A stretch of 64,000 nucleotides of DNA from the IMG/VR virus record IMGVR_UViG_3300035670_000008, positions 124,001 through 188,000 of that record; one strand, 5' to 3'. This document shows positions 1 through 64,000 of the stretch, piece by piece (within the stretch, counting starts at the first letter, position 1; each line of letters begins with the position of its first letter). A model generated the notes under the pieces. The model was given only the letters and a program-made list of their open reading frames with translations. It made no database searches and was not told the origin of the DNA. Both the position numbers and the translations under genes were made by a program.

Positions 1-489
1 CTCGCTTTCTAAGTTACTTAGGAACCGTTCGGTGTACTCCAGCCCTAGGGTGTTAGCTACGAGGAATTGGGCTAATACCGGGCCGTCGGGGGTGCGGAAG
101 TTTAGGTAATATTGGCTAGCGTGGCTACTGGCTCGGATTAAAGCTCGCTCAGCTGGAGCAGTCCCCCAGTAAAACCCCCGCTCGCCTCGAACTTCGGTCT
201 CTGGGCATACCCCAGTAAACAACAGCTCCCAGCGGCTATTAAGGACGTTGTAGGTGGTGTTCTTCCGGTAGCCGATGGTGCTGAGATCGAATAGATAATA
301 AGGCAGTTGGGTATCGGAGTCCTGGGGTTTGAACTCGAACGGGGTCACGGTAAACGTCGGCCCATTAAAGTTAGCAATGTCTAGGATTTGCTCTTCTTCC
401 AGGAAATATTTGATGAAGTCCAATCCCCCGAACTGCTGAAAGACGAGGTCTATCTTGGGTTTGAAAATCTGTAGGGCTTGGGTCACCAT
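1..489 (-). CDS. Hypothetical protein, partial (runs off the window start); last visible gene of the minus-strand tail operon
   Basis: Not in the ORF track. ATG at 489-487, 3 nt after the stop of the 389-aa gene. Frame is open to base 1 for 163 codons (MVTQALQIFKPKIDLVFQQFGGLDFIKYFLEEEQILD...). Confidence 0.8.
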   Translation of the reverse strand, partial: MVTQALQIFKPKIDLVFQQFGGLDFIKYFLEEEQILDIANFNGPTFTVTPFEFKPQDSDTQLPYYLFDLSTIGYRKNTTYNVLNSRWELLFTGVCPETEVRGERGFYWGTAPAERALIRASSHASQYYLNFRTPDGPVLAQFLVANTLGLEYTERFLSNLESE

Positions 490-492
490 AGC

Positions 493-1662
493 TTATATAT
501 ATTTAGTTACTAATAAATCTATCGTATAAAAGGCTTTATTCTTCCGAACGCCGTAGAACTTGTAGCTAATAATTACCCCGGTGTATTTAATTTCCTCCGG
601 GCCCTCTTTGGCAGTGGGAGCGGAGGCGCCGTTGTTGGAGCTAGACACATAGACTTCAACTTCCGTGCCTGGAAGCACCACCTCATCCATGAACTGCTTG
701 GCCTGTTTGTTGGCGCTGACGTGTTTGTCGAACTGGTCGGTAATTTCGTAGCTACTTAAAAGTACATCCGAGGAGCTCTTTTCGTCTGCAGATTTCCCCT
801 GTCCAATTACCTCCTCCCCAGTCATCGCGCCGATTAGATTTAACATCGCGTTGTTAATTCCAATGGTCTGGACTACTGGGGTAGAGCCGGGGATGACGAT
901 GTTCTTATGTTTTGTATCAATCCGTTGGAGTATCCCTGGCTTCACCTCCGGGACTTCGATGTTCCCAAACTTGGAGCCGCCCCGGTTTTCCATCGCTGGC
1001 AGTAGGTCGAAGGTAAACCGCTTCGGCGTGCCACTCCTACGGTCTTTATAAAGGATATAGAATTTGTCGTCGGCGTTCATCCGAAACGCGGCGTTACTAG
1101 GGATATTAAAGCCCTTATTCGGGTCGATTTTGTTGCCGTTGATTTCGTTCTTGCTCAGTAAGGTAAAGCCACCGTCTTTAATGGGTTGAACCGCCTGGGT
1201 CTTAGGATTTACGTTCTTCTTAGCTAACTCCTCAGTAGTGAGCACTTTATCGTCGGCGCTAGCGTTCCCACCTCCGCCACCTCCGCCTGGGCTATACGTA
1301 TGCTCTGGGAAGTTAGGGTTGTAGCCTGGGATAGCCTTATCTAAAGTGCCTTGTCCAATTGGAATGATTGTGTCTGTGTTCCCTAGATTTAACTCAACGT
1401 TGGCACTATCCGTCGCGTAGGTTTTAACGAGCTTATCAATAGCTAGCTTATTTAAAGCAGCGACACCTGAGGCGACATAATCGTCATAGACTAAGGGGCC
1501 AACCTCCCAAAGTGGTTCGTTATAAACAAACAGCTCTGGATACTCTAACGGGCCTACGACGTACTGGGTCTCTGAGCCGCCCCATAACGGTTCGTTGCCG
1601 TCGACGGTTAAGTCTCCTAAGACTTGGGTAATCGTTTTATCTAGTTGGTTAAGAACAGCCAC
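493..1662 (-). CDS. Putative tail tube initiator / P2 gpU-like baseplate-tube junction protein (389 aa)
   Basis: GTG start, tightly packed in the operon, two genes downstream of the tape-measure-position gene. C-terminal half has a gpU-like pattern (VQTIGINNAMLNLIGAM...YTGVIISYKF...FYTIDLLV) after a poly-Gly linker. The CDS is secure; the function is inferred. Confidence 0.5.
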   Translation of the reverse strand: MAVLNQLDKTITQVLGDLTVDGNEPLWGGSETQYVVGPLEYPELFVYNEPLWEVGPLVYDDYVASGVAALNKLAIDKLVKTYATDSANVELNLGNTDTIIPIGQGTLDKAIPGYNPNFPEHTYSPGGGGGGGNASADDKVLTTEELAKKNVNPKTQAVQPIKDGGFTLLSKNEINGNKIDPNKGFNIPSNAAFRMNADDKFYILYKDRRSGTPKRFTFDLLPAMENRGGSKFGNIEVPEVKPGILQRIDTKHKNIVIPGSTPVVQTIGINNAMLNLIGAMTGEEVIGQGKSADEKSSSDVLLSSYEITDQFDKHVSANKQAKQFMDEVVLPGTEVEVYVSSSNNGASAPTAKEGPEEIKYTGVIISYKFYGVRKNKAFYTIDLLVTKYI

Positions 1663-1666
1663 TGGG

Positions 1667-2197
1667 TTATACCTCTACGACTTCTTTAATAAACTCGATG
1701 GCGTTGGGTGTGATTGTTACTGGGGTGGAGTGTCTTAGGTAGAATAAATCTGCTCGCTCCACTTGAGCCACCGGAATAAATGAGGAGGTGTCGGTGCCGT
1801 GTTTAAACACTGCGTTCTTATATAACCCAATGCTTCGATAGCTTCTAGGAATCCCATCGATTACATCGTTGTGGGTAAGCTGTCCTTCAATTAATACAAA
1901 CCGGCAACGCTGCTTCGTCAACAACTCCAAATCAGGTTCGACTGGCAGGATGATGTAGCCACCGATTGTTAGAGTCGAGCCGGGTACTTCCCGGTCTGTT
2001 AACAGCACTGGTCGGGCGGTTACTTTAATAAAGCCGAAGCACTCTGGCTGGACACTGGAGTATTTATTAGGTGGATCTGGATTTAAGTCTGCTATCCAAG
2101 GCGACGTTTGACCAAAACCAAGCAGCAGTCCGTTAACCGCGTTGACCGTTTCTAGAACGCGTAGCGACTGGGCTTGTTGGAGGACAATAGACTTCAT
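1667..2197 (-). CDS. Putative baseplate structural protein (176 aa)
   Basis: The pattern GFGQTSPW..D.NPDPP......ECFGFIKV...CRFVLIEGQL...YRSIGLY...LFYL resembles small baseplate wedge proteins of large myoviruses. It lies directly downstream of the giant gene. Confidence 0.5.
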   Translation of the reverse strand: MKSIVLQQAQSLRVLETVNAVNGLLLGFGQTSPWIADLNPDPPNKYSSVQPECFGFIKVTARPVLLTDREVPGSTLTIGGYIILPVEPDLELLTKQRCRFVLIEGQLTHNDVIDGIPRSYRSIGLYKNAVFKHGTDTSSFIPVAQVERADLFYLRHSTPVTITPNAIEFIKEVVEV

Positions 2198-2232
2198 ATA
2201 TGTAGCAAAAATAAAACCTCTATATCTATACT

Positions 2233-5200
2233 CTAAGCTATACCTAGGAGTTGGGCGGTGGTCGGGGAGTTGGTGTCCTCCGAGATAATCTGGAAGAACT
2301 CCGCCGGAGACAGTGCGACGTTCGACCCGTCTACAAAGGCAGAGCGGATGTCTGACCGACCCGACATAGCTGTCAACGTTTCGCCGGAGTCTAGGTCTTC
2401 AGCGTCTAGTTCCTCCTCATCTCCTCCTACTAGATTCTGGGATAGATAGTTGTAGATGTTCTGGATGCCGGCGCTAACACTCTTAGCTACGTCCGCCATG
2501 AACTCGTCTTGTGTAACGGTCGTGGTAGGAATTGGTCGTTGGGAGATAACTCCCCCGACGGTCATCCCAATCAACCCGCCCGCTACCTCCGTTATTAAAC
2601 GAGCGGCGCCGGTCTGTCCCGCAACCCCAGGTACACCCGCGAAGCCGGGACGGGCTTGGTCGAAGTGCTGTCCAAGTAGCGTACCAAACGTAGCTCCGCC
2701 TGCGTAGATAAGTTCGCTAACCGCTGCTCTAGCCAGGCCCTCTGTTGGACTGCCGTAGTTCATTAGATACTGCTGCATCCGTCCGAACTGGAGTTTATCT
2801 GCGATTCTCTGGGTGCGGTCGGCAGATTGGGTGTCTTGAGATGGAGACAACAACTGGCGTAGGCTCGATCGCTCGTAGGAGCTAGCCGTAATACCAGACA
2901 TTACGACATCTAGACCTAAGCTAGTCACCTGCTCGGTAAGGGGTATGTCTCCCTGCATCATTGAGAACAACAACGGTACGCCAAGGATACTGACGCCTTC
3001 AGCTAGCCCGTGCATCCGGCTTAGGACTTCATGGCTCTCGGCGCGCTCTTTAGCCGCCCGCTGTACATCTACACTTCTTTGCGTAACGTCCATCAAATTA
3101 TCTCTCGCCTGAGTCACCTCAGCTAACGGACTAACAAAACCAGCAGCCTGTCGGTTCTCTAGATAGGTGTCTAGGTTCTCGTTAAGCTTCTGCTGCACCA
3201 CTTTCTGCTGCTCTACTAGCGCTTCTACCTGTTGTAGCTCCACTTCGCTAGTGTCGGCGGTTATCTGGCCAGTTTTCTCGGTGATAATCTGAGCCATGTT
3301 CTGAGCTAAGCCAGCCATTCCAACCTGGGTGTGGAGGTAGCTGTTGGCGGCTGCCGCGTACTCTAGGGCTCCCATCCCAGCAGTCACCGGTAATCGGTTC
3401 ACTTCTGGCACTGGAGCGGTCGGGCTTGCGGTCGGAGTTTCAACTCCCCCGTAGGTGAGGGCCTGCACTACCTTCTGTTGGAAGTCAATCATCTGGTCTG
3501 GGGTTAGGTTAGCGCCGGCTTCGGACATCATCTGTTGAACGCTGTCTGGTATGGCTCCACCTAACGCTAGAGCAGCGAATACTCCTTTTACTTCTTGATG
3601 GCTTAAACTACCGCCACCGGCAATCTGGCTCTTAACGGCGTCTACAATAGCAGTGACATTATGAGCGAAGGCTTTCGGCAGGGCCTCCCCAGATAACTTA
3701 CCTGCGTCGAGAGCGTATTGTTGGGCACTGAACTCCATAGCCAACGAATTGAAGCTATCGCCGTGTGCTACCAGGGCCTTAGCTAAATTAGTTGTACCCC
3801 CACTGTCTTGAATTTCTGCTACCGCTCGGTTGAACGCTTTGAGCCGGTTCATCATTGGCATCATCAAATCCGTCTGTTGGGAGATACTATGCTCCACCAA
3901 ACTACCGATGACGGCTTTGGTTAACGTCTGTTCACTTAGCTGAGCCCCAGGATTCTCAGGAGTTTGTACGGCTGTGAGTTCCTGTTGGATAGCTGCACTC
4001 ATCGCAGACTGCTGCTCTCGCAGTTTAGCTAGCTCCGTCTGCTGTCTGGCTTCTAGTCCGGCTACGATTTTGTCGGCGGTGTCTACGTTTAGATATTTAT
4101 CCCGTAGTAGCAGCGTGCCTTTACCTTTTATCCGAGCTACTTTCTGTTTAGTAGAGAGACGCTCATCATCTAAAGTATTCTGTATCTCATCTAGAAAGCG
4201 AACGGGCTCAGTTTCTGAATCACCTATCTTAACGTCTAGGTAACTCTGAACGTCTTTGATATAAGACTCCATGCTGGCCAACGTCAATTTACTATCATCG
4301 ACGATCTGACCCTGCTCGTTCACTCCATAGATGTCTAGAGCTTTCCGAGTCACGTCGATGTGGATGTTCTTCATCCCTTCCAACATCGCGTCGGAGATGA
4401 AGTTGGCTTGGAACTTATTCATCATATCCGACAGTACATAAGTCGTTAACTTAGCGTCGTCGATACGCCCGTAGGTAGCTACGCGGGCTTTGATGTGTTC
4501 TGGTAGTGTGCCATCGTCTAGGGCCTTCTGGTAGCTCGCTTTGATAGCTTTCAGCGTACTGCCATAGGAGCTGTTTTCCATGAGGTTAGCTGCGCTATCT
4601 CCTTTACCACTGACGTAATCAGTCAATAATCGCAGAGCGGCAAAGGCCGTTAATCCTTCCGTCTCCTGAACGGAAGGCCCTCTAGTGTCAACTCCATACT
4701 GGTATTGCAGGGCGCTGTTAGCTACCGTGCCTAAGAAGTCTTGACTAACGATTTGAATGAAGCTCTTGCGTTGGTCGTGGTCGGTATAGCGAGACTCCAT
4801 CTGGAGGATATTGGTGTAGCCAACTTCTTTAGAGATAGCTTCCCGGTCGGTGATTCCGATCTCTTTAAGTTCGTCTAGAGCAGACTCACTGATTCGATAG
4901 GACTCAATCCGGCCACTTAGACCGCCCGCCTGTTTCGGTTTCAAGGCGGCGTCCCGGAGATACTGTTGGGTGGTGACCAAGAACCGGTAGCTAACGGCGT
5001 TCCGTTCTTCTGTTTCCCGCATGGCGATTCGCCAGGGGATTATCTCTTCCGTCGTATTATCTACCGCTTCTTGAGTCAACATGGACTGCATTCTGGTTAA
5101 AGCATCTCCCACAGCTGCGTCTGCGTTCTGTTGGATGGCACCAGTAAAGCCCCTCTCAACGGCTGCGTTGAATCCAGCGGTTAGGTCTTTATCCAAAAGC

Positions 5201-8200
5201 ATTCGCTTGAAGCTGATGTCAGCCGATAGCCCACTGCTGATAGGTACGACAGTGTTGTACACCTTACCAAGTAGCGAGCCCCCGGTAATCCCCATGATGG
5301 CCTGCATCGAGCCGAAGTTCTCTGGGTCGGTTACAGTACCCCGCACGTTAGCGAACACCTTATTAACGCTCATCATCGACATTACCGTCGACTCCATCTG
5401 AGCTTGATATTCGGACACCGCCTGGACGTAGTCGTCTTTGGTGTAGCTACCTTTATCTAAGTAGGCTTGGTAGAAGGAGCCAGATTGCTCAAATTGACCA
5501 GACCAATACTCGAAGTTCTCCCGGACGCGGGTCTGCTTCTCGTTGGACAGTTTACCGAAGCCTTCATCCCAAGTTAAGGAGCCTTGTTGGAGCCTGCCGT
5601 CTGTGTCAAACTCAGCAGCATTAATATGAGAGTATTTACCTAACTCCCCGCCCATCAACCCAGTATCGAAGTTGAAGCCGGATAAGGTGTCTACGAACTG
5701 CTTGATTAAGCCGCGTAGCGCCTCGTCTTTAAAGACGGTGTTCTCCGCAATCTCCTTACTACCAATGACTTGTTCTGGCAGCGCTAAGAAGCTGCCGATG
5801 TAGCTACGCAACCCTTCGTAGGCTCGGTTTATCTTCGAGGTTCGGGTGGCTTCTACCTCGCCTAACGCTGCTTTAATCGTCTGCGTAGCGACGGATTTAA
5901 AGTTTTCTGCTTGTTGAATGGACGCAGCCTTCTCGGCCAGCTGCTCTTCTAAAGATTCAACCAAAGCAGGAACTGGGGTTGCCATATTTCTAGCTTTTAC
6001 TAGAGCAGCTTCTATCTGCTCTTTCTCTCTGGATAATCGGCGTAGCTCTACAGTCCGCTGAGCAATCTCCCCGGTCATGTTATTGACTCGGCTGAGGGCG
6101 GCTTGGAAGGAGTCCCCGTCGTAGTCTCCTAAACCAGTAAACTCAAAACCGAAGGCGCTGACTAACATCAAGGCAGAAGCCGAGGTCTCATTAGAGGTTA
6201 GGAAGGTGTTTAGCTCCCGACCCCGTCGGTTCGTTTCTGTAATCTCGATGGCTTGTTTAAAGAGGCTGTTGATTGACTGCCCATCGGTTGGGTTGCTGGT
6301 ATAGAACGGTGCCCCTTGACGGCCTGTTAGGACAGCCCCTAGCCCAGCTCGGTACTCAATCTCATTCTGGACTTTAGCTAGGTTCTCCTGGTTAACTGGT
6401 TGACCACTGATAACGGAGGCAACGATGATGTCGATGTTCTCGTTGTTAACCAGCCGACGGTGTAAGTCTTCCGGGGTGATGTTTGCACTTTCGTTTCCGT
6501 AGTGGTAAGCGTAATCTCTTAGTAGCTTTGCCCACTCACGTAGCTGACTGTTATACTTCGCCAGGTCGGGATAGTCTTGGTATATCTCAGCTTCTTGCTT
6601 CAACAGCCGAACGGTTTGTTGGTCTACTGAGTCAACGACAGCTCCAGTGCTGGGATTTATTATATCCTCGACGCCAGCATACAGCTGCCTAGAAGCTATT
6701 TCAGTTTCGTATTGATTTACTGTGTCTTGGCTTAGCGACCCCATGTAGGCATTGGCTTGGTCTAACCTTGCTTGTTCTACTGGGACATAACGAGCCGTTG
6801 GGTTATTAAGTTGCGCGGCTGCGCGTTCGATGGTTAACTTGCTCTGCTGGTACTCCAACAGATTCTCTGCTACAGTCTGACGGCCTTTAGCGGCTTCTTT
6901 GGTCAGTCCATAATCAATATTCAACCGGAAGTACTCGGGACCCCCGTAAGCAGTACGTTGGGATTCGACGTAACCAATAGCGGCTTCAACCTGGGCTAAG
7001 CGGCTTTGCAGCTCGGCTTGGTTACCTAACACTGATACACCTGATTGAAGTTCGTCGTATTGTCTTTGAGTTAGTTTGTTACTTAGTCCTGTACCTTGGA
7101 TGAAGGTTTCTTCCGCAGTGTAACCGCCAGCTAACCGCCGTTCCAAGTTGGCTTTGATTTCATTTAGCCGGTCAACGATAAAATCGATGTTCTTACCGTC
7201 TTCCTTACCGTAGGCAACTGCTCTAAGCCGGTTAGTGTAATCTATAACCTCCTGCATCTGAGCTAGGTTAGCTGCCTGCTGTTGTGGAGAGCTGGAGTCA
7301 TATTGTACATATCCCCAGCCGATGTACTTCTGCAGCTTTAATTCACTTTCGATAACGTTCTGATAAGCCTTGTGCTCTTCAGACAACCCAGCGTGGGCAG
7401 CCTGGCGAGCTGGTAATTCCGCAGACTTCTCAGCTATCTTCGTGTCTAACTTTCCAATTTCAGTTTTTATTGCGGCTAACTCACCTGGAAGCTTAGTAGT
7501 GTTATCGGCTTGATACCCTTCTAACTCAGTTACTTTATCTCTCATGCCTCCAATTTTTTGGGTGAGGTTCTCAACCTGCCCGGTGAGATACTGGGGCCAA
7601 CCGTCTTCGTTATAGAAGAATGAATTGTCTGGTATTGGCATCCCAACTGGAACGGCTTCAGGGCCTCTTAACCCTAGGTCAGCAACCATAATATTACTTC
7701 TGGCTCTAGCCTGTAGTTGATTTGCTCTTTTCAGCTTGGCATAGAGGCTGTCACCTTGTTCTATAGGGAACAAGACGCTAGCCGCCTTCTGCCTAGCTTT
7801 AACGCCGTCTATACTCTGAGCGTCAAGGTCAGCATCCCCGAACATAAGTGCGCCAAAGAAACCTCCAAATTCACCTCTAGATAAGTATGCAGCTCTTACC
7901 ATCGGAAAGCGGCTATCTCTAACGGTGTTTAGTTGCTGCTCACTTGGATTGAATAAGAAGTTGGTGTAACCTTTGATGTCTGATTGGGTCATTAGCCGCT
8001 CGGTCACGGCGTCTAACCGAGTTAATGCACCTACGTTTTCGGGGGTGACCGTTTGGTTTACACCTAGGTCAGCCAGCCCCGCATTGATATTAGTAAGGAT
8101 GTTGGGTAGTCTGGTGTTGTTTATCTCGTTATAGGCACCCTCTAACGTAGGTATCATATTGTCTACCGCGGCTAACAAACTCTGCCCCCGCGGAGTCAGT

Positions 8201-11200
8201 TGGTTTACAGCTATACGTCCGGTAGCTTGACTAGCTGGGACTACTTCAAAGAGTGCCCTGACGTTATCGTTTACCTGCGCAGCGAACTCTCTTTGTTCTT
8301 GTTGACTGAGTTGATTTAAGTCACTCGGCATATTGGAAGGTATAATACTTCCTTGGGCTACGCTGTTATACCTTGTTAGATGCTTCTCTAAAAACCGCAT
8401 TTGCCCGATAAAGTCCCGTGCGGAGTAGGGCGGCACTTCGTCGGTAAGTCCTATAGCATTTTCTATTGAAAAGACAATTTTATCGTGGTAGGTATCTCCA
8501 AACTGGTTTTGGTTGGTTAGCGTATTAATTTTACGACCTATAGCAGGCAGTACTCTGCTGTTAAGGTTCTGGTAGGTGCTGGCTTGGTTTAAGAGCCAAT
8601 TCCATTTATTATCTACGTTCCGTCTTGCCCGCTGAACTCTGGTGTTGTGTCCCTCTCCTGATTGGTCGTAGGGGTTTCTGATGTCGTAGTAGCGGTAATA
8701 GTTTAGGCTGGCTTGTTGTGTGCGGATATACGCTTCTTGCTCAGCAATTTTTTGCTGTTTATCGACGACTTGAGCTTCTTTCTTAGCGATAGCTGCATTT
8801 TTCTCGTTGATTCTCTGCTGCAGCTCCATCTGGTTTTTAACGTAGCCGCTTCTTGTGTTGTAGTGATAAGCTATCTGCTTACTTCTTTTAGCCTCTAACC
8901 GGCTGATTTCATCCTGTCTATTCTGCAGGGATTCGCCCGATACACCAAAGTTGAGCCGGTCACGCTGTTTAATAATGGTGTTCTCGCCTTTAATGTAGCC
9001 AAGGCTAACGTCTAGGTTTCTAATCCGCTGCTGGTTAACCTTCTGCTCTTCTATGAAGGCAAGCTGTGTTTTGACTGGGTTTTCTGTGCCTAAAGGTACT
9101 ACTCCACTTAGATAGGTGTTTCTTACTTCTACTAGACCCTTAGCTGAACGTAAAGCGTTCTCGATAGTATCTCTATCACCAGAGATTTGGGCTTGCCGTA
9201 GCTTTTGAATCACCGACTCGACTTCGTTCTTAACAGTGCCATCCGTCAGCTCTTGCAGTAGTTCTTGAGCGTATTCAATTTCGTTGGTAATCGTCAGTTC
9301 CATCAGAATCTGACCCTTACTTCCTAAAGCAGCAGCTAAGCGGATGGCTTTAACATCCTTCCTGATAGATTTATCGATGGACGAACTTAGCCGGCGGATA
9401 CCGTTTCCGGCAGTCAGCCCCGCTGCCCGCTCCACCCGGGAGCCCATTCCTACCTCGTCCATCCCGACCAGGAAGCTGTTGACGGCTATATAGGAGGTAC
9501 CGCTCATCCCCATCCGGTTGGCGGTGGCCTGGCGGATGCTGTTTTTGTTGTGTACGAGTTCTACCGCCGTCTCTTTCGACTGCTGCATTAATACCTGCAG
9601 TTCTTGGAGCTCTACAACCTCTTCGTCAGTAATTGTGGAGGTGCCGACACCTTGTAACGCTCCGAGTTGAATCTTATCAATCACGGGCTGTAAGCGTTGT
9701 AGCTTCGCTACTAATTTGAACTGAGCTTCCAATGCCGGGTGGGACTCAGCGTTAAATAGTAGGCTGAGCTTCTGTAGGATATCTAAACCAAGTAACACCC
9801 CTGTCTGAGCGTTACGGTCTGAGCCTACAGTAACTACGTTTAGCCCCCGGCCCTGAGTATCCAAACTATGACGGTCTAATATCTCAATACTTGGCAGGCT
9901 AATCATCCGCGTTGTGCTTAACGATTGCATAATCGTCTTAGCTGACTCGCGTTGTAGTCTCCCTTCAAAGTCGCCTTTATTCCGGTAGTACTCGAACTGC
10001 TGCTGTGCTGATTGGTATAGAGACTCCATACCTTCTAAATATTCCGCGCCAGTATTCATATTGAAGGTATTTTCCACTCGCGTTCTGACTTGCTCCCGGT
10101 AAGTCTCGGTTATGGCATTTAACGCTGCATTCGTAGCTAACGCGCGTGTCCCGGTAGCATTATAGTTTCTCAGATATTCTTTCTGGTAAAGAATATCCTC
10201 ACTATCCTGGTCGTATAGGTGGGTCGTGTTGAGACTGGTATTAATTGGAGACTCCTGCCGAGAATACAACCTATCTAGAAACTCCTCCATGTTAAACTCG
10301 GCTATTCCCAGTTTTGCTTCTTCTAACCGGGTCTCTAGTGCTGCCATAAACGTGGGGTTGTTGGCAGCTTTATGTCTGAACTTTCTGTCCAGCCGAGTTC
10401 TAGTTTCTTCGAGGACTAAGTCAACTCTGCGGTTGATATTAGCCTCGTAGTCTAGGTTATTACCCAGGTTACGGCGAGTGATGTCTGCATAGTCCATCAT
10501 CTGCTGCAGGGCAGGTAGATAGCTGTTACTGTCCTGCTTTTGGTGACCTTGTTTAATAAACTCACTAACGGCTTTAGTCCCTAACGTTCTAGTCTCTACC
10601 CTTCCTGATGAATCAACGTTGCCTGGTAGCTGATGCCGTCCGAAGCTTGTGTAGTGAGTTAGGTACGTATTGATAAAGTCGTAGGTAGTGTTCTGTCCAA
10701 GAGAGAGGCTTAATCCTAGGCGTTTAGTTGTGATATCTTCGTTAAACACCAACGCGGAGAGGTCTGAGTTAATAGCCCGATGCTCCGTAGCGTTAGTTAT
10801 TAGTTGCGGAGTCAACCCTAATTCTGTTTGAGCGATATGTTGCACAACAGCGGCATCCCCGAGGTTGTGCTTCATAATCCCGTAGCTGTCTTGGACTTGA
10901 CGGTGGGTAGGGACAACGTTCTCGTAGACGATGGCTAATTGAACCAAGGCATGTTGAATTGTACCGACGTCGGTCAAATCTTTCGGGTTATAAGCATACA
11001 TCTCTAGTTGCTTAGCAGTTAAGCCTTGGGCATAGTGTCCTTCTAACGCAGTGATATTCTTCATCCCCGCAGGCACTGCGAGTTTACTCGGCTCATACTC
11101 GCCAGGTAATTCAATAAACCGCTGGGTCTGAACGTAGGTGCGGATAGCTTGGTAGACCGCTTCCACCTCATGGAGCATCTGCTCTTCTTCAGAGGTGATA

Positions 11201-14200
11201 GTTTGGTTCTGCTTCAGTTTATTCAGAACGCCTTTGACTTTGTCGGCGTCTGGAAGGGTATATCTAAAGCGGCGGGCAACCTCTTCAATCCCAACGCTTA
11301 GTTTCTCCCCAAGGTGACCAAACTTACCGTATAGCTCCAGGGCTGTGTAGGTGGCGAGCTTCGTCTTCTCACCGTATTTCAATAGCCGCTTTTCACCATC
11401 TTCGCCTTTATCGTCTTTACCGTAAGCCGTCAGCAGGTCTTGAAGCTGCTGGTCAGCGTTACTAACTCCAGAGTCAGTCAGATTCCGTTTTATATCGGTC
11501 TTGAGCGCTTCTATCTGCTTCTCTTGTTGGCTACGAACATCGGCTAACTTACCGCTTACTGACGCGGCTATCAGCTGTATCGTAGCTTCGTCTGCATTGG
11601 CTAAGAAGCTTTGACTGGATGACTGGCCTGCCAGCTCATCTAGAGTCCGTCGGACGATACTGTGGTCTTCGCCGACCGCAGTCAAGTCGTCAGGACTAAT
11701 ATTGAATAACCCAATGCTTTGTGATTGAGCTGCTAGTCGGCTAATCTGCTCGTTTGTTCTTTGTTCGGCTGGGGTGTTTAAGGCATCTTGTAGTGTACGT
11801 AGGTAGTCAGCTACACTTTCAGGGCCTTGACGAGCTAACCGCTCGTTATGTTCGGTCAGGTCAGTTCCCGCTAATTTGTGTAGCTCTCGGATGAGCTCAG
11901 TTGTTTCGTGCCGGCGTAAGGTGGCGCCTAGGTTGGCTTTATAATCCCCAGACCCTCTAATTGTTTCGTGCAGTTTCTTCAGATACCCATCGGCGTCTGC
12001 ATCTAGTTCAGCATTGAACATACTCCGGGAGTCCAAGCTAACCTCAGAGAAGCCCATTGCATTCAGCCGGTCTTGAACGTCTACGTTGCGGTAGATGTCC
12101 TGGGACGCCTTTAATAAGAAGGCCAACAGCCCGGCTGGGCGAGTCGTAAAGTCATCTAAGTGGGTGTAGATGTCTTTGCCATGCTCTTGTCCAGTCTTTA
12201 GGCTCTTGGCTTCGGTGAACAACGTATCGAATAACTGTTGGGTACCAGACTGTAACTTATTCAAAGCATCATCATCGCCTGTTAAGGCGGAGATAACTTG
12301 CTGGGTTAACGCGCTCTCTAAAGTCTCACCTTCTCCAACACCGCCCACTAAAGCAGCTAAGCCAGAGTAGAAGCTTAAAGAAGACTTCAACTTGCTGTCG
12401 TTTGCTTTACTTTTTACTGGGCGTAACCGCAACGCCTCCGCGTACTGAGAGCGATTCTCTGCGTCGTGGGTCGTTAGGCTGGTGCGGAGGGCCTCTTTAA
12501 GCCCCTCAATGTTGGTTGAATCGTCGAAGGTCATTAGTAGCATTGCTAATGCTTCCGCGATGGCTCTACCTCCTTTAACCTTGGAATCCCCTTTACCTGT
12601 AATTAGCTCGTAGATACCGCTTTGCTGTTGCTCTTCTAGCAGGCCTAACCCCATATCGAAGTTGAAGCCCTTGATTTGACTAGTAGATAGCATCGCAAAG
12701 ACGTCTTGCGCGGCTACGCGGGTGGGTAAGAGGTGCTTCGTACCTTCAGTAAAGCCGGCCAAGGCTTCCCATAAGGCCCCCTCGGCTGTCCGCATAGGCC
12801 CTTTAGACATCGTGGTACCTGGACGCATGGCGTCTCGGTCGGCTTTAATCGTCTGGGTGTTGAGGTCTAAGGTTACGGTATTCCGTCGACTAACGTTAAC
12901 TCTGGAGTCTGACACAACGGTAATCCCTTCACCGAGTTCACGACCCGCCATAGCCGGCAGCCGGAACAGCATCGGTCGTACCTGGCTGTCTCCTGTCGAA
13001 CTGCTGTAGTTAAATAGGTTCTTAATGGTGAACGCCATGGAGTTCTCTTTGACTTCACCAATTTTCTCCATAGAGGCTAGGTATTGAGCTGGCTCCAGCT
13101 GGACGTCCTTTCCGTCTGAATCTTTCTGTACGTCGGGCGGGCTATAAACCCCTTTGCGGTAGTAAAAGCCTACTTCATCCGAGCCACGGGAGATATCTAT
13201 GCGAAGGTTATCGCTGTTCAACGACTGGATAGAGTCTATAACCAGTCGATGGACGTCTCTGGCGTCAAGACTGTCACCTACAGCGAGCCGAACGCTCTCT
13301 ATAAAGTTGCCAATATTAAGCTTACCTTTGGGGTCAGCTAAGCCTACTGGGGTTACACCCAGCTCAGCTAGTCGGCTGGTCACCTCAGTCGTCACCTGTT
13401 TATTCAGGCTATTTAGAACATCGGTTAGTTCGACTTTAAGGTCTTTAGCTAAAAAGATAGTCCCTGGCTTTAGTTTGTCGTTGATTTCTTTCTGTAGGGC
13501 AGCCGGGTTAGCTGAGAAGGAGTCTAACGTAGCTGTGGCCTGGACAACGTGGGGTTGAACATATCTCAGGTCATTGTACTTAGAGTTTAAGAGACCGTAG
13601 TCAGATAACTGAGACGCCCCGGTACCGATGACTACCCTTCTGGGGGTCTTACCGCCGATGAAGCCTTTGATAATCTGCTTCTGGTCTTCACTCAACTCTA
13701 CAGCCACCCGTCGCAGCAGTTGGGGGTCGGGGTTTCTTAACAGGTCAGCGTCTTCGGCAGTGTTATCTGGATGGAGCCGCTTAAATTCTCTTAGATATTC
13801 ATCCTTTAAATAATCGAACTGCTGTCGGCTTAGACTACCAAGAATACTGCCGCCTAAAGACGATGGTGCGTCTCCCGCGTTGTAGCTACCAACACTCCCG
13901 AAACTCAAGGCGTATTGAACGAATTCCTTTGAGGCCTCGTAGATAGGTCGAGTGGAGGTTAGGTTCTTCATCCGTTGGCTGATTTGCTCAGACTTAGCAA
14001 ACGGGAAGAAATATAACAGCTGGTCTAGGTTACCTTCCTCGTCTAACTGACCGTTTGGAATAGCATTACCTTGCTCGTCGTACTTAGGTAAAAGCCTACC
14101 ATCGTAACTAGTCTGGTAGTCTCGCTCGTAACGACTGAAGGTTATCTTAGCTAACCGTTCTGCTTCTGCTTTAGCCTCGTCTTTGTTTCGTCCGGCCTGT

Positions 14201-17200
14201 TCCAGAAGAGCGGTCGTCTCCTTGATATACTCACTCTTTTTAATAATGCTGAGCCCGGGCATACTCTGCATCAAACCCATTAGGTTGTGAACGACCGGAG
14301 CCCCGCCCTCTAGTTTCAACAGCCCGCCGTAGCGAACGTAGGCGTCTTGGAACTTAAGTCTACCGGACGAAGCAACGGCTCGGAGGTACTCGCCTGAGTA
14401 GGCCCCCAGGCCTTCCCCGTGCATTAACGCGTAGGGGCTCATAACAAAACCGGTAGTCTCTCCACCTCGGAGGTAGTCAAAGACGTTCGCAATCTGCTTG
14501 TCTTCGCCGTATACCGGCAGGCGGTGGATACCTTGACCAAAGGAGTAGTTCGTTTCGTGGGGTTGAGGGAAGATGTCTACTTGGTTGCTAAACGCCTCTT
14601 TCTTCCCTTTCTCTACCTCGTTTTTATAGATAGCCGCCAACACCGGATTGGAGTTGATGGTCTGCATAATCAAATCATTATAAATACCGCTATAACCTAA
14701 GCCGCCTTGGGTGCGTAGCCCCATACTGACGGATTCAATCACCCGGTCGGTAATGGTAGAGGTGAACTTAGCTACCTGTTGATGAATGGCTTCACCGCTG
14801 GTAGAGCTACCCACCATCGACATTAATCCCTCAACAAAGACGTCAACCGCCTTAGTCATCTGCTCTCTTCTCAAGCCGGCTAACGCTTCAGTCTTGGAGT
14901 AACCAGGGACGTATTGGTCGTAGTCTGCTAAAGCCCCACCTAACATATCGGTTAGTTGAGTTTTAAACGCTACCTTAGCCTTTATCCGGTCTTTAGCCGA
15001 GCTGCCGGCTAGCTGCTCGATTAAGCCCTTGGAGACATTCTCTAAGTCGATGTTCTCTTTATTTTTATTCAGACTGTAGCCTAACCCTTTGCCAATCTCG
15101 GCGAAGTTAGCTCCGATCAGTTTCCGTAGGTTGGTCTGAAAGACTCCTTTGTCTAAGTTACCGAAAGTAGTGTGAACACCACGAATTTGGTACTCATACT
15201 GCATGGAGTGATACATCGTGGTCACTAAACCACCTAAGACATCGAATGCCCCGGCTTGGTAGCTATCTCCGTGGCGGAGAGTCTTATCTACGACTTTGCC
15301 TTCTCTAGGGTCATAGACTTGATAGGTCTTGGCGTCGCCAGAACTATTCTTATAGACCATGCCGGCTAGCATCCGCTGAGTCTTGTTTAGATAGACGACA
15401 GGCTCCATGCCGTCCTTATAACGGGAGTTGATGGTCTGCTCTCCCCCGAAGGTTACGTCAAAGGAGTAACCTGGCTGCCCCTGAATCGGACTAGCAATCT
15501 GGATTGTCGCCCCGACTAACTTAGCCTCTCCTTCACCAACGAGATACCGGCGGCTAAAGATAAACTTGGGCATCTTACTGGGGTCGGTGCTTTCCCAAAC
15601 GCGGGCTTCCTTCCCGCCCATCTGCTGCAGATAGGCCAGGCCCTGCTCAGCGATTGCCGAGTTTCCTCGTCGTTCGACTAACAAGCCTTGATAGTCCTTC
15701 CCGCCCCTTAGATTTAACCCAAAGCGGCTGTAGCCATGTAGGTAGGTATTGGCAATATCGTCCTGCTCCTCCGTAGAGAGAAGGTCTAAAGAGTTCGCAC
15801 TGGTTTTATCTAAGAACAACATCGTCTCAATGTTGTTTTCGTAGGCCTGCTTTGATAGGTTAGCCGACCCAATCCCATAAGACTTTAGTTTATTATTCTC
15901 ATCCAAGACAGCAAACGACTTACTGTGCATGAACTGAGACGGCATCAGTGTAAAAGCGTTGTTCTCTAGTAGGGTTTTAATTAGTCCGTGTCGTTCCTTC
16001 TGATTCTCGGTTCTAGAACTCTCAGCTATTTTGTCGACTGCGTAATAGTTGTCTAATAAGGCAAACAACCCTAGGTCTGGCTTATAACTTGTAGCTGTGA
16101 TTCCAATACTTAATCGTCCGCTTTCCGCTAAGGTCTTCAAAGCCTCGAAGCCGGACGCCTTAACGCTAAAAGGCGTGCCCGACATATTTTTATTAGGGTC
16201 TAACATCTGTTCAATGTATTGAACAGACATAATAGCTTTGTCCTTTCCGTCAGCTGCGGCTCGGCCTAGACGGTCAGACATCTGTTCGTGGATGTCTTCG
16301 TTAACGTATAGAGCTTTGTGACCAGCGCCAGTAGCCACAAGGTTGTTTTCGTATAACGTTTTAAACCGGTCCCTTAGATTGTTAGGATCTCGGTCTCCAG
16401 TATCGTGCTTATTATCTTGTAGACTTAATAACGCATCGGTGGCTGCTTTAATCTGTTTGCTAACCGCGTCGAACGAAGCACGTTGTTTAACAGCCCATTG
16501 GTTGTGCTCTTCGTCATCTAATTTGAATGCTGCTCGATTGATAACCAGCATTTCTTCAATGGTGGTGCTTTGGTCTAAAGCTGGTGTGTAGTTTTGGGTG
16601 GAGATGAAGAACTTAGTAATCTGCTCTTGTTGACCCTGACCTTCATAGAAATAACCAAGCTTGGCGTGGATAGACCCGGTGTTCATATACACTGGTTTTA
16701 TCCGGGCGTCGGCTTGTCCGTTGTATAGCTGTGAAGCTCGTACAGCTAAGTCGTTACCTCCGTAGATACTGGCACGGGTAAAGTCGTCCTGGGCATCTGA
16801 CGCGGCTGAATACCCTTGTGTCCCTATCACCGTTGCACCAGGACGAGTAACTAAGGCAGCCAGCGCGCTAGTGTTCTGCATCTGGTAGACGTAGCCACGA
16901 AAACCTAGATTTCTGTTTTCCTCACCTGCGAACATGGCGAAGATATCTAAGTTACTTGGTCTACCAACTAACCCACTCGGACTCTGGTAATGCCGGGTTT
17001 GTTGAGTCAGCCGGTTACTGATGTTATCTATCGAACGGTTGAGCCGCTGAGCGCCATACTCTACTGCGCGAGTCAGCCCCTGGTTGAGATAACCTTGGTC
17101 GTACTCCGCTATCTTAAGTCGGTTAGCGGTGGTGTCTACATTCTGTTTCTGGTCAGCACTAACCTTATTTCGCTCGTCTTCTGCTTGTTTAAAGCGGCGC

Positions 17201-17571
17201 TCAAACTCCTTAGAGTAATTCTGAATACCTCGGAATGGATCGGTAGCATTAGTGACGAAGTTCGTCCAGAACTTATGGTCAACGTTGACTTCACCGTCAG
17301 TGTTTGCGTTCAGTGACCAACTGCTTAGGTTGGTGGCTACCTCTGGGTAGATTGCAACGTAGTCTTCAAGCGGGATTGATTTTAATAACTCTTTAGGCAG
17401 GCTTTCCCCTGCGTCTTTCAACGCCTGCTCTAAGAGGTTAATAAAAGACTGATATGTTGTAAGTAATGTCTCGTCCGCTACTAGGGACTGCTTTACCGGA
17501 CCGTTTACCCTGGCATCCTCGCTTAGGTAGGTAATTAAGTCATAGTAGTTTTGAATAGAGTAAGTAGACAT
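2233..17571 (-). CDS. Giant virion protein (5112 aa): N-terminal PLD-family domain, two-barrel RNA polymerase, and a helical/hydrophobic tape-measure-like C-terminus
   Basis: Single uninterrupted ORF. PLD motifs HAK (H302) and HSK...GSAN (H549). RNAP motifs LSDYGLL (D1324), K1576/K1590, RMGMSGTSYI (R2686), VLTGRQGAP (R3751), GDYDGD (3815-3820) and LLGKVYN (4102-4106). It lies downstream of the tail-assembly-chaperone genes and upstream of gpU-like and baseplate genes. Confidence 0.8.
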   Translation of the reverse strand: MSTYSIQNYYDLITYLSEDARVNGPVKQSLVADETLLTTYQSFINLLEQALKDAGESLPKELLKSIPLEDYVAIYPEVATNLSSWSLNANTDGEVNVDHKFWTNFVTNATDPFRGIQNYSKEFERRFKQAEDERNKVSADQKQNVDTTANRLKIAEYDQGYLNQGLTRAVEYGAQRLNRSIDNISNRLTQQTRHYQSPSGLVGRPSNLDIFAMFAGEENRNLGFRGYVYQMQNTSALAALVTRPGATVIGTQGYSAASDAQDDFTRASIYGGNDLAVRASQLYNGQADARIKPVYMNTGSIHAKLGYFYEGQGQQEQITKFFISTQNYTPALDQSTTIEEMLVINRAAFKLDDEEHNQWAVKQRASFDAVSKQIKAATDALLSLQDNKHDTGDRDPNNLRDRFKTLYENNLVATGAGHKALYVNEDIHEQMSDRLGRAAADGKDKAIMSVQYIEQMLDPNKNMSGTPFSVKASGFEALKTLAESGRLSIGITATSYKPDLGLFALLDNYYAVDKIAESSRTENQKERHGLIKTLLENNAFTLMPSQFMHSKSFAVLDENNKLKSYGIGSANLSKQAYENNIETMLFLDKTSANSLDLLSTEEQDDIANTYLHGYSRFGLNLRGGKDYQGLLVERRGNSAIAEQGLAYLQQMGGKEARVWESTDPSKMPKFIFSRRYLVGEGEAKLVGATIQIASPIQGQPGYSFDVTFGGEQTINSRYKDGMEPVVYLNKTQRMLAGMVYKNSSGDAKTYQVYDPREGKVVDKTLRHGDSYQAGAFDVLGGLVTTMYHSMQYEYQIRGVHTTFGNLDKGVFQTNLRKLIGANFAEIGKGLGYSLNKNKENIDLENVSKGLIEQLAGSSAKDRIKAKVAFKTQLTDMLGGALADYDQYVPGYSKTEALAGLRREQMTKAVDVFVEGLMSMVGSSTSGEAIHQQVAKFTSTITDRVIESVSMGLRTQGGLGYSGIYNDLIMQTINSNPVLAAIYKNEVEKGKKEAFSNQVDIFPQPHETNYSFGQGIHRLPVYGEDKQIANVFDYLRGGETTGFVMSPYALMHGEGLGAYSGEYLRAVASSGRLKFQDAYVRYGGLLKLEGGAPVVHNLMGLMQSMPGLSIIKKSEYIKETTALLEQAGRNKDEAKAEAERLAKITFSRYERDYQTSYDGRLLPKYDEQGNAIPNGQLDEEGNLDQLLYFFPFAKSEQISQRMKNLTSTRPIYEASKEFVQYALSFGSVGSYNAGDAPSSLGGSILGSLSRQQFDYLKDEYLREFKRLHPDNTAEDADLLRNPDPQLLRRVAVELSEDQKQIIKGFIGGKTPRRVVIGTGASQLSDYGLLNSKYNDLRYVQPHVVQATATLDSFSANPAALQKEINDKLKPGTIFLAKDLKVELTDVLNSLNKQVTTEVTSRLAELGVTPVGLADPKGKLNIGNFIESVRLAVGDSLDARDVHRLVIDSIQSLNSDNLRIDISRGSDEVGFYYRKGVYSPPDVQKDSDGKDVQLEPAQYLASMEKIGEVKENSMAFTIKNLFNYSSSTGDSQVRPMLFRLPAMAGRELGEGITVVSDSRVNVSRRNTVTLDLNTQTIKADRDAMRPGTTMSKGPMRTAEGALWEALAGFTEGTKHLLPTRVAAQDVFAMLSTSQIKGFNFDMGLGLLEEQQQSGIYELITGKGDSKVKGGRAIAEALAMLLMTFDDSTNIEGLKEALRTSLTTHDAENRSQYAEALRLRPVKSKANDSKLKSSLSFYSGLAALVGGVGEGETLESALTQQVISALTGDDDALNKLQSGTQQLFDTLFTEAKSLKTGQEHGKDIYTHLDDFTTRPAGLLAFLLKASQDIYRNVDVQDRLNAMGFSEVSLDSRSMFNAELDADADGYLKKLHETIRGSGDYKANLGATLRRHETTELIRELHKLAGTDLTEHNERLARQGPESVADYLRTLQDALNTPAEQRTNEQISRLAAQSQSIGLFNISPDDLTAVGEDHSIVRRTLDELAGQSSSQSFLANADEATIQLIAASVSGKLADVRSQQEKQIEALKTDIKRNLTDSGVSNADQQLQDLLTAYGKDDKGEDGEKRLLKYGEKTKLATYTALELYGKFGHLGEKLSVGIEEVARRFRYTLPDADKVKGVLNKLKQNQTITSEEEQMLHEVEAVYQAIRTYVQTQRFIELPGEYEPSKLAVPAGMKNITALEGHYAQGLTAKQLEMYAYNPKDLTDVGTIQHALVQLAIVYENVVPTHRQVQDSYGIMKHNLGDAAVVQHIAQTELGLTPQLITNATEHRAINSDLSALVFNEDITTKRLGLSLSLGQNTTYDFINTYLTHYTSFGRHQLPGNVDSSGRVETRTLGTKAVSEFIKQGHQKQDSNSYLPALQQMMDYADITRRNLGNNLDYEANINRRVDLVLEETRTRLDRKFRHKAANNPTFMAALETRLEEAKLGIAEFNMEEFLDRLYSRQESPINTSLNTTHLYDQDSEDILYQKEYLRNYNATGTRALATNAALNAITETYREQVRTRVENTFNMNTGAEYLEGMESLYQSAQQQFEYYRNKGDFEGRLQRESAKTIMQSLSTTRMISLPSIEILDRHSLDTQGRGLNVVTVGSDRNAQTGVLLGLDILQKLSLLFNAESHPALEAQFKLVAKLQRLQPVIDKIQLGALQGVGTSTITDEEVVELQELQVLMQQSKETAVELVHNKNSIRQATANRMGMSGTSYIAVNSFLVGMDEVGMGSRVERAAGLTAGNGIRRLSSSIDKSIRKDVKAIRLAAALGSKGQILMELTITNEIEYAQELLQELTDGTVKNEVESVIQKLRQAQISGDRDTIENALRSAKGLVEVRNTYLSGVVPLGTENPVKTQLAFIEEQKVNQQRIRNLDVSLGYIKGENTIIKQRDRLNFGVSGESLQNRQDEISRLEAKRSKQIAYHYNTRSGYVKNQMELQQRINEKNAAIAKKEAQVVDKQQKIAEQEAYIRTQQASLNYYRYYDIRNPYDQSGEGHNTRVQRARRNVDNKWNWLLNQASTYQNLNSRVLPAIGRKINTLTNQNQFGDTYHDKIVFSIENAIGLTDEVPPYSARDFIGQMRFLEKHLTRYNSVAQGSIIPSNMPSDLNQLSQQEQREFAAQVNDNVRALFEVVPASQATGRIAVNQLTPRGQSLLAAVDNMIPTLEGAYNEINNTRLPNILTNINAGLADLGVNQTVTPENVGALTRLDAVTERLMTQSDIKGYTNFLFNPSEQQLNTVRDSRFPMVRAAYLSRGEFGGFFGALMFGDADLDAQSIDGVKARQKAASVLFPIEQGDSLYAKLKRANQLQARARSNIMVADLGLRGPEAVPVGMPIPDNSFFYNEDGWPQYLTGQVENLTQKIGGMRDKVTELEGYQADNTTKLPGELAAIKTEIGKLDTKIAEKSAELPARQAAHAGLSEEHKAYQNVIESELKLQKYIGWGYVQYDSSSPQQQAANLAQMQEVIDYTNRLRAVAYGKEDGKNIDFIVDRLNEIKANLERRLAGGYTAEETFIQGTGLSNKLTQRQYDELQSGVSVLGNQAELQSRLAQVEAAIGYVESQRTAYGGPEYFRLNIDYGLTKEAAKGRQTVAENLLEYQQSKLTIERAAAQLNNPTARYVPVEQARLDQANAYMGSLSQDTVNQYETEIASRQLYAGVEDIINPSTGAVVDSVDQQTVRLLKQEAEIYQDYPDLAKYNSQLREWAKLLRDYAYHYGNESANITPEDLHRRLVNNENIDIIVASVISGQPVNQENLAKVQNEIEYRAGLGAVLTGRQGAPFYTSNPTDGQSINSLFKQAIEITETNRRGRELNTFLTSNETSASALMLVSAFGFEFTGLGDYDGDSFQAALSRVNNMTGEIAQRTVELRRLSREKEQIEAALVKARNMATPVPALVESLEEQLAEKAASIQQAENFKSVATQTIKAALGEVEATRTSKINRAYEGLRSYIGSFLALPEQVIGSKEIAENTVFKDEALRGLIKQFVDTLSGFNFDTGLMGGELGKYSHINAAEFDTDGRLQQGSLTWDEGFGKLSNEKQTRVRENFEYWSGQFEQSGSFYQAYLDKGSYTKDDYVQAVSEYQAQMESTVMSMMSVNKVFANVRGTVTDPENFGSMQAIMGITGGSLLGKVYNTVVPISSGLSADISFKRMLLDKDLTAGFNAAVERGFTGAIQQNADAAVGDALTRMQSMLTQEAVDNTTEEIIPWRIAMRETEERNAVSYRFLVTTQQYLRDAALKPKQAGGLSGRIESYRISESALDELKEIGITDREAISKEVGYTNILQMESRYTDHDQRKSFIQIVSQDFLGTVANSALQYQYGVDTRGPSVQETEGLTAFAALRLLTDYVSGKGDSAANLMENSSYGSTLKAIKASYQKALDDGTLPEHIKARVATYGRIDDAKLTTYVLSDMMNKFQANFISDAMLEGMKNIHIDVTRKALDIYGVNEQGQIVDDSKLTLASMESYIKDVQSYLDVKIGDSETEPVRFLDEIQNTLDDERLSTKQKVARIKGKGTLLLRDKYLNVDTADKIVAGLEARQQTELAKLREQQSAMSAAIQQELTAVQTPENPGAQLSEQTLTKAVIGSLVEHSISQQTDLMMPMMNRLKAFNRAVAEIQDSGGTTNLAKALVAHGDSFNSLAMEFSAQQYALDAGKLSGEALPKAFAHNVTAIVDAVKSQIAGGGSLSHQEVKGVFAALALGGAIPDSVQQMMSEAGANLTPDQMIDFQQKVVQALTYGGVETPTASPTAPVPEVNRLPVTAGMGALEYAAAANSYLHTQVGMAGLAQNMAQIITEKTGQITADTSEVELQQVEALVEQQKVVQQKLNENLDTYLENRQAAGFVSPLAEVTQARDNLMDVTQRSVDVQRAAKERAESHEVLSRMHGLAEGVSILGVPLLFSMMQGDIPLTEQVTSLGLDVVMSGITASSYERSSLRQLLSPSQDTQSADRTQRIADKLQFGRMQQYLMNYGSPTEGLARAAVSELIYAGGATFGTLLGQHFDQARPGFAGVPGVAGQTGAARLITEVAGGLIGMTVGGVISQRPIPTTTVTQDEFMADVAKSVSAGIQNIYNYLSQNLVGGDEEELDAEDLDSGETLTAMSGRSDIRSAFVDGSNVALSPAEFFQIISEDTNSPTTAQLLGIA
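4933..13644 (-). other. Two-barrel (double-psi beta-barrel) RNA polymerase region within the 5112-aa protein
   Basis: Beta-like then beta'-like motifs occur in the expected order. The catalytic DxDGD motif is encoded at 6112-6126. Boundaries are approximate. Confidence 0.75.
15800..16950 (-). other. PLD-superfamily domain (two HxK half-sites) within the 5112-aa protein
   Basis: IHAKLGYFY...FFISTQNYT (His at 16666-16668) and FMHSKSFAVLD...YGIGSANLSKQAYENNIETML (His at 15925-15927). Domain boundaries are approximate. Confidence 0.8.
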
Positions 17572-17606
17572 GTTTTAATAACATCACCGTATACTCTCAA
17601 CTTAGT

Positions 17607-17638
17607 CAGAAGGGAGCCCGTATTTTGGACTCCCTCTG
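17607..17638 (-). terminator. Intergenic hairpin just after the gpT-like stop codon (attenuator or mRNA-stability element; no U-tract)
   Basis: Minus strand reads CAGA-GGGAGTCC-AAAATAC-GGGCTCCC-T-TCTG: an 8-bp stem with one G.U pair plus a 4-bp extension, not followed by poly-T. Confidence 0.45.
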
Positions 17639-17639
17639 G

Positions 17640-18215
17640 CTACCGAAAGGTTTTGTCTAAGGCAGCGTTCGATTTTATATTGCTGATGGCATCTAAGGAT
17701 GGTTTGATTTGCTCCTTCATTGCCATCTTGGCTTCGTTGTTACGCCGCTCAATCTCGCGGTTGAGGTTCTCTACCTCCAAGGCGATGGCTTTCTTAATGA
17801 CTTCTGGCCATCCGTAGGTAGCGTAGAAGGCATCTCCACCACTTCCTATCCACTCAGCTAACGGAAGTTTAGTAAATTGGTTGGCTGCTATCCAGCTGGA
17901 TATCTGGTATTTCTCGGAGATGATTTTAGCAGCCTCTTCAAAAATCATATCTCTAGAGAGCATTAGATTCTTGAACTCTTCTTCCGTTAGACTCTCCCAG
18001 CGGCGGATGGGCCACCAGTCGGGGTAGATACAGGAGCGCCCAGCTAACTCTAGAAGAGGGTCGCCAGGCGCGGCGACTGGTGTGGGTGGTGTGTAGTTTA
18101 AGAAGCGGACGGCTCCGTTGTTGTCTCCGAGGGCTGGGCCGTAGTACGCCGAGCCCGAGGTTTGGCGTCGGATTCTTGTTGCCCAAAGCTTGCTCTGTAG
18201 CGCTTCCCCGCTTCT
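17640..18215 (-). CDS. gpT-like C-terminal part of a frameshifted tail-assembly chaperone (gpGT). The track lists only 17640-17963.
   Basis: The frame of the 107-aa ORF stays open for 84 further codons upstream, to the TAA at 18218-18216, with no ATG, GTG or TTG. It overlaps the chaperone 3' end in the -1 frame. Confidence 0.65.
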   Translation of the reverse strand, partial: RSGEALQSKLWATRIRRQTSGSAYYGPALGDNNGAVRFLNYTPPTPVAAPGDPLLELAGRSCIYPDWWPIRRWESLTEEEFKNLMLSRDMIFEEAAKIISEKYQISSWIAANQFTKLPLAEWIGSGGDAFYATYGWPEVIKKAIALEVENLNREIERRNNEAKMAMKEQIKPSLDAISNIKSNAALDKTFR

Positions 18216-18889
18216 TTAGCTTTTTCTGCCCCGTTATCGTCTAGGGTGAACTGGTTAATGAACACTAGGTTGGCAAACTGAACATCGCAGATTTCCCAGT
18301 CATCTAGTAAGCTGATGACATCGTTAGGGGTCTCTACAGGTTCGCCGTTAACGCTCTGAACACACATAGCAAAGAGGAATTCCTCTAAGGAGCACCCTTG
18401 CTGCTGAGGGCCCTGGTAGCGTCGGTCAGCCGCCATCTGGGTACCAGTGCTAGGCACGTTGTAGGTTAAGGACAGACTGCCGGAGGGTACTTTATCTGCT
18501 TCTAATCCATAAACCAATGCTGGAGCCAGCATATACTCGTTGGCTAACTCACGACCGACCTTAGCTTGGTCGACACTAAGCCAAAAGACTTCAATCATAA
18601 TCATGACCAAGGCTTGACGGTCAGCAATGGGAAAAGGTTTAATCCGGTCGATAATATCTTTGGGACTTTGTTTGCTTAATAAAGAATTACCTTGAAGGTC
18701 GACAACATCCACCAGTTGGTTAGCTAACACTAATTCTTCCACGGAGTAGCCGGGAGCTTTCCGGTCGTCTGATGGGTATAACTTACGAGCCTTGCGGTAA
18801 TCGCCGTAACGGGGACATTTCAGCGTTACGTTGTACTTTCCAGACGGGAGGTCTTCGTGGGAAATAGTAATTGTCTCAGGTAGCGACAT
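18098..18889 (-). CDS. Tail assembly chaperone (gpG-like), internally duplicated (263 aa)
   Basis: Two copies of a chaperone-like unit: LPSG...CPRYGDYRKARKLY...SVEELVLA...DIIDRIKPFPIADRQ and VPSG...VPSTGTQMAADRRY...SLEEFLFA...DVISLLDDWEICDVQ. It is first in an operon leading to the tape-measure-position gene. Confidence 0.65.
   Translation of the reverse strand: MSLPETITISHEDLPSGKYNVTLKCPRYGDYRKARKLYPSDDRKAPGYSVEELVLANQLVDVVDLQGNSLLSKQSPKDIIDRIKPFPIADRQALVMIMIEVFWLSVDQAKVGRELANEYMLAPALVYGLEADKVPSGSLSLTYNVPSTGTQMAADRRYQGPQQQGCSLEEFLFAMCVQSVNGEPVETPNDVISLLDDWEICDVQFANLVFINQFTLDDNGAEKAKEAGKRYRASFGQQESDAKPRARRTTAQPSETTTEPSAS
18203..18209 (-). promoter_or_regulatory. Candidate -1 ribosomal slippery site G GGG AAG (Gly-Lys)
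   Basis: Minus strand reads GAA GCG GGG AAG, just after the -1 frame opens. It resembles the lambda G/GT site (GGGAAAG, Gly-Lys) but is not a perfect XXXYYYZ heptamer. Confidence 0.4.
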
Positions 18890-18980
18890 AGAAATGAGAT
18901 TATGCTTAAGTTGCTACCTACCAGTATAAGCTAAGTCCTTGGTCTAAAGTATAAATAGAGTTCAATCTTCCTAGGCGTGC
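18890..18980. promoter_or_regulatory. 91-bp divergent control region between the chaperone/tape-measure operon and the portal/head operon
   Basis: Genes start divergently at 18889 (-) and 18981 (+). The gap is AT-rich and contains AGTATA twice (18923, 18948) and TATAAATA (18950-18957). Confidence 0.6.
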
Positions 18981-20450
18981 ATGGCTGACATAACTTATCC
19001 CGACAAGCGCTCCGTTCGTAAGCAGACAAAACAGCAAGGTCGTTACAACCTATATAACGCGCTTCGCCGACCGCTGATGTCGAAGCTACGGTTATACGAA
19101 CGTATGGCTCGCCAAGACTTAACAATCCGTTCAGCCCTTAACACCCGGGTAGATTCAATTATTGGAACGATTGGAGATGTCATACACCCAGACGAAGAGA
19201 TTCAAGAGTTTCTTAGAGACAGCCTTAAACGCCTAGAGGATGGTTCGGGTAGAAACTTTAAGTCGTGCCTACGAAATATTCAGTTCACAACAGACTGGGC
19301 AGGCTTCTCTGTGTCAGAGGTCTGCTATGCCTTCGAGAAAGGGCAGTTAGTGTTAGACAACGTTCTAACTTATCACCCTTCTTCCTTAGTCATCTATCCA
19401 AATAAGAAAGGTCTCCTAGTGGACGGGGAGGAGACAATGGATGGCTACCACAAATCAGGTATCTATCAGTATGCACTTAACTACGCTCCAGCGGAGCAGC
19501 AGCTAGACCTGTGGAAGCATATCTACTTAGGGCGGGATTGTGACTATGGCAACTACTATGGACATTCGTTGGTAGCTCCGGCTTACAAGTGGTTCCGGCT
19601 AAAAGAGGTGCTAATCGAGATGATGATTAGTGCCATGAACAAGTTAGGCAACCGACTACTGTGGATTCGCTCGCATAATACTCCTACTGAGGAGCTGGTG
19701 CTTAACCCAGCGACAGGAGAAGAGCGCCCTTTAACAACGCTAGAGTTAATTCGTAATCAGATTGAATCTAACGAGGGGGCTTTAGACACCCTGTTATTGC
19801 CGCAGGTCTCGCCGGACTACAAACCTGAAGTCGGCTCGGTGCAGATGTCTGATAACTTTGGGGATACCTTCTTAAGCACGTTAGCTTACGTTGACCAAGA
19901 GTCTGTTAGACACATCATCCCTTACTTCTTATTAATGGATAACAACTCCAACGAGTCGGCTCGGGAACGCCGGATGGAGATTTACTTTAATGATGTCTAC
20001 AATCAACGAGAAGCTTTGATTAACGCTGCAGTAATGAAGATTCTTATGCCGCTTCAGACCTGGAACTTCTCCAAGGCTGCAGCAAAGATTCCGCCGACGT
20101 TTGCCCGAGTCTACTCCGACAGACCAGAAGACCGCGTAGCCACAATGCAGATGGTTACCGGACTGACGGAGAAAGGTTATCTCAACCCAACTCACCCAAT
20201 GGATTGGAGCATGGTTCGGGAGATGTCCCGCTTGGCTAACCGGGATATGGAAGACGCAGATATCGAGTTTATTAATCAGGTCGTCATCGAACCTCTCCAG
20301 AAGCCGGAGCCAGCTCCTGGGTCGGAGGTCGTTAAGAAGCCAACGGCTGGAAGACCGAAGGGAGTGTCCAAACCAATCAGCGGGCGTCCCCCAGCTAAGC
20401 CAGCCTCGAGCGGCTCAACGACTAAGAAAAACTTGAAGGCCGGAGGGTAA
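18981..20450 (+). CDS. Portal protein (Mu gp29 / DUF935-like, 489 aa)
   Basis: Features include GFSVSEVCY, 'LTYHPSSL', 'GHSLVAPAYKWFRLK', a helical core and a basic low-complexity tail. It heads the head module, upstream of the protease and capsid genes. Confidence 0.8.
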   Translation: MADITYPDKRSVRKQTKQQGRYNLYNALRRPLMSKLRLYERMARQDLTIRSALNTRVDSIIGTIGDVIHPDEEIQEFLRDSLKRLEDGSGRNFKSCLRNIQFTTDWAGFSVSEVCYAFEKGQLVLDNVLTYHPSSLVIYPNKKGLLVDGEETMDGYHKSGIYQYALNYAPAEQQLDLWKHIYLGRDCDYGNYYGHSLVAPAYKWFRLKEVLIEMMISAMNKLGNRLLWIRSHNTPTEELVLNPATGEERPLTTLELIRNQIESNEGALDTLLLPQVSPDYKPEVGSVQMSDNFGDTFLSTLAYVDQESVRHIIPYFLLMDNNSNESARERRMEIYFNDVYNQREALINAAVMKILMPLQTWNFSKAAAKIPPTFARVYSDRPEDRVATMQMVTGLTEKGYLNPTHPMDWSMVREMSRLANRDMEDADIEFINQVVIEPLQKPEPAPGSEVVKKPTAGRPKGVSKPISGRPPAKPASSGSTTKKNLKAGG

Positions 20451-21060
20451 GCACCCCTGCATCCAAGAACGCAGTTCGGTTCAGCTCGGCCTCGGCTACT
20501 AGATGAATATGGTCGCAATCGCGGATGGTTCCGAATTCATCACAGGAGCATTGTCCAAGTTTAACGATATGCTCTAACCAACTGGGGGTAGTAACAATAA
20601 AGTGAGACCCCATTACTTCTTTCACTGAGTAGCCGTTCATCACACACTCGGCAGCTATGTAAGAGCGCCGTACGTTAATACCTTGGTCTACCAAGTCTTT
20701 GACGATTGTTTTAACCCCATTATGGGTATAAACAAGATTAGCACCTAGATACTGCGCGTCAGTAATCTGCCCCAATATGGTGTTGTGTAGAAACAGGTAG
20801 GCGAGGGCTCTACCAGTGTCAAGAGGTCCTTTACCTAGGATGAGCCGGTGGAGGTTAACTCGGGTATCAATCGTTAACCAATTACAGACCATAGAGTCCA
20901 AGGTTTTATAGTCTACTCGAATTGGAAGTTCTTTGTTGTTGTCTTTTCTTAGAACCGTAAGCTCTAAATAATCTGCTCCTAGACTGACAGAATCTTCTTG
21001 GAGGCACACTCTATAGTCTAAAGTGTGTAATGTTGCAGCCAGGTACTTAGTATTCCACAT
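20422..21060 (-). CDS. SWIM zinc-finger protein (212 aa)
   Basis: C-terminal CSCDEFGTIRDCDHIHLV matches the SWIM CxC-x(n)-CxH signature, preceded by the usual beta-strands (YSVKEV...HFIVT). It overlaps the portal 3' end convergently by 29 nt. Confidence 0.7.
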   Translation of the reverse strand: MWNTKYLAATLHTLDYRVCLQEDSVSLGADYLELTVLRKDNNKELPIRVDYKTLDSMVCNWLTIDTRVNLHRLILGKGPLDTGRALAYLFLHNTILGQITDAQYLGANLVYTHNGVKTIVKDLVDQGINVRRSYIAAECVMNGYSVKEVMGSHFIVTTPSWLEHIVKLGQCSCDEFGTIRDCDHIHLVAEAELNRTAFLDAGVLTLRPSSFS

Positions 21061-21120
21061 AAGTTAACTTGGTATATAGGTTAGCTTTCCTTTTGCTATT
21101 TTCCCCGTTTTCTATGTGAT

Positions 21121-21897
21121 ATGAGAGACTTAGATCTGCTAAATACGTTTATTGAACAATCGGCGAATAAATTTGTTCCAGCCAAGATAGACAGTGGTGC
21201 TATCAATAGCCTCAGTCTTCAACTGGATGCTCCGGTACCTCAACGACAGGTTTTCTCTAATGCAGTCGTAGCAGAGCCCGAAGAAGAGTTTTTCGTAGCT
21301 ACGCCTGTATTAGACGACGAACCTGAGGAAGAGCTAGAAGCTGAACCAGAGCCAGAACCAGAAGCCGAAGCTGAACCAGAGCCAGAGCCAGAACCAGAAG
21401 CGGATGAAGAGCCTAAGGAAGTTGCAAAGCAGAAGTTTTCTGCCCACCAAGGTGACGTTCCTCCTGGATTTAAAGTATCCGTTTCTTGCGCCAACTGTGC
21501 CTATTTCATCTGCTGGGATTATGAGCAAGATCACTTCTGCCGTAAGCATGACTTCCCCTGCGCAGCTAACTACACTTGCAACGACTTTAAGTCTAAGCGG
21601 GAAGCTGACGAGGAGGCTCACCAAAGGTTTATAGAGGAGGTTAGCGAAGCCCGGGAGGTATTTGCCGACGCAGCTGCTAGCGCTTCTGAAGAGGCGACAG
21701 AACCAGAAAATCAAGAAGATTATCAGTCTGTTCTCCAGAAGTTTAGCGACGCTACGCTGGCTGACGAAGTCTTAACACTAACTCAGAGTCGTTTCTCCAA
21801 GCGGTCTATTTATGCCGACGCGTTTTTAGACATGCACTACCGTAGTGAGTATAAGCGACGTAATGGAACTTTAAAGGGAGCTTTTATCGAGGAATAG
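21121..21897 (+). CDS. Head-module protein with an acidic Glu-Pro linker and a four-Cys motif (258 aa)
   Basis: EPEEELEAEPEPEPEAEAEPEPEPEPE linker, SCANCAYF...FCRKHDFPCAANYTC motif, and a basic C-terminus (SIYADAFLDMHYRSEYKRRNG). Its stop is 5 nt before the protease ATG. Confidence 0.7.
   Translation: MRDLDLLNTFIEQSANKFVPAKIDSGAINSLSLQLDAPVPQRQVFSNAVVAEPEEEFFVATPVLDDEPEEELEAEPEPEPEAEAEPEPEPEPEADEEPKEVAKQKFSAHQGDVPPGFKVSVSCANCAYFICWDYEQDHFCRKHDFPCAANYTCNDFKSKREADEEAHQRFIEEVSEAREVFADAAASASEEATEPENQEDYQSVLQKFSDATLADEVLTLTQSRFSKRSIYADAFLDMHYRSEYKRRNGTLKGAFIEE
21337..21402 (+). repeat. Coding low-complexity repeat (Glu-Pro/Glu-Ala)
   Basis: gaagctgaaccagagccaga occurs at 21337 and 21367 (30-nt period), plus gaacca/gagcca hexamer iterations. 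Confidence 0.85.
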
Positions 21898-21902
21898 AAA
21901 GT

Positions 21903-22958
21903 ATGCCGTTGTCCATCGAACTAAAAAACGACCAAGATTTATTAAGCGTCAGCGAGACGACCGAGGAGAAGTTCATTAAAGCTCCCGTCGCTCGTCTAGG
22001 TAAATGGAAGCACGACGCCTACGGTAAGGTTGAGTTCTCCCAGCAAGACTTTGACGATATGACCAATAACTGGAAGAATAACGCCGCTGGGTTCGAGCCG
22101 CCTCTTTATCTAGGTCACCCTCGTAACGACAAAGCTTGGAGTGGCGCACCTGCCGTTGGCTTCCTAAAGAAAATGGTTCAAGAGGGCGACACTCTCTTTG
22201 GGCTATACGAGCCTGTAGACCAAGGGGCCTTTGAAGATGTCAAACAAGGAAAGTACCGTTACGCTAGCTCCGAGGTCTATCGCAACGCTAAAGATAAAGA
22301 AACCGGTGCCACCATTGGTACATTATTGACTGCCCACGCGTTAACCAATGAACCCTACCTAACCAAGTTGCCTAGGGTAGAAGTGACAGATAAGTTGGAG
22401 CTCAGCAACCCCAACGACACCACTCGCTTTGTATTTTCTCAAGAATCAACTACCTGTACAAAAGAGGTAGTAACTATAAATGCTATGACACAAACCACCG
22501 AAGTCACATCAGAAACAACTCCCGCAGTTGACGAACGGTTCGTCAACCTACAGCAGGAGAACGAAACACTGCGACTTGAGCTCTCTGATAAGAACAAACA
22601 ACTTGCAGAACTCCAGGACGCCGTCGCTGCTATTAAGCAAGAACTTTCCATTCATACCGAGCGAGCCAAGAAGCAGGAACTTTCTGATAAGTTGGCTCGG
22701 TTGAATAAACTGAACGTCTCTGCAGCCACCAAAGAGAAGTATACACAAATCTTTACGGAAGGGTCTCTAGAGCCTTCTAGTGAAGAAAGCATTTTCTCTT
22801 TACTGGAAGAACTCTCCGCCGGCAACGTCGAAAAGTTCACCAACGTCCAGGGCACCCAAGAGAAGACAGAAGAGACTGCTGTTGAAAACCCTTATTCAGA
22901 TACTATCCTTAAGCTCGCTGAGCGTGCCAAGGAGCTAGGTCGTGAATTTGTAATCTAG
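21903..22958 (+). CDS. Prohead protease/scaffold (Mu-like prophage I protein family, 351 aa)
   Basis: LYLGHP, APAVGFL, KYRYASSEV and LTAHALTNEPYLTKLP are typical of Mu gp32-type proteases. The C-terminal part is an acidic coiled-coil scaffold. It lies directly upstream of the capsid gene. Confidence 0.85.
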   Translation: MPLSIELKNDQDLLSVSETTEEKFIKAPVARLGKWKHDAYGKVEFSQQDFDDMTNNWKNNAAGFEPPLYLGHPRNDKAWSGAPAVGFLKKMVQEGDTLFGLYEPVDQGAFEDVKQGKYRYASSEVYRNAKDKETGATIGTLLTAHALTNEPYLTKLPRVEVTDKLELSNPNDTTRFVFSQESTTCTKEVVTINAMTQTTEVTSETTPAVDERFVNLQQENETLRLELSDKNKQLAELQDAVAAIKQELSIHTERAKKQELSDKLARLNKLNVSAATKEKYTQIFTEGSLEPSSEESIFSLLEELSAGNVEKFTNVQGTQEKTEETAVENPYSDTILKLAERAKELGREFVI

Positions 22959-22998
22959 ACCCAGTGGATTAACTACTATTTAAGGAAATAAGCTAAAC

Positions 22999-24291
22999 AT
23001 GCCTCAAGAGTTTCACCCCGAGATTACAGATTACCAATATATTGGCGACTTGCCTGCCCTTGGTAGTCTACAGCTAACTAAGCTAGCCCGCGGATTTGAA
23101 GTGGCGGAGATTGGTCAGTTGGATGACCTGTTCCCCAGCCAAATGATTAACGAACGGACTATCGTCATCGAACAAATCATCGAAGGTCTGGGTATTATGC
23201 CCTTGGCTCGCTTTGGTGTTCCTGGCGGTGGCTTTATTGAGCCCGACCGGATTCGCTCGATGCGCGTCACCCCGGCGGTCGTTCGTGAAGAAGATTTCAT
23301 CGAGCAAGCGCTCATCAACCAACTCCGTCAGCCTGGTACCTTCAACCAGCAATGGAGCCCGACCCAGATCATTCAACAACGGGTACAAAAACTTGTTAAC
23401 CGTCACCGCCGTACCGTTGACCTCTTCCGTGCCAAAACCCTACTGGGCGGCATCAGCTACACCGACCCTCGGACAGGTGTCAGCATTGATGTCAGCACCA
23501 ACATTCCTGAGCATAACCTGTTCTCTTATAAAGGCTGGAATGCTGCTGTCGCTGCTGGTACCGTCGTTAACGGCTTTACTGCTGACTCGGCGCTGACCAA
23601 CGATAAAGGACGCCCTGAAGCCTTCTTCTTCCGGTCTACTGACGAGCGCTTCGGTGTGCCCTGGACTGACCCCAAAGCTGACCTGGCTTATACGATTCGT
23701 ATGATTAAGCAGTACCTGCTGAATACGAACAAAAACCAGTTCACTGAAATCATCATGCACTCTGACTTGATGACTGTTCTACAAGAGAACAACCTAGTCA
23801 AGTCCTTCATGGGTCTACCCTACGCTCTCAACACTACCGGCACCCAAGCGGCCTACACCCCCGCCAACAACATGCCGCCCTCCAGTTTCTTGGTACTCGG
23901 CCCCGGCGGTGACTTAGCCTCCTTAGGTGGTTTACGGATTCGTGTGGTTAACGGGCTGTACCGTAACCCCGTCACTAACCAGATTGAGAACTGGTGGCCT
24001 GCCCATAAGGTAGCTATCGTAGCTCCGACTCACATGAATGACTCCAGCGCTCGGTTGGGTCTAACTCAACACTGCGTCGGTGAATCTGAAGACGGACAAC
24101 CCGGTGTTTACATGCGCGTCAGCCCCATGAGCGCACCCCCGGCACCTCCCGGACGGGTAATGCAAATGGGTGATGCCTTCTTGCCCTTTGCTATCTATCC
24201 CCACTGGATTTGTCTGCTGGATGTTTGTGAGCCTGATGAACTCAAAACCAAGATCATCCTACAAGCTGACCTGAACTATGGAACGTTCTAG
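22999..24291 (+). CDS. Major capsid protein (HK97 fold, lambda gpE-like family, 430 aa)
   Basis: Follows the protease/scaffold. It has LDDLFP..., 'TIVIEQ', 'LFRAKTLLGG' and 'DPKADL' elements, strongly C-ending codons and an AAGGA ribosome-binding site upstream. Confidence 0.85.
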   Translation: MPQEFHPEITDYQYIGDLPALGSLQLTKLARGFEVAEIGQLDDLFPSQMINERTIVIEQIIEGLGIMPLARFGVPGGGFIEPDRIRSMRVTPAVVREEDFIEQALINQLRQPGTFNQQWSPTQIIQQRVQKLVNRHRRTVDLFRAKTLLGGISYTDPRTGVSIDVSTNIPEHNLFSYKGWNAAVAAGTVVNGFTADSALTNDKGRPEAFFFRSTDERFGVPWTDPKADLAYTIRMIKQYLLNTNKNQFTEIIMHSDLMTVLQENNLVKSFMGLPYALNTTGTQAAYTPANNMPPSSFLVLGPGGDLASLGGLRIRVVNGLYRNPVTNQIENWWPAHKVAIVAPTHMNDSSARLGLTQHCVGESEDGQPGVYMRVSPMSAPPAPPGRVMQMGDAFLPFAIYPHWICLLDVCEPDELKTKIILQADLNYGTF

Positions 24292-24418
24292 ACCACCGGT
24301 GTCTATACTTGTTCACTCCTCTGATAAGGTTATTGACTTGAAGGATGAGAAGACTAAGCAGGAACAACCGAATACGCTTCGCTTTCTTCAGTCAAACCTT
24401 TCTTATGGAACTTTTTAA
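24278..24418 (+). CDS. Small ORF (46 aa) whose C-terminus repeats the capsid C-terminus
   Basis: Below the track cut-off. ATG at 24278 lies inside the last capsid codons in the +1 frame. It reads MERSRPPVSILVHSSDKVIDLKDEKTKQEQPNTLRFLQSNLSYGTF*, against a capsid end of ILQADLNYGTF*. Confidence 0.5.
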   Translation: MERSRPPVSILVHSSDKVIDLKDEKTKQEQPNTLRFLQSNLSYGTF

Positions 24419-24449
24419 CCATCATCTGATTAAGGACGGCAATAAATAA

Positions 24450-25496
24450 ATGGCTACAGTACCTTTAACTGGAACTCCTGGATTTCGTTTTTTATGGCAC
24501 CTCTATCCGAGTGCCCGTAGTGGTGGTCTTAGCTACTACCCCTACTACAGCACCGTAGAGCAAGGTTTGGCCCCCAGCTGGACTCCCCCGGTTGCTTCTG
24601 GTCTGACCGATGCTCCTTCTTCCTATACGGTTGCTATCTCTGCCGGTCGTGCCTACCTGGACGGTGAAATCGCTGTCTTGACCGCTGGCCAAAACGTCGC
24701 GGTTAACCCTGGTGACCCCCTGTTCGCTCCCCCGGTTAACGGCGTTAACGACTACCCTATTTACCTGAGCCCCACCCGGATTCTTCAACCCGTGGTTAAA
24801 GGTGACACTCCTCCGACGACTTATCTGAACGGAGCTGCTATCACCGCTGGTGCCCAGTACGCTGAATGTGTTGATTTCGGTGAGTACCTTGGAGCTACTG
24901 ATTTCTATCAGTATAATGGGACTACCTGGGCTAAATACGACCCCACCTTTGCAGCTCCGATGCTACCTGCTCAAGCTGGTAAGAACCGGATTTACGGTGG
25001 TGGTATGGTTCCTTCTGTTGGGGCCAACAACCTAACGGTTCGGGCTCAAGAGAAACGAATCTACATTGAGAACAAGTACCCCCCGTACACCAACTCTAAC
25101 TCCAAAGCACTCCTCCGGGATGGTTGTTCCTTGGAGTTGGCCAATGTTTCCCTGTACTACTTCGTTCTCCCCCTCAGCATTAAAGTTGCCACGACGGCTA
25201 GCTCTGCTACCATTACGACTGACGCTGCTACGGCTGCCGTACTGGCTGATATGGTTGCTGCAGCTGGTAGTGTTGGCGCTCTTGCGGTCAAACTTACTGG
25301 ACCTTCTGGGTTCTTCACCGGCGGTGGAGCTTCTTCTAACATTACTGCTATTAGTGGTACTAACATCACTACAGCTGCTACAGTAGTAGCTAACAACGCT
25401 GAAGTTACTCTGACCATCGAGCCCCAAACGGCTGGTCTTATTTATCTTCTGGCCCCCGCTAAATCTGCGTTGTTGGTAAACAGCATCCCTGTCTAG
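24450..25496 (+). CDS. Putative head decoration / structural protein (348 aa)
   Basis: Follows the capsid gene with the same highly-expressed codon bias. It contains TVAISAGRAYLDGE and an Ala/Thr-rich beta C-terminus. Confidence 0.5.
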   Translation: MATVPLTGTPGFRFLWHLYPSARSGGLSYYPYYSTVEQGLAPSWTPPVASGLTDAPSSYTVAISAGRAYLDGEIAVLTAGQNVAVNPGDPLFAPPVNGVNDYPIYLSPTRILQPVVKGDTPPTTYLNGAAITAGAQYAECVDFGEYLGATDFYQYNGTTWAKYDPTFAAPMLPAQAGKNRIYGGGMVPSVGANNLTVRAQEKRIYIENKYPPYTNSNSKALLRDGCSLELANVSLYYFVLPLSIKVATTASSATITTDAATAAVLADMVAAAGSVGALAVKLTGPSGFFTGGGASSNITAISGTNITTAATVVANNAEVTLTIEPQTAGLIYLLAPAKSALLVNSIPV

Positions 25497-25508
25497 ATTT
25501 AACTTCCA

Positions 25509-26099
25509 ATGCCTAAGCAAATCTTAGCTGTCGCGCCTGTCAATCTTAGAATTGCCGGGCGCATTTATTCAATTGAAGCTGGCAAAAGCCTAGCTGTCTC
25601 CGACGATGAATCCCAGATGATTATGTCTGGGTCTTCATCTAGCAAGTTCAAACTCATTGGTGACTTTATGTCAGAAACTCCAATTAGTATCCACAGCGCG
25701 GGGCTGCCCACCTACGCCCCGCCTAAAACCGCAGCTCCAAATCTAGCTGCTCATAAGGACTGGGCAACACCTTTCGTGCCTGGGACTGTTCCTGACCCAA
25801 TAGACGACGTCTATAAGTTTAACGCAGAGGCTAATAAGGATTTTTACCAAGCCGTTCTGGAATTACCGGGGGACCCCATCTCAGCGGATGGTCCTTTACC
25901 TGAAGCGTCAATCTCTCAACTACCAGAACGGACGCCTATTACCCCTGACACCCACTGGTCTAAGGTCAAAGCTCACCTGTCGGTGATAGCTAAACAAGAG
26001 CCTATTAACTATGGAGAGGTAGAGGAGATTCGTCAGATGTTCTCTAAGTCCCCCTCCATCAGAGTTGAGTGCGACCGTATTCTAGCCAACCGTCCTTAG
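25509..26099 (+). CDS. Hypothetical protein (196 aa), head/neck region
   Basis: ORF packed in the operon. No recognisable motif. Confidence 0.6.
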   Translation: MPKQILAVAPVNLRIAGRIYSIEAGKSLAVSDDESQMIMSGSSSSKFKLIGDFMSETPISIHSAGLPTYAPPKTAAPNLAAHKDWATPFVPGTVPDPIDDVYKFNAEANKDFYQAVLELPGDPISADGPLPEASISQLPERTPITPDTHWSKVKAHLSVIAKQEPINYGEVEEIRQMFSKSPSIRVECDRILANRP

Positions 26100-26106
26100 G
26101 AGCGCC

Positions 26107-27852
26107 ATGACTAACACCTTTAGCTTTGCTGATAGGTTTTCTTATCCTCAACCTGATGGCATCAGCGTCGGGGTCAACACTACGTTGGCTCAGACCCTCA
26201 CAGACGAGGAGATCGAACAGGAGTCACCAGAGCTAAAGGTAATGGCGGATATGGTTCGCCAATATTCGGTACTACTTAAACGAACCAGAACGTTAGACAT
26301 CTTTAATATTATTACGACGCAGTCTGACCCACGGTGCGCTTTAATCCTAGCCGCAGCTAAACGGAAAAGCACCAACCTACCAATCTTTAAAGGGATTGAC
26401 GAGGTCAAGCAAGTTATGTTCAATGACGGCAGTAGGAATAGCAACCCGTCCGTGCCGTTAAGCCAGACTCTAAACAACCAACTCTTCAGTGATGGTGTGC
26501 GTCGAGTCAGCGCTGCAATGACCGCTGCTATCCTTATCGGACAGCTACCAGAGATACAGCGAGAGTACGCTCTGGACATCGAGAAGCGAGCGATTGAAGA
26601 CTTAGACCGGATTATTGCTACCTACGAAGCGCAATCTGTCCTACCTAGTACTGACAAAACAGCCGAGCCTGCCCCGATTGCGTTCTTCTTCGAGCCGAAA
26701 GACATTGAGCTTGACCCTACAGTAGAAGTCGCGCTGGAGTGGTACTCCCCTTCGATTGTTAACAACTGGATTCCGGTTCAAACCTATACTGGGAAGTTCT
26801 CTACTTGGCATTTGGTTAGTGACTTGGCTGACTCCATGAACATGTACACCAGCCAGGATATCGACAAAGCGTTGCTAGCCTCTGCTGAGTTGTCTGGCCC
26901 GCTGCTTGGCTCCACATATTACCACACGTTGTCCTTTTATCCACGTAAGCCGATCAACGGTGTTCTAGGTTATTCCATCAATGTCAAAATCGAGACCCGA
27001 CCAATTAGTTCTCCGTCAGAACCTCCCATTACTATGGGTGGAACCACAGCTGATGAAGCTGACGACATCTATGGTCGCTCTCCATTCGAGTGGGGGCCGT
27101 ACCCGTCGTCTATTGATACTTATCCTATTAACGGTAAGATTATCGTTCTTTATTTTGGTAAGTCCGCTGCTTTAGACCCCAAAGAGCTGAACGATGCGTA
27201 TATCCCGACCGTCCTTTATTTTAGAAACAAGATTAAATATACCGGCGTACCCAGCGACCCTTTAGACCCAGCTACGTTGGTAGAGCCACCCCAATCTACT
27301 CCGTTAACCTTTAGAGTGCAGCCCTGGCATCCAAATATCGCAGCTATTGCTAGCCAGCCGGTAGAGATAACTGTCCCCTTTGACCGGCTGCTAGAACAAG
27401 ACGGTAGCCCCAGTCAAGTTGATTTAGATAACTCCCGCTACTCGCAGATAGCTGTGCGGTTGCTGTATGAAATGTCTTACATTGACTTAGCTACGAAAGC
27501 GACTGGCTGTATCGTCCGCAATGATCCTGTAGAGCAGAGTCAACCACTATCTGGTCTAGAGTTAGTAGCGTGGGGGCTTAGTAAATCAGTTTCTCATATC
27601 GTCTTGGATGTTCTGGAAATACCAAAGGATATTGAAATGGCAACAGGTGATTTAACTGGACCGAAGACCTCCTTTAGCTCCAACCCGCGTTCGCTACGGG
27701 TGAAGGTACAGAATGAAGCCTTCGCAGGCAACGCGGTCTTAGAGGGGGCAGCAACCTACGAGCCGATCGGTATTGTGCCGAAGACCAATACTAAAGTCTG
27801 GCGCTCCATCTTAGAAGAAGCCAGCTCCGTTGAAGACTCCCGGTACTATTAA
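26107..27852 (+). CDS. Putative head-tail adaptor (Mu gp36-like N-terminus) with a long C-terminal extension (581 aa)
   Basis: aa ~120-170 (GVRRVSAAMTAAILIGQL...EYALDIEKRAIEDLDRII) resemble the helical bundle of head-completion proteins. It lies between the capsid and tail genes. Confidence 0.45.
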   Translation: MTNTFSFADRFSYPQPDGISVGVNTTLAQTLTDEEIEQESPELKVMADMVRQYSVLLKRTRTLDIFNIITTQSDPRCALILAAAKRKSTNLPIFKGIDEVKQVMFNDGSRNSNPSVPLSQTLNNQLFSDGVRRVSAAMTAAILIGQLPEIQREYALDIEKRAIEDLDRIIATYEAQSVLPSTDKTAEPAPIAFFFEPKDIELDPTVEVALEWYSPSIVNNWIPVQTYTGKFSTWHLVSDLADSMNMYTSQDIDKALLASAELSGPLLGSTYYHTLSFYPRKPINGVLGYSINVKIETRPISSPSEPPITMGGTTADEADDIYGRSPFEWGPYPSSIDTYPINGKIIVLYFGKSAALDPKELNDAYIPTVLYFRNKIKYTGVPSDPLDPATLVEPPQSTPLTFRVQPWHPNIAAIASQPVEITVPFDRLLEQDGSPSQVDLDNSRYSQIAVRLLYEMSYIDLATKATGCIVRNDPVEQSQPLSGLELVAWGLSKSVSHIVLDVLEIPKDIEMATGDLTGPKTSFSSNPRSLRVKVQNEAFAGNAVLEGAATYEPIGIVPKTNTKVWRSILEEASSVEDSRYY

Positions 27853-28715
27853 TGGATTTAATCTTTCCTACTGAGCGACAGGCAGTCCGGGCGTTACTCA
27901 ACGCCGTGGCTAACCATCGGGATGTAAAGAACGCTGAGGTCTACTTTCCAGTGTTGGTAGGGGACAGCGCCGCGCCCCAAAAGGTACCTCTAGTTAGTTT
28001 TAGAACCTTCGGCGGCACTGAGTATATCGAAGATGGATTAACGCTAGCTATCTACCCAGTAACAACGGGTATGGGGCTGGGCAACGCCTTGGTGTACCGA
28101 GACAGGGTGTTAGGTAATGTTGTAGACCCTAACTACTGTGTTCAGGCAAAGTTGAAGTTGGTGGTGCAGCTATTCTATCGGGAAACGACCTACAATGCCC
28201 CCTTAAAGCTGTACTCGGATTCTTCTTCACTAACAAAGGATATTGTCCGGCTTCTCCCTTACGGGGAACTGATTAAATTCAAGGAAGACCGCTTGGAATC
28301 CACACCTTTAGCTGAGCAGCTGCCTTTAGACCGGTTCGTGAATGAAAATATCATCGAAGTAAACGTGCTGCCAGGGGAAGAAGTTTTAAGGGATTGGATG
28401 GCTATTCTGCGCGGCGTCATCCGAGACTTGCCTCTACTCCAACCGTTTGCTATGCGAAACCCTAATATCACTTTGGTGGAGTATCAAACCAGTAACTGGT
28501 TGAAGCCAGAGATTCAGAATTTAGTCTTTCACTCTGCTTACATGGTGGTCGAGTACGACCTATTCGAGCCCGCTCGGTGTCCTGATTATCGTCTACCTTC
28601 TATCGGGGAAAACCTCTCTATTGAGAACAGTCCGGTAGCTGACACTAATCCGCCTCCCCCACCGCTTTATAGTCCCCCTCTAATAGACCCACCGCCCAAC
28701 GACTTCATCAATTGA
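27852..28715 (+). CDS. Putative tail terminator / neck protein (287 aa)
   Basis: TAATG coupling to the previous gene and position immediately before the sheath gene. Beta-rich with a Pro-rich C-terminus. Confidence 0.4.
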   Translation: MDLIFPTERQAVRALLNAVANHRDVKNAEVYFPVLVGDSAAPQKVPLVSFRTFGGTEYIEDGLTLAIYPVTTGMGLGNALVYRDRVLGNVVDPNYCVQAKLKLVVQLFYRETTYNAPLKLYSDSSSLTKDIVRLLPYGELIKFKEDRLESTPLAEQLPLDRFVNENIIEVNVLPGEEVLRDWMAILRGVIRDLPLLQPFAMRNPNITLVEYQTSNWLKPEIQNLVFHSAYMVVEYDLFEPARCPDYRLPSIGENLSIENSPVADTNPPPPPLYSPPLIDPPPNDFIN

Positions 28716-28821
28716 TTTGTTTTCTCCTGTTCCTTCTATGGTCTATGTGTAAGGTAGTCAATATGAATAGTATGGTTGCCGTACAGAACAGGCTTTATGT
28801 GTTTGTAGTATAGGTAAAAAG

Positions 28822-31800
28822 ATGGTAGATTACACGTTCCCTAACATTTCCTTTAACACCAGTATTATCGGCCCTGCACCGGCGCGTCCTGGTTGGCGCG
28901 ACAAGTATGCCGTAATCGGTGAATTCAACCGCGGGCCTGTTGTCCCCGTTAACTCTTCTAACCGCGCTGTATTAGCCTCTCTGTACGGAGAAGACACTAG
29001 CTCTGGGTCTATTGCCCTGCAGCAAGCGTTCCGTCAAGGTGCTACTAACGCGGTCGTTGCCCGAGCTGTGCCGGATAGTTTGGCTAGCCAACTATACTTT
29101 GAGCTGTCTGGTCAAAGTACCTTCATCCAACCCAGCACCGGCTACGAAAGCTCTGTAGCTAACACTGGTGTTCTAGACAGCTTCAACTCCACGACTGGGT
29201 TTAAGCTCACTCTAGACTACATCGGACGCCCCAAGTTTAACCGCACTAACTACGGTGGGGTTGAGTCGAAGAACACACCGGTAGACCACCCCACTTTTGC
29301 GGGTCGTGCTCAAATGACCTATATGGTCACCCGTGTTCAGTCTGCTGACTCCGCCCAGCGTGTTGTCTACGAAGACGATAACGAAGAACTTGAAATTACC
29401 CTACATAACAGCACTCGGGATGACTACCAACTCGTTACTTACGAAGAAGGTAACAACGAATATGTTGAGCAGTACATCAAGCCTGGTTTTACCATCCGCT
29501 CTTCCACCAGCGCTCAACAAGAAGGTTTAGTCATTGCGTCTAACCCGTTCACCTACGGCGAAGGTGTTAAAGCTGTTCTTGTTAAAGGACACTACAGCCC
29601 TGATGTTGCCTACACTGCTAACATCGTTTCTGCTAGCGGTCTTTACACCCTAACGGTTAGCGACTTCCAGAAAGGTTCGGCTGCTGAGTCCCCCTCTCTG
29701 CCTATTCTGGCTGAAAGCGTTGCTTTAGTCGCTGGTACTGCTTACAAAGTAGATGCCACTGCTAGCAACGGGCCTAACATTGATGTGACGTTAGCCTCTA
29801 ATGTTACCGCAGCTGCTAGCAGCGGTGCCCCTGTTTCTTTCGTCCCCCGCGTGAGCGCTGTTGCTCTCAACGGTGGTAATACCGAGATTACTTTAACAGG
29901 TGTGTTGGCTAACACCGATGTAGTCGTTGGCAGCAAAGTGAGCTTCTCCTCTAAAGAAAATGCTTACGAAGTAGCTACGATTCCGACTGTTTGGTCTAGT
30001 GGCAGTCAAGTAATCAGCATTACTGGTGATGTTCGCGCTACCGCTAAAGTGGGTGACTACGTGTTGGTGACCAGTGCTGACGCTACTGCGCAGATTGACA
30101 CCTTCAAAGTTCACTTCCCCGCTAAAACCCAATACATCCTTGGCTACAACTTCCGTCCTTTGGACAGCGGTTCTTTGGCTTCTAAGTTTGCAGACTACCG
30201 CTACTTCACGGTTGGCACTGCTTCCGCTCCAGTTCAATTCTACGATGGTTTCGTTAACTACCCTGTAGACAGCTATCTGGTTATCGAAGAAGGCAAAGGT
30301 GGGTCTTACCTCAAGATTCCTTACCAAACAGCTTTGGCTAACGTTCAAGAAGCTCAGCTTCTGAAGAGCGAGTACTTCGGCTTGGAGCTCCGCTTTGGTA
30401 AAGTTAACGATACTAAAGTCTACCTCGTCGAAAACAACATCTTCAACGTCTCGTTCGTTAAGACCGAAGTGGTTGTTGGAGGTAAAGCTGGTTCTGAGAC
30501 CGCTTACCCGAAAGGTACCGTCGGTACGACCATTCTCCGTGACCTGGAGTACGCCATCTACAGCGATGCCGCGTTCTCTTCGATGATTGCCGACGTGAAG
30601 ACGGACATCTCCTTGGTGCCTTATAAGTTCACGGTTAACGCCGGTTTCGTTGGTGTAGACTCTAATCGTCTTCGCTGGAATCTAGAGCGCTATGTCGCTG
30701 GCCCTACAGGTGTGTTCTCTAGCAAAGCGTCTAACGTCGTTACCTTGGATGCTGTTCCCGATGTAGTATTAGCCAACCCGACCGACTACAAAGTCGTCAT
30801 CGCTGATGTTGAGTACCCTGTAGCTAGCGCGACTTCTACTACGGTGACCTTAACTCTGACTGACGTAGCGGTGCTGGATGCTTATGCCGCCGGCGACACT
30901 GTCCAGTTTGCGTCCCAGGAGCAAACCAAAGACATCCTCATCCGTCGTGGTACGACTGGTGACTTTGATGTTACAGACTACGGAACGGATAAATTCTATG
31001 CCTTCACTGGCGGTCGGGATACTGCCTCCCACGCCTACGCCGATTTCTACGCCCTCAATGGTAAGTCCCTCCTCCGGGTGGTGGCTCTAAACCCTGGCGT
31101 CTACGGTAACAACCTGAAGGTCACGATTATCCCTGACCAAATCTCTGCCGACAGCGCCAAGTTCTATCTCCAAGTAGAAGACGTTAATCCTAACGTTACT
31201 TTGGGCGGGCCTAAAACCGAGCTGTGGTACCTCGACAACAAACAGGTTGATGCCAACACCGGGGTCTACCAAACAACCAAGGATTCCAACCTGATTCGCG
31301 CTTACTTCTTACCTGCGGTAGAGCCTATCAACATCACCAACCTCTTCAATATTATTGATGAAGGTTTGTTCAAAGCCCTGCCTCTCCGCATTGCACCTCC
31401 CTTGGAGTCTCAAGACAGCGTCTATGCCTCCGGGGCTACTAAAGTCAGCGCTCAAGGTTCTGCTTACATCAGCAGCGTTAAGCTGAGCGGCGGTACCGAG
31501 TTTGTTGACCCCGACCCCGCTGGTGCTGTGAAAGCTCGTAAAGATGGCTACCTAGCTGCCCTGCGCGCGATTGAGAAAGAAGATGTTGCTTGGGTGGTTA
31601 TCGCTGGTATCTACTACGGCGACAACGACTACCGAGAAGTCTTTGAAGAACTCAAAGCTCAATGCGAGCGTTCCACTACCCTGAACGGTCTCCGTCGTGG
31701 CGTAGTCAACCTCGCACCTAACGTGGCTCCCCGTCAAGCCTCTGTCCTGCGCGACCTTATCGCTAGCGATAAAATCGTTCAGGTGGCTGGCTCCATTCAA

Positions 31801-32409
31801 GGGGTTAACCTCAACGGTCAGGTTTACCAAAACCAAGGCTCGGCAGGTATCTACGTTGGACTTCGTTGCGCTCGTCCTCCTCATATTTCAACGCCGTCTA
31901 CCTACGCTAGCGGGTCTGCTTACAACGTTACTTTCAGTAACATCAACAGCTCCCCCGATGTGTTAGATGCCTTCACCCGCGCCGGCACCGAAGTTATCTT
32001 CTATGATTCTGGTCTGAAGCTCTATAAGTTCTTGAACGGGGTTACCACCAGCAAAGACCCCAACAAGAAATACGTCTGCGTCCTAGAAGTGTGGGATCAG
32101 ATGAAGTCTGACCTGTACGACTACCTGCAGTGGGTGCGCTCTGAGCCTAACACCCGTGACCTGCAGCGGCGCGTATCTTCCTCTGTAGACGCTTACCTCC
32201 AAGATAAGTTCCGTAGCGACTGGTTCATCCGCATCGCTCCGACTATCTGCGGTCCTGAAAACAATAGTGAAGCAGACATGATTCGCGGTCAGCTCAACAT
32301 TACTGTTCGTGCGACGCCCACCTTCCCCGCTGACTTCATTAAAGTCAACGCGATTATGGATCTCTCCGAGACCTTCTCGCTCGACACCCAACCCATCAGT
32401 TCTTTCTAG
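28822..32409 (+). CDS. Tail sheath protein (1195 aa)
   Basis: N-terminal VIGEFNRGPV..PV and a sheath C-terminal domain (VRSEPNTRDLQRRVSSSVDAYL...CGPENNSEADMIRGQLNITVRATPTFPADFIKV). Followed by the tube gene. Confidence 0.92.
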   Translation: MVDYTFPNISFNTSIIGPAPARPGWRDKYAVIGEFNRGPVVPVNSSNRAVLASLYGEDTSSGSIALQQAFRQGATNAVVARAVPDSLASQLYFELSGQSTFIQPSTGYESSVANTGVLDSFNSTTGFKLTLDYIGRPKFNRTNYGGVESKNTPVDHPTFAGRAQMTYMVTRVQSADSAQRVVYEDDNEELEITLHNSTRDDYQLVTYEEGNNEYVEQYIKPGFTIRSSTSAQQEGLVIASNPFTYGEGVKAVLVKGHYSPDVAYTANIVSASGLYTLTVSDFQKGSAAESPSLPILAESVALVAGTAYKVDATASNGPNIDVTLASNVTAAASSGAPVSFVPRVSAVALNGGNTEITLTGVLANTDVVVGSKVSFSSKENAYEVATIPTVWSSGSQVISITGDVRATAKVGDYVLVTSADATAQIDTFKVHFPAKTQYILGYNFRPLDSGSLASKFADYRYFTVGTASAPVQFYDGFVNYPVDSYLVIEEGKGGSYLKIPYQTALANVQEAQLLKSEYFGLELRFGKVNDTKVYLVENNIFNVSFVKTEVVVGGKAGSETAYPKGTVGTTILRDLEYAIYSDAAFSSMIADVKTDISLVPYKFTVNAGFVGVDSNRLRWNLERYVAGPTGVFSSKASNVVTLDAVPDVVLANPTDYKVVIADVEYPVASATSTTVTLTLTDVAVLDAYAAGDTVQFASQEQTKDILIRRGTTGDFDVTDYGTDKFYAFTGGRDTASHAYADFYALNGKSLLRVVALNPGVYGNNLKVTIIPDQISADSAKFYLQVEDVNPNVTLGGPKTELWYLDNKQVDANTGVYQTTKDSNLIRAYFLPAVEPINITNLFNIIDEGLFKALPLRIAPPLESQDSVYASGATKVSAQGSAYISSVKLSGGTEFVDPDPAGAVKARKDGYLAALRAIEKEDVAWVVIAGIYYGDNDYREVFEELKAQCERSTTLNGLRRGVVNLAPNVAPRQASVLRDLIASDKIVQVAGSIQGVNLNGQVYQNQGSAGIYVGLRCARPPHISTPSTYASGSAYNVTFSNINSSPDVLDAFTRAGTEVIFYDSGLKLYKFLNGVTTSKDPNKKYVCVLEVWDQMKSDLYDYLQWVRSEPNTRDLQRRVSSSVDAYLQDKFRSDWFIRIAPTICGPENNSEADMIRGQLNITVRATPTFPADFIKVNAIMDLSETFSLDTQPISSF

Positions 32410-32422
32410 AGCTTAATCTAGC

Positions 32423-32446
32423 GAGCGGTCGTAGCTACGACCGCTC
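32423..32446. terminator. Perfect 24-bp palindrome between sheath and tube genes (hairpin without a U-tract)
   Basis: GAGCGGTCGTAG-CTACGACCGCTC, 13 nt after the sheath stop. Confidence 0.6.
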
Positions 32447-32481
32447 ATAGACATTTTCAGAAATCTATGGAGTAAGAAGAT

Positions 32482-33249
32482 ATGCCTTCATTCATTACTA
32501 AAGCCGCTGTAAACAACGCGATTCTCGACCCTCTGCAGGGTTTTGACTGCGACGTATATATTCAAGACCAAGCTACTGGTAAACAGCTAGTTATCGGGCG
32601 TTTCACCAACTTCCAGTTCACGGTACGGAACACCACCGAGCCTTACATGGAGTTTAACCAACGGGTACCTCGTCTGCTGGATGGGGAGTTCCAATTTGGT
32701 TGGGTGCTAGAACGGGGTCTGATTGACGTCCGCTTCCTAGAAGATACCTTTGGTATGGTGTCTCTATCCCGGGAAATGCGTATCTCTCGTAGCCCCCGGT
32801 TCCAAATCACTGTGGAACTCAATGCCCCCGAGCTAGAGAACCCCAAAGAAGGTTCTGCCGACCAAAGCTCCCAAGAACTCCAAACCACTAGTGCTGTAAC
32901 TAACCGGGTTACTCGGAAAGCCTCCGGTAAATACCGTCTGATTTACGCTAAAACAGACTCCTTTACCTTCGGCGCTATGGCTGGTCGGAACGTTATTGCT
33001 ACCCGCTGGGAGGGCCTCTGTGAGGGTCTCTACTACAGTAACCAAGCCGATATCTGGCCTGGCGTTAACCTCGGCCCTGGCGTCGGTGTTAACTCCAACG
33101 GTGAGAAAAAGGTCATTACTGACGTTGAGCTTAAAGATCAGCCAGGCAGTAAAAAAGCGCCTACTTGGGATGTCTTTGGTGCTCAAACAGGTGATGTAGC
33201 CATTGTAAACAATAGCAACCTAGGTCAAGAAGGAAATACCTTCGGCTAG
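32482..33249 (+). CDS. Tail tube protein (255 aa)
   Basis: Directly after the sheath gene, with a tube-like beta pattern (GRFTNFQFTVRNTTEPYMEFNQRVPRLLDGEFQFGWVLERG...ATRWEGLCE) and a GGAG ribosome-binding site. Confidence 0.8.
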   Translation: MPSFITKAAVNNAILDPLQGFDCDVYIQDQATGKQLVIGRFTNFQFTVRNTTEPYMEFNQRVPRLLDGEFQFGWVLERGLIDVRFLEDTFGMVSLSREMRISRSPRFQITVELNAPELENPKEGSADQSSQELQTTSAVTNRVTRKASGKYRLIYAKTDSFTFGAMAGRNVIATRWEGLCEGLYYSNQADIWPGVNLGPGVGVNSNGEKKVITDVELKDQPGSKKAPTWDVFGAQTGDVAIVNNSNLGQEGNTFG

Positions 33250-33268
33250 ACCCCCGATAAGAAGGATT

Positions 33269-33302
33269 GAACGCTCTATGCTAGAAATAGTATAGAGCGT
33301 TC
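33269..33302 (+). terminator. 15-bp hairpin with a GAAA tetraloop after the tube gene (no U-tract)
   Basis: GAACGCTCTATGCTA-GAAA-TAGTATAGAGCGTTC, with one G.U pair. Confidence 0.55.
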
Positions 33303-33319
33303 TACTATATAGAGGCCTT

Positions 33320-36300
33320 ATGTCCGAACGTGTCCAAGCTAAGCTAGAGCCAACTTTTGGGCTTGACCTTGGCGCCGCCTGCCATCAACAACAGCAAGCC
33401 CAATACCCAGTCTTTGTTGTTACCGACTTAGAGAACAAAATCATCTTCTCCAACGCAACGCTGTGGAAGCTGACGAAGGCGCGGACGAACATCAATCGCT
33501 ATTGGCAGGCCAGCACAGCCTTCTTTCAATGCACAATCGAGCTGACGGACTTATCTCAACTCGTACCTTCCTGGCTAGCGCCTGGGTATAGACACCCCAC
33601 CGTCGCGCGGACTAATATCCTGCCGTCACCTGAGAAGCCCGAAGAAGAAGAAGGAACGGAGGTGACGCCCACTCCAGTTACCCAACCTACACCTACTGGG
33701 TCGGGTACGATGCTGGGGTTTTATGAAGAAAGAAGAAAAGCTATAGCTGAGCTCCAGAGCGCTGGGGAGACCGCTGCCCCGTTAAAGGTAGAACCACATC
33801 CCGATGTACCTGAGGTTAAAGAGATTGTACAAACCCTCCAGGCTGAGTACTCGGCAGCTAATGGAGACTCAGCTAAGAAAGCCGCAGCGGCAACTAAGTA
33901 CTACGGTGCCGTTCTAAAAGCCTACGACGCTGAGATTAGTAAGATTAAAGCGAATCAGCAGGGTACCGAAGCACCTACTTCTACTACGCCGGCTGCGTCC
34001 ACTAATCAGTCAAGCACTTTGGTTCCTCCCATGAGCCAGAAAATAAAAGACGAGATTAGAAAAAATAAAGAGGAGTGGGATAGTAGAGTAGGTCCTGGTA
34101 AGGCGGTAGAGCTCTTTGATATAGAGGCCGTAAGAGAGGACATGCTTGCTAAAATAAGCCCGGAGTTAAAAGCGTATGGAGAGTCCCTACCCGACGTTGA
34201 ACCTTACAAAAGTTTTACTTTTCTCGGAAAACTCTGGGAGGCACTTGAGTTATCAGAAGCAGGCGCTAGTGGCTCTCAACAGCAAACTAGCTCGATTCCA
34301 TCCCAACAGGCTATTTCTGATGCTGTCGCTGAGTTTCCTCTAGCTCCCTACGATGAGATTTGCCTCTACGGTGGTTATCTAGACCGTCTCCGCGAGGCTA
34401 CGACAACTGACATTGACCAGAACCGGCTGCTTCGCAAAGGCGTCTGGACAGTGGATACCATTACCGTCAGTGGCAGTACCCCAACTGGGATTATCATTAC
34501 GGTACAGTGCCGCGACCGGCTGAAGTATTTAATGGACACCTTCGGTAGCTACAATACCGCTGAGAGTTCAGAGTTCCTAACCCGAGACAGTAAGGAGTGG
34601 TATGCTTCAGCTAGAACTAATGTGATTCTAAACATCGCCCGCCGGGGCATAGGACATCTTACCTTTAATGGGCAAGAGCAGACCCTAGGGGGCCGGTTCA
34701 TCCAGCAAGGGACTATTCTAGACATCCCTACAGCTGTAGATGGTCAGACTAGGATAGAAGGCTTTGACCCTTACTTCATGTATAAGAATGGAGAGACGTT
34801 ATTTTTAGCGACGGGGTCACCTACAGCAAACCCAGATGGAAGCGCCTCGGTAACCACAGCAGGGCCCGCCGAATCCATTGACCTTAGTACTCCTGAAGGG
34901 GTGAAAAAGGCAGAGGAGAAGCTACAAGAGGTTAAGGAAAAAGCCCGCGCTCAATTAGAGACGATTACTGACGAGGCTGAGAAAAAGGCAGCTCAAGAAG
35001 TCTTTGACCGAATAAACGCTTTACAGACAGGGCAAGACCTTCTTAATTACATAAAGAACTCCCCCAACCAGAATAGTGTCTTAGGCACTGATTTATCTAA
35101 CAACCAGACGACTACTGCACAGCTCGGTGGCTCCCTGCGGGGCTCCGTAGTTAATGGCCCTCTGGCTAAAGAGATGAAGTTTAACATCGTTTCTGGCCGA
35201 GTTCCTTATGCAACAGGAGCAGACAGTTACTTCGGGTCGAACTTCATCGTAGCTGACCGGGTTCCTCTAGACTACATCAAGTTCTTATCACAACAGGAGC
35301 CCTGGCCAACGGAAGTGTTCCAAGACAGCCGCACTGGTGAGTTCTGGTACGCTCCTAGAGGACTAGACCTCAGCGGGCTTTCAGACCGGAATCGGTTTTA
35401 CCGGACATATTACTTCCGTAACTGGCCTAGTGATCTGGTGGCTAAGTCTGATGCCGCTCAGGCAAGTAAGAAAGCGTTGGCTGCCGTTCAAGCTCAAGGT
35501 GCCGAACTCGCTACCTACGACGATTTAATCAGTAAGATTACTAAGGCTTCAGCGGAGATAAAACAATACGAGGACTGGCTTAACCAACCGTTTGGAGAAG
35601 ACGCTGCTGAGATGACCCAACTCTACACCAACATGGGTAATATCATCTCAACCACTAAGTCCTTTGTTTATGAGAACAGTGTAGAAGACAGCGAACCCAG
35701 AAAGAAAATGGATCAGGCGGTTGCAGAGTGGATTGCATTAGCTCCTGTCCAAGATAAAGGCGTATTTGTGTCTAAATCCCAAGCCATCCGAGGGATATTA
35801 ACAGAACTACAAGACCTTTATAAACAAGAAGCCGAGGCACAAAGACAAACCGTTAGTGAACAAAAAAATGAGCTGACGGCGGCTACGGGGGCTGCTCCTG
35901 GTTTTACCAGCTCGGCTCCCCACCTAGCGCAGATGATTCATACCTTCCGGGAGGAAGTTTCTAATGTGTCGGTACGAACTAATATCATCGTCCAAACCCA
36001 CTCGCCTGCCTCTCCCGAAAACATCCAGCAGATTCTACATCTAACCGTTCAGCCTTGGTTTATGCGGGGCAGGGCCTACCCAACTTCGTTCTTTACAGTG
36101 ACAGACGACACCGCTGGGACTGTAGGGGGTGGGGGTAAGTCAGGTGCGTTGATTGCCTTGGCGATGGCTTACGCCCGGGTTATTGCCAAGGAACTCCGCG
36201 TAGCCGCGGCAACTATCCTAGGAGATCCATCTTTCGTACCAGGGGAGGTCATCCAAGTTATTGGTTCCCCAATGAACCCCGATGCGCTAAAGCCAGAAAG

Positions 36301-36655
36301 TGCCTACTCTTGGGACAAAGACCGGGTAACGATTGTAGATATGAACCGGCAGTATGAAATTCTAGGCAACGAGCTGGCGGTGGTGGCTCAGAATGACAAG
36401 AATGATTGGATACCTACTGTAGACGTTGTGGAAAGCGGTGACGGGGCTTCTACGCCAAAACTCGTAGCTACACAGGCTGCGGAGAACGGCAAGGTGGATT
36501 TAAACACGGCTATCTCTAATGTGGAGAAAGGGATTAATTATATTACCTTTAAGCGGGAGCCTCCTTCTATCTGGCGGGTAGAAGGTGTCGTCGACCGCTT
36601 TATGGACGGCGTGCCAGGATACTATACCGAACTAGCTTTACTTAGTTGCTTTTAA
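33320..36655 (+). CDS. Baseplate hub protein (gp27 / gpD / Mu gp44-like) with helical insertions (1111 aa)
   Basis: ICLYGGYLD...KGVWTVDTITVSG...ITVQCRDRLKYL, and a C-terminus ILGDPSFVPGEVIQV...WRVEGVVDRF..GYYTEL typical of hub proteins. Confidence 0.7.
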   Translation: MSERVQAKLEPTFGLDLGAACHQQQQAQYPVFVVTDLENKIIFSNATLWKLTKARTNINRYWQASTAFFQCTIELTDLSQLVPSWLAPGYRHPTVARTNILPSPEKPEEEEGTEVTPTPVTQPTPTGSGTMLGFYEERRKAIAELQSAGETAAPLKVEPHPDVPEVKEIVQTLQAEYSAANGDSAKKAAAATKYYGAVLKAYDAEISKIKANQQGTEAPTSTTPAASTNQSSTLVPPMSQKIKDEIRKNKEEWDSRVGPGKAVELFDIEAVREDMLAKISPELKAYGESLPDVEPYKSFTFLGKLWEALELSEAGASGSQQQTSSIPSQQAISDAVAEFPLAPYDEICLYGGYLDRLREATTTDIDQNRLLRKGVWTVDTITVSGSTPTGIIITVQCRDRLKYLMDTFGSYNTAESSEFLTRDSKEWYASARTNVILNIARRGIGHLTFNGQEQTLGGRFIQQGTILDIPTAVDGQTRIEGFDPYFMYKNGETLFLATGSPTANPDGSASVTTAGPAESIDLSTPEGVKKAEEKLQEVKEKARAQLETITDEAEKKAAQEVFDRINALQTGQDLLNYIKNSPNQNSVLGTDLSNNQTTTAQLGGSLRGSVVNGPLAKEMKFNIVSGRVPYATGADSYFGSNFIVADRVPLDYIKFLSQQEPWPTEVFQDSRTGEFWYAPRGLDLSGLSDRNRFYRTYYFRNWPSDLVAKSDAAQASKKALAAVQAQGAELATYDDLISKITKASAEIKQYEDWLNQPFGEDAAEMTQLYTNMGNIISTTKSFVYENSVEDSEPRKKMDQAVAEWIALAPVQDKGVFVSKSQAIRGILTELQDLYKQEAEAQRQTVSEQKNELTAATGAAPGFTSSAPHLAQMIHTFREEVSNVSVRTNIIVQTHSPASPENIQQILHLTVQPWFMRGRAYPTSFFTVTDDTAGTVGGGGKSGALIALAMAYARVIAKELRVAAATILGDPSFVPGEVIQVIGSPMNPDALKPESAYSWDKDRVTIVDMNRQYEILGNELAVVAQNDKNDWIPTVDVVESGDGASTPKLVATQAAENGKVDLNTAISNVEKGINYITFKREPPSIWRVEGVVDRFMDGVPGYYTELALLSCF

Positions 36656-36658
36656 TTC

Positions 36659-38551
36659 ATGCTTAACACTGCTGACTCTTTCTATTTCTCCAACAAGCCG
36701 ACCGACCAAGAGCGTTGGGTTAACAGTAACGACCAGAAGAACAACATCCAATACGAAGGGGTGGTTCAATCCATCACACCGCTAGGTTATTTAAATGGTA
36801 CCTGCACGGTGTATATCCCTAACCTACGGATGTACGTTAAGTGCCAAACTAACTTTGGCTACAACTCCTTCTACAGCGGTCAGACAGTCGCCTATAAACC
36901 AGGGGACTTCGTTCGAGTTAGCTTTGTTAATGGTAAGACCGAGCGTCCAACGATTATCGGAAGTCTTAGTAACCACCGCTCGGAGCGGTATATGTTGGGG
37001 GAAGGTAACCCAATCCCCAAGCATTGGACGTTTCAAGAAGACGGCGCATCAGCTACAGTCACCCCTAACGCTTATATCCCTGAGCTAGCCCGCTGGGGGT
37101 ACCGGGCCACGGGGCAGGTCTTTGACTTCCCTGGGTTAATTAACCAGAACGTGCAGGGAAGTAACTTCTACACGGAGATTCCTGGCTCAGCCGTCTGGGA
37201 TTTACATGGTAGCTACCATATCTATCCGCTCGGGGAGCTAAACATCGCGGCGACCAAGCTAAACATTAAAATCACCGCTCCAAGGGTAGACCCCGCGCTG
37301 TTCCCCTTAGAAGTACTGCAACATCGCATGAAGTACTTCCAGGACTTTGAAGGGAAGAACAACCGATATTTCCTAGACAACACAGGTAACAAACTAACTC
37401 GCTATAACCTGGACGAACACTTCATCCCTATCTCCGCTGATATGGAGCTACAGCCAGGCCCTGATATTAAGAAGGGCCTGATTGAAGAGGCGAAGAACGA
37501 AGTTAAGTCTGTTACGCACATGGAGAAGTGCATCGACCAGAACCGCTCCCAAGCTGAGTCCATGTTCCAGCGAATATTCGGAGCGGTAGCTGGAGGTCTT
37601 TTAGGTAGCTTCGGCGGCGGGCTGGGCAACATCATTGATGTCGGAGACGATATTCTAAACGATATTCTGAATGCAGGTCTAGGGTGGGCTATCCAGCAAG
37701 TCAATGGAGCTCTACCAGACTGGATGCAGATTGGACTCAGTAATGGTGGTATTAGCGTTGGTCCAATTGGGATAGACCCTAAGACAGGTAATATTAGCCT
37801 AAACGGTCAGATATTCAGTTCCTTTATCAATGATGGGTTGGACTCGTTGAATAAAGTCTTCCCCAGTTGGTTAGGTATCAAGATATCAGCGGAGACCCTA
37901 CAGATTGGTGGGCAGGATATCCCTTTAAGCGAGCTAGGTAAAGACGGCGGTAGTTTTACCGTCGGAGCCTTGGTTATCTCTAATCAAGGTGGGTCAGTAA
38001 CCGTATCAGTCGATGGAGAGGTAGTCGCAGATATTACCCAAGCCGTTGGGACAATGGTTATGCAGGCAGGCACCGGTATTATTAACGGCGGGCTACGGCA
38101 ATTAAACCAGAATTTACCGGCTGGCTTCCAGATGGGGGCTTCCTTAGGCAGTAACGGAATGCCGACCTTTAACCTTGGCCCTCTGAAAATGACACCTTTC
38201 GGCCCTAACGCAGGTATCTCTTTGGATAAGGCTGCCTTAGGTAAAGCGCTGGAGGGGCTGCTCGGAGGGTTGCTAGAGAAGTTCTTATCTCAACTGCCCT
38301 TACCGCTCCAGCTATTAGGTCGTGCGTTGTGGAACGAGATTAACTTTGGGGCTTTATTCTTAGACGCTCCTAAAGAACCCGACGGCGCAGCTAACTCAGT
38401 AGAAGGGATTATCCGTTCTGGGCGCTATACTTGTGTTAGCGGGCCTATTGATTTTATCAACGTGCCCGTTACTATATCCCCACTTCCGCCGCCTTCCGCC
38501 TTTGACGTGGAGGAAGCTGGGATAGGTAATGACGCCAGCAACACCGCTTAA
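36659..38551 (+). CDS. Baseplate spike protein, gp5/gpV-type OB-fold N-terminus (630 aa)
   Basis: EGVVQSI...CTVYIP...YKPGDFVRVSFVNGKTERPTIIGSL matches the spike OB-fold. The C-terminal half is Gly-rich and repetitive. Confidence 0.7.
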   Translation: MLNTADSFYFSNKPTDQERWVNSNDQKNNIQYEGVVQSITPLGYLNGTCTVYIPNLRMYVKCQTNFGYNSFYSGQTVAYKPGDFVRVSFVNGKTERPTIIGSLSNHRSERYMLGEGNPIPKHWTFQEDGASATVTPNAYIPELARWGYRATGQVFDFPGLINQNVQGSNFYTEIPGSAVWDLHGSYHIYPLGELNIAATKLNIKITAPRVDPALFPLEVLQHRMKYFQDFEGKNNRYFLDNTGNKLTRYNLDEHFIPISADMELQPGPDIKKGLIEEAKNEVKSVTHMEKCIDQNRSQAESMFQRIFGAVAGGLLGSFGGGLGNIIDVGDDILNDILNAGLGWAIQQVNGALPDWMQIGLSNGGISVGPIGIDPKTGNISLNGQIFSSFINDGLDSLNKVFPSWLGIKISAETLQIGGQDIPLSELGKDGGSFTVGALVISNQGGSVTVSVDGEVVADITQAVGTMVMQAGTGIINGGLRQLNQNLPAGFQMGASLGSNGMPTFNLGPLKMTPFGPNAGISLDKAALGKALEGLLGGLLEKFLSQLPLPLQLLGRALWNEINFGALFLDAPKEPDGAANSVEGIIRSGRYTCVSGPIDFINVPVTISPLPPPSAFDVEEAGIGNDASNTA

Positions 38552-39179
38552 GCCTATGCCCCTCACAGCGTTTACTAAGCCTTTAGAGTCTCACGTCTTA
38601 GCTCCGACTGGTACCATCTTGGAGGTCGTGCAGACCCCAGAGGATTTAGAGTTTTATATTGGTAATTTGCTGACTATCTACGGTGCTAGGCACGCAATGA
38701 AAGTTAGCTATACATTAAGTGAGTTTCATCAAACCTCCAGTCTGTACAGCTTCTTTGACTTAGTTAAGCTGGCTACCAACTTTGGCATGGCTTATACGAT
38801 TACAGCTATTGGTATAGCTCTTGGAAGAGCTTTGGACGATGAGTTAGCTACGTTAGAGTTACTGTACCCAACTCAAACTTACGCGTATCAAGACATCCCG
38901 TCATTATCTGAGGTCAAGTTGGTCAGCTACAACGGTCAAGCCGATGGACTAGGTGAGATTCTAGAGTGGTTCGATTACGATAATATTCATCTGCCGGGGG
39001 CAGTCAACGATTTTAGTTATCTACTCAATTGGGTTGGCAAGCAAGAGCCCCTCTACAGCGCGTTCTTCCCTACGCCTTTTAGCCCCATCACTTTTACAAT
39101 CGAGTTTTTGCACCTCACCTGTAAATTTCCTGTCACTCCTGAACTCACCGCTTACCTTAAGAAACTCTACAATGCCTAA
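38529..39179 (+). CDS. Hypothetical protein (216 aa), baseplate region
   Basis: ORF overlapping both neighbours in the operon. No motif recognised. Confidence 0.6.
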   Translation: MTPATPLKPMPLTAFTKPLESHVLAPTGTILEVVQTPEDLEFYIGNLLTIYGARHAMKVSYTLSEFHQTSSLYSFFDLVKLATNFGMAYTITAIGIALGRALDDELATLELLYPTQTYAYQDIPSLSEVKLVSYNGQADGLGEILEWFDYDNIHLPGAVNDFSYLLNWVGKQEPLYSAFFPTPFSPITFTIEFLHLTCKFPVTPELTAYLKKLYNA

Positions 39180-40284
39180 GTTCACCGAGATTCAAGAAAG
39201 AACACTCTACAGTATGGCGCCGTTGCCAGTGTCTCCCTTTGCTCAGCGGGCTGGCTACACAAACCAGAGTCGGTATAAGACTGATCGAGACCGGGTACTG
39301 AGTATTACTTTAGGTCAACTAGAGTTGGTCGGGCTGCAAGAGCGGTACTTGGATAGCTATAACGAGACAGACCAACCCTCAGTGCTACAATATCGAGACT
39401 TGATGCTAGCGAAGGCAATTGAGGCCTCTCTGTATAACACGCAGTTTGTGAATGGGGTCAACGGGGAGCTGACCTGGCACGCAAAGAAGACCTGGAACTA
39501 CTACAGCTACAATGACATCTGGGAATACATTATGCCTGGGGAGATAGTAGACTACCCCTATCTGTGGGCGGGGTTAGGGTGTCCAGCTTACTACTTCTAC
39601 TACTCCAAACCCAACCCAGAAGAAGGTCTAATTCGCTCCTACGAACGGCTGCTCACTTTCTTCTGGGCGACCTTTGCTTGTAGCCACAACACTCAAACTC
39701 CCCGCCAACGACTCCAGTATTTAATCGATTCGATTGGTCTAACTTCAGTATTTCTTAAAGAGCTTAATCTTTATAACGACCGGCTGGTGCCAACCGCTTA
39801 TATGAAACGGAATAACCTGCCGAAGTTAACCCAACTAAAGCCCGCGTTGTTATTAAATCAATACGAGTCAGAATACTTCGCTATCGTCTTAGAAGATGTT
39901 GAATCTGACTTTAAAGACCAGTTCAGTAAAGCTACCAAAGCTATTCTCTCGATGGCAAAGCCAGGAGGCTTAAGCTATATAGCTCAATTCTTTATCGTGG
40001 AGGCATATCTCAAGATAGCCAAACTTCTAACCTTAGACCGTAGCTACGGTCAGCTCCCTTTAACCACCTACCTAAACTTAAACACTTTAGACGTTATCTC
40101 TAACTGTCAGGCTGTCGTTAGGTTGTTGAGCTTAGCTAACGACGCCTATACCATTCTGAATTGGTACGATAACAAGAAGAACGAGTTTCTAGAAAAGAAC
40201 TTGTTGTTGTGGTTAGCTAATACCCCCGACCAAACCTTAGCCTACGACTCCGAATACAGACTGACTAACTTTGATGGCAACTAA
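39172..40284 (+). CDS. Hypothetical protein (~370 aa), baseplate region
   Basis: The track starts it at 39034, overlapping the previous gene by 146 nt. The ATG at 39172 (MPKFTEIQ) gives a normal 8-nt overlap. Mostly helical and Tyr/Leu-rich. Confidence 0.6.
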   Translation: MPKFTEIQERTLYSMAPLPVSPFAQRAGYTNQSRYKTDRDRVLSITLGQLELVGLQERYLDSYNETDQPSVLQYRDLMLAKAIEASLYNTQFVNGVNGELTWHAKKTWNYYSYNDIWEYIMPGEIVDYPYLWAGLGCPAYYFYYSKPNPEEGLIRSYERLLTFFWATFACSHNTQTPRQRLQYLIDSIGLTSVFLKELNLYNDRLVPTAYMKRNNLPKLTQLKPALLLNQYESEYFAIVLEDVESDFKDQFSKATKAILSMAKPGGLSYIAQFFIVEAYLKIAKLLTLDRSYGQLPLTTYLNLNTLDVISNCQAVVRLLSLANDAYTILNWYDNKKNEFLEKNLLLWLANTPDQTLAYDSEYRLTNFDGN

Positions 40285-42673
40285 ATTTACCGACTACTCC
40301 GTCCAAAGCCTCACCAAAACAAAGCCAACGATTAGTGGCAGCTCCTACGACACGACGTATGTGCTAGAGACCAGCGCGGCGACAACGCCAGGCAGTCCGG
40401 TAACCGTGACTGTCAGGGCCTACCCGCCGGTCAGCGACCTTAGTCAGCTTAAACTCGAGGCAGCAAACCCAACACTACAAGCAGCCATGGTGGCTACTAA
40501 ATTCGTTCAGACAGAGAAGCCTGGGGTTTATCAGGCATCTGTCACAGTCAGTAAAGCACTGGAGCAAGGGTTAGAGCTATACGTTAGAGACACTAAAGGA
40601 AACCTAAGTAACGGTTCAGTGGTGTCTACGGTAAGCGCGCCAAAAGCAGAGGCCTCAAACTACAACAATCAAGTGGTGAGCACCCTAAACCAAACCTCTG
40701 CGATGTCAGACGCGTCAGAGTCAAACAAGGCAAAAGCGGGCACCTACGATGCGGCTCTGAAAAAGTTAGGGATGAGTGAGCCGACTAGCCGGAGCACCCA
40801 GACGACTAAAGGGAGAACTGGCGGGGCGGTGGAAACCGCGGTAGCTGGATACCGATCGCTAGCAGAGGCCCTCGCAGCCAACCATAAGTATGATGAGTTC
40901 AGCAAGCTCCGGGTGTGGGTAAACCTTTCTAAACCGAAGAACTACCGGATTAAACGGCTTAACGAGTATCGAACCGCTCTAGATAACTGTATGGAGCGAC
41001 TAGCCGTAGTGATGCAGAACTACGACTACGTCGAGGTGGGGAGTAGCGTCAAAGACCATACCAACGCGGAGAACTCCAACGCGCTGTCGTTTCGCTTCAA
41101 TGCTGGTACGTTCTTTGATGTGTATTCACCTGCGTCAGTCTTTAACACGGAGTATCTGATTCAATACTCCACGCGGGGCACCTTTCGCCAAACTGCCATC
41201 GACCAGCTCAGCAGTTTCTATACCTGGCATCGGGCTCAGAACAATATGGTTCACCAGGCTCGAGATTACTTCAACTACTCAACTCAGCACTCCTTTCTGG
41301 GCGGCAATATCAACACGACTATCTACCGAGATAAGAAGGAGCGGTACGAGTATCTAGTGACCCAGATCGGGCAAGTTAAAGGCGGCGAGAAAGTAGAGGG
41401 TAAACTGAGAAGCGCTTCTAAGAAGACGGCTGAATTTAACGGGCAGTCCGCCCAGCTACCTAGTATGGGAGGAAGCGAAAGCGGTGGTATGGGCGGCGGG
41501 GGTTTTACAGTTGAGGGAGCTTCAGACGTAGCTACAGATACGACACTACCCACCAGCTCTGCGACTGAAGCAGCTGAGCCTACTGACGGCGTAAAAGGAA
41601 GTGCTTCCGGTGAAGCCGAGACAGTTGCTCCTGATAAAGTCTCGAACTGGGACATCAGCGTTAAGAACGACTTTAATCTCCAGTCTGTAGTTGGAGGAAT
41701 TATCCAGCAAGCGAAGGATTTATTCTTCCAGCAAGCCAAGGCAATTATTCTCAAAGCCTCCGAGAGCTTATTCTTAAAGTCCTCTAAGCATGTCTGCATA
41801 GAGGCTAAACAAGACCTATACCTGAAAGCCGGCGGCACTCTTTACATCAACGCTGACAACTTAGTTATCCGTACCGTCAGCGGTAACATCCAACGGCTGG
41901 TGGGCTACGCTGGCATCGATGAATACGTAGAGAAGAACGGCATAGACCTGCTCAAGAATGAGGACGGCGACCCTTATAAAGACGAGAACGGGGACTATAT
42001 TACGATGGCTGGAGATGAAGCCGTCTCCGTTAAAATGCCTACTCCACAGAAAGGGACTATCGTTGAGTTTCTGAAGCCAGGCCCTATCTATGTACCGACG
42101 CCCAAATTAGTGGAGGGAGACAATAGCCTCTTTACAGACTTCCTTAAAGACATGAATCTAGACCCCATTACTAACCTCACAGACATCCTAGACGGCAGTG
42201 CGCTAAGCGATGCGTTAGGGGACTCTCTGCTGAGCACTTTTGGGGAAGGAGACCTTGGTAAGTTTATTACTGACGTAGCCACCAGCGGGCTAGAGCAAAT
42301 GCTGGACGCAGGGTTAGACGCACTACCTGGCGCAGGAGAGTTGTTAGATACCGTAGGTGACATTAACGACCAGCTCAATGCCTTCGTCGATGAACTAATC
42401 GAGATTAAGAAGAGTTCGGTGGAGGTCGTAGGGCCTGACCTTAGCTACATCGTCACCTATAAGCTTCCAGAAGCGCCAGCTACTGCTGTAATAACTTACC
42501 CTACGGAGCTACTGGACTACCCGAAAGTTTCAGTACCTAAGCCTGCTTCTACTGGCAGTAACGACCTTAGAAATATGCCCGTGTTACCTAAGGCTCGAAT
42601 CGAACCCCTCTGGCAGAACGGGGTAGATATGAACACACCAACTACCCCAGCAGAGGGAACTCAAGATGCCTAA
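40274..42673 (+). CDS. Spike-like protein with gp5/VgrG-type beta-helix repeats (~799 aa)
   Basis: An 8-residue periodic run, IILKASES-LFLKSSKH-VCIEAKQD-LYLKAGGT-LYINADN-LVIRT. ATG at 40274 is preferred over the TTG at 40271. Confidence 0.55.
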   Translation: MATKFTDYSVQSLTKTKPTISGSSYDTTYVLETSAATTPGSPVTVTVRAYPPVSDLSQLKLEAANPTLQAAMVATKFVQTEKPGVYQASVTVSKALEQGLELYVRDTKGNLSNGSVVSTVSAPKAEASNYNNQVVSTLNQTSAMSDASESNKAKAGTYDAALKKLGMSEPTSRSTQTTKGRTGGAVETAVAGYRSLAEALAANHKYDEFSKLRVWVNLSKPKNYRIKRLNEYRTALDNCMERLAVVMQNYDYVEVGSSVKDHTNAENSNALSFRFNAGTFFDVYSPASVFNTEYLIQYSTRGTFRQTAIDQLSSFYTWHRAQNNMVHQARDYFNYSTQHSFLGGNINTTIYRDKKERYEYLVTQIGQVKGGEKVEGKLRSASKKTAEFNGQSAQLPSMGGSESGGMGGGGFTVEGASDVATDTTLPTSSATEAAEPTDGVKGSASGEAETVAPDKVSNWDISVKNDFNLQSVVGGIIQQAKDLFFQQAKAIILKASESLFLKSSKHVCIEAKQDLYLKAGGTLYINADNLVIRTVSGNIQRLVGYAGIDEYVEKNGIDLLKNEDGDPYKDENGDYITMAGDEAVSVKMPTPQKGTIVEFLKPGPIYVPTPKLVEGDNSLFTDFLKDMNLDPITNLTDILDGSALSDALGDSLLSTFGEGDLGKFITDVATSGLEQMLDAGLDALPGAGELLDTVGDINDQLNAFVDELIEIKKSSVEVVGPDLSYIVTYKLPEAPATAVITYPTELLDYPKVSVPKPASTGSNDLRNMPVLPKARIEPLWQNGVDMNTPTTPAEGTQDA

Positions 42674-42935
42674 CGACCTACCTTATTCTGAATTAGCAGC
42701 CAACTCAGCTAAGCCTCTATCAACCGAGTACAAAGTCATTAAGCAAGACCGGAGTGTTGTTACGGTAGTTCCACTGCGACCTCCTGCTGCTCAACTAACA
42801 GAGGGTCAGATTCTACAGTTCACGGATGAACTATCTGGGGTTGTGAAAAGACAGACTGCTACTAATACTTATGAAGTTCTACTACCCTTAGAAAGACCCG
42901 TCGTTACAGGGTCTCTGAAACGTCTAAGTTTGTAG
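42666..42935 (+). CDS. Hypothetical protein (89 aa)
   Basis: Overlaps the previous stop by 8 nt and fills the gap before the W-like gene. Confidence 0.55.
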   Translation: MPNDLPYSELAANSAKPLSTEYKVIKQDRSVVTVVPLRPPAAQLTEGQILQFTDELSGVVKRQTATNTYEVLLPLERPVVTGSLKRLSL

Positions 42936-42960
42936 TAGAACCTTAGAGCTAATTGAGTGT

Positions 42961-43476
42961 ATGACCGCCTTAAAGAAGAGACTAGACTTATACGATGACG
43001 CGATTGGGGCGGACGTAGTTATAAGTTCAAACCGAGACTTACTCTTAGACGCCCAGGATGGTGACTTAGCAACCGTAACTGGCTCGGCTGTCTTGGATAT
43101 GGCTTTAAGGCGGCGGCTGTCCACTCCACTTAATGGGTACGCCCGGGTCGTCAAAACCAGTCGAGGATACGAGTATTTAGATGCTAGCTACGGCAGCCGT
43201 CTCTCTAACTTCCTTTCCGCCCCACTAACTGACCTCTCTCTACAAGAAGCAGTAGCCGCAGTCGAACAAGACGTAGTCAAAGATAATCGAGTCGCTGTCG
43301 CCCGTGGGGATGTGAATGAAGTCCAGCAGAATGGTTACACTATCGAGCTGTACTTCGCACCAAAGTCAATTAACGAAATTAAAGCTCAAGACAACACCGC
43401 TGGTAGCTACGCTCAGGACTCTGTATTCAATGCTCAAGTAGCAACTAATTATTCTTTAATCATTCCTTTGTATTAA
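42961..43476 (+). CDS. Baseplate wedge protein, gp25 / gpW-like (171 aa)
   Basis: GDLATVTG..VLDMALRRRLSTP.....YGSRL..FLSAP...VEQDVVKDNRV. It precedes baseplate J. Confidence 0.8.
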   Translation: MTALKKRLDLYDDAIGADVVISSNRDLLLDAQDGDLATVTGSAVLDMALRRRLSTPLNGYARVVKTSRGYEYLDASYGSRLSNFLSAPLTDLSLQEAVAAVEQDVVKDNRVAVARGDVNEVQQNGYTIELYFAPKSINEIKAQDNTAGSYAQDSVFNAQVATNYSLIIPLY

Positions 43477-43477
43477 G

Positions 43478-44554
43478 ATGGCCTACACCCCTAAGACCAT
43501 AGATGATGTTCAACAAGCCTACTTCCAAGCGTTAGCCGACGCCAACAGTCAGATTAGGATTGATAAAACTCAGGGGTCGGTAGCCTATACCCTGGGACGG
43601 GCCTCCGCGGCAATCGCAGTACTTCAAGACCTAGAGCTTAAGCGGTTAGCAGACTCAATTAATCTCTCAACTGCAGCGGGAGACCAGCTAGACTCTTTTA
43701 GCAGTTTTGGTATACGTCGGCTGCCTGCACAGTTCGCAACTGGGACAGTGTTGTGTCTATCCGAAGAAGAGCCGGCGGTCTTACAACCTAGAACGATTCT
43801 GACAGACATCTCGACCGGGTCTCAGTTTGTCACTAAGAACACTACCCCAATTATCGTCAGTTACCTAGAAGTCTCCATTGCAATCACAGCGGTATCTACC
43901 GGGGCTGCCTATAACCTTTCGGCGGGCACGGTACTTTATGCAGCTGGACTGCCATATTTAAAGGCAACCGTGGGTACGATTCATACCCAGGAGAACGAGT
44001 ATCTAGGTAGCTTGACGGGCGGCTCTTCTAGAGAAGACGACGATGCTTTCCGAAATCGGATTGCCAGTTGGCTGCTTAGCCACACTACAGCCAGTAAAGG
44101 CGTGGTTATTAACCGGCTGCTGTCCTTCCCTGGGGTTACCAGAGCCTATAGCTATACCAAAGCAGGTGGTGTTATTGAAATCTGGGTCGACTCGATTCAA
44201 ACACTCAACGCTTCCCAGAAGTTGGAGCTGGTGAATTATCTCAAGCCTTATATCTCAGACGGGATTATTGTTGCGCTCTCGCAGCTAACAACTGTCCCCG
44301 CCAATCTGGAGATAGACTTGATTCCGTTTTCAGCCGCGGATATGGCTGTGGTAGCCGCCCGGGTGCGTCAAGTAATTACTCAAGTAATCAGTCAACTAGA
44401 GGTCGGACAGACGCTGGCGCTTTCTGTCATCAATGAAGTTATTAAACCACTGGCGGCTAAAGCCATTGTTACCCAACCTAAGGCTGACATCATCTGTGGG
44501 TTGGGAGAAATACTAATCCCAGGCGAGATTATTGTCCGATACCCCATTAACTAA
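43478..44554 (+). CDS. Baseplate J-like protein (358 aa)
   Basis: TAAGDQLD..FGIRRLPAQFATGTV, GGSSREDDDAFRNRI and FPGVTRAY are baseplate-J hallmarks. Confidence 0.9.
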   Translation: MAYTPKTIDDVQQAYFQALADANSQIRIDKTQGSVAYTLGRASAAIAVLQDLELKRLADSINLSTAAGDQLDSFSSFGIRRLPAQFATGTVLCLSEEEPAVLQPRTILTDISTGSQFVTKNTTPIIVSYLEVSIAITAVSTGAAYNLSAGTVLYAAGLPYLKATVGTIHTQENEYLGSLTGGSSREDDDAFRNRIASWLLSHTTASKGVVINRLLSFPGVTRAYSYTKAGGVIEIWVDSIQTLNASQKLELVNYLKPYISDGIIVALSQLTTVPANLEIDLIPFSAADMAVVAARVRQVITQVISQLEVGQTLALSVINEVIKPLAAKAIVTQPKADIICGLGEILIPGEIIVRYPIN

Positions 44555-44555
44555 A

Positions 44556-47132
44556 ATGTTTGACTTAGATAATCGAAAGTTTCTAGAACTATCGCCCCTG
44601 TCCTACCATGAGGTGCTGTTAACCCACGCTGGGCAGATGGATTTATCTATAGCGGACTGCCTGTTCTTGGATTGGGACTTAACCACATTTGACCCTGACC
44701 TACCAGCTCGTTCAGTTACCTACGCTTACTTTAAGCAGCCCAACCAAGCAATCAAAATAGATTATGCACCCTACAAAACAAACCTACGTTTGTCTCAGCC
44801 CGTTCGTCTATCCAGCAAAGCTCGGTTAAGCTCCTCTGTAGCCGCAGAGAACTATATTGTCGTCACGAACGCCGATGAGTCAGAGGTAGAGACCCGCTAC
44901 GCTGTCTACCGTGAGCCAGAAGACTATAATCTCTTTACCTACAGCCGTCGTACCTCAATCGCCAGCGGGGTAGCTGAGTACATCTATCGAGATACTCAGA
45001 CTGCTGAGGGTTTATTAACCTTAAAGACGATTAATAAGTTGCCCATCAGCAAAGCCTACACTTACCTACTTAATGACGTTACAGCAGCAACTTATACTCA
45101 AGGCGCGCGGTACCAGGCATTATCTAAGCTTTACCAATCTGACGTTAGAGATGGGTTAGTCCCCAGCAGCAAAGTCCATGTTGATATGGGCTACAAGAAC
45201 CCAGCTAACGTCGCCTGGGCGCTCTTCTACGCCTGCGCGGCTCAAGCAGACTTATATGTCCTTTTAATCCTACGGGGTTTGGTGGAAGAAGCTTTTCGGC
45301 GTGGCTACATCATTCGATTGGCAGAAGGGGAAATCGATATTAACCCAAACGCCTACTGGGGCTTTGAGCCTAGTTTTCTGCCCGGAGCCGCACAAGATGA
45401 CTCTTTAAGAATCATCTCTGATAACGCCCTCCTAGGTTGGTCAGTCTGTTGCGCCATCCGTTATCTACAAGACCGGCGACCGTTAGATTCAAATTTAATC
45501 ATCGGGAAATATACAGACTTTGACGTGGCTTTAAAACAGTTCGTAAAGTCCATTGGCTTTCTTTGTGCCTACGCGGTATCCCCCGTTATCTGGTGGTCTT
45601 GCGAGCGATTTGAGTCCGGTGCTTTTAACTACGAGGCGGTCTCTCTTAAGGCGTCTTATTTAACTGATATCTTCCTTAACGAGCTGCTTCAGATAACCTA
45701 CGAGCCATTTATTCACAGCCAAGCCGCCCGGCTGCACGAAACGATTAGCTACAGCCCGGATGACTTAACAAACGGCTTTTATACTGGGTTTGTAGACAAC
45801 TCTCCTGATGCCCAAGTCTATCGTCTGTATTGGTATTGGAAGTATAACGAGCAGGTTCTGTCAGACCTTCTTGCTGAGTATATTCCCGGCGGGGTTAATG
45901 ACTCCTACATTGCTTATTTATATTTAGCCACAGGGGAGACCCTCCCAGATTGGTTAGAGACTTTCTTAGATAGTAAACAGGATGTTATCTCCCCTGAGGA
46001 AGTAGACTCCCTTTACGACCTAGACTCACTTAGTTACCTGCCACTCTGTACTGGTGTGAGGGAGTATGCGATTAAAAGCTCTACTAACTTCTACTACTAT
46101 GCTCACGAAGCTTCAGCCAAGGTTAGTTATTTACTGAGCGAGCTACGGCGGCTTTGGCCGGTAGGTTCTCAGTGGACTAACCTAGAGACGCTAATGACGG
46201 TCACCAGCGTCTTAGGGTCGATGCTCTACGCTGAAGCTAGTCTTTACTACGACTTCTACCTTCTGTATTTTCTAATCCGAGACGGATTATCGTTAGACCG
46301 TGCTCAAGGTGATCAAGCCTACGCGTGGGTGGACTTATTCCTAAGACCCAAGTCGATGACGACAGATAAGTTCATTGCCGCCTTGGTATACGACTACTTA
46401 AATCGAGAGATTAATACCCACTCAGACCTGGAAGTGTTCCTGAGGGAATTCTTTAACCGACCGGAGTTAACGCTTAGCCATCCAACACCAAAACCCTACT
46501 CAGTCCTTAAAGACCCTTATCTAGTAGAGGATGACTTCTGGAACTACACTGCCGAGGTTAATGAGTTTAATACCTCGTACTTTACCGAGGTTGAAAACCG
46601 CTCTATTATTCACAAGCCCGGCTCGATTGTAGACACCTCAGAACTTTATACAATCGATACAGACGACCGAGTGAATGCCTATGGTGGTTATGTCGAGCGG
46701 GTCGTCCCAGGCTTTCCCTACCGTAATTGCTTAGTGAGCTTCAATACCTTTAACTGCTCTGATACCATCCCGGTTAACTCTGAGTATTACGATATGCCGG
46801 TAACGGAGCGGCTTATGTACCGACCTTACCTATCAATCTCTGACCCAGACGCGCCTGAATGTAGCTACGACTATTGGTACAACCCAGACCTGTATGTTCT
46901 AGACGGGCCTTCAATGCTGAAGCCGTTAGACCTGTACGTCCCCAAATCCACCATCGACCTTAATGGCCCTCTCTGTCCGTATTTAACAGAGGTGCTCCAT
47001 AGCACAATGCCCGCCGGGCTTAGCTATAAAGTCTTAGCGACTAATTACTATATTGAAGTTAGGAACAAAGTCGTTACCGACATCTGGTTCTTTGACGACG
47101 CCGACGTATTGGAAAACACCGTCTTTACATAA
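44556..47132 (+). CDS. Baseplate wedge protein (Mu gp48 / gpI-like C-terminal part) with a large N-terminal extension (~858 aa)
   Basis: Follows J. LSELRRLWPVGSQW...VLGSMLYAEA resembles the gp48 'LLP.G.AW' motif. ATG at 44556 is preferred to the track's TTG at 44532. Confidence 0.45.
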   Translation: MFDLDNRKFLELSPLSYHEVLLTHAGQMDLSIADCLFLDWDLTTFDPDLPARSVTYAYFKQPNQAIKIDYAPYKTNLRLSQPVRLSSKARLSSSVAAENYIVVTNADESEVETRYAVYREPEDYNLFTYSRRTSIASGVAEYIYRDTQTAEGLLTLKTINKLPISKAYTYLLNDVTAATYTQGARYQALSKLYQSDVRDGLVPSSKVHVDMGYKNPANVAWALFYACAAQADLYVLLILRGLVEEAFRRGYIIRLAEGEIDINPNAYWGFEPSFLPGAAQDDSLRIISDNALLGWSVCCAIRYLQDRRPLDSNLIIGKYTDFDVALKQFVKSIGFLCAYAVSPVIWWSCERFESGAFNYEAVSLKASYLTDIFLNELLQITYEPFIHSQAARLHETISYSPDDLTNGFYTGFVDNSPDAQVYRLYWYWKYNEQVLSDLLAEYIPGGVNDSYIAYLYLATGETLPDWLETFLDSKQDVISPEEVDSLYDLDSLSYLPLCTGVREYAIKSSTNFYYYAHEASAKVSYLLSELRRLWPVGSQWTNLETLMTVTSVLGSMLYAEASLYYDFYLLYFLIRDGLSLDRAQGDQAYAWVDLFLRPKSMTTDKFIAALVYDYLNREINTHSDLEVFLREFFNRPELTLSHPTPKPYSVLKDPYLVEDDFWNYTAEVNEFNTSYFTEVENRSIIHKPGSIVDTSELYTIDTDDRVNAYGGYVERVVPGFPYRNCLVSFNTFNCSDTIPVNSEYYDMPVTERLMYRPYLSISDPDAPECSYDYWYNPDLYVLDGPSMLKPLDLYVPKSTIDLNGPLCPYLTEVLHSTMPAGLSYKVLATNYYIEVRNKVVTDIWFFDDADVLENTVFT

Positions 47133-47135
47133 ACT

Positions 47136-50100
47136 ATGACTGTATCAGAAGACTACGAAGCGTTAAGAATACCAGTATTAGAAGGTATTAACGATGACCC
47201 CCAAGAGCCTAACTATTTAGACAACGGGCGGGGGTGTAATGGTTCTTACTATGTGCAACGCTACAACGCACTGATTGATATTCTTAAGACGATTCCTGAA
47301 GGCCCTCCAGGTATCCAAGGGGAGCAGGGTATCCAAGGGGAGCAGGGTATCCAAGGTATTCAAGGTGAAGTTGGGCCAGAAGGCCCGCAAGGGGAGCAGG
47401 GTATAGCCGGTATTACTTGGCGAACCGGAGATGGTGCCCCGGATGACTCCTTGGGAGTAGACAACGACTTGTATTTAGACTTGTTAACTGGGGATGTTTA
47501 CAAGCGAATTAGCGGGGTTTACTACATCGTTCTTAATCTTATCGGGCCGGCTGGCCCAGAAGGGCCCCAAGGCGACCCTGGGTTAGACGGCTTGGATGGG
47601 ATTGATGGCGCCACCATTCGCGTGGGTACCACCACTCCCGATAATGCTTTAGGGGAGAACGGGGATTACTATATTGTTTCTACGTCAGGTGACTTACATT
47701 TTAAGGACGGGGGTGCTTACTCAGTTGTAGCTAATCTGAGGGGGCCTCAAGGCGTTCAAGGTATCCAAGGGGAGCAGGGTGTCCAAGGCGAGCCTGGAAC
47801 TTCTATTACGGTCGTCGGAACGCTTACGGACGTAGGCGACCTTCCAGTAAGCTCTACGATCGGCAGCACCTACTTAGTTGGTGGAGAAGGCGGCGACCTT
47901 TATGTCTGGAGTGAAAACAGCACTTGGGTAAACCTAGGCCCGTTCCAAGGACCGCAAGGTATACAAGGTGAGCAGGGTATACAAGGTATACAAGGTGAGC
48001 AGGGTATACAAGGTGAGCAGGGTATACAAGGTGAGCAAGGTCCTTCTGGAAACGTTTGGCGAAGCGGGCCTACCAACCCCTCTAATGACACTGGAGTAGA
48101 TAACGACTACTACGTTAATACCACCAGCGGGGACGTCTTTAAGCGTATTGCTGGCACCTACGTTCTACAAGGCAACATTAAAGGGCCTATTGGCGACCCT
48201 GGCCCCCAAGGTGACCCTGGCGACCAAGGACCCCAAGGCCCCATCGGGGTAGCAGGAACTGTTTGGCGGAGTGCGGCTGGCGCTCCTAGTAATACCTTAG
48301 GAGTTGATGGCGACTACTATTTGAATACTTCTACCGGAGAAGTTTTAAGACGAACATCCGGTGTTTATGTATCACAAGGTAACATTAAAGGCCCTGTCGG
48401 CGACCAGGGTGTTCAAGGGCCTGAAGGTGTCGCTGGCCCTCAAGGCAACACTGGTATTCAAGGGCCAACCGGGCCTGCCGGGGATAAAGCCGGGGTCAAA
48501 TATTACTACTCGTCTACCACAACAGATGCAGACCCCGGAAACGGAACGTTTCGCTTTAGCTCTACTACCTTAGGAGCAATTACCTACCTTTATATTGACA
48601 ACGCAGACTTTAATAATACTAACCAGACGCCTTGGTACAACGCCTGGGACGACTCTACCTCTACTATCAAAGGCCAGCTTTATATTACAGGTAACACTGG
48701 CGGTAGCGCGGCAATGGCAGTGTTTAATATCACTGGGGATGTTATTATCTCCTCTGGTTACTACAAAGTTCCAGTTTTAAACGTCACCGGTACTCTACCC
48801 GCTAATGGGGAGGTCTGCACGATTACTTTTGTACCTGCAGGCTACAAAGGCGACCAAGGTATTCAAGGTATTCAAGGTATTCAGGGAGAGACAGGCACTC
48901 AAGGGCTCCAAGGTAATCCGGGGGATAACGGAGCTACCGGCCCAGCTGGCCCAACAGGAGATAAAGGGGGTATTAAATATGTCTACTCCACGACGACCAC
49001 AGACGCTGACCCTGGCAGTGGAATATTCCGGCTGAACAATTCGACGGTGAGTAGCGTCACCTTTATTTATATTGATAACGTTGACTCAGGTGGGGTCTCC
49101 CGAACAAACTGGTATGACACCTGGGACGACTCAACTTCCACAACCAAAGGGCAGCTCTACATTGCGGCTAACTCATCTAGTAACGCAACTCAATTGGTCT
49201 ATAACGTTACTGCGATTACTGTAGCTAGTGGTTACTACAAGATAGCCGTCAGCTACGTTAGTGGGGTTAACACTTTATCGAATAGCGACGCTTGTACTTT
49301 AACCTTTGTGCCTACTGGAGCAAAAGGAGACCCGGGCCCCCAAGGGACTCAAGGGATTGACGGCCCTCCTGGTGACGGCGGTTACCGAGTTGGTCTACGG
49401 TATAACTTTTCTACTACGACTAACGCGACCGGAATCGCAGCGGGAACGATTCGGTACAACAGCTCAACAGTAAGCTCTGTAACAGTACTGTTCATTGCTA
49501 ATACCGACGTTATGGGGCTTACCCAGAATACTTGGTTAGCGGGGTTAGACGACTCTACAAACACTGGGAACCGGGGTCTCATCACCATCATGGGAGCCGA
49601 CCCGACTAGCGCTACCGCGACGGTTTTCAAGGTAACAGGTTCAGCTACTGTTTTCTCTACCTACACTTCTGTCGTAGTTACTTACGTTTCTGGAACTCGA
49701 CCGGCGGACTCGCATGCTTTAGCCGTTCAGTTCAGCCCCTCTGGGGATCTTGGTCCGGTGGGCCCAGCTGGTGACGACGGAGCTACTGGCCCTGAGGGCC
49801 CTGCCGGCCCGGCAGGAACTACTGGCGCCACCGGGGCTGACGGCGGCTGGCAGAGTGCTCAAACGATAACTACCTTCACAGCTAGCGGTAACTTAACATC
49901 TTCCCACGTTGGGCATTTAGTAAGAAGTAACACGGCTTCAAACATTACATTAACCATTACTCAATTCACCCCAACTACAGGGGTTCATATTGACTTAATG
50001 CGTTATGGCACCGGCGGGCTGACGATTGCAGCTGCGTCCGGGGTAACAATTCGGAGTGTAGCTAGCTATAGAGGACTTAACTTCCAGTATTCCTGTGCGT

Positions 50101-50156
50101 CTTTAGTCCACTTAGGAAGTAACGAATGGTTATTGGCGGGAGACCTTAAAGCGTAG
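47136..50156 (+). CDS. Collagen-like tail fibre protein (1006 aa)
   Basis: Multiple Gly-X-Y runs ([12 protein letters not shown]) separate repeated globular modules. The C-terminal domain ends ...[16 protein letters not shown]. Confidence 0.85.
47958..48038 (+). repeat. Tandem 18-bp repeat ggtatacaaggtgagcag (GIQGEQ) in the fibre gene
   Basis: Four 18-bp units (the last ends CAA) and one 9-bp half unit. A related ggtatccaaggggagcag pair lies near 47310-47345. Confidence 0.9.
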
Positions 50157-50159
50157 ACT

Positions 50160-51083
50160 ATGCCGTACTCTATCGGGTTTCACAAATTTAATCCCCCTTA
50201 CTGGACACCACAAGGTGTTTACAGTGAATCGGGAGCTATCAGTCTGTGGTTGTCTGGAAATACAGCTGACAACTATCAGGGAGCGTTGCCAACGACCATT
50301 ACTAAAGATGGGGCCAATTATGTTTCTGCTTGGTCGAGTAGCTGGGGTGCAGCATTAACAAATGCAGGCGGGACTTCTGTAAAACCATACGTTGTAGGCG
50401 GCAATAAATATATAACTTTTCCTAACAACACATTCCTAAACGTAGGGCAGGAGATAGTTATTAACCCCTTGACGACGTCTAGCCCAGCGAATGATATCGT
50501 CGCCTTCTTTTTAGTAATTAGCATAAACGCGGCGTACTTTGGATACAACAAAAGTTGGTCGTTGCTTACTTCGTATAACCCTGCCGACCCGAATTACTTC
50601 CATTCATTTGTGTACCTACAATCCGACTCGACCGACCGGTTCTGGTTTGGTCAACGGGCTCAGACATCGACAGCCTCTGGGCAGAATATTCAGAGTCAGA
50701 TGTATAGTTCTTCTTTGATATTCAATGACAAATACACTCTTATTACCGGCTTTATTAATAACGATAGCTCTACTTTCCAAGCGTCATCCTATTTCTATAA
50801 CGTTGACGGCTATGGAAATCTAGTAAGTCAGACTACCAACATTACAGGAATATCTTCAGCTAACTACAGTAACCTGACTGCTACTACTTTAAACACCATT
50901 CCTGGTGGGGACGCAACCACGCTGGGGTTAACTGGCTACTTTAACTGCCACGAACTATTACTGGCTGACCTAACCTACTCCTCTAATTTATTCACAAAGA
51001 TAGAAGGGTCTATGGCTTGGAAGTACGGTATTCCTTTACCTAATACTCACCCCTACTATAGCTCTGCTCCTTTACTTGTTTAA
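50160..51083 (+). CDS. Putative receptor-binding / fibre-tip protein, LamG/concanavalin-A-like (307 aa)
   Basis: YWTP....ISLWLSG...YVSAWSS at the N-terminus and KIEGSMAWKYGIPLPNTHPY at the C-terminus fit a pattern seen in phage lectin-fold fibre proteins. It follows the collagen fibre gene. Confidence 0.55.
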   Translation: MPYSIGFHKFNPPYWTPQGVYSESGAISLWLSGNTADNYQGALPTTITKDGANYVSAWSSSWGAALTNAGGTSVKPYVVGGNKYITFPNNTFLNVGQEIVINPLTTSSPANDIVAFFLVISINAAYFGYNKSWSLLTSYNPADPNYFHSFVYLQSDSTDRFWFGQRAQTSTASGQNIQSQMYSSSLIFNDKYTLITGFINNDSSTFQASSYFYNVDGYGNLVSQTTNITGISSANYSNLTATTLNTIPGGDATTLGLTGYFNCHELLLADLTYSSNLFTKIEGSMAWKYGIPLPNTHPYYSSAPLLV

Positions 51084-51088
51084 TTATT

Positions 51089-51895
51089 ATGACTGTATCT
51101 CCGATTGTTATACTAGGTGACCAATTTACAGGGAGTGGCTCCGACGACACCACCCAAAGCTTCCGTAAGTATAATAGCCATATACACTCCGTCGTCCGGG
51201 TGCCAGACTTTTTAGCCTACGACGTGGCTTTAGGAGATGAGGTATACCTCTATGATGTTAACGACAGATTAGTTGTAGATGAGATTACCGCCCCCACAAT
51301 TAGTTATCTATCTTCGTCGGAGCTGCGCATCTCAACGACGTTTAATCAGTCGTTGTCTAACACGGTTCTTTATGTTAAAGCGCCTAAGGAAGAACCTCAG
51401 AATGCTGTGTTAATCACCGGAGTTGATATTGAGCAAGGCTCGAATCTAATTCGATTTAACCCCGCGTCAGCTAATGGTTTTGCCAGCACTGCACAGATAA
51501 TCAGTCTATCCACCGACCAACACAACCACGTTTTTGCTATTCCTTCTGGTGTTGTGAATTATGAATATCCAGTGGTCTTTCCTTCTGCCAACAAGAGCTG
51601 GGTTAAGTCTTTATCTATCTCGCTTCACCATGGCACAGGTACTTTCCATTTGATAGCTAAGCGAGGAAGCACGGAACAGATACTAGCTAACATTGGAATC
51701 AACGACCCAGGCATTGTTTATAAGACCGACCTAACTGAGGACGAAATAGCTGACTCCTCTTTGGTATACCCTTCTGGATTGATGACAAAGGCCTTAGACG
51801 CCGATACTTATCTGAATTTCAAGGTTATTAGGACTGAACCTACCATGAGCTATGTTGTAGTTAGCATGTCCTTGGAAATACAGAAAGTAATATAA
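51089..51895 (+). CDS. Hypothetical structural protein (268 aa), fibre-associated
   Basis: Beta-rich ORF between the fibre tip and terminase genes. Its stop abuts the terminase GTG. Confidence 0.55.
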   Translation: MTVSPIVILGDQFTGSGSDDTTQSFRKYNSHIHSVVRVPDFLAYDVALGDEVYLYDVNDRLVVDEITAPTISYLSSSELRISTTFNQSLSNTVLYVKAPKEEPQNAVLITGVDIEQGSNLIRFNPASANGFASTAQIISLSTDQHNHVFAIPSGVVNYEYPVVFPSANKSWVKSLSISLHHGTGTFHLIAKRGSTEQILANIGINDPGIVYKTDLTEDEIADSSLVYPSGLMTKALDADTYLNFKVIRTEPTMSYVVVSMSLEIQKVI

Positions 51896-53677
51896 GTGGC
51901 TTTAGCTGACGGCAATTTAGATTTCGAGGGGTTCTTTACAGGTCTAGCCCAAGACTTGGAGATGCAATTCTCTTCAAGTCTTGCGGCTACGAATATCATC
52001 GACTTCCTAGAGAACGAAGTGGATCAGGTCAGTTGGTTAGGTGAAGGTGGTAGTTTAACCCCGCAACAAATCACACTACTGAAGATATACGACGGGCTGG
52101 AGCTAGATGAAGAGGAGTTAGCTTTAGTTGAGGCTTGGAAAGCGCTAGACCGCACGACCTACGATTTTGAACTAGGCCCTCGCAGACGACAAGCCTTCGT
52201 TATGGAAGCAGGTAGAAATGCGTCTAAGACGTTTATAGGTTCTATCATTTTAGGATACGAGTGGTACAAGCTTTGTATGATGTCAAATCCCCAGGCGTTC
52301 TTCAGGATTGCGGCGTCCACTCTTATCTCCATTTACTGTTTAGCCCCGGCAGCTACCCAAACGAAGAAGACTATCTTTGGTCAATCGAGAGCCTTCCTTA
52401 ATTACATCCCCAAGATTAAACGTTTAATAGACAATAAGAGTATTATCGTCGGGGAAGAAGAAATCAAATATCCAGAGAAGCTACTGTACGTCTATGCCGG
52501 GAACAGTAAAGGTAGCACTCAGGTGGGAAGCCGTGTGATCCTAATGGTAATGGACGAGGTCGCCCGCTTTGAGTCTAAAGACGGAGACTCCAACGCATTA
52601 GAACTGTGGTCTAACGTGGGTGTGTCCGGGATTACCTTTGGTGAGCACGCCCGGCGGGTGGCCATCTCGTCTGCTTGGGAAGAAGGGGATGCTATCCAGA
52701 AGCTATGGAATGCTTCTAAGCTAGAGGATTCTTGGATCGGCTTCCGCTTCCGTACTTGGGATGTTAACCCCAAGATGGACAGGGATAACCCTATTATTGC
52801 AGCGGAGTATAACCTAGACGCTGCCCACGCCAAGCTTGAGTTTGAGGGTGACCGGTCGGCGAACGCCTACTCATTCTTCCACGAAACGGAGGTTCACCGG
52901 GCCTTCAGAGGTAGAGTTGAGTGCGACATCCAAAGGGTTGATTATGGGGATGACCTCATCCGGCTGAAGGTCAACTCGGTGGTACCCGCTACCTATTTAA
53001 CGTATATGCACCTCGACCCTGCTGTGGTGAGAGATGCCTATGCGATGGCGTTTGGCCATGGGACTACAGACTCAGATGGACGTAAGGTCGTTGTGATTGA
53101 CGGACTGGCCGCTTGGGAGCCGAAGCCTGGCCAAGCAGTAAGCTTACTCAACGTCTACGACATCATCTATGGGGTTCACACCCAACGTCCGCTGTATAAG
53201 GTTACTACAGACCATGCACAACAAGCTGAGACGATTCAACGGCTGCGGATGAATGGGTTGAACGCGAGTAGCATTTTCTTCTCCAATCGTATGCAGGTGG
53301 AGATATACGACGCTACTAGGAAGCTACTTCATGAGAACCGATTGATTTTACCTAAAGACTCTCCCTGGACGAACCTCCTTAAGCTAGAGATGATGACGGT
53401 TCAGTATGACCAACAAAAAGGTAAGATTTACCATAATGCGGACAGCTCGAAGGATTTAATTGACTGCGTATGTTCTGTGGTCTGGCATATTGCAGGCAAC
53501 CAAACAGGCACAGGTAACTCCGTTGTGGTCAACCGGAAGTCTAGACTAGGCAACAATCCTATTGACCGGTTTAGCCGTATAGAAGACGAAGACAGCTTCC
53601 AGACGAGCCGCCGAGAGTTGGTGTCTTCACTACGGAGCGGAGCGTCAGCCTCGTTGTTTGAAGAGTACGACTTCTAG
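51896..53677 (+). CDS. terL: Terminase large subunit (593 aa)
   Basis: Walker A-like AGRNASKT, Walker B VILMVMDE, motif III ISSA, and RNase-H-fold nuclease acidic residues (YMHLDP, TTDH, SKDLIDC). Confidence 0.92.
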   Translation: MALADGNLDFEGFFTGLAQDLEMQFSSSLAATNIIDFLENEVDQVSWLGEGGSLTPQQITLLKIYDGLELDEEELALVEAWKALDRTTYDFELGPRRRQAFVMEAGRNASKTFIGSIILGYEWYKLCMMSNPQAFFRIAASTLISIYCLAPAATQTKKTIFGQSRAFLNYIPKIKRLIDNKSIIVGEEEIKYPEKLLYVYAGNSKGSTQVGSRVILMVMDEVARFESKDGDSNALELWSNVGVSGITFGEHARRVAISSAWEEGDAIQKLWNASKLEDSWIGFRFRTWDVNPKMDRDNPIIAAEYNLDAAHAKLEFEGDRSANAYSFFHETEVHRAFRGRVECDIQRVDYGDDLIRLKVNSVVPATYLTYMHLDPAVVRDAYAMAFGHGTTDSDGRKVVVIDGLAAWEPKPGQAVSLLNVYDIIYGVHTQRPLYKVTTDHAQQAETIQRLRMNGLNASSIFFSNRMQVEIYDATRKLLHENRLILPKDSPWTNLLKLEMMTVQYDQQKGKIYHNADSSKDLIDCVCSVVWHIAGNQTGTGNSVVVNRKSRLGNNPIDRFSRIEDEDSFQTSRRELVSSLRSGASASLFEEYDF

Positions 53678-53688
53678 CCACTAGGTTA

Positions 53689-53702
53689 GAGGTAGCTACC
53701 TC
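53689..53702. terminator. 14-bp perfect palindrome after terL
   Basis: GAGGTAG-CTACCTC, flanked by CTAG on both sides. It has the same GTAGCTAC core as the post-sheath palindrome. Confidence 0.4.
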
Positions 53703-53713
53703 AGTACTAGACT

Positions 53714-54370
53714 ATGCCTAACGAGTCCAACCCTTATAGCCCTATACTACCGCCGCCGCAACCAAGTATTTGGCCTGCTACCTCTGAGGCTGAGATTCTT
53801 CAGACTGTCGAGACTCGATTAACCTATACACCGATTATTGTTCAGTTTGTACCCCCAATTCTTGACGCTGACAGTTCACCTTATACGGACAAACAACGTA
53901 AGCGTCGCTACGCCCTTAGAATTACTACGCCACCTAGCAACCGACCAGGAGAGTGGCAGTATATCCCTGACAGCTACTACTATGAAATCCCAGAGGACGG
54001 GCTGCTTAGATTGCAGCTGGTGCCTTCCGACCGGTATCTACCAATCGGGCGTTACGTTGTAGAATACTTCCGTATAGGTAAGCGGCTGCCCGTGTTGACC
54101 CAGCGGTGGATTGTTCCGAAGCCGCCGCCACTAGGCACCTTTGCATTTAACTACGAACTTCAACCACCGGTGTTACCAATAGATGTCTGGAAAGTCACTA
54201 GCGTCTCCGCAGGTACGGAGTGGGTATCTAACTACAATTCCCTGACTTGGGGTACACCTCCTGCTGTAGGAGAAGTTGTTAATGTCAAATATCAGCGAGC
54301 TCTCACTTTAGATAAACTTATAGACTACGGTATCAATAACTTTAAAGAAACGGATCGGGTGCGCTATTAA
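53714..54370 (+). CDS. Hypothetical protein (218 aa)
   Basis: Pro-rich, beta-rich ORF whose stop is 2 nt before the giant ORF start. Confidence 0.65.
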   Translation: MPNESNPYSPILPPPQPSIWPATSEAEILQTVETRLTYTPIIVQFVPPILDADSSPYTDKQRKRRYALRITTPPSNRPGEWQYIPDSYYYEIPEDGLLRLQLVPSDRYLPIGRYVVEYFRIGKRLPVLTQRWIVPKPPPLGTFAFNYELQPPVLPIDVWKVTSVSAGTEWVSNYNSLTWGTPPAVGEVVNVKYQRALTLDKLIDYGINNFKETDRVRY

Positions 54371-54372
54371 AC

Positions 54373-57300
54373 ATGGCTATCGATTACATCGACGCGGTTG
54401 GCGGTAGACTCTCTGTTAAGCTTGAGAGCTCGCACCTAAACGAGTCTGCCGGTAATATGTCTATCGGCGGTCAAGTCGAGCGCACTAAGGAAGACCCGTA
54501 TGGTGTCGTTTCCTACATGCACGATACGAACAGGCTGGCTCGCTTTGTAGACGGCCTGCGGGATATTGAAGTCATTCAGTTCGCAGCTCCGTTCAACAAC
54601 ATCCAACGTTCCGTTAGCCCCTCCCCAAATCCTTTAAGCAATATGCTGGAGGGGGCATACAACAGCGCGAAATGGATGCAGGCACTGTTCCCTTCAGAAG
54701 TCAGTATGTTAATGAAGACTAAACAACTGAAGTCTTTGGAGACTGACCTCACTAACTTTGACAGTACTGTCCAGAATCCTATTAAACTATACGAAGCGAG
54801 AGAAGCATTACTTAACAACCAGATTCAAGCCAAGTACCATAAGAACAAGGATGGATCTTTCCCGGAAGTTACCGGGGCACAACTAGACCGTCTGCAGCAC
54901 TCGAAGTTGTTAGAAGGTTTATACTCTAAGGAGAAACAAGCCCAACTACAAGCGGAGTTCAAAGAAAAAGGGTTTAACGTACAGGCCCCTACTGGAAAAG
55001 TACAAACAACCACAGCAATGTTTACCGATACCTCCTTTCTAGGGATATCGATTACAGGTTCTGGTGGAGCTTTAGGTAGCTACGAAGACTACACCTTAGG
55101 GTTTGAGAATCCGAATATCATTCGAGACTTAGCCTACTTTAGAGAAAACAAATCGACCATTGATTACTACGAGCGAGAGCCCGTCCCCGGCGTTACGATT
55201 ACAGGTAACCTCTCTATTTATAAGAAGCGGGTTGAAGCTTTAAGAGAAGCTAATGAGATTCAGCGCATCTTGGGGAAAGGTAAAGATGGATTGTTTGTCT
55301 ACGTCGCCTCCCCTTCTATGGACTGGAATGAGCAACCACGGGAGCATAACTACCGGGACACTATCCAGAGGAAGAACGTAGGTGCCTACATTAAGGAGCT
55401 GCAGAAAACTGGAACCCAGGGCATCTTAAGTTTAGGGATTGACAAGAAGCGGATTAACATCCCTGCTGGAGAGAAGACTAAACTTCTACAGAACGCTTAC
55501 ATTGGTGACTCTAGGTCTGGCCGGCGAGACCACGGAAACATGCAGTATATTAACTTGCGAGGTACACCGAAAGACCGGATTAGCAAAGAGGCTCAAGAGG
55601 AGCTAGCCCGTAAAGGTCTACTGGACAAGGCGGTCAAAGGTATCTCTACTTTATCCATCGGACAGTACCGGATTGTTGGGGACGAGTCGATTAACCAAGA
55701 GACGACCATCGATTTAAACAAAGTTAGTCCCGCGTATAGGGAGGCAGCAGAAGGTATTGCTCAAGGCAGCATCGGCGGGAAGAACTTCTACCAACTTAGG
55801 AAGGACGTAGCTAAGGAAGGTATTGCCGGCGCGCTGCTCCAAGAGTTTTACACTCCTACGTTTAGCGACCGGCAGAAGCGGGGCTGGGAGCAAGAAGGGT
55901 TGCTACCTAATATGCCGCTGTCTATGCCCGCCTCGTTCTTTAGATACTTCGAGCCGGGAACCAAAACCCGTATCTACACAGACCGCTTTAAAGCGCTAAC
56001 CGGTTACCGCCCAGAAGGTGCTCAGGGCTACGTTCTTCGTACTTTAGATGAAAAACTTAGCGACCCTGGGTTGGGCAACCAAATCAACTATATGTTCCGC
56101 CAGCGGGACTTGTACGAGGTGGGTAAAGGCGCGGTAGGAACATTAGCCGCGGGTGTAGGCCGGTTTATAGACACAGCCACTGGCTTCTACACTATGCAGA
56201 CTATTAAGGCTCGGGAGTCTGGGCAACTTAGCGGCTCGTTACGCAAGCTGTATGAATCTAGACAGCGAGACCCTTATGAACAGACTGAGAAGAGAGGCTT
56301 TTTCGAGAATCTTACTACTAAAGCTGTGGCTATCACTGGCTCTACTGCTACAGCTATGGCGTCTTACTTTGGGGTGACTCATGCTTATACGATGGCAAAA
56401 GCGGCGGTAGAGCAGGTTGGTGTGGACTATGTGCTTGACTCCATCGCCTCCGGGAAGGTCGGCGGAGCCAGTAAGTTATTTCTAGAACAACTCTTGGATG
56501 AATCTCATAGTAATTTGATTACCGGAGCTAACATCATTTATAACGCGGAGTCCGGTGCCCTCCGCACTATTGAGAACACAGGGAAGGCACTAGACGAGTA
56601 CTTTGACTTGTCGACTCGGTCTAGTCTAAAAGCGCTTCAATTAGACGACGAGCTGGTCGATGAAGTCGTTAAGGAGTCTGATTTCATTGGTGGGATTAGA
56701 GGAAAAGGGATAGCCGCGCCGACGGAGCAGCAAGCTGTGCTTAATCTCATTGGCGAGCTAGACACCTCTGCCGCAGCTAGAGATAACACCGTAGCCGGGT
56801 TGGTTACTAAGAAACTAGAAGCTCGGTTAGCTGAGTTTGCTAAGAGACCTGGCACTGCGACTGGGGCGAAGCCACCAGCAGGTGAAATCAGGGGTTGGGT
56901 AACCGAAATCTATAAAGAGCTAGGAATCCACCGCGATGCTGGAACTATTGACTTAGGGCGTGGGGTAGACCACCCAACCATTGCCGCTAGAGTCCAGCAA
57001 CCAGCGGGCTTCGTCAACATCGCCTCTGTCCGCCGTATGGATACTGGCAACCTCCATAATATGTTTATCCCTCTTCTGGACGAGGTTGTATTTGACAAAA
57101 ATAACCAGCAGTACCGAACAGCAAAAGAGAACTTACTCCGGCTGGCTAAGGCCTCACCGATACTGTCTTATAAACAAACCGCAAATAACTTATCAGCTGC
57201 TTCTGACCTTAAAATCTACAACTACGGCTACGAACGTATCCGACAACTAGCCGAGGTGTTTGACGAACTAGCAGAACAACTCCCGGCTAACCCGTTGATG

Positions 57301-60300
57301 TGGATTAAGCCTATTCGTCAAGTCTTCATGGCTAATCCACTAACTGGAGGTCAAACCCGACACAGCATCGAGGGTGGGGCGGAGACAACCTTAAGGTACA
57401 CCTTTAAAGATTTGATTGGTCCTGGCTTCACTGGGTTAATTAACCTCCAAGGACAGATTACCCGGGAGCTCGTTAATATTAACAAGGTAGGGTTAGGGAA
57501 GCACCTGGAAGGTGGGTTCGACCTTATTAAACAAAGCAAGGAGCTTGTTCAGTCACAGAGTCAGTTAGTCGCTATCATCCAACAGTCCAACTCTGCTCAA
57601 CAAGCAGTAGAGATGCTGGAAGGTTTTAACATAGGCGGCAATCTTACGGAACTTGGCGCCCGCAAAGAGTTTATCAGGAAGCAGAGTCGGTATGATGTCC
57701 TTCTCAGAGACCGCCGCCGGGACTACGAGGAGCTGTTAAAACAAGAGGGCGGCAATCCAGCCTTCAGTGGTTTAAGGAAAGGGTTGTTAGGTATCGGGAC
57801 GGTACTGTTAGTAGACCGGCTGTTTGACACGTTCGTAATGCGTCCACAGGGGGTAGACCTCTTTGACAGTATTCTGTCGGATGTAATTGGCAGCCGCTCA
57901 CCTGCAGTAGAAGGGCGAGAAGGAGACGCGGCCTTCCAATCGCTGTACGACACGGAATATAGTAACGCGTTGCCTAACATCGTTAAGTACCCGTCAGCTG
58001 CCGCAGGGTTCTTCATCGGTGGCCATATGTTCCCTAGCTACGAAGTAGCAGAGAGCAGTATCTACACAGCGATGCGCTCCAAGTATGGTGAGCTAGGTGA
58101 GGCAGCTCTGTCTGGTACTAAGTTCACGCTGCAAGCTGAGGGTGACCGGGCTATAGCACTAGGTATTAATAAGCAGATTATCAAAACTAAGTTCGGTACG
58201 GCTGGGGCACTTCTAGGGGCCAGTGCTGCCTTGATTGGGTCTCAGTTATTAGCTAACTACGTGGCAGATGTAGCTAAGCCCGCAGTCAGAGGGTTTGATA
58301 ATCTAGCCAGTTTAGCTACAGGTGTTTTCACTGGGCAATGGGGACGCTGGAGAGAGCCAGAAAGCGGGTTGGACGTTGACCCAGTGAAGGGCAGCGCCGC
58401 ATCTGTGTTAGCTAAGTTAGTTCACTACAGTGTTCGAGGCCAAGCCAAAGGTTATAGAAAAGGCGGGCTTGTTACTGCGGAGCAGAAGACAGATACCTAC
58501 TTGTTAGGGCTAACTGCTCAAAGCATGATGCAGTCAGACAGTAAGCCTCCTCAACTGTTTTACTCTTTTGCTACCCAGATTGCTTCTCCCTTCTTCCAGT
58601 TCGCTTCGGTAGGTAAAGTAGACCCGGCCAAGAACACTATCAATCTCAACGCGGGGCTTCAGTTATTCCCGTTGTTGGGCGCTGGTTTAATGCTCCCGTC
58701 TCCACTAACACCAAAGGTAACTTATACCTCAGCGTTACCGACGAGGATGGTTGCCAACTACCTCAAGAAGTACCACGAAGGCGTTCGTTATCGATACGAA
58801 CCGAACACCCTTGGGGAGATTCAAGAGCGGGAAGCTTTCCACCGGATGGAGGAGATTAATAAGCTGTCCTCAATGATGCTTGGTGGTGGAGTCAATCTTT
58901 CATTAGATACAAAGCCCTTAGTCTACCTAGCTATGTTAGGTGGGCTGCGAGACTTATCTGAATCCAGTCTCGCCGCGTTTGAGCAAATGCAGGTAAATAA
59001 CCGTGACCTGTCCCCAGATAAAGCGACTAAACTTTATAAAGAGTTGTCGAACTACGAGACATTATTCCATGCCGGCAGAACTGGGTTTAACGTATTAGAC
59101 ACGATGTCTCGGGCGGCTTACTCCCTCCCGATGGTGATGCCGAACTACCTAGTTAAGTCGGCGACTACACTACTTGGTGGCGCAGGACGTACCCAACATA
59201 TCCTCGGCCCTATGGCCCGCCGAGCTAGCCCTTACCTCTTGGCTTTCGGTATCTTGGGGGCTTCGTTCCGCTTCAACGATAAAGCAATGGAATCGGAGCT
59301 GGTAACCTACGCAGACCTCCAGAAGCTCTTCAAGACGGGACAGTACGAAGGGCTCAACCAAAAACTGATTGAGTCTCAAGGCATTAATCTTACCCAGACC
59401 GTAATTGGTTCTGCTTTATTAGGAGCTGCTATTTCCTCCTCTGGAGCCTTTGAGTCTGTCAGGAACTTTGGAGCTGCCTACGACCGGGTTCAGAAAATAA
59501 CTGAGCAAGGAGGCCGGGCAGGATACATTGACCGCCAGAAACATAAGCTGTATAGCATGTGGATGGAACACCTAGCTGAGAAGGGCACCGTTGGGCTACC
59601 CCTCGAGAGCGGGGTGGATTTAGTTATTGAGAGTATCAACACCCCATCGAAAGCTAGTGAGGCCTACGAGCAGATTTCTCGTAGACTGGTCGAGCCTGCC
59701 GAAGCAACCTTACAAACGCGACTCAGAGACCGTCAGTTAATTGAAGCCGCCCGGGAGATTGATATTCCTTTGGTTCGGACGATGCCAACTCGGTTAGGAA
59801 TGTTAGCTCGACGAGTAGCTCCACTTGTGGTGGGCGCGATGGTAGTTAGCCAGATGTTGGCTACGACGGATGGGTTTAAGCAGTCGCCTTGGATGTCTCT
59901 CATAAGAAACTTGACTGATACTGGTGCTGGTGATTTGTCAGCTGAGCAACGAGCGATGCTTACTAAGCTAGGTATTAAGGAGCCGAAGTACCGACCCAAA
60001 GATTTAGGTCAAAGCTTCCGTAACATAGCGGATTATCTGGTCGGTGCTGCGATGACCCCCTTTGGAGGTAACACCTTTGGGCTCTACCAAGACAATCCAA
60101 ACCCATTCAGCCCTATCCTAGGCCCGCTCGGGGTGTCTCTTGGTAGCCAGGATGACGTCCGTCCTTACCTTCAGTCTCAGTCGGTAGCCGCGGATATTAG
60201 TGGTTCGCTTTATCTCTTACCTGCAATGAGCGCTGGCATCTCAGAGGCGATGAACTTAGGGCCTCTGCTTAAGTATGCAGGTCAGCTAGAAACCCATCCA

Positions 60301-63300
60301 AAGGGGTCTCAGATTGCGAGAGCCCTTATTCGTGGTGCTGGATTAAGGACGAGAGCAGCTAAGTTCAAGGGCGGGCCTAGTCAACGGGAGATGCGAGCTG
60401 CGTCTAGTCCTGAGCTGCAAATGGCTTTGGTAAGGCGCTACGACCGACTGCGTCAACTCAGCTGGCAGACGGCTGGAGAACATCAATGGGATGTTCTAGC
60501 TGAGTTCCATCGGGCAGGTCGGATACTAGGCAATAATCAGAGGGGGACGATTCCAGGTGCTGAGATGAATGCGACTCGCCCGGCAACGACTATGATTTAC
60601 GACACGCTGGGTAAACTTCATCTGATACCGGTACTGAATGACGGCACCTTCATTACACCAAGAAAGAACACGGAAACAGAGCTGCTGAAGTTCTTTAGGA
60701 ACCTGATGTCTAGTGGCGCTGGTTATGGCCAAGGAGCAGCTGCGGACTTCTCTGCTGACGTGACAGACACCCTCATCCGCCGCAGTCAAGACCGTGGCGG
60801 CGTGCCTGTACTAAGTTTCTTTAGTGGGCTATTCCAATATGCCTTTAATAGCTTCTATGATAAGAATACTGAAGAGATAGCGGCAGACTCTAATAACGTT
60901 ATCGGGGCGGGCCTCATGGCCGGGGCGGCAATTGCCTTAGGTGCTTCGTTTGTTGGTACGACGTTCGCTACAGGTATACAACTTGTCGGTGCGTTAGCGG
61001 CGTTATCAGACCAAGGAAATATTAGTGACGTTCGCTCCAGCATTCGAGACCTCCGCCAAGGTGTTAAGAAGCGCCTCCGAAGAAGTACATTCTACATTGA
61101 CCAAACAAACGACCGACTGGTTAGACCAGACGGGCATAATCGCATTCGTGCTTTGAAAGACCACAATCTAACCGACGAGGCAGTAGAGCAGATTAACCAA
61201 GCACTGACCGGGCAAGGTCGCTACGGCGGTTACAGCCCGGGTAACGCTTTAGAGACTATTATCGACGCAGACTTACGTACGACGGCTAGCAAACTCGTTA
61301 ACACTTATCATACAGGCGGCGGGCAGACCATCTCTACCACAGTGGTAGAAGAGGTTGACGCTCTAATTAAATCTCTAGATACTCAACTGACAGTGGTTGT
61401 TGGAGGGCAGCAAATTCATGTCGGAGATTTGCTAACCCCGACTGTAGCCGCGGAGGGAGCTACAGAAGCCGTCGTGGCTCACTCGGTTGTTAAAGATAAA
61501 GCTCGGTTGAGCACCGAAATCTATGAGGTACTCACCAGTGGTAAATTCAAGGACACCCAACAACTAGAGATAGAACGTATTCTCCTCGACCATATCGATC
61601 GGGGTCTCGCTGTGACGACCGCAGATGGTCGTTTTGAAGCCGCTCAAGCTACACCCAATGCGTATCAACCGGAGGCTGCAGTTAGAGCTGAACAACAAGC
61701 CGCGGCCAAGAAAGCTGCGGAACAAGGCGTTCAAACTGTAGAAGCTTATGACCCCTCCGTTGGTTATTTACGCTCGAAGATACAAGCCAAGGGTTATAGC
61801 GGATTAATGGCTGAAGGGGCAGCTGGGGCTATGCGGGCAGCTGGGGAACTAATTAACCTTAAAGCTTACTACGAAATATTATCCTACACAGCTGCTATGG
61901 GCTCGTCTGACGTCTTCGACCGCAGACGATCGACTCAGGCAGCAGCCCAGAACACGATTCAAGCTTTTGGGATGATTATCCCAATGCAGTATGCTCTTAA
62001 AGCCGCTCAAGCAAGTCCTGGGGTGGCTATCACAGCTGCGCTAACCGCTGCGGTAATTGGTGGGGCTGCTTTAGGGAATAAGCAGGTAAGAGATACTTTA
62101 GGGAATATATTCAAGCCGGTCTTTAGCTTCGGGGATAAGTATGTTTATAAGCCAGCGGTTCAAGGTTTAGCTGGTATATACGACGCGGTAACCACAGCAG
62201 CGCCTTTCATCCCTCAAGTCTTGAGACCTATCGCGGCGGTCTTCGATCCTATCTTCAGCAATATGCGGTCGGCTGCTGGTAACGACCCAGCCTTAAGTAT
62301 GTTGGCTAACTTCTTTGTGCCTGAGGGTGTCGAGCAGTTCTACCAGCGTAATGCTGAAATAAAAGGTCGAACTACGCCGTGGGGAGAAGCGCAGGAGTTT
62401 TATTCCAATAAAGAGCTCGGTCAATACTACTTGTCTAAAATGGCGTCTAGGCGGCGGAGAGGGCGTTCTATTAATGCAGGTATAGACAGCGACCTACTCC
62501 ACCCCTTCATGCAAGGTAAGCAGGTAGATATTCAGTATATGAATATCTTTGCTGACCGGTATCTCGGCGGTGATGGCCGAATTATGGAGCAGTTCCAAAC
62601 CGACCGCCAGATGAGCAACCTACTGTTAATGGCGATCCAACGGCGTCAAGGAATGATCGACCAGTATGCTGAAGGCTCTTATATGCGGAAGCCTTACACC
62701 AAAGAGAATGTTCATCATTACTTCTCTACTGCTTTAGCTTTGTCCAAGTTTAGCTACGCTCAGACGGGAAGCTTTATTGAAGCTCCAATTAACCAAGCGG
62801 CACGAGGTATAGGTACAACTCTCGGAGCACTCCAGTATGTTAGCGAGTTAATCCCATCAGAGGTTGGCACAAAGATTAAGCAGGGTACTGTTGGGGCAGG
62901 TATCGGCTTTATGGTAGGTGCGCAGTTGAGCCATCTTGGTAAGGACGAGGGTGAGCGCCGTCAGTACGCAGCAATTGGAGGTTCTGTTGGCGCCACAGTC
63001 GGAGGAGCCGGTTCTGTTATCTTGGCACCATCTGCCCAACATCTTGCTCGTCGGGCTTTCGTCGCGCTTAAGAAAGACAAGACTGTTAGAGCGATCGCTG
63101 GTGGTGTAGCGACAGGCGCTAAGTATCTAACTAAGCAAGCTGGTAACGCATTAGGTATGGCAGGGAGATGGTTAAATAAAGCTGCTCCTTACCTTACGTT
63201 TGGTGCGTTGACAACAGCGGCTGTGTACACCAACTATGACTTCCTAGCCAATCTGGTGGATGGGGATGACCGACATAAAAAAGGTCCACTTTATAATCCT

Positions 63301-64000
63301 CTACTGAAGATGGGTGTATCTGCCGGCGTAGGCGCTACAACTACCTTACTCGGATTTACCGCAGTACTTGGTAAGAACAGTAATATCTTAGCTAGCCGGT
63401 TAGGTAAAGCTACCGGTGGGGTCTTCCGAGCCGGCGGCAAAGGCGCTAACGTTTTGCTTCTAACGGGTCTAACTAACTTCTTACTGACAAATAACGTTAC
63501 TGGCGCGTTACCTAAAACGGCTCTCCGGTCAGCTTACACCGCTTTGAACATTGGAAGAGAAGAAGACTTTGAGAACTACTACTCTAGCGGGGCTGCTGCC
63601 GCTTCTTTGGTTACTGGTGTAGTTACGCCCCCGGTCACTAATTGGATACATGGAAATTATAAGAGACAACTAACCGGTCTTTTAACGCCGGAGCTCAACA
63701 CGATAGGCCCAGCTTCAGCTATACCAGTAGATGAGTCTCAACGAGCTATGGCATTGGTAACTAAACTTCAAGGAGACTTAGACTTCGTTGAAGGGCGAAC
63801 CTCCATGAAACCGGTGAACACCACGGCTAAGATGGCGCGGTTGTTGGGCATTGCGGAAGACGCAGTTGTACAGACTAATTTAGAGGAAGAGTATCTTAAC
63901 GTTTTAAGTAATAAACAGTTAGCACTACGCCATGCTAGAAGTTTAGTAGACGCCAATCTCCAACATGGTTTTATCCACGAGGGACTGCGCTCTATTCGCG
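54373..64000 (+). CDS. Giant protein, partial (>3209 aa), with many Gly/Ala-rich hydrophobic segments; candidate ejection/channel or tape-measure protein
   Basis: Absent from the ORF track because no stop falls in the window. I read frame +1 from ATG 54373 (MAIDYIDAVGGRLSVK...) to base 64000 and found no stop. Hydrophobic segments include AGALLGASAALIGSQLLA (~58201), IGAGLMAGAAIALGASFVG (~60901), VAITAALTAAVIGGAALG (~62025) and TVGAGIGFMVGA (~62887). Confidence 0.85.
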   Translation, partial: MAIDYIDAVGGRLSVKLESSHLNESAGNMSIGGQVERTKEDPYGVVSYMHDTNRLARFVDGLRDIEVIQFAAPFNNIQRSVSPSPNPLSNMLEGAYNSAKWMQALFPSEVSMLMKTKQLKSLETDLTNFDSTVQNPIKLYEAREALLNNQIQAKYHKNKDGSFPEVTGAQLDRLQHSKLLEGLYSKEKQAQLQAEFKEKGFNVQAPTGKVQTTTAMFTDTSFLGISITGSGGALGSYEDYTLGFENPNIIRDLAYFRENKSTIDYYEREPVPGVTITGNLSIYKKRVEALREANEIQRILGKGKDGLFVYVASPSMDWNEQPREHNYRDTIQRKNVGAYIKELQKTGTQGILSLGIDKKRINIPAGEKTKLLQNAYIGDSRSGRRDHGNMQYINLRGTPKDRISKEAQEELARKGLLDKAVKGISTLSIGQYRIVGDESINQETTIDLNKVSPAYREAAEGIAQGSIGGKNFYQLRKDVAKEGIAGALLQEFYTPTFSDRQKRGWEQEGLLPNMPLSMPASFFRYFEPGTKTRIYTDRFKALTGYRPEGAQGYVLRTLDEKLSDPGLGNQINYMFRQRDLYEVGKGAVGTLAAGVGRFIDTATGFYTMQTIKARESGQLSGSLRKLYESRQRDPYEQTEKRGFFENLTTKAVAITGSTATAMASYFGVTHAYTMAKAAVEQVGVDYVLDSIASGKVGGASKLFLEQLLDESHSNLITGANIIYNAESGALRTIENTGKALDEYFDLSTRSSLKALQLDDELVDEVVKESDFIGGIRGKGIAAPTEQQAVLNLIGELDTSAAARDNTVAGLVTKKLEARLAEFAKRPGTATGAKPPAGEIRGWVTEIYKELGIHRDAGTIDLGRGVDHPTIAARVQQPAGFVNIASVRRMDTGNLHNMFIPLLDEVVFDKNNQQYRTAKENLLRLAKASPILSYKQTANNLSAASDLKIYNYGYERIRQLAEVFDELAEQLPANPLMWIKPIRQVFMANPLTGGQTRHSIEGGAETTLRYTFKDLIGPGFTGLINLQGQITRELVNINKVGLGKHLEGGFDLIKQSKELVQSQSQLVAIIQQSNSAQQAVEMLEGFNIGGNLTELGARKEFIRKQSRYDVLLRDRRRDYEELLKQEGGNPAFSGLRKGLLGIGTVLLVDRLFDTFVMRPQGVDLFDSILSDVIGSRSPAVEGREGDAAFQSLYDTEYSNALPNIVKYPSAAAGFFIGGHMFPSYEVAESSIYTAMRSKYGELGEAALSGTKFTLQAEGDRAIALGINKQIIKTKFGTAGALLGASAALIGSQLLANYVADVAKPAVRGFDNLASLATGVFTGQWGRWREPESGLDVDPVKGSAASVLAKLVHYSVRGQAKGYRKGGLVTAEQKTDTYLLGLTAQSMMQSDSKPPQLFYSFATQIASPFFQFASVGKVDPAKNTINLNAGLQLFPLLGAGLMLPSPLTPKVTYTSALPTRMVANYLKKYHEGVRYRYEPNTLGEIQEREAFHRMEEINKLSSMMLGGGVNLSLDTKPLVYLAMLGGLRDLSESSLAAFEQMQVNNRDLSPDKATKLYKELSNYETLFHAGRTGFNVLDTMSRAAYSLPMVMPNYLVKSATTLLGGAGRTQHILGPMARRASPYLLAFGILGASFRFNDKAMESELVTYADLQKLFKTGQYEGLNQKLIESQGINLTQTVIGSALLGAAISSSGAFESVRNFGAAYDRVQKITEQGGRAGYIDRQKHKLYSMWMEHLAEKGTVGLPLESGVDLVIESINTPSKASEAYEQISRRLVEPAEATLQTRLRDRQLIEAAREIDIPLVRTMPTRLGMLARRVAPLVVGAMVVSQMLATTDGFKQSPWMSLIRNLTDTGAGDLSAEQRAMLTKLGIKEPKYRPKDLGQSFRNIADYLVGAAMTPFGGNTFGLYQDNPNPFSPILGPLGVSLGSQDDVRPYLQSQSVAADISGSLYLLPAMSAGISEAMNLGPLLKYAGQLETHPKGSQIARALIRGAGLRTRAAKFKGGPSQREMRAASSPELQMALVRRYDRLRQLSWQTAGEHQWDVLAEFHRAGRILGNNQRGTIPGAEMNATRPATTMIYDTLGKLHLIPVLNDGTFITPRKNTETELLKFFRNLMSSGAGYGQGAAADFSADVTDTLIRRSQDRGGVPVLSFFSGLFQYAFNSFYDKNTEEIAADSNNVIGAGLMAGAAIALGASFVGTTFATGIQLVGALAALSDQGNISDVRSSIRDLRQGVKKRLRRSTFYIDQTNDRLVRPDGHNRIRALKDHNLTDEAVEQINQALTGQGRYGGYSPGNALETIIDADLRTTASKLVNTYHTGGGQTISTTVVEEVDALIKSLDTQLTVVVGGQQIHVGDLLTPTVAAEGATEAVVAHSVVKDKARLSTEIYEVLTSGKFKDTQQLEIERILLDHIDRGLAVTTADGRFEAAQATPNAYQPEAAVRAEQQAAAKKAAEQGVQTVEAYDPSVGYLRSKIQAKGYSGLMAEGAAGAMRAAGELINLKAYYEILSYTAAMGSSDVFDRRRSTQAAAQNTIQAFGMIIPMQYALKAAQASPGVAITAALTAAVIGGAALGNKQVRDTLGNIFKPVFSFGDKYVYKPAVQGLAGIYDAVTTAAPFIPQVLRPIAAVFDPIFSNMRSAAGNDPALSMLANFFVPEGVEQFYQRNAEIKGRTTPWGEAQEFYSNKELGQYYLSKMASRRRRGRSINAGIDSDLLHPFMQGKQVDIQYMNIFADRYLGGDGRIMEQFQTDRQMSNLLLMAIQRRQGMIDQYAEGSYMRKPYTKENVHHYFSTALALSKFSYAQTGSFIEAPINQAARGIGTTLGALQYVSELIPSEVGTKIKQGTVGAGIGFMVGAQLSHLGKDEGERRQYAAIGGSVGATVGGAGSVILAPSAQHLARRAFVALKKDKTVRAIAGGVATGAKYLTKQAGNALGMAGRWLNKAAPYLTFGALTTAAVYTNYDFLANLVDGDDRHKKGPLYNPLLKMGVSAGVGATTTLLGFTAVLGKNSNILASRLGKATGGVFRAGGKGANVLLLTGLTNFLLTNNVTGALPKTALRSAYTALNIGREEDFENYYSSGAAAASLVTGVVTPPVTNWIHGNYKRQLTGLLTPELNTIGPASAIPVDESQRAMALVTKLQGDLDFVEGRTSMKPVNTTAKMARLLGIAEDAVVQTNLEEEYLNVLSNKQLALRHARSLVDANLQHGFIHEGLRSIR

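What the first reader, a model, noticed from the sequence alone, without database searches (positions are those of the whole stretch)
748..55083. Highly iterated palindrome GTAGCTAC, often nested in longer perfect palindromes
Seen: a manual scan found at least 17 copies (748, 4475, 5443, 5800, 13882, 21295, 29971, 32431, 34545, 36464, 37209, 40040, 41528, 43403, 46861, 53692, 55076), against about one expected for a uniform 8-mer in 64 kb. They occur in both possible coding phases (Val-Ala-Thr and x-Ser-Tyr) and in intergenic DNA. Four are cores of longer perfect palindromes: 24 bp (32423-32446), 16 bp (40036-40051, coding), 14 bp (37206-37219, coding) and 14 bp (53689-53702). TAGCTA is also very frequent. 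Known: cyanobacterial HIP1 (GCGATCGC) is a comparable iterated octamer linked to methyltransferase sites. Inference: this is a phage-specific HIP-like signal, possibly tied to an AGCT methylase, a DNA-binding or packaging protein, or recombination.
Basis: partly seen in the sequence, partly recalled or inferred. Interest (0 to 1): 0.6.

Follow-up and report, generated by a model that had tools for sequence, protein, structure and literature searches.

The report
Phage-specific iterated palindrome GTAGCTAC
A 216-kb cyanobacterial virus carries the palindrome GTAGCTAC about 15 times more often than chance; codon use does not explain it and 401 cyanobacterial genomes do not share it, so it resembles a weak, virus-owned version of the cyanobacterial HIP1 repeat, of unknown cause.

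Summary
The window belongs to a 216,563-bp myovirus-like jumbo cyanophage with 51 copies, where GTAGCTAC ties with a (CA)n repeat as the most frequent 8-mer.

Exact dicodon-preserving shuffles give 16.6 ± 3.4 copies (maximum 26), against 47 in genes. The bias acts on the DNA: both open reading phases and non-coding DNA are enriched alike. After shuffling synonymous codons, TAGCTA is the most enriched of all 6-mers.

There are two layers. A clade-wide short-range signature lifts TAGCTA about 3-4 fold, even in Ma-LMM01 and a Microcoleus phage. On top sits a 2-3 fold octamer surplus, clear in this phage and weaker in its closest relative.

Sites are placed at random and are conserved no better than background. 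None of 401 cyanobacterial genomes exceeds about 2.6 copies per 100 kb; the phage has 23.5. No DNA methyltransferase or Vsr gene was found.

By identical measures the word is 4-10 times weaker and less sharp than real HIP1. I read it as a phage-owned "mini-HIP". The factor behind the octamer surplus is inferred, not identified. Interest is moderate.

The parts
748..755 (.). GTAGCTAC copy inside the ORF 493..1662 (-), read as Ser-Ser-Tyr (phase xGT AGC TAC).
4475..4482 (.). Copy in the 5112-aa ORF 2233..17571 (-), read as Val-Ala-Thr.
5443..5450 (.). Copy in the 5112-aa ORF (-), read as Gly-Ser-Tyr.
5800..5807 (.). Copy in the 5112-aa ORF (-), read as Arg-Ser-Tyr.
13882..13889 (.). Copy in the 5112-aa ORF (-), read as Gly-Ser-Tyr.
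21295..21302 (.). Copy in the ORF 21121..21897 (+), read as Val-Ala-Thr; extends to the 10-bp palindrome CGTAGCTACG.
29971..29978 (.). Copy in the tail-sheath ORF 28822..32409 (+), read as Val-Ala-Thr.
32423..32446 (.). 24-bp perfect palindrome with GTAGCTAC (32431-32438) at its centre. It is intergenic: 14 nt after the sheath stop codon and 36 nt before the next start codon. As RNA it folds into a 10-bp stem with an AGCU loop (-21.5 kcal/mol with 15-nt flanks). It has no T-run and does not match a canonical terminator or promoter.
34545..34552 (.). Copy in the ORF 33320..36655 (+), read as Gly-Ser-Tyr. It is one of the few sites conserved in the closest relative G001.
36464..36471 (.). Copy in the ORF 33320..36655 (+), read as Val-Ala-Thr.
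37206..37219 (.). 14-bp perfect palindrome ATGGTAGCTACCAT (core 37209-37216) inside the ORF 36659..38551 (+), read as Gly-Ser-Tyr. It is not conserved in G001.
40036..40051 (.). 16-bp perfect palindrome GACCGTAGCTACGGTC (core 40040-40047) inside the ORF 39034..40284 (+), read as Arg-Ser-Tyr.
41528..41535 (.). Copy in the ORF 40271..42673 (+), read as Val-Ala-Thr.
43403..43410 (.). Copy in the ORF 42961..43476 (+), read as Gly-Ser-Tyr.
46861..46868 (.). Copy in the ORF 44532..47132 (+), read as Cys-Ser-Tyr.
53689..53702 (.). 14-bp perfect palindrome GAGGTAGCTACCTC (core 53692-53699). It is intergenic: 12 nt after the stop codon of the ORF 51896..53677 and 11 nt before the start codon at 53714. 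It does not match a canonical terminator.
55076..55083 (.). Copy in the giant ORF that starts at 54373 (+; 6944 codons in the whole genome), read as Gly-Ser-Tyr.

Best explanation
GTAGCTAC is a phage-owned "mini-HIP": the top word of a strand-symmetric bias that acts on the DNA sequence of this jumbo cyanophage lineage. It has two layers.

Layer 1 (shown). The whole Ma-LMM01-like clade shares a short-range signature: excess TA and AG/CT steps, and excess AGC/GCT and TAG/CTA triplets in every reading phase and in non-coding DNA. This lifts AGCT about 2-fold and TAGCTA about 3-4 fold, and by itself predicts 16-23 of the 51 octamers. I infer that it reflects the phages' own replication and repair machinery; they encode PolA, primase, helicases and RecA.

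Layer 2 (shown as statistics, cause inferred). About 25-30 further copies of (C)GTAGCTAC(G) form a surplus specific to the octamer or decamer. It is clear in this phage and weaker in its closest relative. A bias that depends on 8-10 bp read as a dyad is beyond ordinary neighbour-dependent mutation. I therefore infer a lineage-specific homodimeric protein that recognises this word, either by binding it or by modifying it. Selection or biased repair would then act on the number of sites and not on their positions.

Sites arise and decay anywhere in the genome: their placement looks Poisson and their conservation equals background. The word is not the host's HIP and is not tied to any recognisable phage DNA methyltransferase.
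For: DNA-level bias, not codon usage.
- Coding sequence holds 47 copies. Codon permutation gives 4.6, synonymous-codon permutation 8.4 and exact dicodon-preserving shuffles 16.6 +/- 3.4.
- The two usable phases are enriched alike: GTA-GCT 97 observed against 41 expected, and its reverse complement AGC-TAC 87 against 33.
- AGCT is enriched about 1.5-fold in all three phases.
- About 13 kb of non-coding DNA holds 13 TAGCTA and 4 GTAGCTAC, the same density as genes.
- After synonymous shuffling, TAGCTA is the most enriched of all 4096 6-mers (203 against 69). TAGCTACG, GTAGCTAC and CGTAGCTA are the top 8-mers.
- The 47 coding sites lie in about 40 genes with unrelated peptide contexts.

Layer 1 is clade-wide.
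- The relative abundance of TA is 1.05-1.53 and of AG/CT 1.11-1.24 in all five phages tested, against 0.79 and 0.81 in a cyanobacterial genome (MAG G006).
- TAGCTA is 2.7-3.2 fold enriched in Ma-LMM01 and My-WqHQDG, but 0.17-0.47 fold in lambda and Nostoc phage A1.

Layer 2 is specific to this word.
- Joining the two half-sites at the central AGCT predicts 22.9 copies; 51 are observed (P = 3e-7). Apart from a (CA)n repeat and its own overlapping or one-mismatch relatives (TAGCTACG, GTAGCCAC), it is the only strong outlier among all 8-mers.
- It also ranks first in the closest relative G001 (8 against 2.4, P = 3e-3, modest given 256 palindromes tested) and is not among the top outliers in G004.

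Sites turn over.
- Over 46 kb aligned with G001, conservation equals background: TAGCTA 12 against 12.2 expected, AGCT 121 against 129, the octamer 4 of 10 against 2.4.
- Sites are uniform within genes (KS p = 0.70) and their spacing has a coefficient of variation of 0.95.

The word belongs to the phage, not the host.
- 401 cyanobacterial genomes reach at most about 2.6 copies per 100 kb, against 23.5 in the phage.
- G006, the cyanobacterial genome holding the closest relative of the phage's TnpB transposase-like gene, is rich in HIP1 and has TAGCTA at 0.7-0.9 fold.
Against: - No candidate reader protein was identified, so the core of layer 2 is inference.
- Most one-mismatch neighbours are themselves enriched 1.3-3.6 fold, and the peak is only 4.3 times the mean neighbour. 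A purely compositional cause, with a modest non-additive term, is therefore not excluded.
- The lack of positional conservation is what a neutral process predicts.
- Seven sites lie in 14-24 bp perfect palindromes whose arms are unrelated to each other. That is symmetry without base preference, which points to a hairpin or template-switch effect and not to read-out by a protein.
- The sample of relatives is small: one partial close relative and a few distant ones.
Confidence: 0.4

Rival explanations
1. A purely neutral signature. The whole excess, including the octamer surplus, would be the equilibrium of context-dependent mutation and repair by the phage replisome, combined with purging of restriction-type palindromes. 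No protein would read the word and it would have no function.
For: - The enrichment is graded: AGCT, then TAGCTA, then the octamer, then the decamer. The maximal-order Markov expectation is 43.6 against 51 observed.
- Neighbours and half-sites are enriched too.
- Sites are not conserved above background and their placement looks Poisson.
- The TA and AG/CT signature is clade-wide.
- The relative G004 enriches a different set of palindromes (TACTAGTA, GCTGCAGC, TTACGTAA).
Against: - The half-sites cooperate 2.2-2.9 fold (51 against 22.9; 47 against 16.6), and this is specific to one word among all 8-mers.
- Known neighbour effects on mutation span 1-2 nt, not 8-10 (general knowledge).
- Real HIP1 shows the same nested structure by the same measures, so a graded enrichment does not argue for neutrality.
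Confidence: 0.3
2. A true HIP mechanism linked to methylation. A methyltransferase specific for AGCT or TAGCTA, either from the host or an unrecognised phage enzyme, would act together with a methyl-dependent or very-short-patch-type mismatch repair that ratchets near-cognate sites into the full palindrome.
For: - The analogy with HIP1 and the alternate HIPs, each accompanied by a cognate methyltransferase (Elhai 2015, PMC4390886).
- The word is palindromic with a 4-bp core that is a classic type II site.
- Nostoc phage A1 shows that a cyanophage can carry a HIP (27 HIP1 copies in 50 kb), and an N6-adenine methyltransferase is annotated in its record.
Against: - The phage has no C5, N4/N6, D12, Dam or N6_Mtase family methyltransferase and no Vsr.
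- A host-encoded system should mark the host as well, yet none of 401 cyanobacterial genomes is enriched.
- The transition neighbours are not depleted: AGTT/AACT are at 1.08, and the TAACTA/TAGTTA variants at 1.61, like the transversion variants.
Confidence: 0.12
3. A function at the hairpin or RNA level. The word would be the preferred tip of intercistronic stem-loops (mRNA 3'-end or stability elements, or sites of cruciform formation), and the many plain copies would be by-products.
For: - All 4 intergenic copies lie 12-70 nt downstream of a stop codon, inside palindromes of 10-24 bp.
- 7 of 51 sites lie in perfect palindromes of 14 bp or more, against 2.2% of other 8-bp palindromes (P = 1e-4).
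- Every relative has a strong hairpin at the same place after the sheath gene.
Against: - 44 of 51 sites have random flanks and 47 lie inside genes.
- An 8-nt palindrome cannot fold into a hairpin on its own.
- The relatives' sheath hairpins use other loops.
- Neither of the two intergenic palindromes scanned (32423-32446 and 53689-53702) matches a canonical terminator.
- G001 (0 of 8) and G004 (1 of 17) do not show the link with long palindromes.
Confidence: 0.1
4. A by-product of codon usage, codon pairs or protein motifs.
For: - GCT, AGC, GTA and TAC are well-used codons.
- The amino-acid sequence alone contributes about 1.8 fold (4.6 to 8.4 expected).
Against: - The count exceeds codon, synonymous and exact dicodon shuffles.
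- The two phases are mirror images of each other and equally enriched.
- Non-coding DNA has the same density.
- Peptide contexts are unrelated.
- Off-frame TGA is not enriched, so this is not an "ambush" of hidden stop codons against frameshifted reading.
Confidence: 0.02

Closest known systems
HIP1 (GCGATCGC) and alternate HIPs of cyanobacteria (Xu et al. 2018, PMC5861425; Elhai 2015, PMC4390886)
   Same: - It is a palindromic octamer and the most frequent 8-mer of its genome.
- It occurs in several reading phases and between genes, beyond codon-based expectation.
- Its sub-words are enriched in a nested way. Real HIP1 also has a half-site join ratio of 2.6-4.6 and a maximal-order expectation close to the observed count, when measured here in the same way.
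   Different: - It is carried by a virus and was not enriched in the 401 cyanobacterial genomes searched.
- Its core is AGCT with 50% G+C, not the GC-rich CGATCG.
- It is 15.5-fold enriched, against 67- and 144-fold for HIP1.
- The motif-to-neighbour ratio is 4.3, against 30-38 for HIP1.
- Only 24% of the central 6-mers lie within the octamer, against 61-71% for HIP1.
- No cognate methyltransferase was found.
- Sites are not conserved above background, whereas HIP1 sites are (PMC5861425).
Genome signature: dinucleotide and short-oligonucleotide relative abundance specific to a replicon (Karlin; cited from memory)
   Same: The bias is strand-symmetric, genome-wide, independent of reading phase and shared by a phage clade that encodes its own replication proteins.
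   Different: A signature of range 2-4 nt predicts only 6-14 copies, and even the 6-mer and dicodon levels predict only 17-25. The octamer-level surplus lies outside the usual scope of a signature.
Word bias in E. coli created by Dcm/Vsr very-short-patch repair (Bhagwat & McClelland 1992; Merkl et al. 1992; cited from memory)
   Same: A soft, roughly 1.5-2 fold, frame-independent enrichment of a short palindrome-related word through a process acting on the DNA.
   Different: That bias needs a C5 methyltransferase and Vsr, and it depletes the T-for-C neighbours. Here neither gene is present and AGTT/AACT are not depleted.
Genome-wide recognition words: Chi, DNA uptake sequences, and the stoperators of Cluster A mycobacteriophages (cited from memory)
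   Same: A short word repeated about every 4 kb through genes and spacers. In those systems a specific protein reads the word and its number or density matters.
   Different: - Those words are asymmetric and orientation-biased; this one is a palindrome.
- Chi and uptake sequences mark the host chromosome, and stoperators are positionally conserved and bound by a known repressor.
- Here the cyanobacterial genomes searched are not enriched, positions are not conserved and no binding protein is known.
Avoidance of restriction sites in phage genomes
   Same: The same genome shows it strongly: GATC 119 against 843 expected, TTCGAA 0, GGATCC 1, GTGCAC 1 and ATGCAT 2, with GGWCC also strongly depleted in the synonymous-shuffle scan.
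   Different: The sign is opposite: GTAGCTAC, TAGCTA and AGCT are enriched. Palindromic 8-mers as a class are not in excess (730 observed against 777 expected).

Membership tests
HIP (highly iterated palindrome, HIP1 type) | A palindromic octamer that is the most abundant 8-mer of the genome. | tested here: met
   51 copies. It ties with (CA)n words from a single microsatellite as the top 8-mer and is the top palindromic 8-mer by a factor of 2.
HIP (highly iterated palindrome, HIP1 type) | Over-representation of 15- to 300-fold (Xu et al. 2018, PMC5861425). | tested here: inconclusive
   It is 15.5-fold enriched over base composition, at the bottom of that range. It is 5.6-fold over synonymous shuffles and 2.8-fold over dicodon shuffles. 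By the same measure HIP1 is 67-fold enriched in the MAG G006 and 144-fold in Nostoc phage A1.
HIP (highly iterated palindrome, HIP1 type) | Present within and between ORFs, and not explained by a peptide or by codon usage. | tested here: met
   22 Val-Ala-Thr, 25 x-Ser-Tyr and 4 intergenic copies, with unrelated peptide contexts. The count exceeds all codon-aware null models.
HIP (highly iterated palindrome, HIP1 type) | Sites conserved between related genomes above background (the evidence for selection in Xu et al. 2018). | tested here: not met
   In G000 against G001 (46 kb aligned): TAGCTA 12 conserved against 12.2 expected, AGCT 121 against 129, and the octamer 4 of 10 against 2.4 (3 of the 4 lie in a block of 92% identity). 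The sample is small.
HIP (highly iterated palindrome, HIP1 type) | A cognate DNA methyltransferase in the same genome (Elhai 2015, PMC4390886). | tested here: not met
   PF00145, PF01555, PF02086, PF05869 and PF02384 gave no match in the 96%-complete phage genome, and their controls were positive. The MT-A70 search was uninformative because its control was silent. The host is unknown, so a host enzyme cannot be tested.
HIP (highly iterated palindrome, HIP1 type) | A sharp peak, with the motif far more frequent than its one-mismatch neighbours. | tested here: not met
   The ratio to the mean neighbour is 4.3 here, against 30 (G006) and 38 (Nostoc phage A1) for HIP1.
Word bias from very-short-patch repair (Dcm/Vsr type) | Vsr and C5-methyltransferase genes, and depletion of the deamination neighbours. 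| tested here: not met
   No PF03852 and no PF00145 match. AGTT/AACT are at 1.08 of the synonymous-shuffle expectation.
Chi-like or uptake-sequence-like oriented host word | An asymmetric word that is also over-represented in the host chromosome. | tested here: not met
   The word is a palindrome. The half-sites GTAGC/GCTAC are at 0.6-0.8 fold in the MAG G006, and the octamer is at or below about 2.6 per 100 kb in 401 cyanobacterial genomes.
REP- or MITE-like mobile palindromic repeat | A repeated unit longer than the core, with conserved flanks, mostly intergenic. | tested here: not met
   The flanks show no shared sequence beyond the preference for C before and G after the octamer, and the arms of the long palindromes differ from one another. 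47 of 51 copies lie inside genes.
Iterated operator or stoperator sites | Sites bound by a phage repressor and positionally conserved among relatives. | tested here: inconclusive
   Positional conservation is not met. Protein binding cannot be tested with these tools.
Intrinsic terminator (for the intergenic palindromes) | A G+C-rich stem-loop followed by a run of T. | tested here: not met
   The consensus scan reports no terminator-like site at 32423-32446 or at 53689-53702. The stems fold well (-21.5 and -10.3 kcal/mol, with flanks) but have no T-run.

The most novel reading that the evidence does not exclude
A virus maintains its own self-marking word. The iterated palindrome (C)GTAGCTAC(G) would be read by a phage-encoded dimeric protein and used for a transaction on the phage's own DNA, for example recombination between co-infecting relatives, genome condensation or packaging, or telling phage DNA from host DNA. 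That would be a viral counterpart of HIP1, Chi or uptake sequences, evolving rapidly between sister lineages.
Probability: 0.15. Interest if true: 0.7.

Novelty: new variant of a known kind. Interest (0 to 1): 0.42.

Why it matters
The cause and function of iterated palindromes such as HIP1 remain unsettled after about 30 years. This is a second, independent case in a small and tractable replicon:
- it is 216 kb and encodes its own replication genes;
- it has no recognisable cognate methyltransferase;
- it has sister lineages that differ in the strength of the signal.

If a reader protein or a biased repair activity exists, its gene should lie in this phage genome and could be found by comparing relatives that have or lack the octamer surplus. 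If the excess proves neutral, it shows how far a replicon-specific mutational signature can mimic a HIP, which matters for how HIP-like statistics are interpreted.

In practice the word, together with the strong depletion of GATC, GGWCC and TTCGAA, is a compositional fingerprint for this uncultured jumbo cyanophage lineage.

Tried and rejected
- Codon, synonymous-codon and dicodon causes: rejected.
- A repeated protein motif or paralogous domains: rejected. The 47 coding sites lie in about 40 genes with unrelated peptide contexts.
- "Ambush" of off-frame stop codons: rejected. Off-frame TAG is enriched 1.28-1.33 fold, but TGA is not and TAA is enriched in only one phase. CTA, AGC and GCT rise equally.
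- A host HIP: not found in 401 cyanobacterial genomes or in the five named candidates.
- A phage DNA methyltransferase or Vsr: none found. The MT-A70 search had a silent control and says nothing. Pfam sweeps of 123 ORFs of 130-1300 aa listed no DNA methyltransferase, but 13 and 6 matched families were not displayed.
- A very-short-patch-type depletion of neighbours: not seen.
- Positional logic (position within the gene, spacing, coding strand, 20-kb bins): none found.
- A general excess of palindromic 8-mers: none (730 observed against 777 expected).
- Opposite palindrome usage in the phage and in the cyanobacterial genome G006: not significant.
- A promoter or terminator role for the intergenic copies: no consensus match.
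- Literature: no paper in the library treats GTAGCTAC as an iterated word. The hits listed (20 of 359 papers) are primer-type or otherwise unrelated occurrences.
- Sequencing runs: only DNA contigs from one study are available, so transcript ends, nicks and base modifications could not be examined.
- Host identification through TnpB gave only "cyanobacterium": the best match is 80% identical, to an uncultured MAG. The ends of G003, which IMG/VR classes as a provirus, have phage-like composition (GATC still strongly depleted), so no host flank was evident.
- A first attempt at a per-gene Euler shuffle timed out. It was replaced by an analytic expectation and by an exact shuffle using Wilson's algorithm.

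Full report
**Observation.** One hundred dinucleotide-preserving shuffles give a mean of 2.0 and a maximum of 6. The four longer perfect palindromes are also real: 32423-32446 (24 bp), 40036-40051 (16 bp), 37206-37219 (14 bp) and 53689-53702 (14 bp). Five window copies read Val-Ala-Thr, ten read x-Ser-Tyr and two are intergenic. The third phase would contain an in-frame TAG stop and is never used.

**What the DNA is.** The window is bases 124001-188000 of a single 216,563-bp IMG/VR virus record, rated 96% complete by CheckV.
- It encodes a Mu-like portal, a head protease, a major capsid protein, a tail sheath and a baseplate.
- It also encodes PolA, primase, helicases, RecA, ribonucleotide reductase and a ThyA-family enzyme.
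- It carries a sigma factor whose best match is the cyanobacterial RpoD/SigA family.
- It has three giant ORFs of 4240, 5112 and 6944 codons.
- The only isolate phages with a related capsid protein (27-30% identity) are Microcoleus phage My-WqHQDG and the Microcystis Ma-LMM01 group.
- Its TnpB transposase-like gene has only cyanobacterial relatives among the 80 best loci. The best match, at 80%, is in an uncultured cyanobacterial MAG.

It is therefore an uncultured jumbo cyanomyovirus. The host species is unknown.

**Is it more than chance and codon usage?** Genome-wide there are 51 copies, which ties for the most frequent 8-mer. The words it ties with all come from one (CA)53 microsatellite.
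- Markov models of order 0, 3, 5 and 6 predict 3.3, 14, 25 and 43.6 copies.
- Coding sequence holds 47 copies. Permuting codons within genes gives 4.6 +/- 2.1. Permuting only synonymous codons, which keeps each protein and each gene's codon usage, gives 8.4 +/- 2.6.
Exact Euler shuffles that keep every codon-pair count give 16.6 +/- 3.4 (maximum 26 of 300), against 47 observed. For the window's genes they give 4.9 +/- 2.0, against 19 observed (analytic version).

The finding survives its own refutation test.

**The bias acts on the DNA.**
- The two usable phases are reverse complements of each other and are enriched alike: GTA-GCT 97 against 41 expected, AGC-TAC 87 against 33.
- AGCT is about 1.5-fold enriched in all three phases.
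- Off-frame TAG, CTA, AGC and GCT are all raised 1.2-1.45 fold, while off-frame TGA is not. This is not a hidden-stop effect.
- About 13 kb of non-coding DNA carries 13 TAGCTA and 4 GTAGCTAC, the same density as genes.
- When all k-mers are scored against synonymous shuffles, TAGCTA is the single most enriched 6-mer (203 against 69). AGCTA and TAGCT are the top 5-mers. TAGCTACG, GTAGCTAC and CGTAGCTA are the top 8-mers.
- In the same scan the most depleted words are GATC-containing words, GGWCC, GGCC, AATT, TTCGAA and TCCGGA, which is classic restriction avoidance.
- The 47 coding sites lie in about 40 different genes with unrelated peptide contexts.

**Two layers.**

*Layer 1* is a short-range signature shared by the whole clade.
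- The relative abundance of TA is 1.05-1.53 and of AG/CT 1.11-1.24 in G000, two metagenomic relatives, Ma-LMM01 and My-WqHQDG. In a cyanobacterial MAG the values are 0.79 and 0.81.
- All five steps of TAGCTA are favoured steps. TAGCTA is 2.7-4 fold enriched in all these phages, but 0.17-0.47 fold in lambda and Nostoc phage A1.

*Layer 2* is specific to the octamer.
- Joining the two half-sites at the central AGCT predicts 22.9 copies, against 51 observed (P = 3e-7). Apart from the (CA)n repeat and its own relatives TAGCTACG and GTAGCCAC, GTAGCTAC is the only strong outlier among all 65,536 8-mers.
- Other xxAGCTxx palindromes show no such cooperation (97 against about 93).
- The word also ranks first in the closest relative G001 (8 against 2.4, a modest P of 3e-3) and is not among the top outliers in G004.
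- The word tends to extend to CGTAGCTACG: 12 copies against 0.2 expected from base composition.

**Comparison with real HIP1 by identical measures.**

| Measure | GTAGCTAC in this phage | HIP1 in cyanobacterial MAG G006 | HIP1 in Nostoc phage A1 |
|---|---|---|---|
| Copies per 100 kb | 23.5 | 82 | 54 |
| Enrichment over base composition | 15.5-fold | 67-fold | 144-fold |
| Motif count / mean one-mismatch neighbour | 4.3 | 30 | 38 |
| Share of the central 6-mers lying within the octamer | 24% | 61% | 71% |
| Half-site join ratio | 2.2 | 2.6 | 4.6 |

For both words the maximal-order Markov expectation is close to the observed count. The nested structure is therefore HIP-like, but the signal is 4-10 times weaker and much less sharp.

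**Placement and conservation.**
- Sites are uniformly placed within genes (KS p = 0.70). Their spacing is close to exponential (coefficient of variation 0.95). AGCT and TAGCTA are evenly enriched in every 20-kb bin.
- G001 is collinear with G000 over 133-208 kb at 64-92% identity. Over the 46 kb aligned, motif sites are conserved exactly as much as any window of the same length: TAGCTA 12 against 12.2 expected, AGCT 121 against 129, and the octamer 4 of 10 against 2.4, three of the four in a block of 92% identity.
- HIP1 sites, by contrast, are reported to be conserved above background (PMC5861425).

Here sites turn over. Whatever keeps the excess acts on the number of sites, not on their positions.

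**Relatives and hosts.**
- The octamer density per 100 kb is 23.5 in G000, 10 in G001, 9 in G004, 3.4 in G003 and about 2 in G002 and G005.
- G004 enriches other palindromes instead: CTGCAG, CAGCTG, GCTGCAGC and TACTAGTA.
- In 401 genomes drawn across the cyanobacterial phylum the highest density is about 2.6 per 100 kb, and most are at or below the chance level (named candidates).
- G006, the genome holding the closest TnpB relative, is rich in HIP1 (180 copies in 220 kb) with AGCT at 0.74-0.80 fold and TAGCTA at 0.7-0.9 fold. The phage has only 2 HIP1 copies.

The word belongs to the phage lineage and not to a cyanobacterial HIP system, among the genomes searched.

**Methylase hypothesis.**
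- Six-frame searches with the DNA-methyltransferase families PF00145, PF01555, PF02086, PF05869 and PF02384, and with Vsr (PF03852), found nothing, while their controls were positive. The MT-A70 search was uninformative.
- The only SAM methyltransferase, at G000:86022-86855, is of the UbiE/BioC type.
- The deamination neighbours are not depleted.

A link to a methylase is therefore unsupported, although a novel enzyme or an unknown host enzyme cannot be excluded.

**Long palindromes (unexplained).**
- Seven of the 51 sites are cores of perfect palindromes of 14-24 bp, which is 13.7% against 2.2% for all other 8-bp palindromes (P = 1e-4). Five of the twelve palindromes of 16 bp or more in the genome have this core.
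- Their arms are unrelated in sequence. The other 44 sites have random flanks.
- All four intergenic copies lie 12-70 nt downstream of a stop codon, inside palindromes of 10-24 bp.
- Every relative has a strong hairpin after the sheath gene, but with other sequences and loops.
- The two intergenic palindromes in the window match neither a canonical terminator nor a promoter.
- G001 (0 of 8) and G004 (1 of 17) do not share this association.

Symmetry without base preference points to an effect at the level of the nucleic acid (hairpin, cruciform or template switching). The simplest reading is that the free loop positions of existing hairpins drift to the favoured word. I could not test this.

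**Mechanism.** What is shown:
- the bias acts on the DNA and is strand-symmetric;
- it is phage-specific;
- it has two layers;
- its sites turn over.

What is inferred:
- Layer 1 reflects the clade's own replication and repair machinery.
- Layer 2 depends on 8-10 bp read as a dyad, so it needs a homodimeric protein that recognises the word, with pressure on the number of sites. My confidence in this composite explanation is 0.4.

The main rival is a fully neutral signature (0.3). It fits the lack of conservation and the enriched neighbours but not the cooperation specific to one word. A methylation-linked HIP mechanism (0.12) and a hairpin or RNA role (0.1, at best for a subset of sites) follow. 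A codon artefact is excluded (0.02).

**Novelty and limits.** I found no paper that describes this word as an iterated motif and none that describes a phage-specific HIP. The two HIP papers read do not mention AGCT-core HIPs or phages. I class the finding as a new variant of a known kind, the over-represented palindromic octamer. The limits are:
- gene calls come from a greedy ORF picker (212 ORFs, 94% coverage);
- only one partial close relative was available;
- the host is unknown;
- only assembled DNA contigs from one study exist, so modifications, nicks and transcripts could not be examined.

The references to Karlin's genome signature, very-short-patch-repair word bias, Chi and uptake sequences, and stoperators are from memory and are leads, not tests.

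Noticed in passing
window 2233-17571 (-); window 54373-64000 (+, continues to G000:199204); G000:103066-115785 (-): Three giant ORFs of 5112, 6944 and 4240 codons in one phage genome. The 5112-aa product has no Pfam hit on record, and none of the three was examined further here.
   Followed up: no
whole genome G000, including the window: Very strong palindrome avoidance: GATC 119 against 843 expected, TTCGAA 0, GGATCC 1, GTGCAC 1, ATGCAT 2, TCCGGA 3, TCGCGA 3. GGWCC (57 copies) and GGCC are also strongly depleted, and HIP1 occurs only twice. The avoided set resembles known Nostocales restriction specificities such as AvaII, AvaIII and AsuII/NspV (from memory), which hints at the host group.
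   Followed up: partly
G000:91924-92029 and G000:118008-118070 (outside the window): A perfect (CA)53 microsatellite of 106 bp, and a (GAA)21 run of 63 bp inside a small ORF.
   Followed up: no
G000:72898-74103 (-): A 402-aa ORF of the TnpB / IS605-OrfB (Cas12f-like) type inside the phage. Its closest relatives are all cyanobacterial; the best, at 80% amino-acid identity, is in an uncultured MAG.
   Followed up: partly
G000:84903-85907 (-), 86022-86855 (+), 88664-89830 (-), 89914-91269 (-): A cluster with a cyanobacterial-type RpoD/SigA-family sigma factor, a UbiE/BioC-like SAM methyltransferase, a GT4 glycosyltransferase and a PhoH2-like helicase. ThiF plus a prokaryotic E2 domain occur elsewhere in the genome.
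   Followed up: partly
window 32410-32481 and the homologous spacers in L002, L015, L016 and L023: Every relative has a strong hairpin immediately downstream of the tail-sheath gene, each with a different sequence. In L015, L016 and L023 a T-rich tail follows, as in a terminator. In this phage the hairpin is a perfect 24-bp palindrome without a T-run.
   Followed up: partly
L013:9266-9719 (G000 about 207266-207719): ARAGORN calls a permuted tmRNA that overlaps the tRNA-Met and tRNA-Trp genes, which is probably an artefact. The phage also has a tRNA-Ala(TGC).
   Followed up: no
L136 (Nostoc phage A1, KU234533.1 1-50000): This unrelated cyanophage carries the host-type HIP1 27 times in 50 kb (144-fold enriched), and an N6-adenine methyltransferase is annotated in its record. 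Cyanophages can therefore carry a true HIP.
   Followed up: partly
G004 (L110-L119) and loci L017-L019, L024: A sister lineage does not avoid GATC. It enriches CTGCAG (4.6-fold), CAGCTG (3.5-fold) and the 8-mers TACTAGTA, GCTGCAGC and TTACGTAA, so each lineage has its own set of favoured palindromes.
   Followed up: partly
L001 against L002/L014 (G000 against G001): The two phages encode an identical 430-aa capsid protein, yet the surrounding DNA is only 64-92% identical. This points to mosaic recombination or very strong purifying selection on the capsid gene.
   Followed up: no
genome-wide: The one-mismatch word GTAGCCAC is itself an outlier (26 against 9.4 by the half-site join test), twice as frequent as its reverse complement GTGGCTAC (13) on the + strand.
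   Followed up: no

What the first reader, a model, noticed from the sequence alone, without database searches (positions are those of the whole stretch)
2233..17571. Tape-measure-position 5112-aa protein contains a fused two-barrel RNA polymerase, in a contractile-tailed phage
Seen: the motifs occur in canonical order. Beta-like: RRVVIGTGASQLSDYGLLNSKY (D1324; compare beta FEDSILVS), TIK...RPGTTMSKGPM (K1576, K1590; compare the two beta lysines in GDK.AGRHGNKG) and DVFAMLSTSQIK (D+11 = K1634; compare DIVLNPLGVPSR, D+11 = R). Beta'-like: RMGMSGTSYI (compare RVDYSGRSVI), VLTGRQGAP (compare VLLNRAP) and ALMLVSAFGFEFTGLGDYDGDSF (compare [21 protein letters not shown]; catalytic triad at 6112-6126). 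LLGKVYN and RDAALKPK follow, recalling QDE-1/RDR-type enzymes. The gene lies after a gpG/gpGT-like pair and before gpU-like/baseplate genes, which is the tape-measure slot, and it ends in hydrophobic Gly-rich helices (about 2540-3010). Known: virion two-barrel RNAPs exist in crAss-like phages, and Thermus siphophage P23-45 has an RNAP fused to a ~5000-aa tape measure. Inference: this phage ejects a PLD-RNAP-tape-measure polyprotein that transcribes its first genes. The central RNAP position, the PLD fusion and the sheath-bearing tail differ from the precedents I know.
Basis: partly seen in the sequence, partly recalled or inferred. Interest (0 to 1): 0.95.

Follow-up and report, generated by a model that had tools for sequence, protein, structure and literature searches.

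The report
Giant phage protein with embedded RNA polymerase
A 5112-residue protein of an uncultured 216-kb contractile-tailed phage very probably contains a phospholipase-D-type enzyme and a single-chain RNA polymerase of the cellular "two-barrel" kind. About 100 related giant proteins exist, including an unrecognised one in the Microcystis bloom phage Ma-LMM01, but its proposed role as the tail tape measure is not shown.

Summary
The ORF (2233-17571, minus strand, 5112 aa) and every quoted motif are real. The protein founds a family of about 100 clusters of 3000-5400-aa phage proteins. Its only cultured members are hypothetical ORFs of the Microcystis myophages Ma-LMM01/MaMV-DC.

All eight residues published as invariant in two-barrel RNA polymerases have near-invariant counterparts in the right order: D1324, R1583, K1590, R3751, P3755 and D3816-Y-D-G-D3820 (GDxDGD in 93/93 aligned members).

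An AlphaFold model of the upstream (beta-like) module finds second-largest RNAP subunits as its best non-self matches in two structure libraries (probability up to 1.00, E about 1e-3). The beta-prime-like barrel around DYDGD could not be modelled with confidence, and no sequence or profile method reaches known RNAPs beyond the DxDGD motif.

A two-HKD phospholipase-D domain at the N-terminus is conserved family-wide.

The tape-measure reading is unproven. The gene lies beside the portal on the strand opposite the sheath-to-baseplate module. A real G/GT-like -1 frameshift pair sits next to it, but with variable orientation across relatives. A second giant ORF (54373 to beyond 64000), rich in Gly/Ala hydrophobic segments, is an equal or better tape-measure candidate.

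Verdict: RNAP and PLD supported, virion delivery inferred, tape-measure role open.

The parts
2233..17571 (-). Giant ORF, 5112 aa (stop codon included in the coordinates)
   Evidence: full-length homologues of 3055-5389 aa
15712..16974 (-). N-terminal PLD-superfamily domain (aa ~200-620) with two HKD motifs: H302-x-K304...STQN and H549-x-K551...D556...GSAN
   Evidence: Pfam PLDc_2 E 1e-4 but below the curated cut-off. Both H-x-K...[GS][ST]xN halves are conserved in all 14 aligned members and found by regex in most of the 102 representatives. The Ma-LMM01 homologue is named 'PLD phosphodiesterase domain-containing protein' in the BFVD/UniProt table.
12412..13824 (-). Beta-like (DPBB-B-type) module, aa 1250-1720. 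Candidate catalytic residues: D1324 (13600-13602), R1583 (12823-12825), K1590 (12802-12804); also invariant K1634
   Evidence: Conservation 53-54 of 54. The equivalent region of the L011 model is beta-rich with pLDDT 70-85. The best non-self Foldseek hits are RNAP second-largest subunits.
9412..9894 (-). Conserved block before the insertion (aa 2560-2720), including R2680..R2686-x-G-M-x-G-x-S-x-I; proposed N-terminal part of the beta-prime-like module
   Evidence: Aligned and conserved in all 14 members; invariant R/G/S/G positions in A2 and A7. The fold is not resolved.
6622..9474 (-). Lineage-specific variable insertion (aa ~2700-3650), indel-rich
   Evidence: Conservation profile. Only 85 aa in P0005/L002 and ~80-150 aa in L008, L009 and L011-L014. 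No Pfam or PHROG hit.
4372..6474 (-). Beta-prime-like core (aa 3700-4400): R3751-Q-G-A-P3755 (6307-6321), LGD3816-Y-D-G-D3820 (6112-6126), G-K-x-Y4105-N4106, Q-Q-x-L-R4206-D-A-A-L-K4211-P-K
   Evidence: A profile of this region finds 102 clusters. Local hhalign aligns it to E. coli beta-prime and to gp96 only at DFDGD.
2236..4371 (-). C-terminal region (aa ~4401-5112) with two conserved hydrophobic helices (2959-3015 and 2542-2598)
   Evidence: the MaMV-DC homologue has three such segments near its C-terminus.
18098..18889 (-). Upstream ORF1 (263 aa), the 'G-like' partner of a probable -1 frameshift pair
   Evidence: Homologues adjacent to the giant gene in 14 of 16 loci; phrog_32670, unknown function.
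17640..18215 (-). Upstream ORF2 frame ('T-like'): annotated ORF 17640-17963 (107 aa) plus an 84-codon stop-free, start-codon-free extension that overlaps ORF1 by 118 nt in the -1 frame
   Evidence: Same geometry in L001 and L002. The start-less stretch is conserved at protein level. No canonical in-frame XXXYYYZ heptamer was found.
1667..2197 (-). Downstream gene, 176 aa, baseplate-wedge/tail-fibre-network family
   Evidence: Pfam PF25691 BW3TFN, 31.9 bits (cut-off 27); phrog_1394 virion structural protein. It follows the giant gene in the window, L001, L002 and L004-L010.

Best explanation
The gene encodes a giant multidomain protein made with the virion structural genes. Its centre is a single-chain two-barrel RNA polymerase of the QDE-1 / YonO / crAss gp66 / P23-45 gp96 kind. 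A beta-like module (aa ~1250-1720) supplies an Asp and an Arg/Lys basic loop. A beta-prime-like module supplies R-x3-P and the Mg-binding DYDGD, and in this phage a ~950-aa lineage-specific insertion interrupts it. An N-terminal two-HKD phospholipase-D-type phosphodiesterase and C-terminal hydrophobic helices are fused to this core. The most likely mode of action is as follows. The protein is incorporated into the virion and delivered into the cell with the DNA. The hydrophobic C-terminus and possibly the PLD domain act at the envelope or on host nucleic acid or lipid. The polymerase then transcribes the first phage genes independently of host RNA polymerase. What is shown: the ORF, the family, residue conservation and order, the PLD motifs, a beta-like fold for the first module, and conserved synteny next to portal and baseplate genes. 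What is inferred: the second barrel's fold, polymerase activity, virion packaging, ejection and early transcription. Whether it lies in the head or in the tail lumen (as a tape measure) is unresolved.
For: The ORF and motifs are real. The family has 102 clusters at 50% identity, nearly all 3000-5400 aa, with the core two-thirds of the way along. GD[YFWL]DGD occurs in 91/102 representatives and GDxDGD in 93/93 aligned members. PMC2919709 lists eight residues invariant in all two-barrel RNAPs, and QDE-1 has literally DYDGD. Each has a near-invariant counterpart here in the same order: D1324, R1583, K1590, R3751, P3755, D3816, D3818, D3820. In compact member L011 the basic pair is R-x4-K, the same spacing as QDE-1 R738/K743. 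The module order (beta-like, then beta-prime-like) matches the single-chain enzymes (PMC10770324). In the AF2 model of L011 (31-sequence MSA, pLDDT 62 overall), residues 30-330 are at 70-85. Foldseek against PDB returns chain B subunits of vaccinia RNAP, Pol II, Pol III and archaeal RNAP at ranks 2-10 and 15-23, with probability up to 0.90. Foldseek against BFVD returns, after the Ma-LMM01 family member, Pithovirus RNAP (E 1.2e-3, prob 1.00), sheeppox Rpo132 (3.6e-3, 0.99), vaccinia (5.4e-3, 0.97), mimivirus and a nucleopolyhedrovirus RNAP entry. Local hhalign aligns the family profile to E. coli beta-prime and P23-45 gp96 exactly at DFDGD. The PLD motifs are conserved. The gene context is structural: portal, capsid and BW3TFN neighbours, conserved in L001, L002 and MaMV-DC. 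No other ORF in the window carries a D-hydrophobic-D-x-D motif. In relative Ma-LMM01 no phage RNAP has been recognised, and the early genes sit in one 5.8-kb cluster (PMC5780444).
Against: Neither AF2 model resolves a double-psi barrel around DYDGD: pLDDT there is 35-60 and the model is mostly helical. The Foldseek E-values are marginal (best non-self 1.2e-3 in BFVD, 0.036 in PDB), RMSDs are large, and the RNAP hits are homologous to one another, so they count as about one independent hit. I could not see which query residues were aligned. No sequence or profile search reaches any RNAP: Pfam, PHROGs and PDB profiles gave nothing, and hhalign aligns only the 9-10-residue motif at 14-24% probability. 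The R...P spacing is R-x3-P, not R-x-P, and P is only 70/85. There is no virion proteomics for any family member. The Ma-LMM01 transcriptome authors found sigma-70-like promoters upstream of the early genes, which fits host RNAP use.
Confidence: 0.55

Rival explanations
1. One reading: the giant protein is the tail tape measure of this contractile-tailed phage, with PLD and RNAP fused to it. It sits in the tail lumen and is ejected first, as in P23-45 gp96.
For: A conserved ORF pair in a -1 overlapping arrangement, with a translated start-less extension, lies next to the gene; this is the hallmark of tail assembly chaperones upstream of tape measures. A baseplate-family gene follows it. No tape measure is recognisable in the sheath-to-baseplate module, and no small chaperone pair follows the tube gene. 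The C-terminus has hydrophobic Gly-rich helices. P23-45 is a precedent (PMC10770324).
Against: The gene is on the opposite strand from the tail module, beside the portal. The G/T-like pair is divergent from the giant gene in 10 loci and downstream of it in 2, so the chaperone-to-tape-measure operon is not conserved. Unassigned ORFs of 1111 and 630 aa occupy the canonical post-tube slot. A second giant ORF (54373 onward) and its MaMV-DC positional counterpart ORF119R carry 11 and 17 Gly/Ala-rich hydrophobic segments, which is more tape-measure-like. The MaMV-DH01 tail is 260 nm (abstract). From my own knowledge of about 1.5 A of tail per residue, that needs about 1700 extended residues, whereas the non-enzymatic C-terminal part of the 3560-aa MaMV homologue is only about 440 aa.
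Confidence: 0.2
2. It is a two-barrel nucleotide polymerase but not an injected early transcriptase. It could be a non-virion RNAP for middle or late genes, an RNA-dependent or primer-synthesising polymerase like QDE-1 or YonO relatives, or a PolD-like DNA polymerase core.
For: The catalytic motif is closest to the QDE-1 type DbDGD. The PMC2919709 authors note that the role of YonO-like proteins was unknown. PolD shares the two-barrel core (PMC10770324). No virion data exist.
Against: The gene is embedded among structural genes, with conserved linkage to portal, G/T-like and baseplate genes. Its size and multidomain build, with PLD and terminal hydrophobic helices, resemble ejected virion proteins (N4 vRNAP, crAss gp66, P23-45 gp96) more than replication or transcription enzymes.
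Confidence: 0.12
3. It is not a polymerase. It is a giant structural or ejected polyvalent protein in which the invariant DxDGD and basic residues serve another metal-dependent or structural role, and the Foldseek matches to RNAP beta subunits reflect a generic beta-rich (for example sandwich-barrel hybrid) domain.
For: The second barrel was not modelled. The Foldseek statistics are marginal. No profile-level similarity to RNAPs exists beyond the motif. A D-x-D-G-D string is expected by chance about once in 17 proteins of this length (my estimate from residue frequencies).
Against: Chance does not explain 93/93 conservation of GDxDGD together with invariant R, D, R and K residues at the expected relative positions and order. 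Both structure libraries return the same enzyme family as the best non-self match.
Confidence: 0.13

Closest known systems
P23-45 gp96, the tail-tape-fused virion RNAP of a Thermus siphophage (PMC10770324)
   Same: About 5000-aa virion-module protein with an embedded single-chain two-barrel RNAP and a DFDGD/DYDGD motif (gp96 DFDGD at aa 779). It is proposed to transcribe the first genes on entry. hhalign aligns the two at the motif.
   Different: In gp96 the RNAP is N-terminal, the rest is a bona fide tape measure in the tail module of a non-contractile 800-nm tail, and there is no PLD domain. Here the RNAP is central and split by an insertion, a PLD domain precedes it, the phage has a sheath, the gene sits beside the portal on the other strand, and the tape-measure role is unproven. 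There is no detectable sequence homology beyond the motif.
crAss-like phage phi14:2 gp66, a virion-packaged RNAP (bioRxiv 10.1101/2020.03.07.982082; PDB 6VR4)
   Same: Large (2180 aa) virion protein encoded in the structural module with a single-chain two-barrel RNAP of the QDE-1-like clade, ejected to transcribe early genes.
   Different: gp66 has DFDID (aa 1361), belongs to a podovirus and lacks PLD. hhalign gives no profile similarity. It was not among the listed Foldseek PDB hits.
QDE-1 / YonO-like single-subunit two-barrel polymerases (PMC2919709)
   Same: Identical DYDGD catalytic motif. The same eight-residue catalytic set in the same order. The R-x4-K basic loop spacing is matched in compact family members.
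   Different: These are much smaller stand-alone enzymes with R-x-P, not R-x3-P. QDE-1 is a eukaryotic silencing enzyme. No significant sequence similarity was found.
Coliphage N4 vRNAP (PMC13434306, PMC13492108)
   Same: Giant (~3500 aa) virion-encapsidated, ejected polymerase with a central catalytic domain flanked by N- and C-terminal domains needed for ejection.
   Different: N4 vRNAP is a T7-like single-subunit (right-hand) polymerase, not a two-barrel one, and N4 is a podovirus.
Ma-LMM01 / MaMV-DC giant ORF (MaMV-DC ORF82L, 3560 aa; phrog_31006; UniProt A0A7J4)
   Same: True homologue: profile E about 1e-23, tblastn 23% identity, Foldseek E 9e-14, with the same position next to the portal and capsid genes.
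   Different: It is shorter and lacks the large insertion. It is annotated only as hypothetical or as a PLD-domain protein. No RNAP function is reported in the papers I could search.

Membership tests
Two-barrel (double-psi beta-barrel) RNA polymerase superfamily | Invariant Mg-binding D-x-D-x-D (DbDGD) motif in the beta-prime-like barrel | tested here: met
   G-D-[YFW]-D-G-D in 93/93 aligned family members and 91/102 representatives; identical to QDE-1 DYDGD (PMC2919709).
Two-barrel (double-psi beta-barrel) RNA polymerase superfamily | Invariant Arg and Pro (Rpb1 R446-x-P448 / QDE-1 R962-x-P964) 30-45 residues upstream of DxDxD | tested here: inconclusive
   R3751 is 84/84 and P3755 is 70/85, lying 61 aa upstream of D3816, but the spacing is R-x3-P and the structural equivalence is unverified.
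Two-barrel (double-psi beta-barrel) RNA polymerase superfamily | Beta-like barrel residues: one invariant Asp followed by two basic residues of the basic loop (Rpb2 D837, K979, K987 / QDE-1 D709, R738, K743) | tested here: inconclusive
   Candidates D1324 (53/54), R1583 (53/54) and K1590 (54/54) occur in the right order, with R-x4-K in compact members. All lie in the confidently modelled beta-rich region. Their superposition on the RNAP active site could not be inspected.
Two-barrel (double-psi beta-barrel) RNA polymerase superfamily | Beta-like (DPBB-B) module fold | tested here: met
   The AF2 region has pLDDT 70-85. The best non-self Foldseek hits in both libraries are RNAP second-largest subunits: BFVD E 1.2e-3 to 5.4e-3 with prob 0.97-1.00, PDB E 0.036-0.1 with prob up to 0.90. 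This is moderate, not decisive.
Two-barrel (double-psi beta-barrel) RNA polymerase superfamily | Beta-prime-like (DPBB-A) double-psi barrel fold carrying DxDxD, facing DPBB-B | tested here: inconclusive
   Two AF2 runs (14 and 31 sequences) left this region at pLDDT 30-60 and mostly helical.
Two-barrel (double-psi beta-barrel) RNA polymerase superfamily | Template-dependent NTP polymerisation | not testable with these tools
   Needs biochemistry.
Phage tail tape measure protein | Gene located in the tail module between tube/chaperones and baseplate hub | tested here: not met
   The gene is on the minus strand, divergent from the portal. The tail module (sheath 28822, tube-like 32482... baseplate 42961-44554) is on the plus strand.
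Phage tail tape measure protein | Immediately preceded by a co-directional -1 frameshift chaperone pair (G/GT) | tested here: inconclusive
   This is met in the window, L001 and L006. In 10 other loci the pair is divergent, and in 2 it is downstream. The frameshift itself is inferred and no canonical slippery heptamer was found.
Phage tail tape measure protein | Protein length proportional to tail length | not testable with these tools
   The tail length of this uncultured phage is unknown. For relative MaMV-DH01 (260 nm) neither giant ORF fits a simple 1.5 A/residue rule (own estimate).
Phospholipase D (HKD) superfamily | Two HxK(x)4D...G[GS]xN motifs forming one active site | tested here: met
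   H302/K304...STQN and H549/K551/D556...GSAN are conserved in all 14 aligned members.
Phospholipase D (HKD) superfamily | Pfam PLDc/PLDc_2 match above the curated threshold | tested here: not met
   PLDc_2 scores 22.7 bits against a cut-off of 27, E 1e-4. Hits are faint in P0005. The Ma-LMM01 homologue carries a PLD name in UniProt.
Virion-packaged (ejected) phage RNA polymerases (functional class) | Protein present in purified virions, with early transcription independent of host RNAP | not testable with these tools
   No proteomics or rifampicin data were found for any family member.

The most novel reading that the evidence does not exclude
A large, previously unrecognised lineage of contractile-tailed phages, including the model bloom phage Ma-LMM01, delivers into the host a 3000-5400-aa protein that combines a PLD phosphodiesterase, a single-chain two-barrel RNA polymerase tolerating a ~1000-aa insertion inside its catalytic barrel, and membrane-active helices. 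This protein doubles as, or is assembled by the chaperones of, the tail tape measure. It would be the first tail-lumen or ejected two-barrel RNAP in a myovirus, and it would explain how Ma-LMM01 runs its early programme without altering host transcription.
Probability: 0.2. Interest if true: 0.9.

Novelty: new variant of a known kind. Interest (0 to 1): 0.75.

Why it matters
Virion-delivered two-barrel RNA polymerases are known experimentally from only a few phage lineages: crAss-like podophages, Thermus siphophage P23-45, and the multisubunit enzymes of phiKZ/AR9-type jumbo phages.

This finding would add a separate family of about 100 clusters in contractile-tailed phages. Its architecture is new: an N-terminal PLD domain, a central RNAP, and a huge insertion tolerated inside the beta-prime-like module.

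The family includes a cultivable system, Ma-LMM01/MaMV on Microcystis aeruginosa. The published transcriptome there assumed purely host-driven transcription and was puzzled by the temporal programme. The hypothesis can be tested directly in that system with virion mass spectrometry and rifampicin-resistant early transcripts.

It also bears on the evolution of the QDE-1/YonO-like clade of RNA polymerases, and on how very large enzymes are delivered through phage tails.

Tried and rejected
(1) Pfam and PHROG scans of the giant protein returned only a sub-threshold PLDc_2 hit and nothing in PHROGs.

(2) Megablast against GenBank phages found no match.

(3) PDB sequence searches with 3-, 14- and 18-sequence profiles returned only coiled-coil or noise hits. 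Per-member Pfam scans of the DYDGD block at E up to 10 gave noise.

(4) hhalign of deep family profiles against gp66 and gp96 gave no signal. The first run had malformed options and produced meaningless global-like alignments. The proper local rerun aligned only the DFDGD motif. It also gave a 5-column match of the family's GFNF[ED] to E. coli beta GYNFED. I reject that match as coincidental, because the acidic position is not conserved in the family and the order relative to the basic loop is wrong.

(5) The first AF2 model (14 sequences) was too poor, and Foldseek on it was meaningless.

(6) Attempts to deepen the MSA had limited success. The metagenome scan gave 5 loci, the genome scan none, and the word-indexed protein search with the core profile only 2 hits. 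A 45-sequence alignment was too large for AF2.

(7) The ORF-poor region 54.4-64 kb was examined as a possible early region or non-coding RNA. It has no tRNAs, no Rfam families, no meaningful repeats and no recoding. It is simply a second giant ORF that runs off the window end.

(8) A search for a recognisable tape measure among the tail-module ORFs using Pfam, PHROGs and PDB found nothing.

(9) The Iyer/Aravind 2008 paper mentioning Ma-LMM01 and double-psi barrels concerns an unrelated TV-Pol element.
Full report
OBSERVATION. The window holds an uninterrupted ORF on the minus strand, 2233..17571, 5112 aa. The window is part of IMG/VR contig IMGVR_UViG_3300035670_000008, 216,563 bp. It has no nucleotide-level relative among GenBank phages.

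GENOME CONTEXT. The plus strand carries a structural module:
- Mu-type portal (18981)
- protease (21903)
- major capsid (22999)
- a 1195-aa sheath (28822)
- a tube-like gene (32482)
- unassigned ORFs of 1111, 630, 416 and 800 aa
- gp25-like and wedge baseplate genes (42961, 43478)
- a collagen-like fibre (47136)
- TerL (51896)

The giant gene is on the opposite strand and diverges from the portal. Two small ORFs (263 and 107 aa) precede it, and a 176-aa gene follows it. That gene passes the Pfam threshold for BW3TFN, a baseplate-wedge/tail-fibre-network family. By TerL, the nearest cultured relatives are the Microcystis myophages Ma-LMM01/MaMV at about 32% identity.

THE FAMILY. A word-indexed search found four full-length homologues of 4505-5173 aa. 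IMG/VR and metagenome scans gave about 20 distinct loci. An exhaustive profile search of 1.8 billion representatives found 102 clusters, almost all 3000-5400 aa, with the core about two-thirds of the way along the protein. One narrow-pattern scan of bacterial and archaeal genomes found no relative. The only cultured members are hypothetical ORFs of the Ma-LMM01/MaMV group. One example is MaMV-DC ORF82L (3560 aa), which sits in the same place beside the portal and capsid genes. Distant members fall in phrog_31006, function unknown.

RNA POLYMERASE TEST. Ruprich-Robert and Thuriaux (PMC2919709) define eight residues invariant in all two-barrel RNAPs. They are an Asp and two basic residues in the beta-like barrel, and R-x-P plus DxDxD in the beta-prime-like barrel. 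QDE-1 has literally DYDGD.

In deep alignments of this family (54 and 93 sequences) the corresponding candidates are D1324 (53/54), R1583 (53/54), K1590 (54/54), R3751 (84/84 non-gap), P3755 (70/85) and G-D-x-D-G-D (93/93). They occur in the canonical order. Compact members have R-x4-K, as in QDE-1.

Comparison supports this. Residues ~2700-3650 are an indel-rich lineage-specific insertion that shrinks to ~80-150 aa in most compact relatives.

STRUCTURE. I modelled the compact member L011 (1157 aa spanning both putative barrels).
- With 14 sequences the model was poor (pLDDT 55), and Foldseek on it was meaningless.
- With 31 sequences (pLDDT 62, pTM 0.47) the beta-like region reached 70-85, but the DYDGD region stayed at 35-60.
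- Foldseek against PDB then returned second-largest RNAP subunits (vaccinia, Pol II, Pol III, archaeal) at ranks 2-10 and 15-23, with probability up to 0.90 and E from 0.036.
- Foldseek against BFVD gave the Ma-LMM01 family member first (E 9e-14, named PLD phosphodiesterase domain-containing protein). Next came Pithovirus, sheeppox Rpo132, vaccinia, mimivirus and nucleopolyhedrovirus RNAP entries, at E 1.2e-3 to 5e-2 and probability up to 1.00.

The first module therefore looks like the beta/Rpb2-type module. The second barrel is not confirmed structurally.

Sequence and profile methods (Pfam, PHROGs, PDB profiles, hhalign against gp66, gp96 and E. coli beta/beta-prime) detect nothing beyond a 9-10-column alignment exactly at DFDGD. 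[quoted passage not shown]

PLD DOMAIN. Pfam PLDc_2 is sub-threshold. However, both HKD halves (H302-x-K304...STQN and H549-x-K551...D...GSAN) are conserved in all aligned members, so the domain has a complete PLD-type active site.

TAPE-MEASURE QUESTION.
In favour:
- The two upstream ORFs are in a -1 overlapping arrangement in the window, L001 and L002.
- The 84-codon stretch upstream of ORF2's first possible start codon is stop-free, start-free and conserved at protein level. A G/GT-like frameshift fusion is therefore likely.
- The tail module shows no chaperone pair after the tube and no recognisable tape measure.

Against:
- The gene is outside the tail module.
- Across 16 loci the pair is co-directional upstream in only 3, divergent in 10 and downstream in 2.
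- The ORF-poor region 54.4-64 kb is in fact a second giant ORF (ATG 54373, at least 3209 aa, running off the window end) with 11 Gly/Ala-rich hydrophobic segments.
- MaMV-DC has the same TerL, ~211-aa gene, 2806-aa ORF119R layout, with 17 such segments and weak colinear similarity.

That second protein is at least as tape-measure-like as the first. I therefore treat the tape-measure role of the first giant as open, at about 0.2.

MECHANISM. The best-supported reading is a virion-module giant protein with a central single-chain two-barrel RNAP, an N-terminal PLD phosphodiesterase and C-terminal hydrophobic helices (aa 4853-4871 and 4992-5010). It would be delivered with the DNA to transcribe the first genes. 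This follows the analogy of crAss gp66, N4 vRNAP and P23-45 gp96. Packaging, ejection and activity are inferred, because no proteomics exist for any member.

The Ma-LMM01 transcriptome paper recognised no phage RNAP. It found the early genes confined to one 5.8-kb cluster and almost no change in host transcription. That fits a phage-borne early polymerase, but the authors also report sigma-70-like early promoters, which argues the other way.

NOVELTY. I found no paper in the searchable library that links this family to two-barrel RNAPs. It is a new variant of a known kind (virion-type single-chain two-barrel RNAPs). Its distinguishing features are the PLD fusion, the central and insertion-split catalytic module, the contractile-tailed hosts and the breadth of the family.

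Noticed in passing
window 54373-64000 (+), runs off the window end: A second giant ORF (at least 3209 aa) lies directly after TerL and a 218-aa gene. The ORF listing does not show it because it is end-truncated. It has no Pfam or PHROG hit, no DxDxD motif and no similarity to the first giant, but it carries 11 Gly/Ala-rich hydrophobic segments. MaMV-DC has the same layout (TerL, ~211 aa, ORF119R of 2806 aa with 17 such segments). It may be the real tape measure or an ejection-channel protein.
   Followed up: partly
window 17640-18889 (-); also L001:8670-9910 and L002:2611-3842: There is a probable programmed -1 frameshift between a 263-aa and a 107-aa ORF. ORF2's frame is open and start-codon-free for 84 codons upstream, overlaps ORF1 by 118 nt, and that stretch is conserved at protein level in three genomes. 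No canonical slippery heptamer was found. The pair stays adjacent to the giant gene in 14 of 16 loci, but in varying orientation.
   Followed up: partly
window 6622-9474 (-), aa ~2700-3650 of the giant protein: A lineage-specific insertion of about 950 aa sits inside the putative beta-prime-like module. It is only about 80-150 aa in most compact relatives. It has no family hits and its function is unknown.
   Followed up: partly
window 28822-32409 (+): The tail sheath protein is unusually large (1195 aa). Only its C-terminal ~450 aa match sheath families, so the N-terminal ~700 aa are extra domains.
   Followed up: no
window 47136-50156 (+): This 1006-aa tail-fibre protein has collagen-like repeats and hits dozens of PHROG tail-fibre families.
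   Followed up: no
window 12655-12672 (-), aa 1634-1639 (KGFNFD): The invariant K1634-G-F-N-F motif resembles E. coli beta G-Y-N-F-E-D (aa 809-814, which holds the Mg-binding acid) in a 5-column hhalign match. The acidic position is not conserved in the family and the order is wrong, so I regard this as coincidental. K1634 itself is 54/54 invariant and remains unexplained.
   Followed up: partly
L015/L041/L043 (Microcystis phage MaMV-DC, NC_029002): The cultured Ma-LMM01/MaMV phages carry homologues of both giant genes (ORF82L and ORF119R), annotated as hypothetical. The published Ma-LMM01 transcriptome assumed host-only transcription, so it may need re-reading in the light of a candidate phage RNAP.
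   Followed up: partly

What the first reader, a model, noticed from the sequence alone, without database searches (positions are those of the whole stretch)
6337..9444. About 1000-aa coiled-coil insertion splits the catalytic beta'-like barrel
Seen: RMGMSGTSYI (aa 2686) and VLTGRQGAP (aa 3751) are about 1065 residues apart. The intervening sequence is dominated by heptad-like helices (e.g. QMELQQRINEKNAAIAKKEAQVVDKQQKIAEQE; LAAIKTEIGKLDTKIAEKSAEL), and another coiled coil follows GDYDGD directly. Known: in E. coli beta' the equivalent motifs are about 80 residues apart. Inference: long helical segments have been inserted in loops of the polymerase core. They could be the actual ruler or channel part, or an auto-inhibitory element that keeps the enzyme unfolded in the virion until ejection or proteolysis.
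Basis: partly seen in the sequence, partly recalled or inferred. Interest (0 to 1): 0.6.

Follow-up and report, generated by a model that had tools for sequence, protein, structure and literature searches.

The report
Giant helical insert in phage polymerase barrel
A 5,112-residue jumbo-phage protein that looks like a virion RNA polymerase carries a fast-evolving, all-helical insertion of about 1,030 residues in the middle of its catalytic barrel, which may be the largest such insertion yet seen.

Summary
In the 5,112-aa ORF (window 2233-17571, minus strand) the motifs RMGMSGTSYI (aa 2686) and VLTGRQGAP (aa 3747) lie about 1,060 residues apart. The equivalent E. coli beta' motifs are 78 apart.

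The two flanks are the best-conserved blocks of a family of about 75 giant (3,000-5,400 aa), cysteine-free phage proteins with an invariant GDxDGD. The segment between the flanks is 95-155 aa in most members. It has expanded to 357-1,236 aa, apparently at least twice independently.

AlphaFold places two strands before the insertion and four after it. In a short-insert homologue this barrel matches the RNA polymerase largest subunits from the first motif through DxDGD, but only weakly (Z about 8; Foldseek E at least 0.015; profile comparison not significant).

The insertion is predicted 74% helical with no strands. Only about a quarter lies in very long helices, so "coiled coil" overstates it. 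Its middle 485 aa are unalignable even to a relative that is 51% identical in the core.

Best reading: an expanded, rapidly evolving surface module at the known insert site of the beta'-like barrel of a probable ejected virion RNA polymerase. The ruler and auto-inhibitor ideas are unsupported.

The parts
2233..17571 (-). Giant ORF, 5112 aa (P0001), with no cysteine. Member of a family of ~75 giant phage proteins.
9427..9609 (-). Conserved N-flank block (aa 2655-2715): a helix plus barrel strands 1-2. Contains RMGMSGTSYI (aa 2686-2695, window 9487-9516). Family signature: R..GD(R/Q)L...G.S.I...SFL....E...G.R.
   Evidence: AF2 strands at model residues 37-45 and 52-55, pLDDT 83-91. Counterpart of beta' RVDYSGRSVI in the hhalign top alignment, not significant.
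6340..9426 (-). The insertion, aa 2716-3744 (1029 aa). Predicted all-alpha, poorly conserved, variable in length across the family.
9103..9321 (-). Predicted three-helix bundle at the start of the insertion (aa ~2751-2823). Lies in the part still alignable to P0002 and P0003.
   Evidence: (generic bundle matches, Z ~10)
8677..8937 (-). 87-residue predicted helix (aa 2879-2965). The best coiled-coil candidate.
7426..8883 (-). Hypervariable middle of the insertion (aa ~2897-3382). No BLAST-detectable similarity even to P0002.
7315..7488 (-). 58-residue predicted helix (aa 3362-3419). Contains LAAIKTEIGKLDTKIAEKSAEL. With the preceding helix it forms an antiparallel hairpin.
6082..6339 (-). Conserved C-flank block (aa 3745-3830): barrel strands 3-6, with R-Q-G-A-P (aa 3751-3755) and the invariant G-D-Y-D-G-D (aa 3815-3820, window 6112-6129).
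   Evidence: AF2 strands at model residues 1093-1097, 1117-1122, 1147-1151 and 1168-1172, pLDDT 85-93.
5869..6111 (-). Coiled-coil helical hairpin directly after DYDGD (aa ~3821-3901).
5242..5304 (-). The most widely conserved motif of the family, QAIxGxxGxxLLGKxYNTxxP (aa 4090-4110), in a long predicted helix. Role not assigned.
   Evidence: (70 family members)
4933..4968 (-). Bridge-helix-like motif QQYLRDAALKPK (aa 4202-4213). Resembles beta' GLADTALKTA. In the homologue model it lies in a 37-residue helix.
   Evidence: The resemblance is by eye only.
12796..12825 (-). Candidate basic motif of the second (beta-like) barrel, R-P-G-x4-K-G-P (aa 1583-1592).
   Evidence: block found in 55 family members. 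Fold not modelled.
15853..15927 (-). N-terminal phospholipase-D-type HKD motif, HSKSFAVLD...GSANLS (aa 549-573).
   Evidence: Pfam PLDc_2 E=4e-5, below the cut-off. Motif conserved in 42 family members. P0006 carries precomputed PF13091.

Best explanation
The 5112-aa protein is most likely a giant single-chain 'two-barrel' RNA polymerase. It is encoded in the head-morphogenesis module, and it is probably packed in the capsid and ejected into the host. It also has an N-terminal HKD (phospholipase-D-like) domain and a hydrophobic C-terminal segment.

Its beta'-like catalytic barrel is intact but interrupted. Strands 1-2 (aa ~2690-2710) and strands 3-6 (aa ~3747-3827, ending at the metal-binding GDYDGD) are separated by a 1029-residue all-alpha insertion. 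The insertion sits in the loop where cellular beta'/Rpb1 subunits and jumbo-phage polymerases carry their own lineage-specific insert domain.

The ancestral state in this family is a helical insert of about 100 residues. In the window's lineage it has grown roughly ten-fold by accretion of helical bundles and a few very long helices.

I infer that it works as a peripheral, solvent-exposed arm, serving as an interaction, packing or spacer module beside the active-centre barrel. It is neither part of catalysis nor a tail ruler. It evolves under relaxed or host-driven diversifying selection.

Shown: the anatomy, the length variation, the conservation pattern and the predicted all-helical nature. 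Inferred: the polymerase identity, virion packaging and the surface-module role.
For: Conservation and length:
- (1) The flanks are the best-conserved blocks and the insertion the worst.
- (2) The distance between flanks is 95-155 aa in most of the family, but 357-1236 aa in the window's clade and 606-956 aa in a separate clade. A midpoint-rooted tree therefore suggests at least 2 expansions.
- (3) G-D-x-D-G-D, R-x-G-A-P and the G..G of the first strands are invariant or nearly so in 42-44 aligned members.

Structure:
- (4) AF2 of the window's own segment gives confident flanks (pLDDT 83-93) with a 2+4 strand pattern and a purely helical insertion.
- (5) AF2 of the short-insert homologue P0006 (pLDDT 73.7) gives the same pattern.
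- (6) The top 50 Foldseek PDB hits of that model are almost all RNA polymerase largest subunits.
- (7) VIA-align matches model residues 199-525 to Rpb1 345-661 (Z 8.4, rmsd 3.9 over 139 aa) and to A190 476-654 (Z 8.4, rmsd 2.1 over 84 aa, 17% identity).
- (8) Three of the ten nearest ESM Atlas family sets are phage proteins with Pfam RNA_pol_Rpb1_2.

Rate of change:
- (9) Only the first ~180 and last ~360 aa of the insertion align to P0002 and P0003, at ~30% identity, against 51-72% in the flanks.

Context:
- (10) The gene neighbours portal, protease and major capsid genes here, in the distant homologue P0007 and in Microcystis phage Ma-LMM01 gp080.
- (11) The whole family lacks cysteine, as expected for a protein threaded through a tail channel.
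- (12) No other RNA polymerase was found in the genome.

Literature:
- (13) An insert domain at this site of beta' barrels is known (PMC7824862).
- (14) Lineage-specific insertions in DPBB-A, and the lack of sequence similarity between two-barrel families beyond DxDxD, are reported (PMC10770324).
Against: - No significant sequence link to any polymerase: Pfam and PHROGs empty, PDB phmmer/hmmsearch empty apart from coiled coils, and hhalign against beta' colinear but with P = 0.06.
- Foldseek E-values are all at least 0.015. Z ~8 ties with generic helical matches and sits at the tool's own caution level.
- The second barrel, bridge helix and trigger loop are not structurally confirmed.
- Barrel closure in the window's own protein could not be read from coordinates. 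The two-chain complementation test gave no answer.
- Presence in the virion is not demonstrated.
- The Ma-LMM01 transcriptome study attributed all expression classes to host sigma-70-like promoters (PMC5780444).
- Much of the insertion model has pLDDT below 50, so its fold is uncertain.
- No direct evidence exists for any function of the insertion.
Confidence: 0.6

Rival explanations
1. Auto-inhibitory or folding-control element. The large helical insertion keeps the barrel open or blocked inside the capsid and during ejection. Activity appears only after refolding or proteolytic removal in the cell.
For: N4 virion RNA polymerase is a beads-on-a-string protein thought to unfold and refold on ejection. 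A ~110-kDa, mostly helical C-terminal domain of unknown fold auto-inhibits it (PMC13434306). The insertion here is of similar size and is also all-alpha without a known fold. A head maturation protease is encoded nearby. The family is cysteine-free.
Against: Most family members have only ~100 aa at this site, so the mechanism cannot be general. The middle of the insertion is not conserved even between close relatives, which is unlike a surface that must dock on a conserved active site. No cleavage sites or contacts are known.
Confidence: 0.15
2. Ruler or trans-envelope channel part. The long helices form an extended rod that measures the tail, or spans the cell envelope as part of the ejection conduit.
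For: P23-45 fuses a two-barrel virion RNA polymerase to its 5002-aa tape measure (PMC10770324). The insertion contains helices of 87 and 58 residues. The protein is cysteine-free with a hydrophobic C-terminal segment at aa 4992-5010. T7 and N4 ejection proteins are slender helical proteins.
Against: The gene lies beside the portal and capsid genes, not in the tail module, in three distant relatives. The phage has a separate sheath, baseplate and fibre module. Long helices are only about a quarter of the insertion and the rest is predicted as short-helix bundles. The length varies ten-fold within a family of otherwise colinear proteins. A ruler embedded inside a catalytic barrel would have to coexist with a folded enzyme.
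Confidence: 0.07
3. Not a polymerase. The GDxDGD region is a structural or otherwise non-polymerase barrel of a giant internal head or ejection protein, and the 'insertion' is simply a variable helical linker between two conserved structural blocks.
For: No significant sequence or profile match to any RNA polymerase. The structural matches are weak. Ma-LMM01 gene expression was explained without a phage polymerase.
Against: The acidic triad is invariant, in the right strand context, across ~60 very divergent members. Three independent structure searches are all enriched for RNA polymerase largest subunits. The motifs are colinear with beta'. Published two-barrel families also lack sequence similarity beyond DxDxD.
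Confidence: 0.15

Closest known systems
Insert domain of the beta'/Rpb1 catalytic double-psi barrel: a helical bundle in bacteria, a RAGNYA domain in archaea and eukaryotes, and unique inserts in phiKZ-type phage polymerases (Iyer et al. 2021, PMC7824862)
   Same: Same topological site, between the strand pair carrying the RVDYSGRSVI-like motif and the NRAPTLHR-like strand, just upstream of DxDGD. The basal ~100-aa insert of this family is also helical.
   Different: About 1030 aa here (up to 1236 in P0003) against about 70 aa in E. coli. There is no detectable similarity to any known insert. It is hypervariable and has apparently expanded repeatedly.
Single-chain two-barrel virion RNA polymerases: crAss-like phi14:2 gp66 and P23-45 gp96 (PMC10770324; bioRxiv 10.1101/2020.03.07.982082)
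   Same: A giant virion-module protein with a DxDGD motif and no other recognisable similarity to RNA polymerases. A role in early transcription after ejection is proposed.
   Different: The host phage is a contractile-tailed jumbo phage. The protein has an N-terminal HKD domain and a barrel split by ~1000 aa, and the whole family lacks cysteine. It is not fused to a tape measure. No sequence match to those proteins was obtained, and activity is untested.
Bacteriophage N4 gp50 virion RNA polymerase (PMC13434306)
   Same: A giant ejected polymerase with loosely connected domains. It includes a ~110-kDa, mostly helical domain of unknown fold that regulates activity.
   Different: N4 gp50 is a T7-like single-subunit enzyme and no such domain is found here. 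Its helical domain is C-terminal, not inserted in the catalytic fold.
Microcystis phage Ma-LMM01 gp080 (YP_851094.1, 3562 aa, annotated hypothetical) and homologues in MaMV-DC, MaMV-DH01 and Microcoleus phage My-WqHQDG
   Same: Members of the same giant-protein family: DFDGD, the LGKTYNT and RDAIKPK motifs, essentially no cysteine, and a gene next to the capsid genes.
   Different: About 1550 aa shorter. The N-flank block is too diverged to measure the insert with my profiles. The match to the window's protein is only indirect, through the family profile and a distant member.

Membership tests
Two-barrel (double-psi beta-barrel) RNA polymerases | Metal-binding DxDxD (DxDGD) signature at the end of a strand of the beta'-like barrel | tested here: met
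   GDYDGD at aa 3815-3820. G-D-x-D-G-D is invariant in 42-44 aligned family members.
Two-barrel (double-psi beta-barrel) RNA polymerases | Six-stranded beta'-like barrel fold around that motif | tested here: met
   AF2 gives a 2+4 strand pattern in both models. The best PDB and Atlas matches are RNA polymerase largest subunits, aligned from the first motif strand through DxDGD. Caveat: the scores are weak (Foldseek E at least 0.015, Z ~8, TM at most 0.35).
Two-barrel (double-psi beta-barrel) RNA polymerases | Statistically significant sequence or profile homology to a known RNA polymerase family | tested here: not met
   Pfam, PHROGs and PDB sequence searches were empty. hhalign against E. coli beta' and an 80-sequence beta' alignment was colinear but with P 0.06-0.27. 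The literature says this is usual between two-barrel families.
Two-barrel (double-psi beta-barrel) RNA polymerases | Second (beta-like) barrel supplying two conserved basic residues | tested here: inconclusive
   Candidate R...KGP motif at aa 1583-1592, in a block found in 55 members.
Two-barrel (double-psi beta-barrel) RNA polymerases | Bridge helix and trigger loop downstream of the catalytic barrel | tested here: inconclusive
   QQYLRDAALKPK (aa 4202-4213) resembles the beta' bridge-helix core and lies in a 37-residue helix in the homologue model. It is not covered by any structural alignment.
Two-barrel (double-psi beta-barrel) RNA polymerases | Template-dependent RNA synthesis | not testable with these tools
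   Needs biochemistry.
Virion-packaged, ejected phage RNA polymerases | Protein present in the purified virion and delivered to the cell | not testable with these tools
   Indirect evidence only: head-module position conserved in three relatives and a cysteine-free family. No virion proteome of a relative was found.
Lineage-specific insert domains of the beta' barrel | Located between the first strand pair and the NRxPxxH-like strand of the barrel, and variable between lineages | tested here: met
   Site described in PMC7824862.
Tail tape measure proteins | Encoded in the tail module, between the tube or chaperone genes and the baseplate genes | tested here: not met
   The gene is divergent from the portal gene, upstream of the protease and capsid genes. 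Sheath, baseplate wedge and fibre genes lie 11-33 kb away on the other strand.
Canonical coiled coil | Continuous heptad periodicity over most of the segment, with few Pro or Gly | tested here: not met
   A crude heptad scan flags 14% of the insertion, the same as the rest of the protein. Pro is 3.0% and Gly 6.5%. Only four helices of 40 or more residues are predicted. Parts of it, aa 2879-2965 and 3362-3419, do qualify as candidates.
Inteins or mobile insertions | Hint or homing-endonuclease domains, or a discrete presence/absence pattern | tested here: not met
   No Pfam domain in aa 2640-3800. The lengths form a continuum from 95 to 1236 aa. There is no second copy of the DNA in the genome.

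The most novel reading that the evidence does not exclude
This may be the largest insertion known inside the catalytic fold of any RNA polymerase. It lies in a previously unrecognised family of giant, completely cysteine-free, HKD-domain-bearing virion RNA polymerases of contractile-tailed phages, including the bloom-controlling Microcystis phage Ma-LMM01. On this reading the hypervariable helical arm is a functional, host-facing or regulatory module. Examples would be gating of activity after ejection, or binding of host or phage partners at the RNA-exit side of the barrel. It would not be neutral filler.
Probability: 0.25. Interest if true: 0.8.

Novelty: new variant of a known kind. Interest (0 to 1): 0.62.

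Why it matters
If the polymerase assignment is right, three things follow.
- A double-psi barrel active site can tolerate a ~113-kDa domain in one of its loops. That bears on how RNA polymerases acquire lineage-specific modules.
- It would define a new family of single-chain virion RNA polymerases in contractile-tailed phages.
- It would offer a candidate enzyme for the unexplained temporal control of the compact early-gene cluster of Microcystis phage Ma-LMM01, whose authors assumed host sigma-70 transcription throughout (PMC5780444).

The complete lack of cysteine in about 270,000 residues of family sequence is a clean signature. It could help to recognise ejected phage proteins in general.

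Tried and rejected
- Pfam and PHROGs scans of four overlapping pieces of the protein gave nothing for the core or the insertion. There were only weak coiled-coil-type hits (ATG16, SF1-HH) and a sub-threshold PLDc_2.
- phmmer of aa 3700-4400 and aa 2300-2800 against PDB gave nothing relevant.
- A family profile against PDB hit only keratin and tropomyosin, at the post-DYDGD segment.
- megablast and tblastn of the window's own sequences against 50,697 phage records gave no match. The same was true for P0028.
- The first representative search failed because the profile exceeded 1200 positions. It was re-run with the C-terminal block.
- hhalign of the family against E. coli beta' alone, and against an alignment of 79 proteobacterial beta' fragments, was colinear but not significant.
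- ESM Atlas feature search with the insertion gave no usable hit.
- VIA-align wide searches with both models, and Foldseek with the insertion model, gave only generic helical bundles and hairpins at Z 8-10. That is below the tool's bar for helical folds, so no fold assignment was made for the insertion.
- Complex prediction with the N flank and C flank as separate chains, a surrogate for 'delete the insertion and see whether the barrel closes', returned 'no answer'. It is not used as evidence either way.
- A diversity-generating retroelement as the source of the hypervariability was rejected, because the genome holds no template-like second copy of the insertion DNA.
- An intein or mobile element was rejected (see the membership table).
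- Pfam searches of the whole genome for Rpb1_2, Rpb2_6, RdRP and T7-type RNA_pol found none. The T7-type search has no positive control.
A natural short-insert homologue was used instead.

Full report
**What is there.** The window is part of a 216,563-bp viral record judged 96% complete. The finding lies inside a single 5,112-codon ORF on the minus strand, window 2233-17571.

- The gene is divergent from a portal gene.
- Beyond the portal lie a head-maturation protease, the major capsid protein, a very large tail sheath, a baseplate wedge, a collagen-like fibre and the large terminase.
- The phage is therefore a contractile-tailed jumbo phage, and the giant gene belongs to its head module.
One small correction: VLTGRQGAP starts at aa 3747.
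- The E. coli comparison is right. RVDYSGRSVI and NRAPTLHR are 78 residues apart in beta'.

**The insertion is real by comparison with relatives.** A word-based search found seven giant homologues of 4,027-5,312 aa. A profile search of 1.84 billion representative proteins found 75 family members, nearly all 3,000-5,400 aa, and no ordinary polymerases.

- In a full-length alignment, the blocks around aa 2651-2700 and 3801-3850 are the best conserved in the protein. Residues 2720-3740 are the worst conserved, with low occupancy.
- The spacer between the two blocks, measured with block profiles, is 95-155 aa in most members. It is 357-1,236 aa in the window's clade and 606-956 aa in a separate clade.
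- On a midpoint-rooted tree of the conserved core, this pattern suggests at least two independent expansions from a ~100-aa ground state.
- Between the window's protein and P0002, only the first ~180 and last ~360 residues of the insertion align, at about 30% identity. The flanks are 51-72% identical.
- The central ~485 residues (aa ~2897-3382) find no partner in any family member.
- The genome holds no second copy of the insertion DNA, so a diversity-generating retroelement is not the cause.
- No intein-type domain is present, and the length distribution is continuous.

**Does it split a barrel?**

- AlphaFold2 on the window's own aa 2655-3850, with 44 aligned sequences, gives confident flanks (pLDDT 83-93). 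It predicts a long strand and a short strand at aa ~2691-2709. It then predicts only helices up to aa 3744, then four strands from VLTGR to just after DYDGD.
- A natural short-insert homologue (P0006 aa 2385-3389, mean pLDDT 73.7) shows the same two-plus-four strand pattern around a ~100-residue helical insert.
- The top 50 Foldseek hits of that model in the PDB are almost all largest subunits of RNA polymerases: bacterial beta', Rpb1, A190 and the AR9 phage beta'. All have E of at least 0.015.
- A second look with VIA-align matches model residues 199-525 to Rpb1 345-661 (Z 8.4, rmsd 3.9 over 139 aa). It also matches A190 476-654 (Z 8.4, rmsd 2.1 over 84 aa, 17% identity). Both alignments start at the first-motif strand and run through DxDGD.
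- In the ESM Atlas shape search, three of the ten nearest family sets are phage proteins carrying Pfam RNA_pol_Rpb1_2, at low TM.
That condition is not met.
- I could not inspect coordinates. The two-chain complementation run gave no answer. Barrel closure in the window's own protein is therefore inferred, not shown.

**Is it a polymerase?**

*In favour:*
- G-D-x-D-G-D is invariant, R-x-G-A-P is nearly invariant, and two glycines of the first strands are invariant, across 42-44 very divergent members.
- The motifs are colinear with beta' in profile alignments: first motif with RVDYSGRSVI, RQGAP with NRAPTL, DYDGD with DFDGD.
- A bridge-helix-like QQYLRDAALKPK and a candidate R...KGP motif for the second barrel are conserved.
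- No other RNA polymerase is found in the genome.

*Against:*
- Nothing reaches statistical significance at the sequence level.
- The structural scores sit at the level the tools themselves flag as ambiguous.

The literature states that two-barrel polymerase families typically share nothing recognisable beyond the DxDxD region (PMC10770324). That fits the picture but does not prove it. I put the polymerase identity at roughly 0.8. I put active virion polymerase function at roughly 0.55-0.65.

**What the insertion looks like.**

- By DSSP on the model it is about 74% helical, with no strand of three or more residues.
- These long helices are only about a quarter of the insertion.
- A crude heptad scan flags 14% of the insertion against 15% of the rest of the protein.
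- Composition is unremarkable, with 3.0% Pro and 6.5% Gly.
- About a third of the model has pLDDT below 50.
- Structure searches return only generic three-helix bundles and antiparallel helical hairpins at Z 8-10.
- 'All-alpha insertion with some coiled-coil-like arms' is accurate. 'Coiled-coil insertion' overstates it.
- The coiled coil immediately after DYDGD is confirmed and is a family feature.

[quoted passage not shown] In bacteria that insert is a small helical bundle, as is the basal insert of this family. From my own knowledge, this insert corresponds to the 'dock' region beside the RNA exit path. I did not test that here.

I therefore read the 1,029 residues as an extreme elaboration of a permissive surface insert. 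It would be a peripheral arm that leaves the barrel intact. It evolves fast because it is either weakly constrained or engaged in host- or partner-specific contacts.

- **Ruler idea.** This is disfavoured by the gene's conserved position beside the portal and capsid genes in the window, in the distant homologue P0007 and in Ma-LMM01. It is also disfavoured by the separate tail module.
- **Auto-inhibition idea.** There is a precedent in the helical C-terminal domain of N4 gp50 (PMC13434306). However, most family members have only ~100 aa here, so it cannot be a general requirement.

**Wider context.** The family has cultured members. A distant member matches Microcystis phages Ma-LMM01, MaMV-DC, MaMV-DH01 and others, and a Microcoleus phage. 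Ma-LMM01 gp080 is 3,562 aa, annotated hypothetical and next to the capsid genes. It carries DFDGD and the other family motifs.

I found no paper linking it to two-barrel polymerases. The Ma-LMM01 transcriptome paper assumed host sigma-70 transcription for all classes, and it left the temporal control of a compact early-gene cluster unexplained (PMC5780444).

The whole family is cysteine-free. Of 77 proteins totalling about 270,000 residues, 75 have none, against about 1% cysteine in the other long ORFs of the genome. This fits proteins that are threaded through a tail channel.

**Limits.**
- No read-mapping tools were used.
- No altered or chimeric sequence was folded.
- No step needed referral.

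Noticed in passing
window 2233-17571 (-), and family proteins P0001-P0077: The giant protein has no cysteine in 5,112 residues. 75 of 77 family proteins (~270,000 residues in total) have none, and the two others are short fragments with one each. Other ORFs of at least 150 aa in the genome average ~1% Cys. Ma-LMM01 gp080 has a single Cys, at residue 21, possibly upstream of the true start.
   Followed up: partly
window 54373-63999 (+), continuing to genome 199204; also genome 103066-115785 (-): The genome encodes three giant ORFs of 4,239, 5,112 and 6,943 aa, together about 23% of its length. The 6,943-aa ORF lies downstream of the terminase, has no Pfam hit in its first 3,209 aa and is also cysteine-free. 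The 4,239-aa ORF has 57 Cys.
   Followed up: partly
window 15853-15927 (-), aa 549-573 of the giant protein: A phospholipase-D-type HKD motif (HSKSFAVLD...GSANLS), conserved in 42 family members. Pfam PLDc_2 scores E=4e-5, just under the cut-off. This suggests a nuclease or phosphodiesterase domain at the N-terminus of the putative polymerase.
   Followed up: partly
window 2542-2598 (-), aa 4992-5010: The only strongly hydrophobic 19-residue stretch of the protein (LITEVAGGLIGMTVGGVIS) lies near the C-terminus, in a Gly/Ala-rich region. It may be a membrane-inserting segment.
   Followed up: no
locus L084 (Microcystis phage Ma-LMM01, NC_008562.1 57700-68388): gp080, annotated as hypothetical, is a 3,562-aa member of this family, with DFDGD at aa 2537. 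It could be a virion RNA polymerase, relevant to the unexplained control of the phage's early-gene cluster gp054-gp063.
   Followed up: partly
window 28822-32409 (+): The tail sheath homologue is unusually long at 1,195 aa. Only its C-terminal ~460 aa match sheath profiles.
   Followed up: no
window 47136-50156 (+): A 1,006-aa tail-fibre-like protein with several collagen triple-helix repeat stretches (Pfam Collagen, E=6.5e-36).
   Followed up: no
window 51896-53677 (+): The large terminase subunit homologue is encoded downstream of the fibre genes and just upstream of the 6,943-aa ORF, far from the portal gene.
   Followed up: no
window 5242-5304 (-), aa 4090-4110: The most widely conserved motif of the family (QAIxGxxGxxLLGKxYNTxxP, 70 members) has no assigned role. 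It resembles both the beta' GERYNKV region and, out of order, the trigger-loop IGEPGTQLTMRTFH motif.
   Followed up: partly
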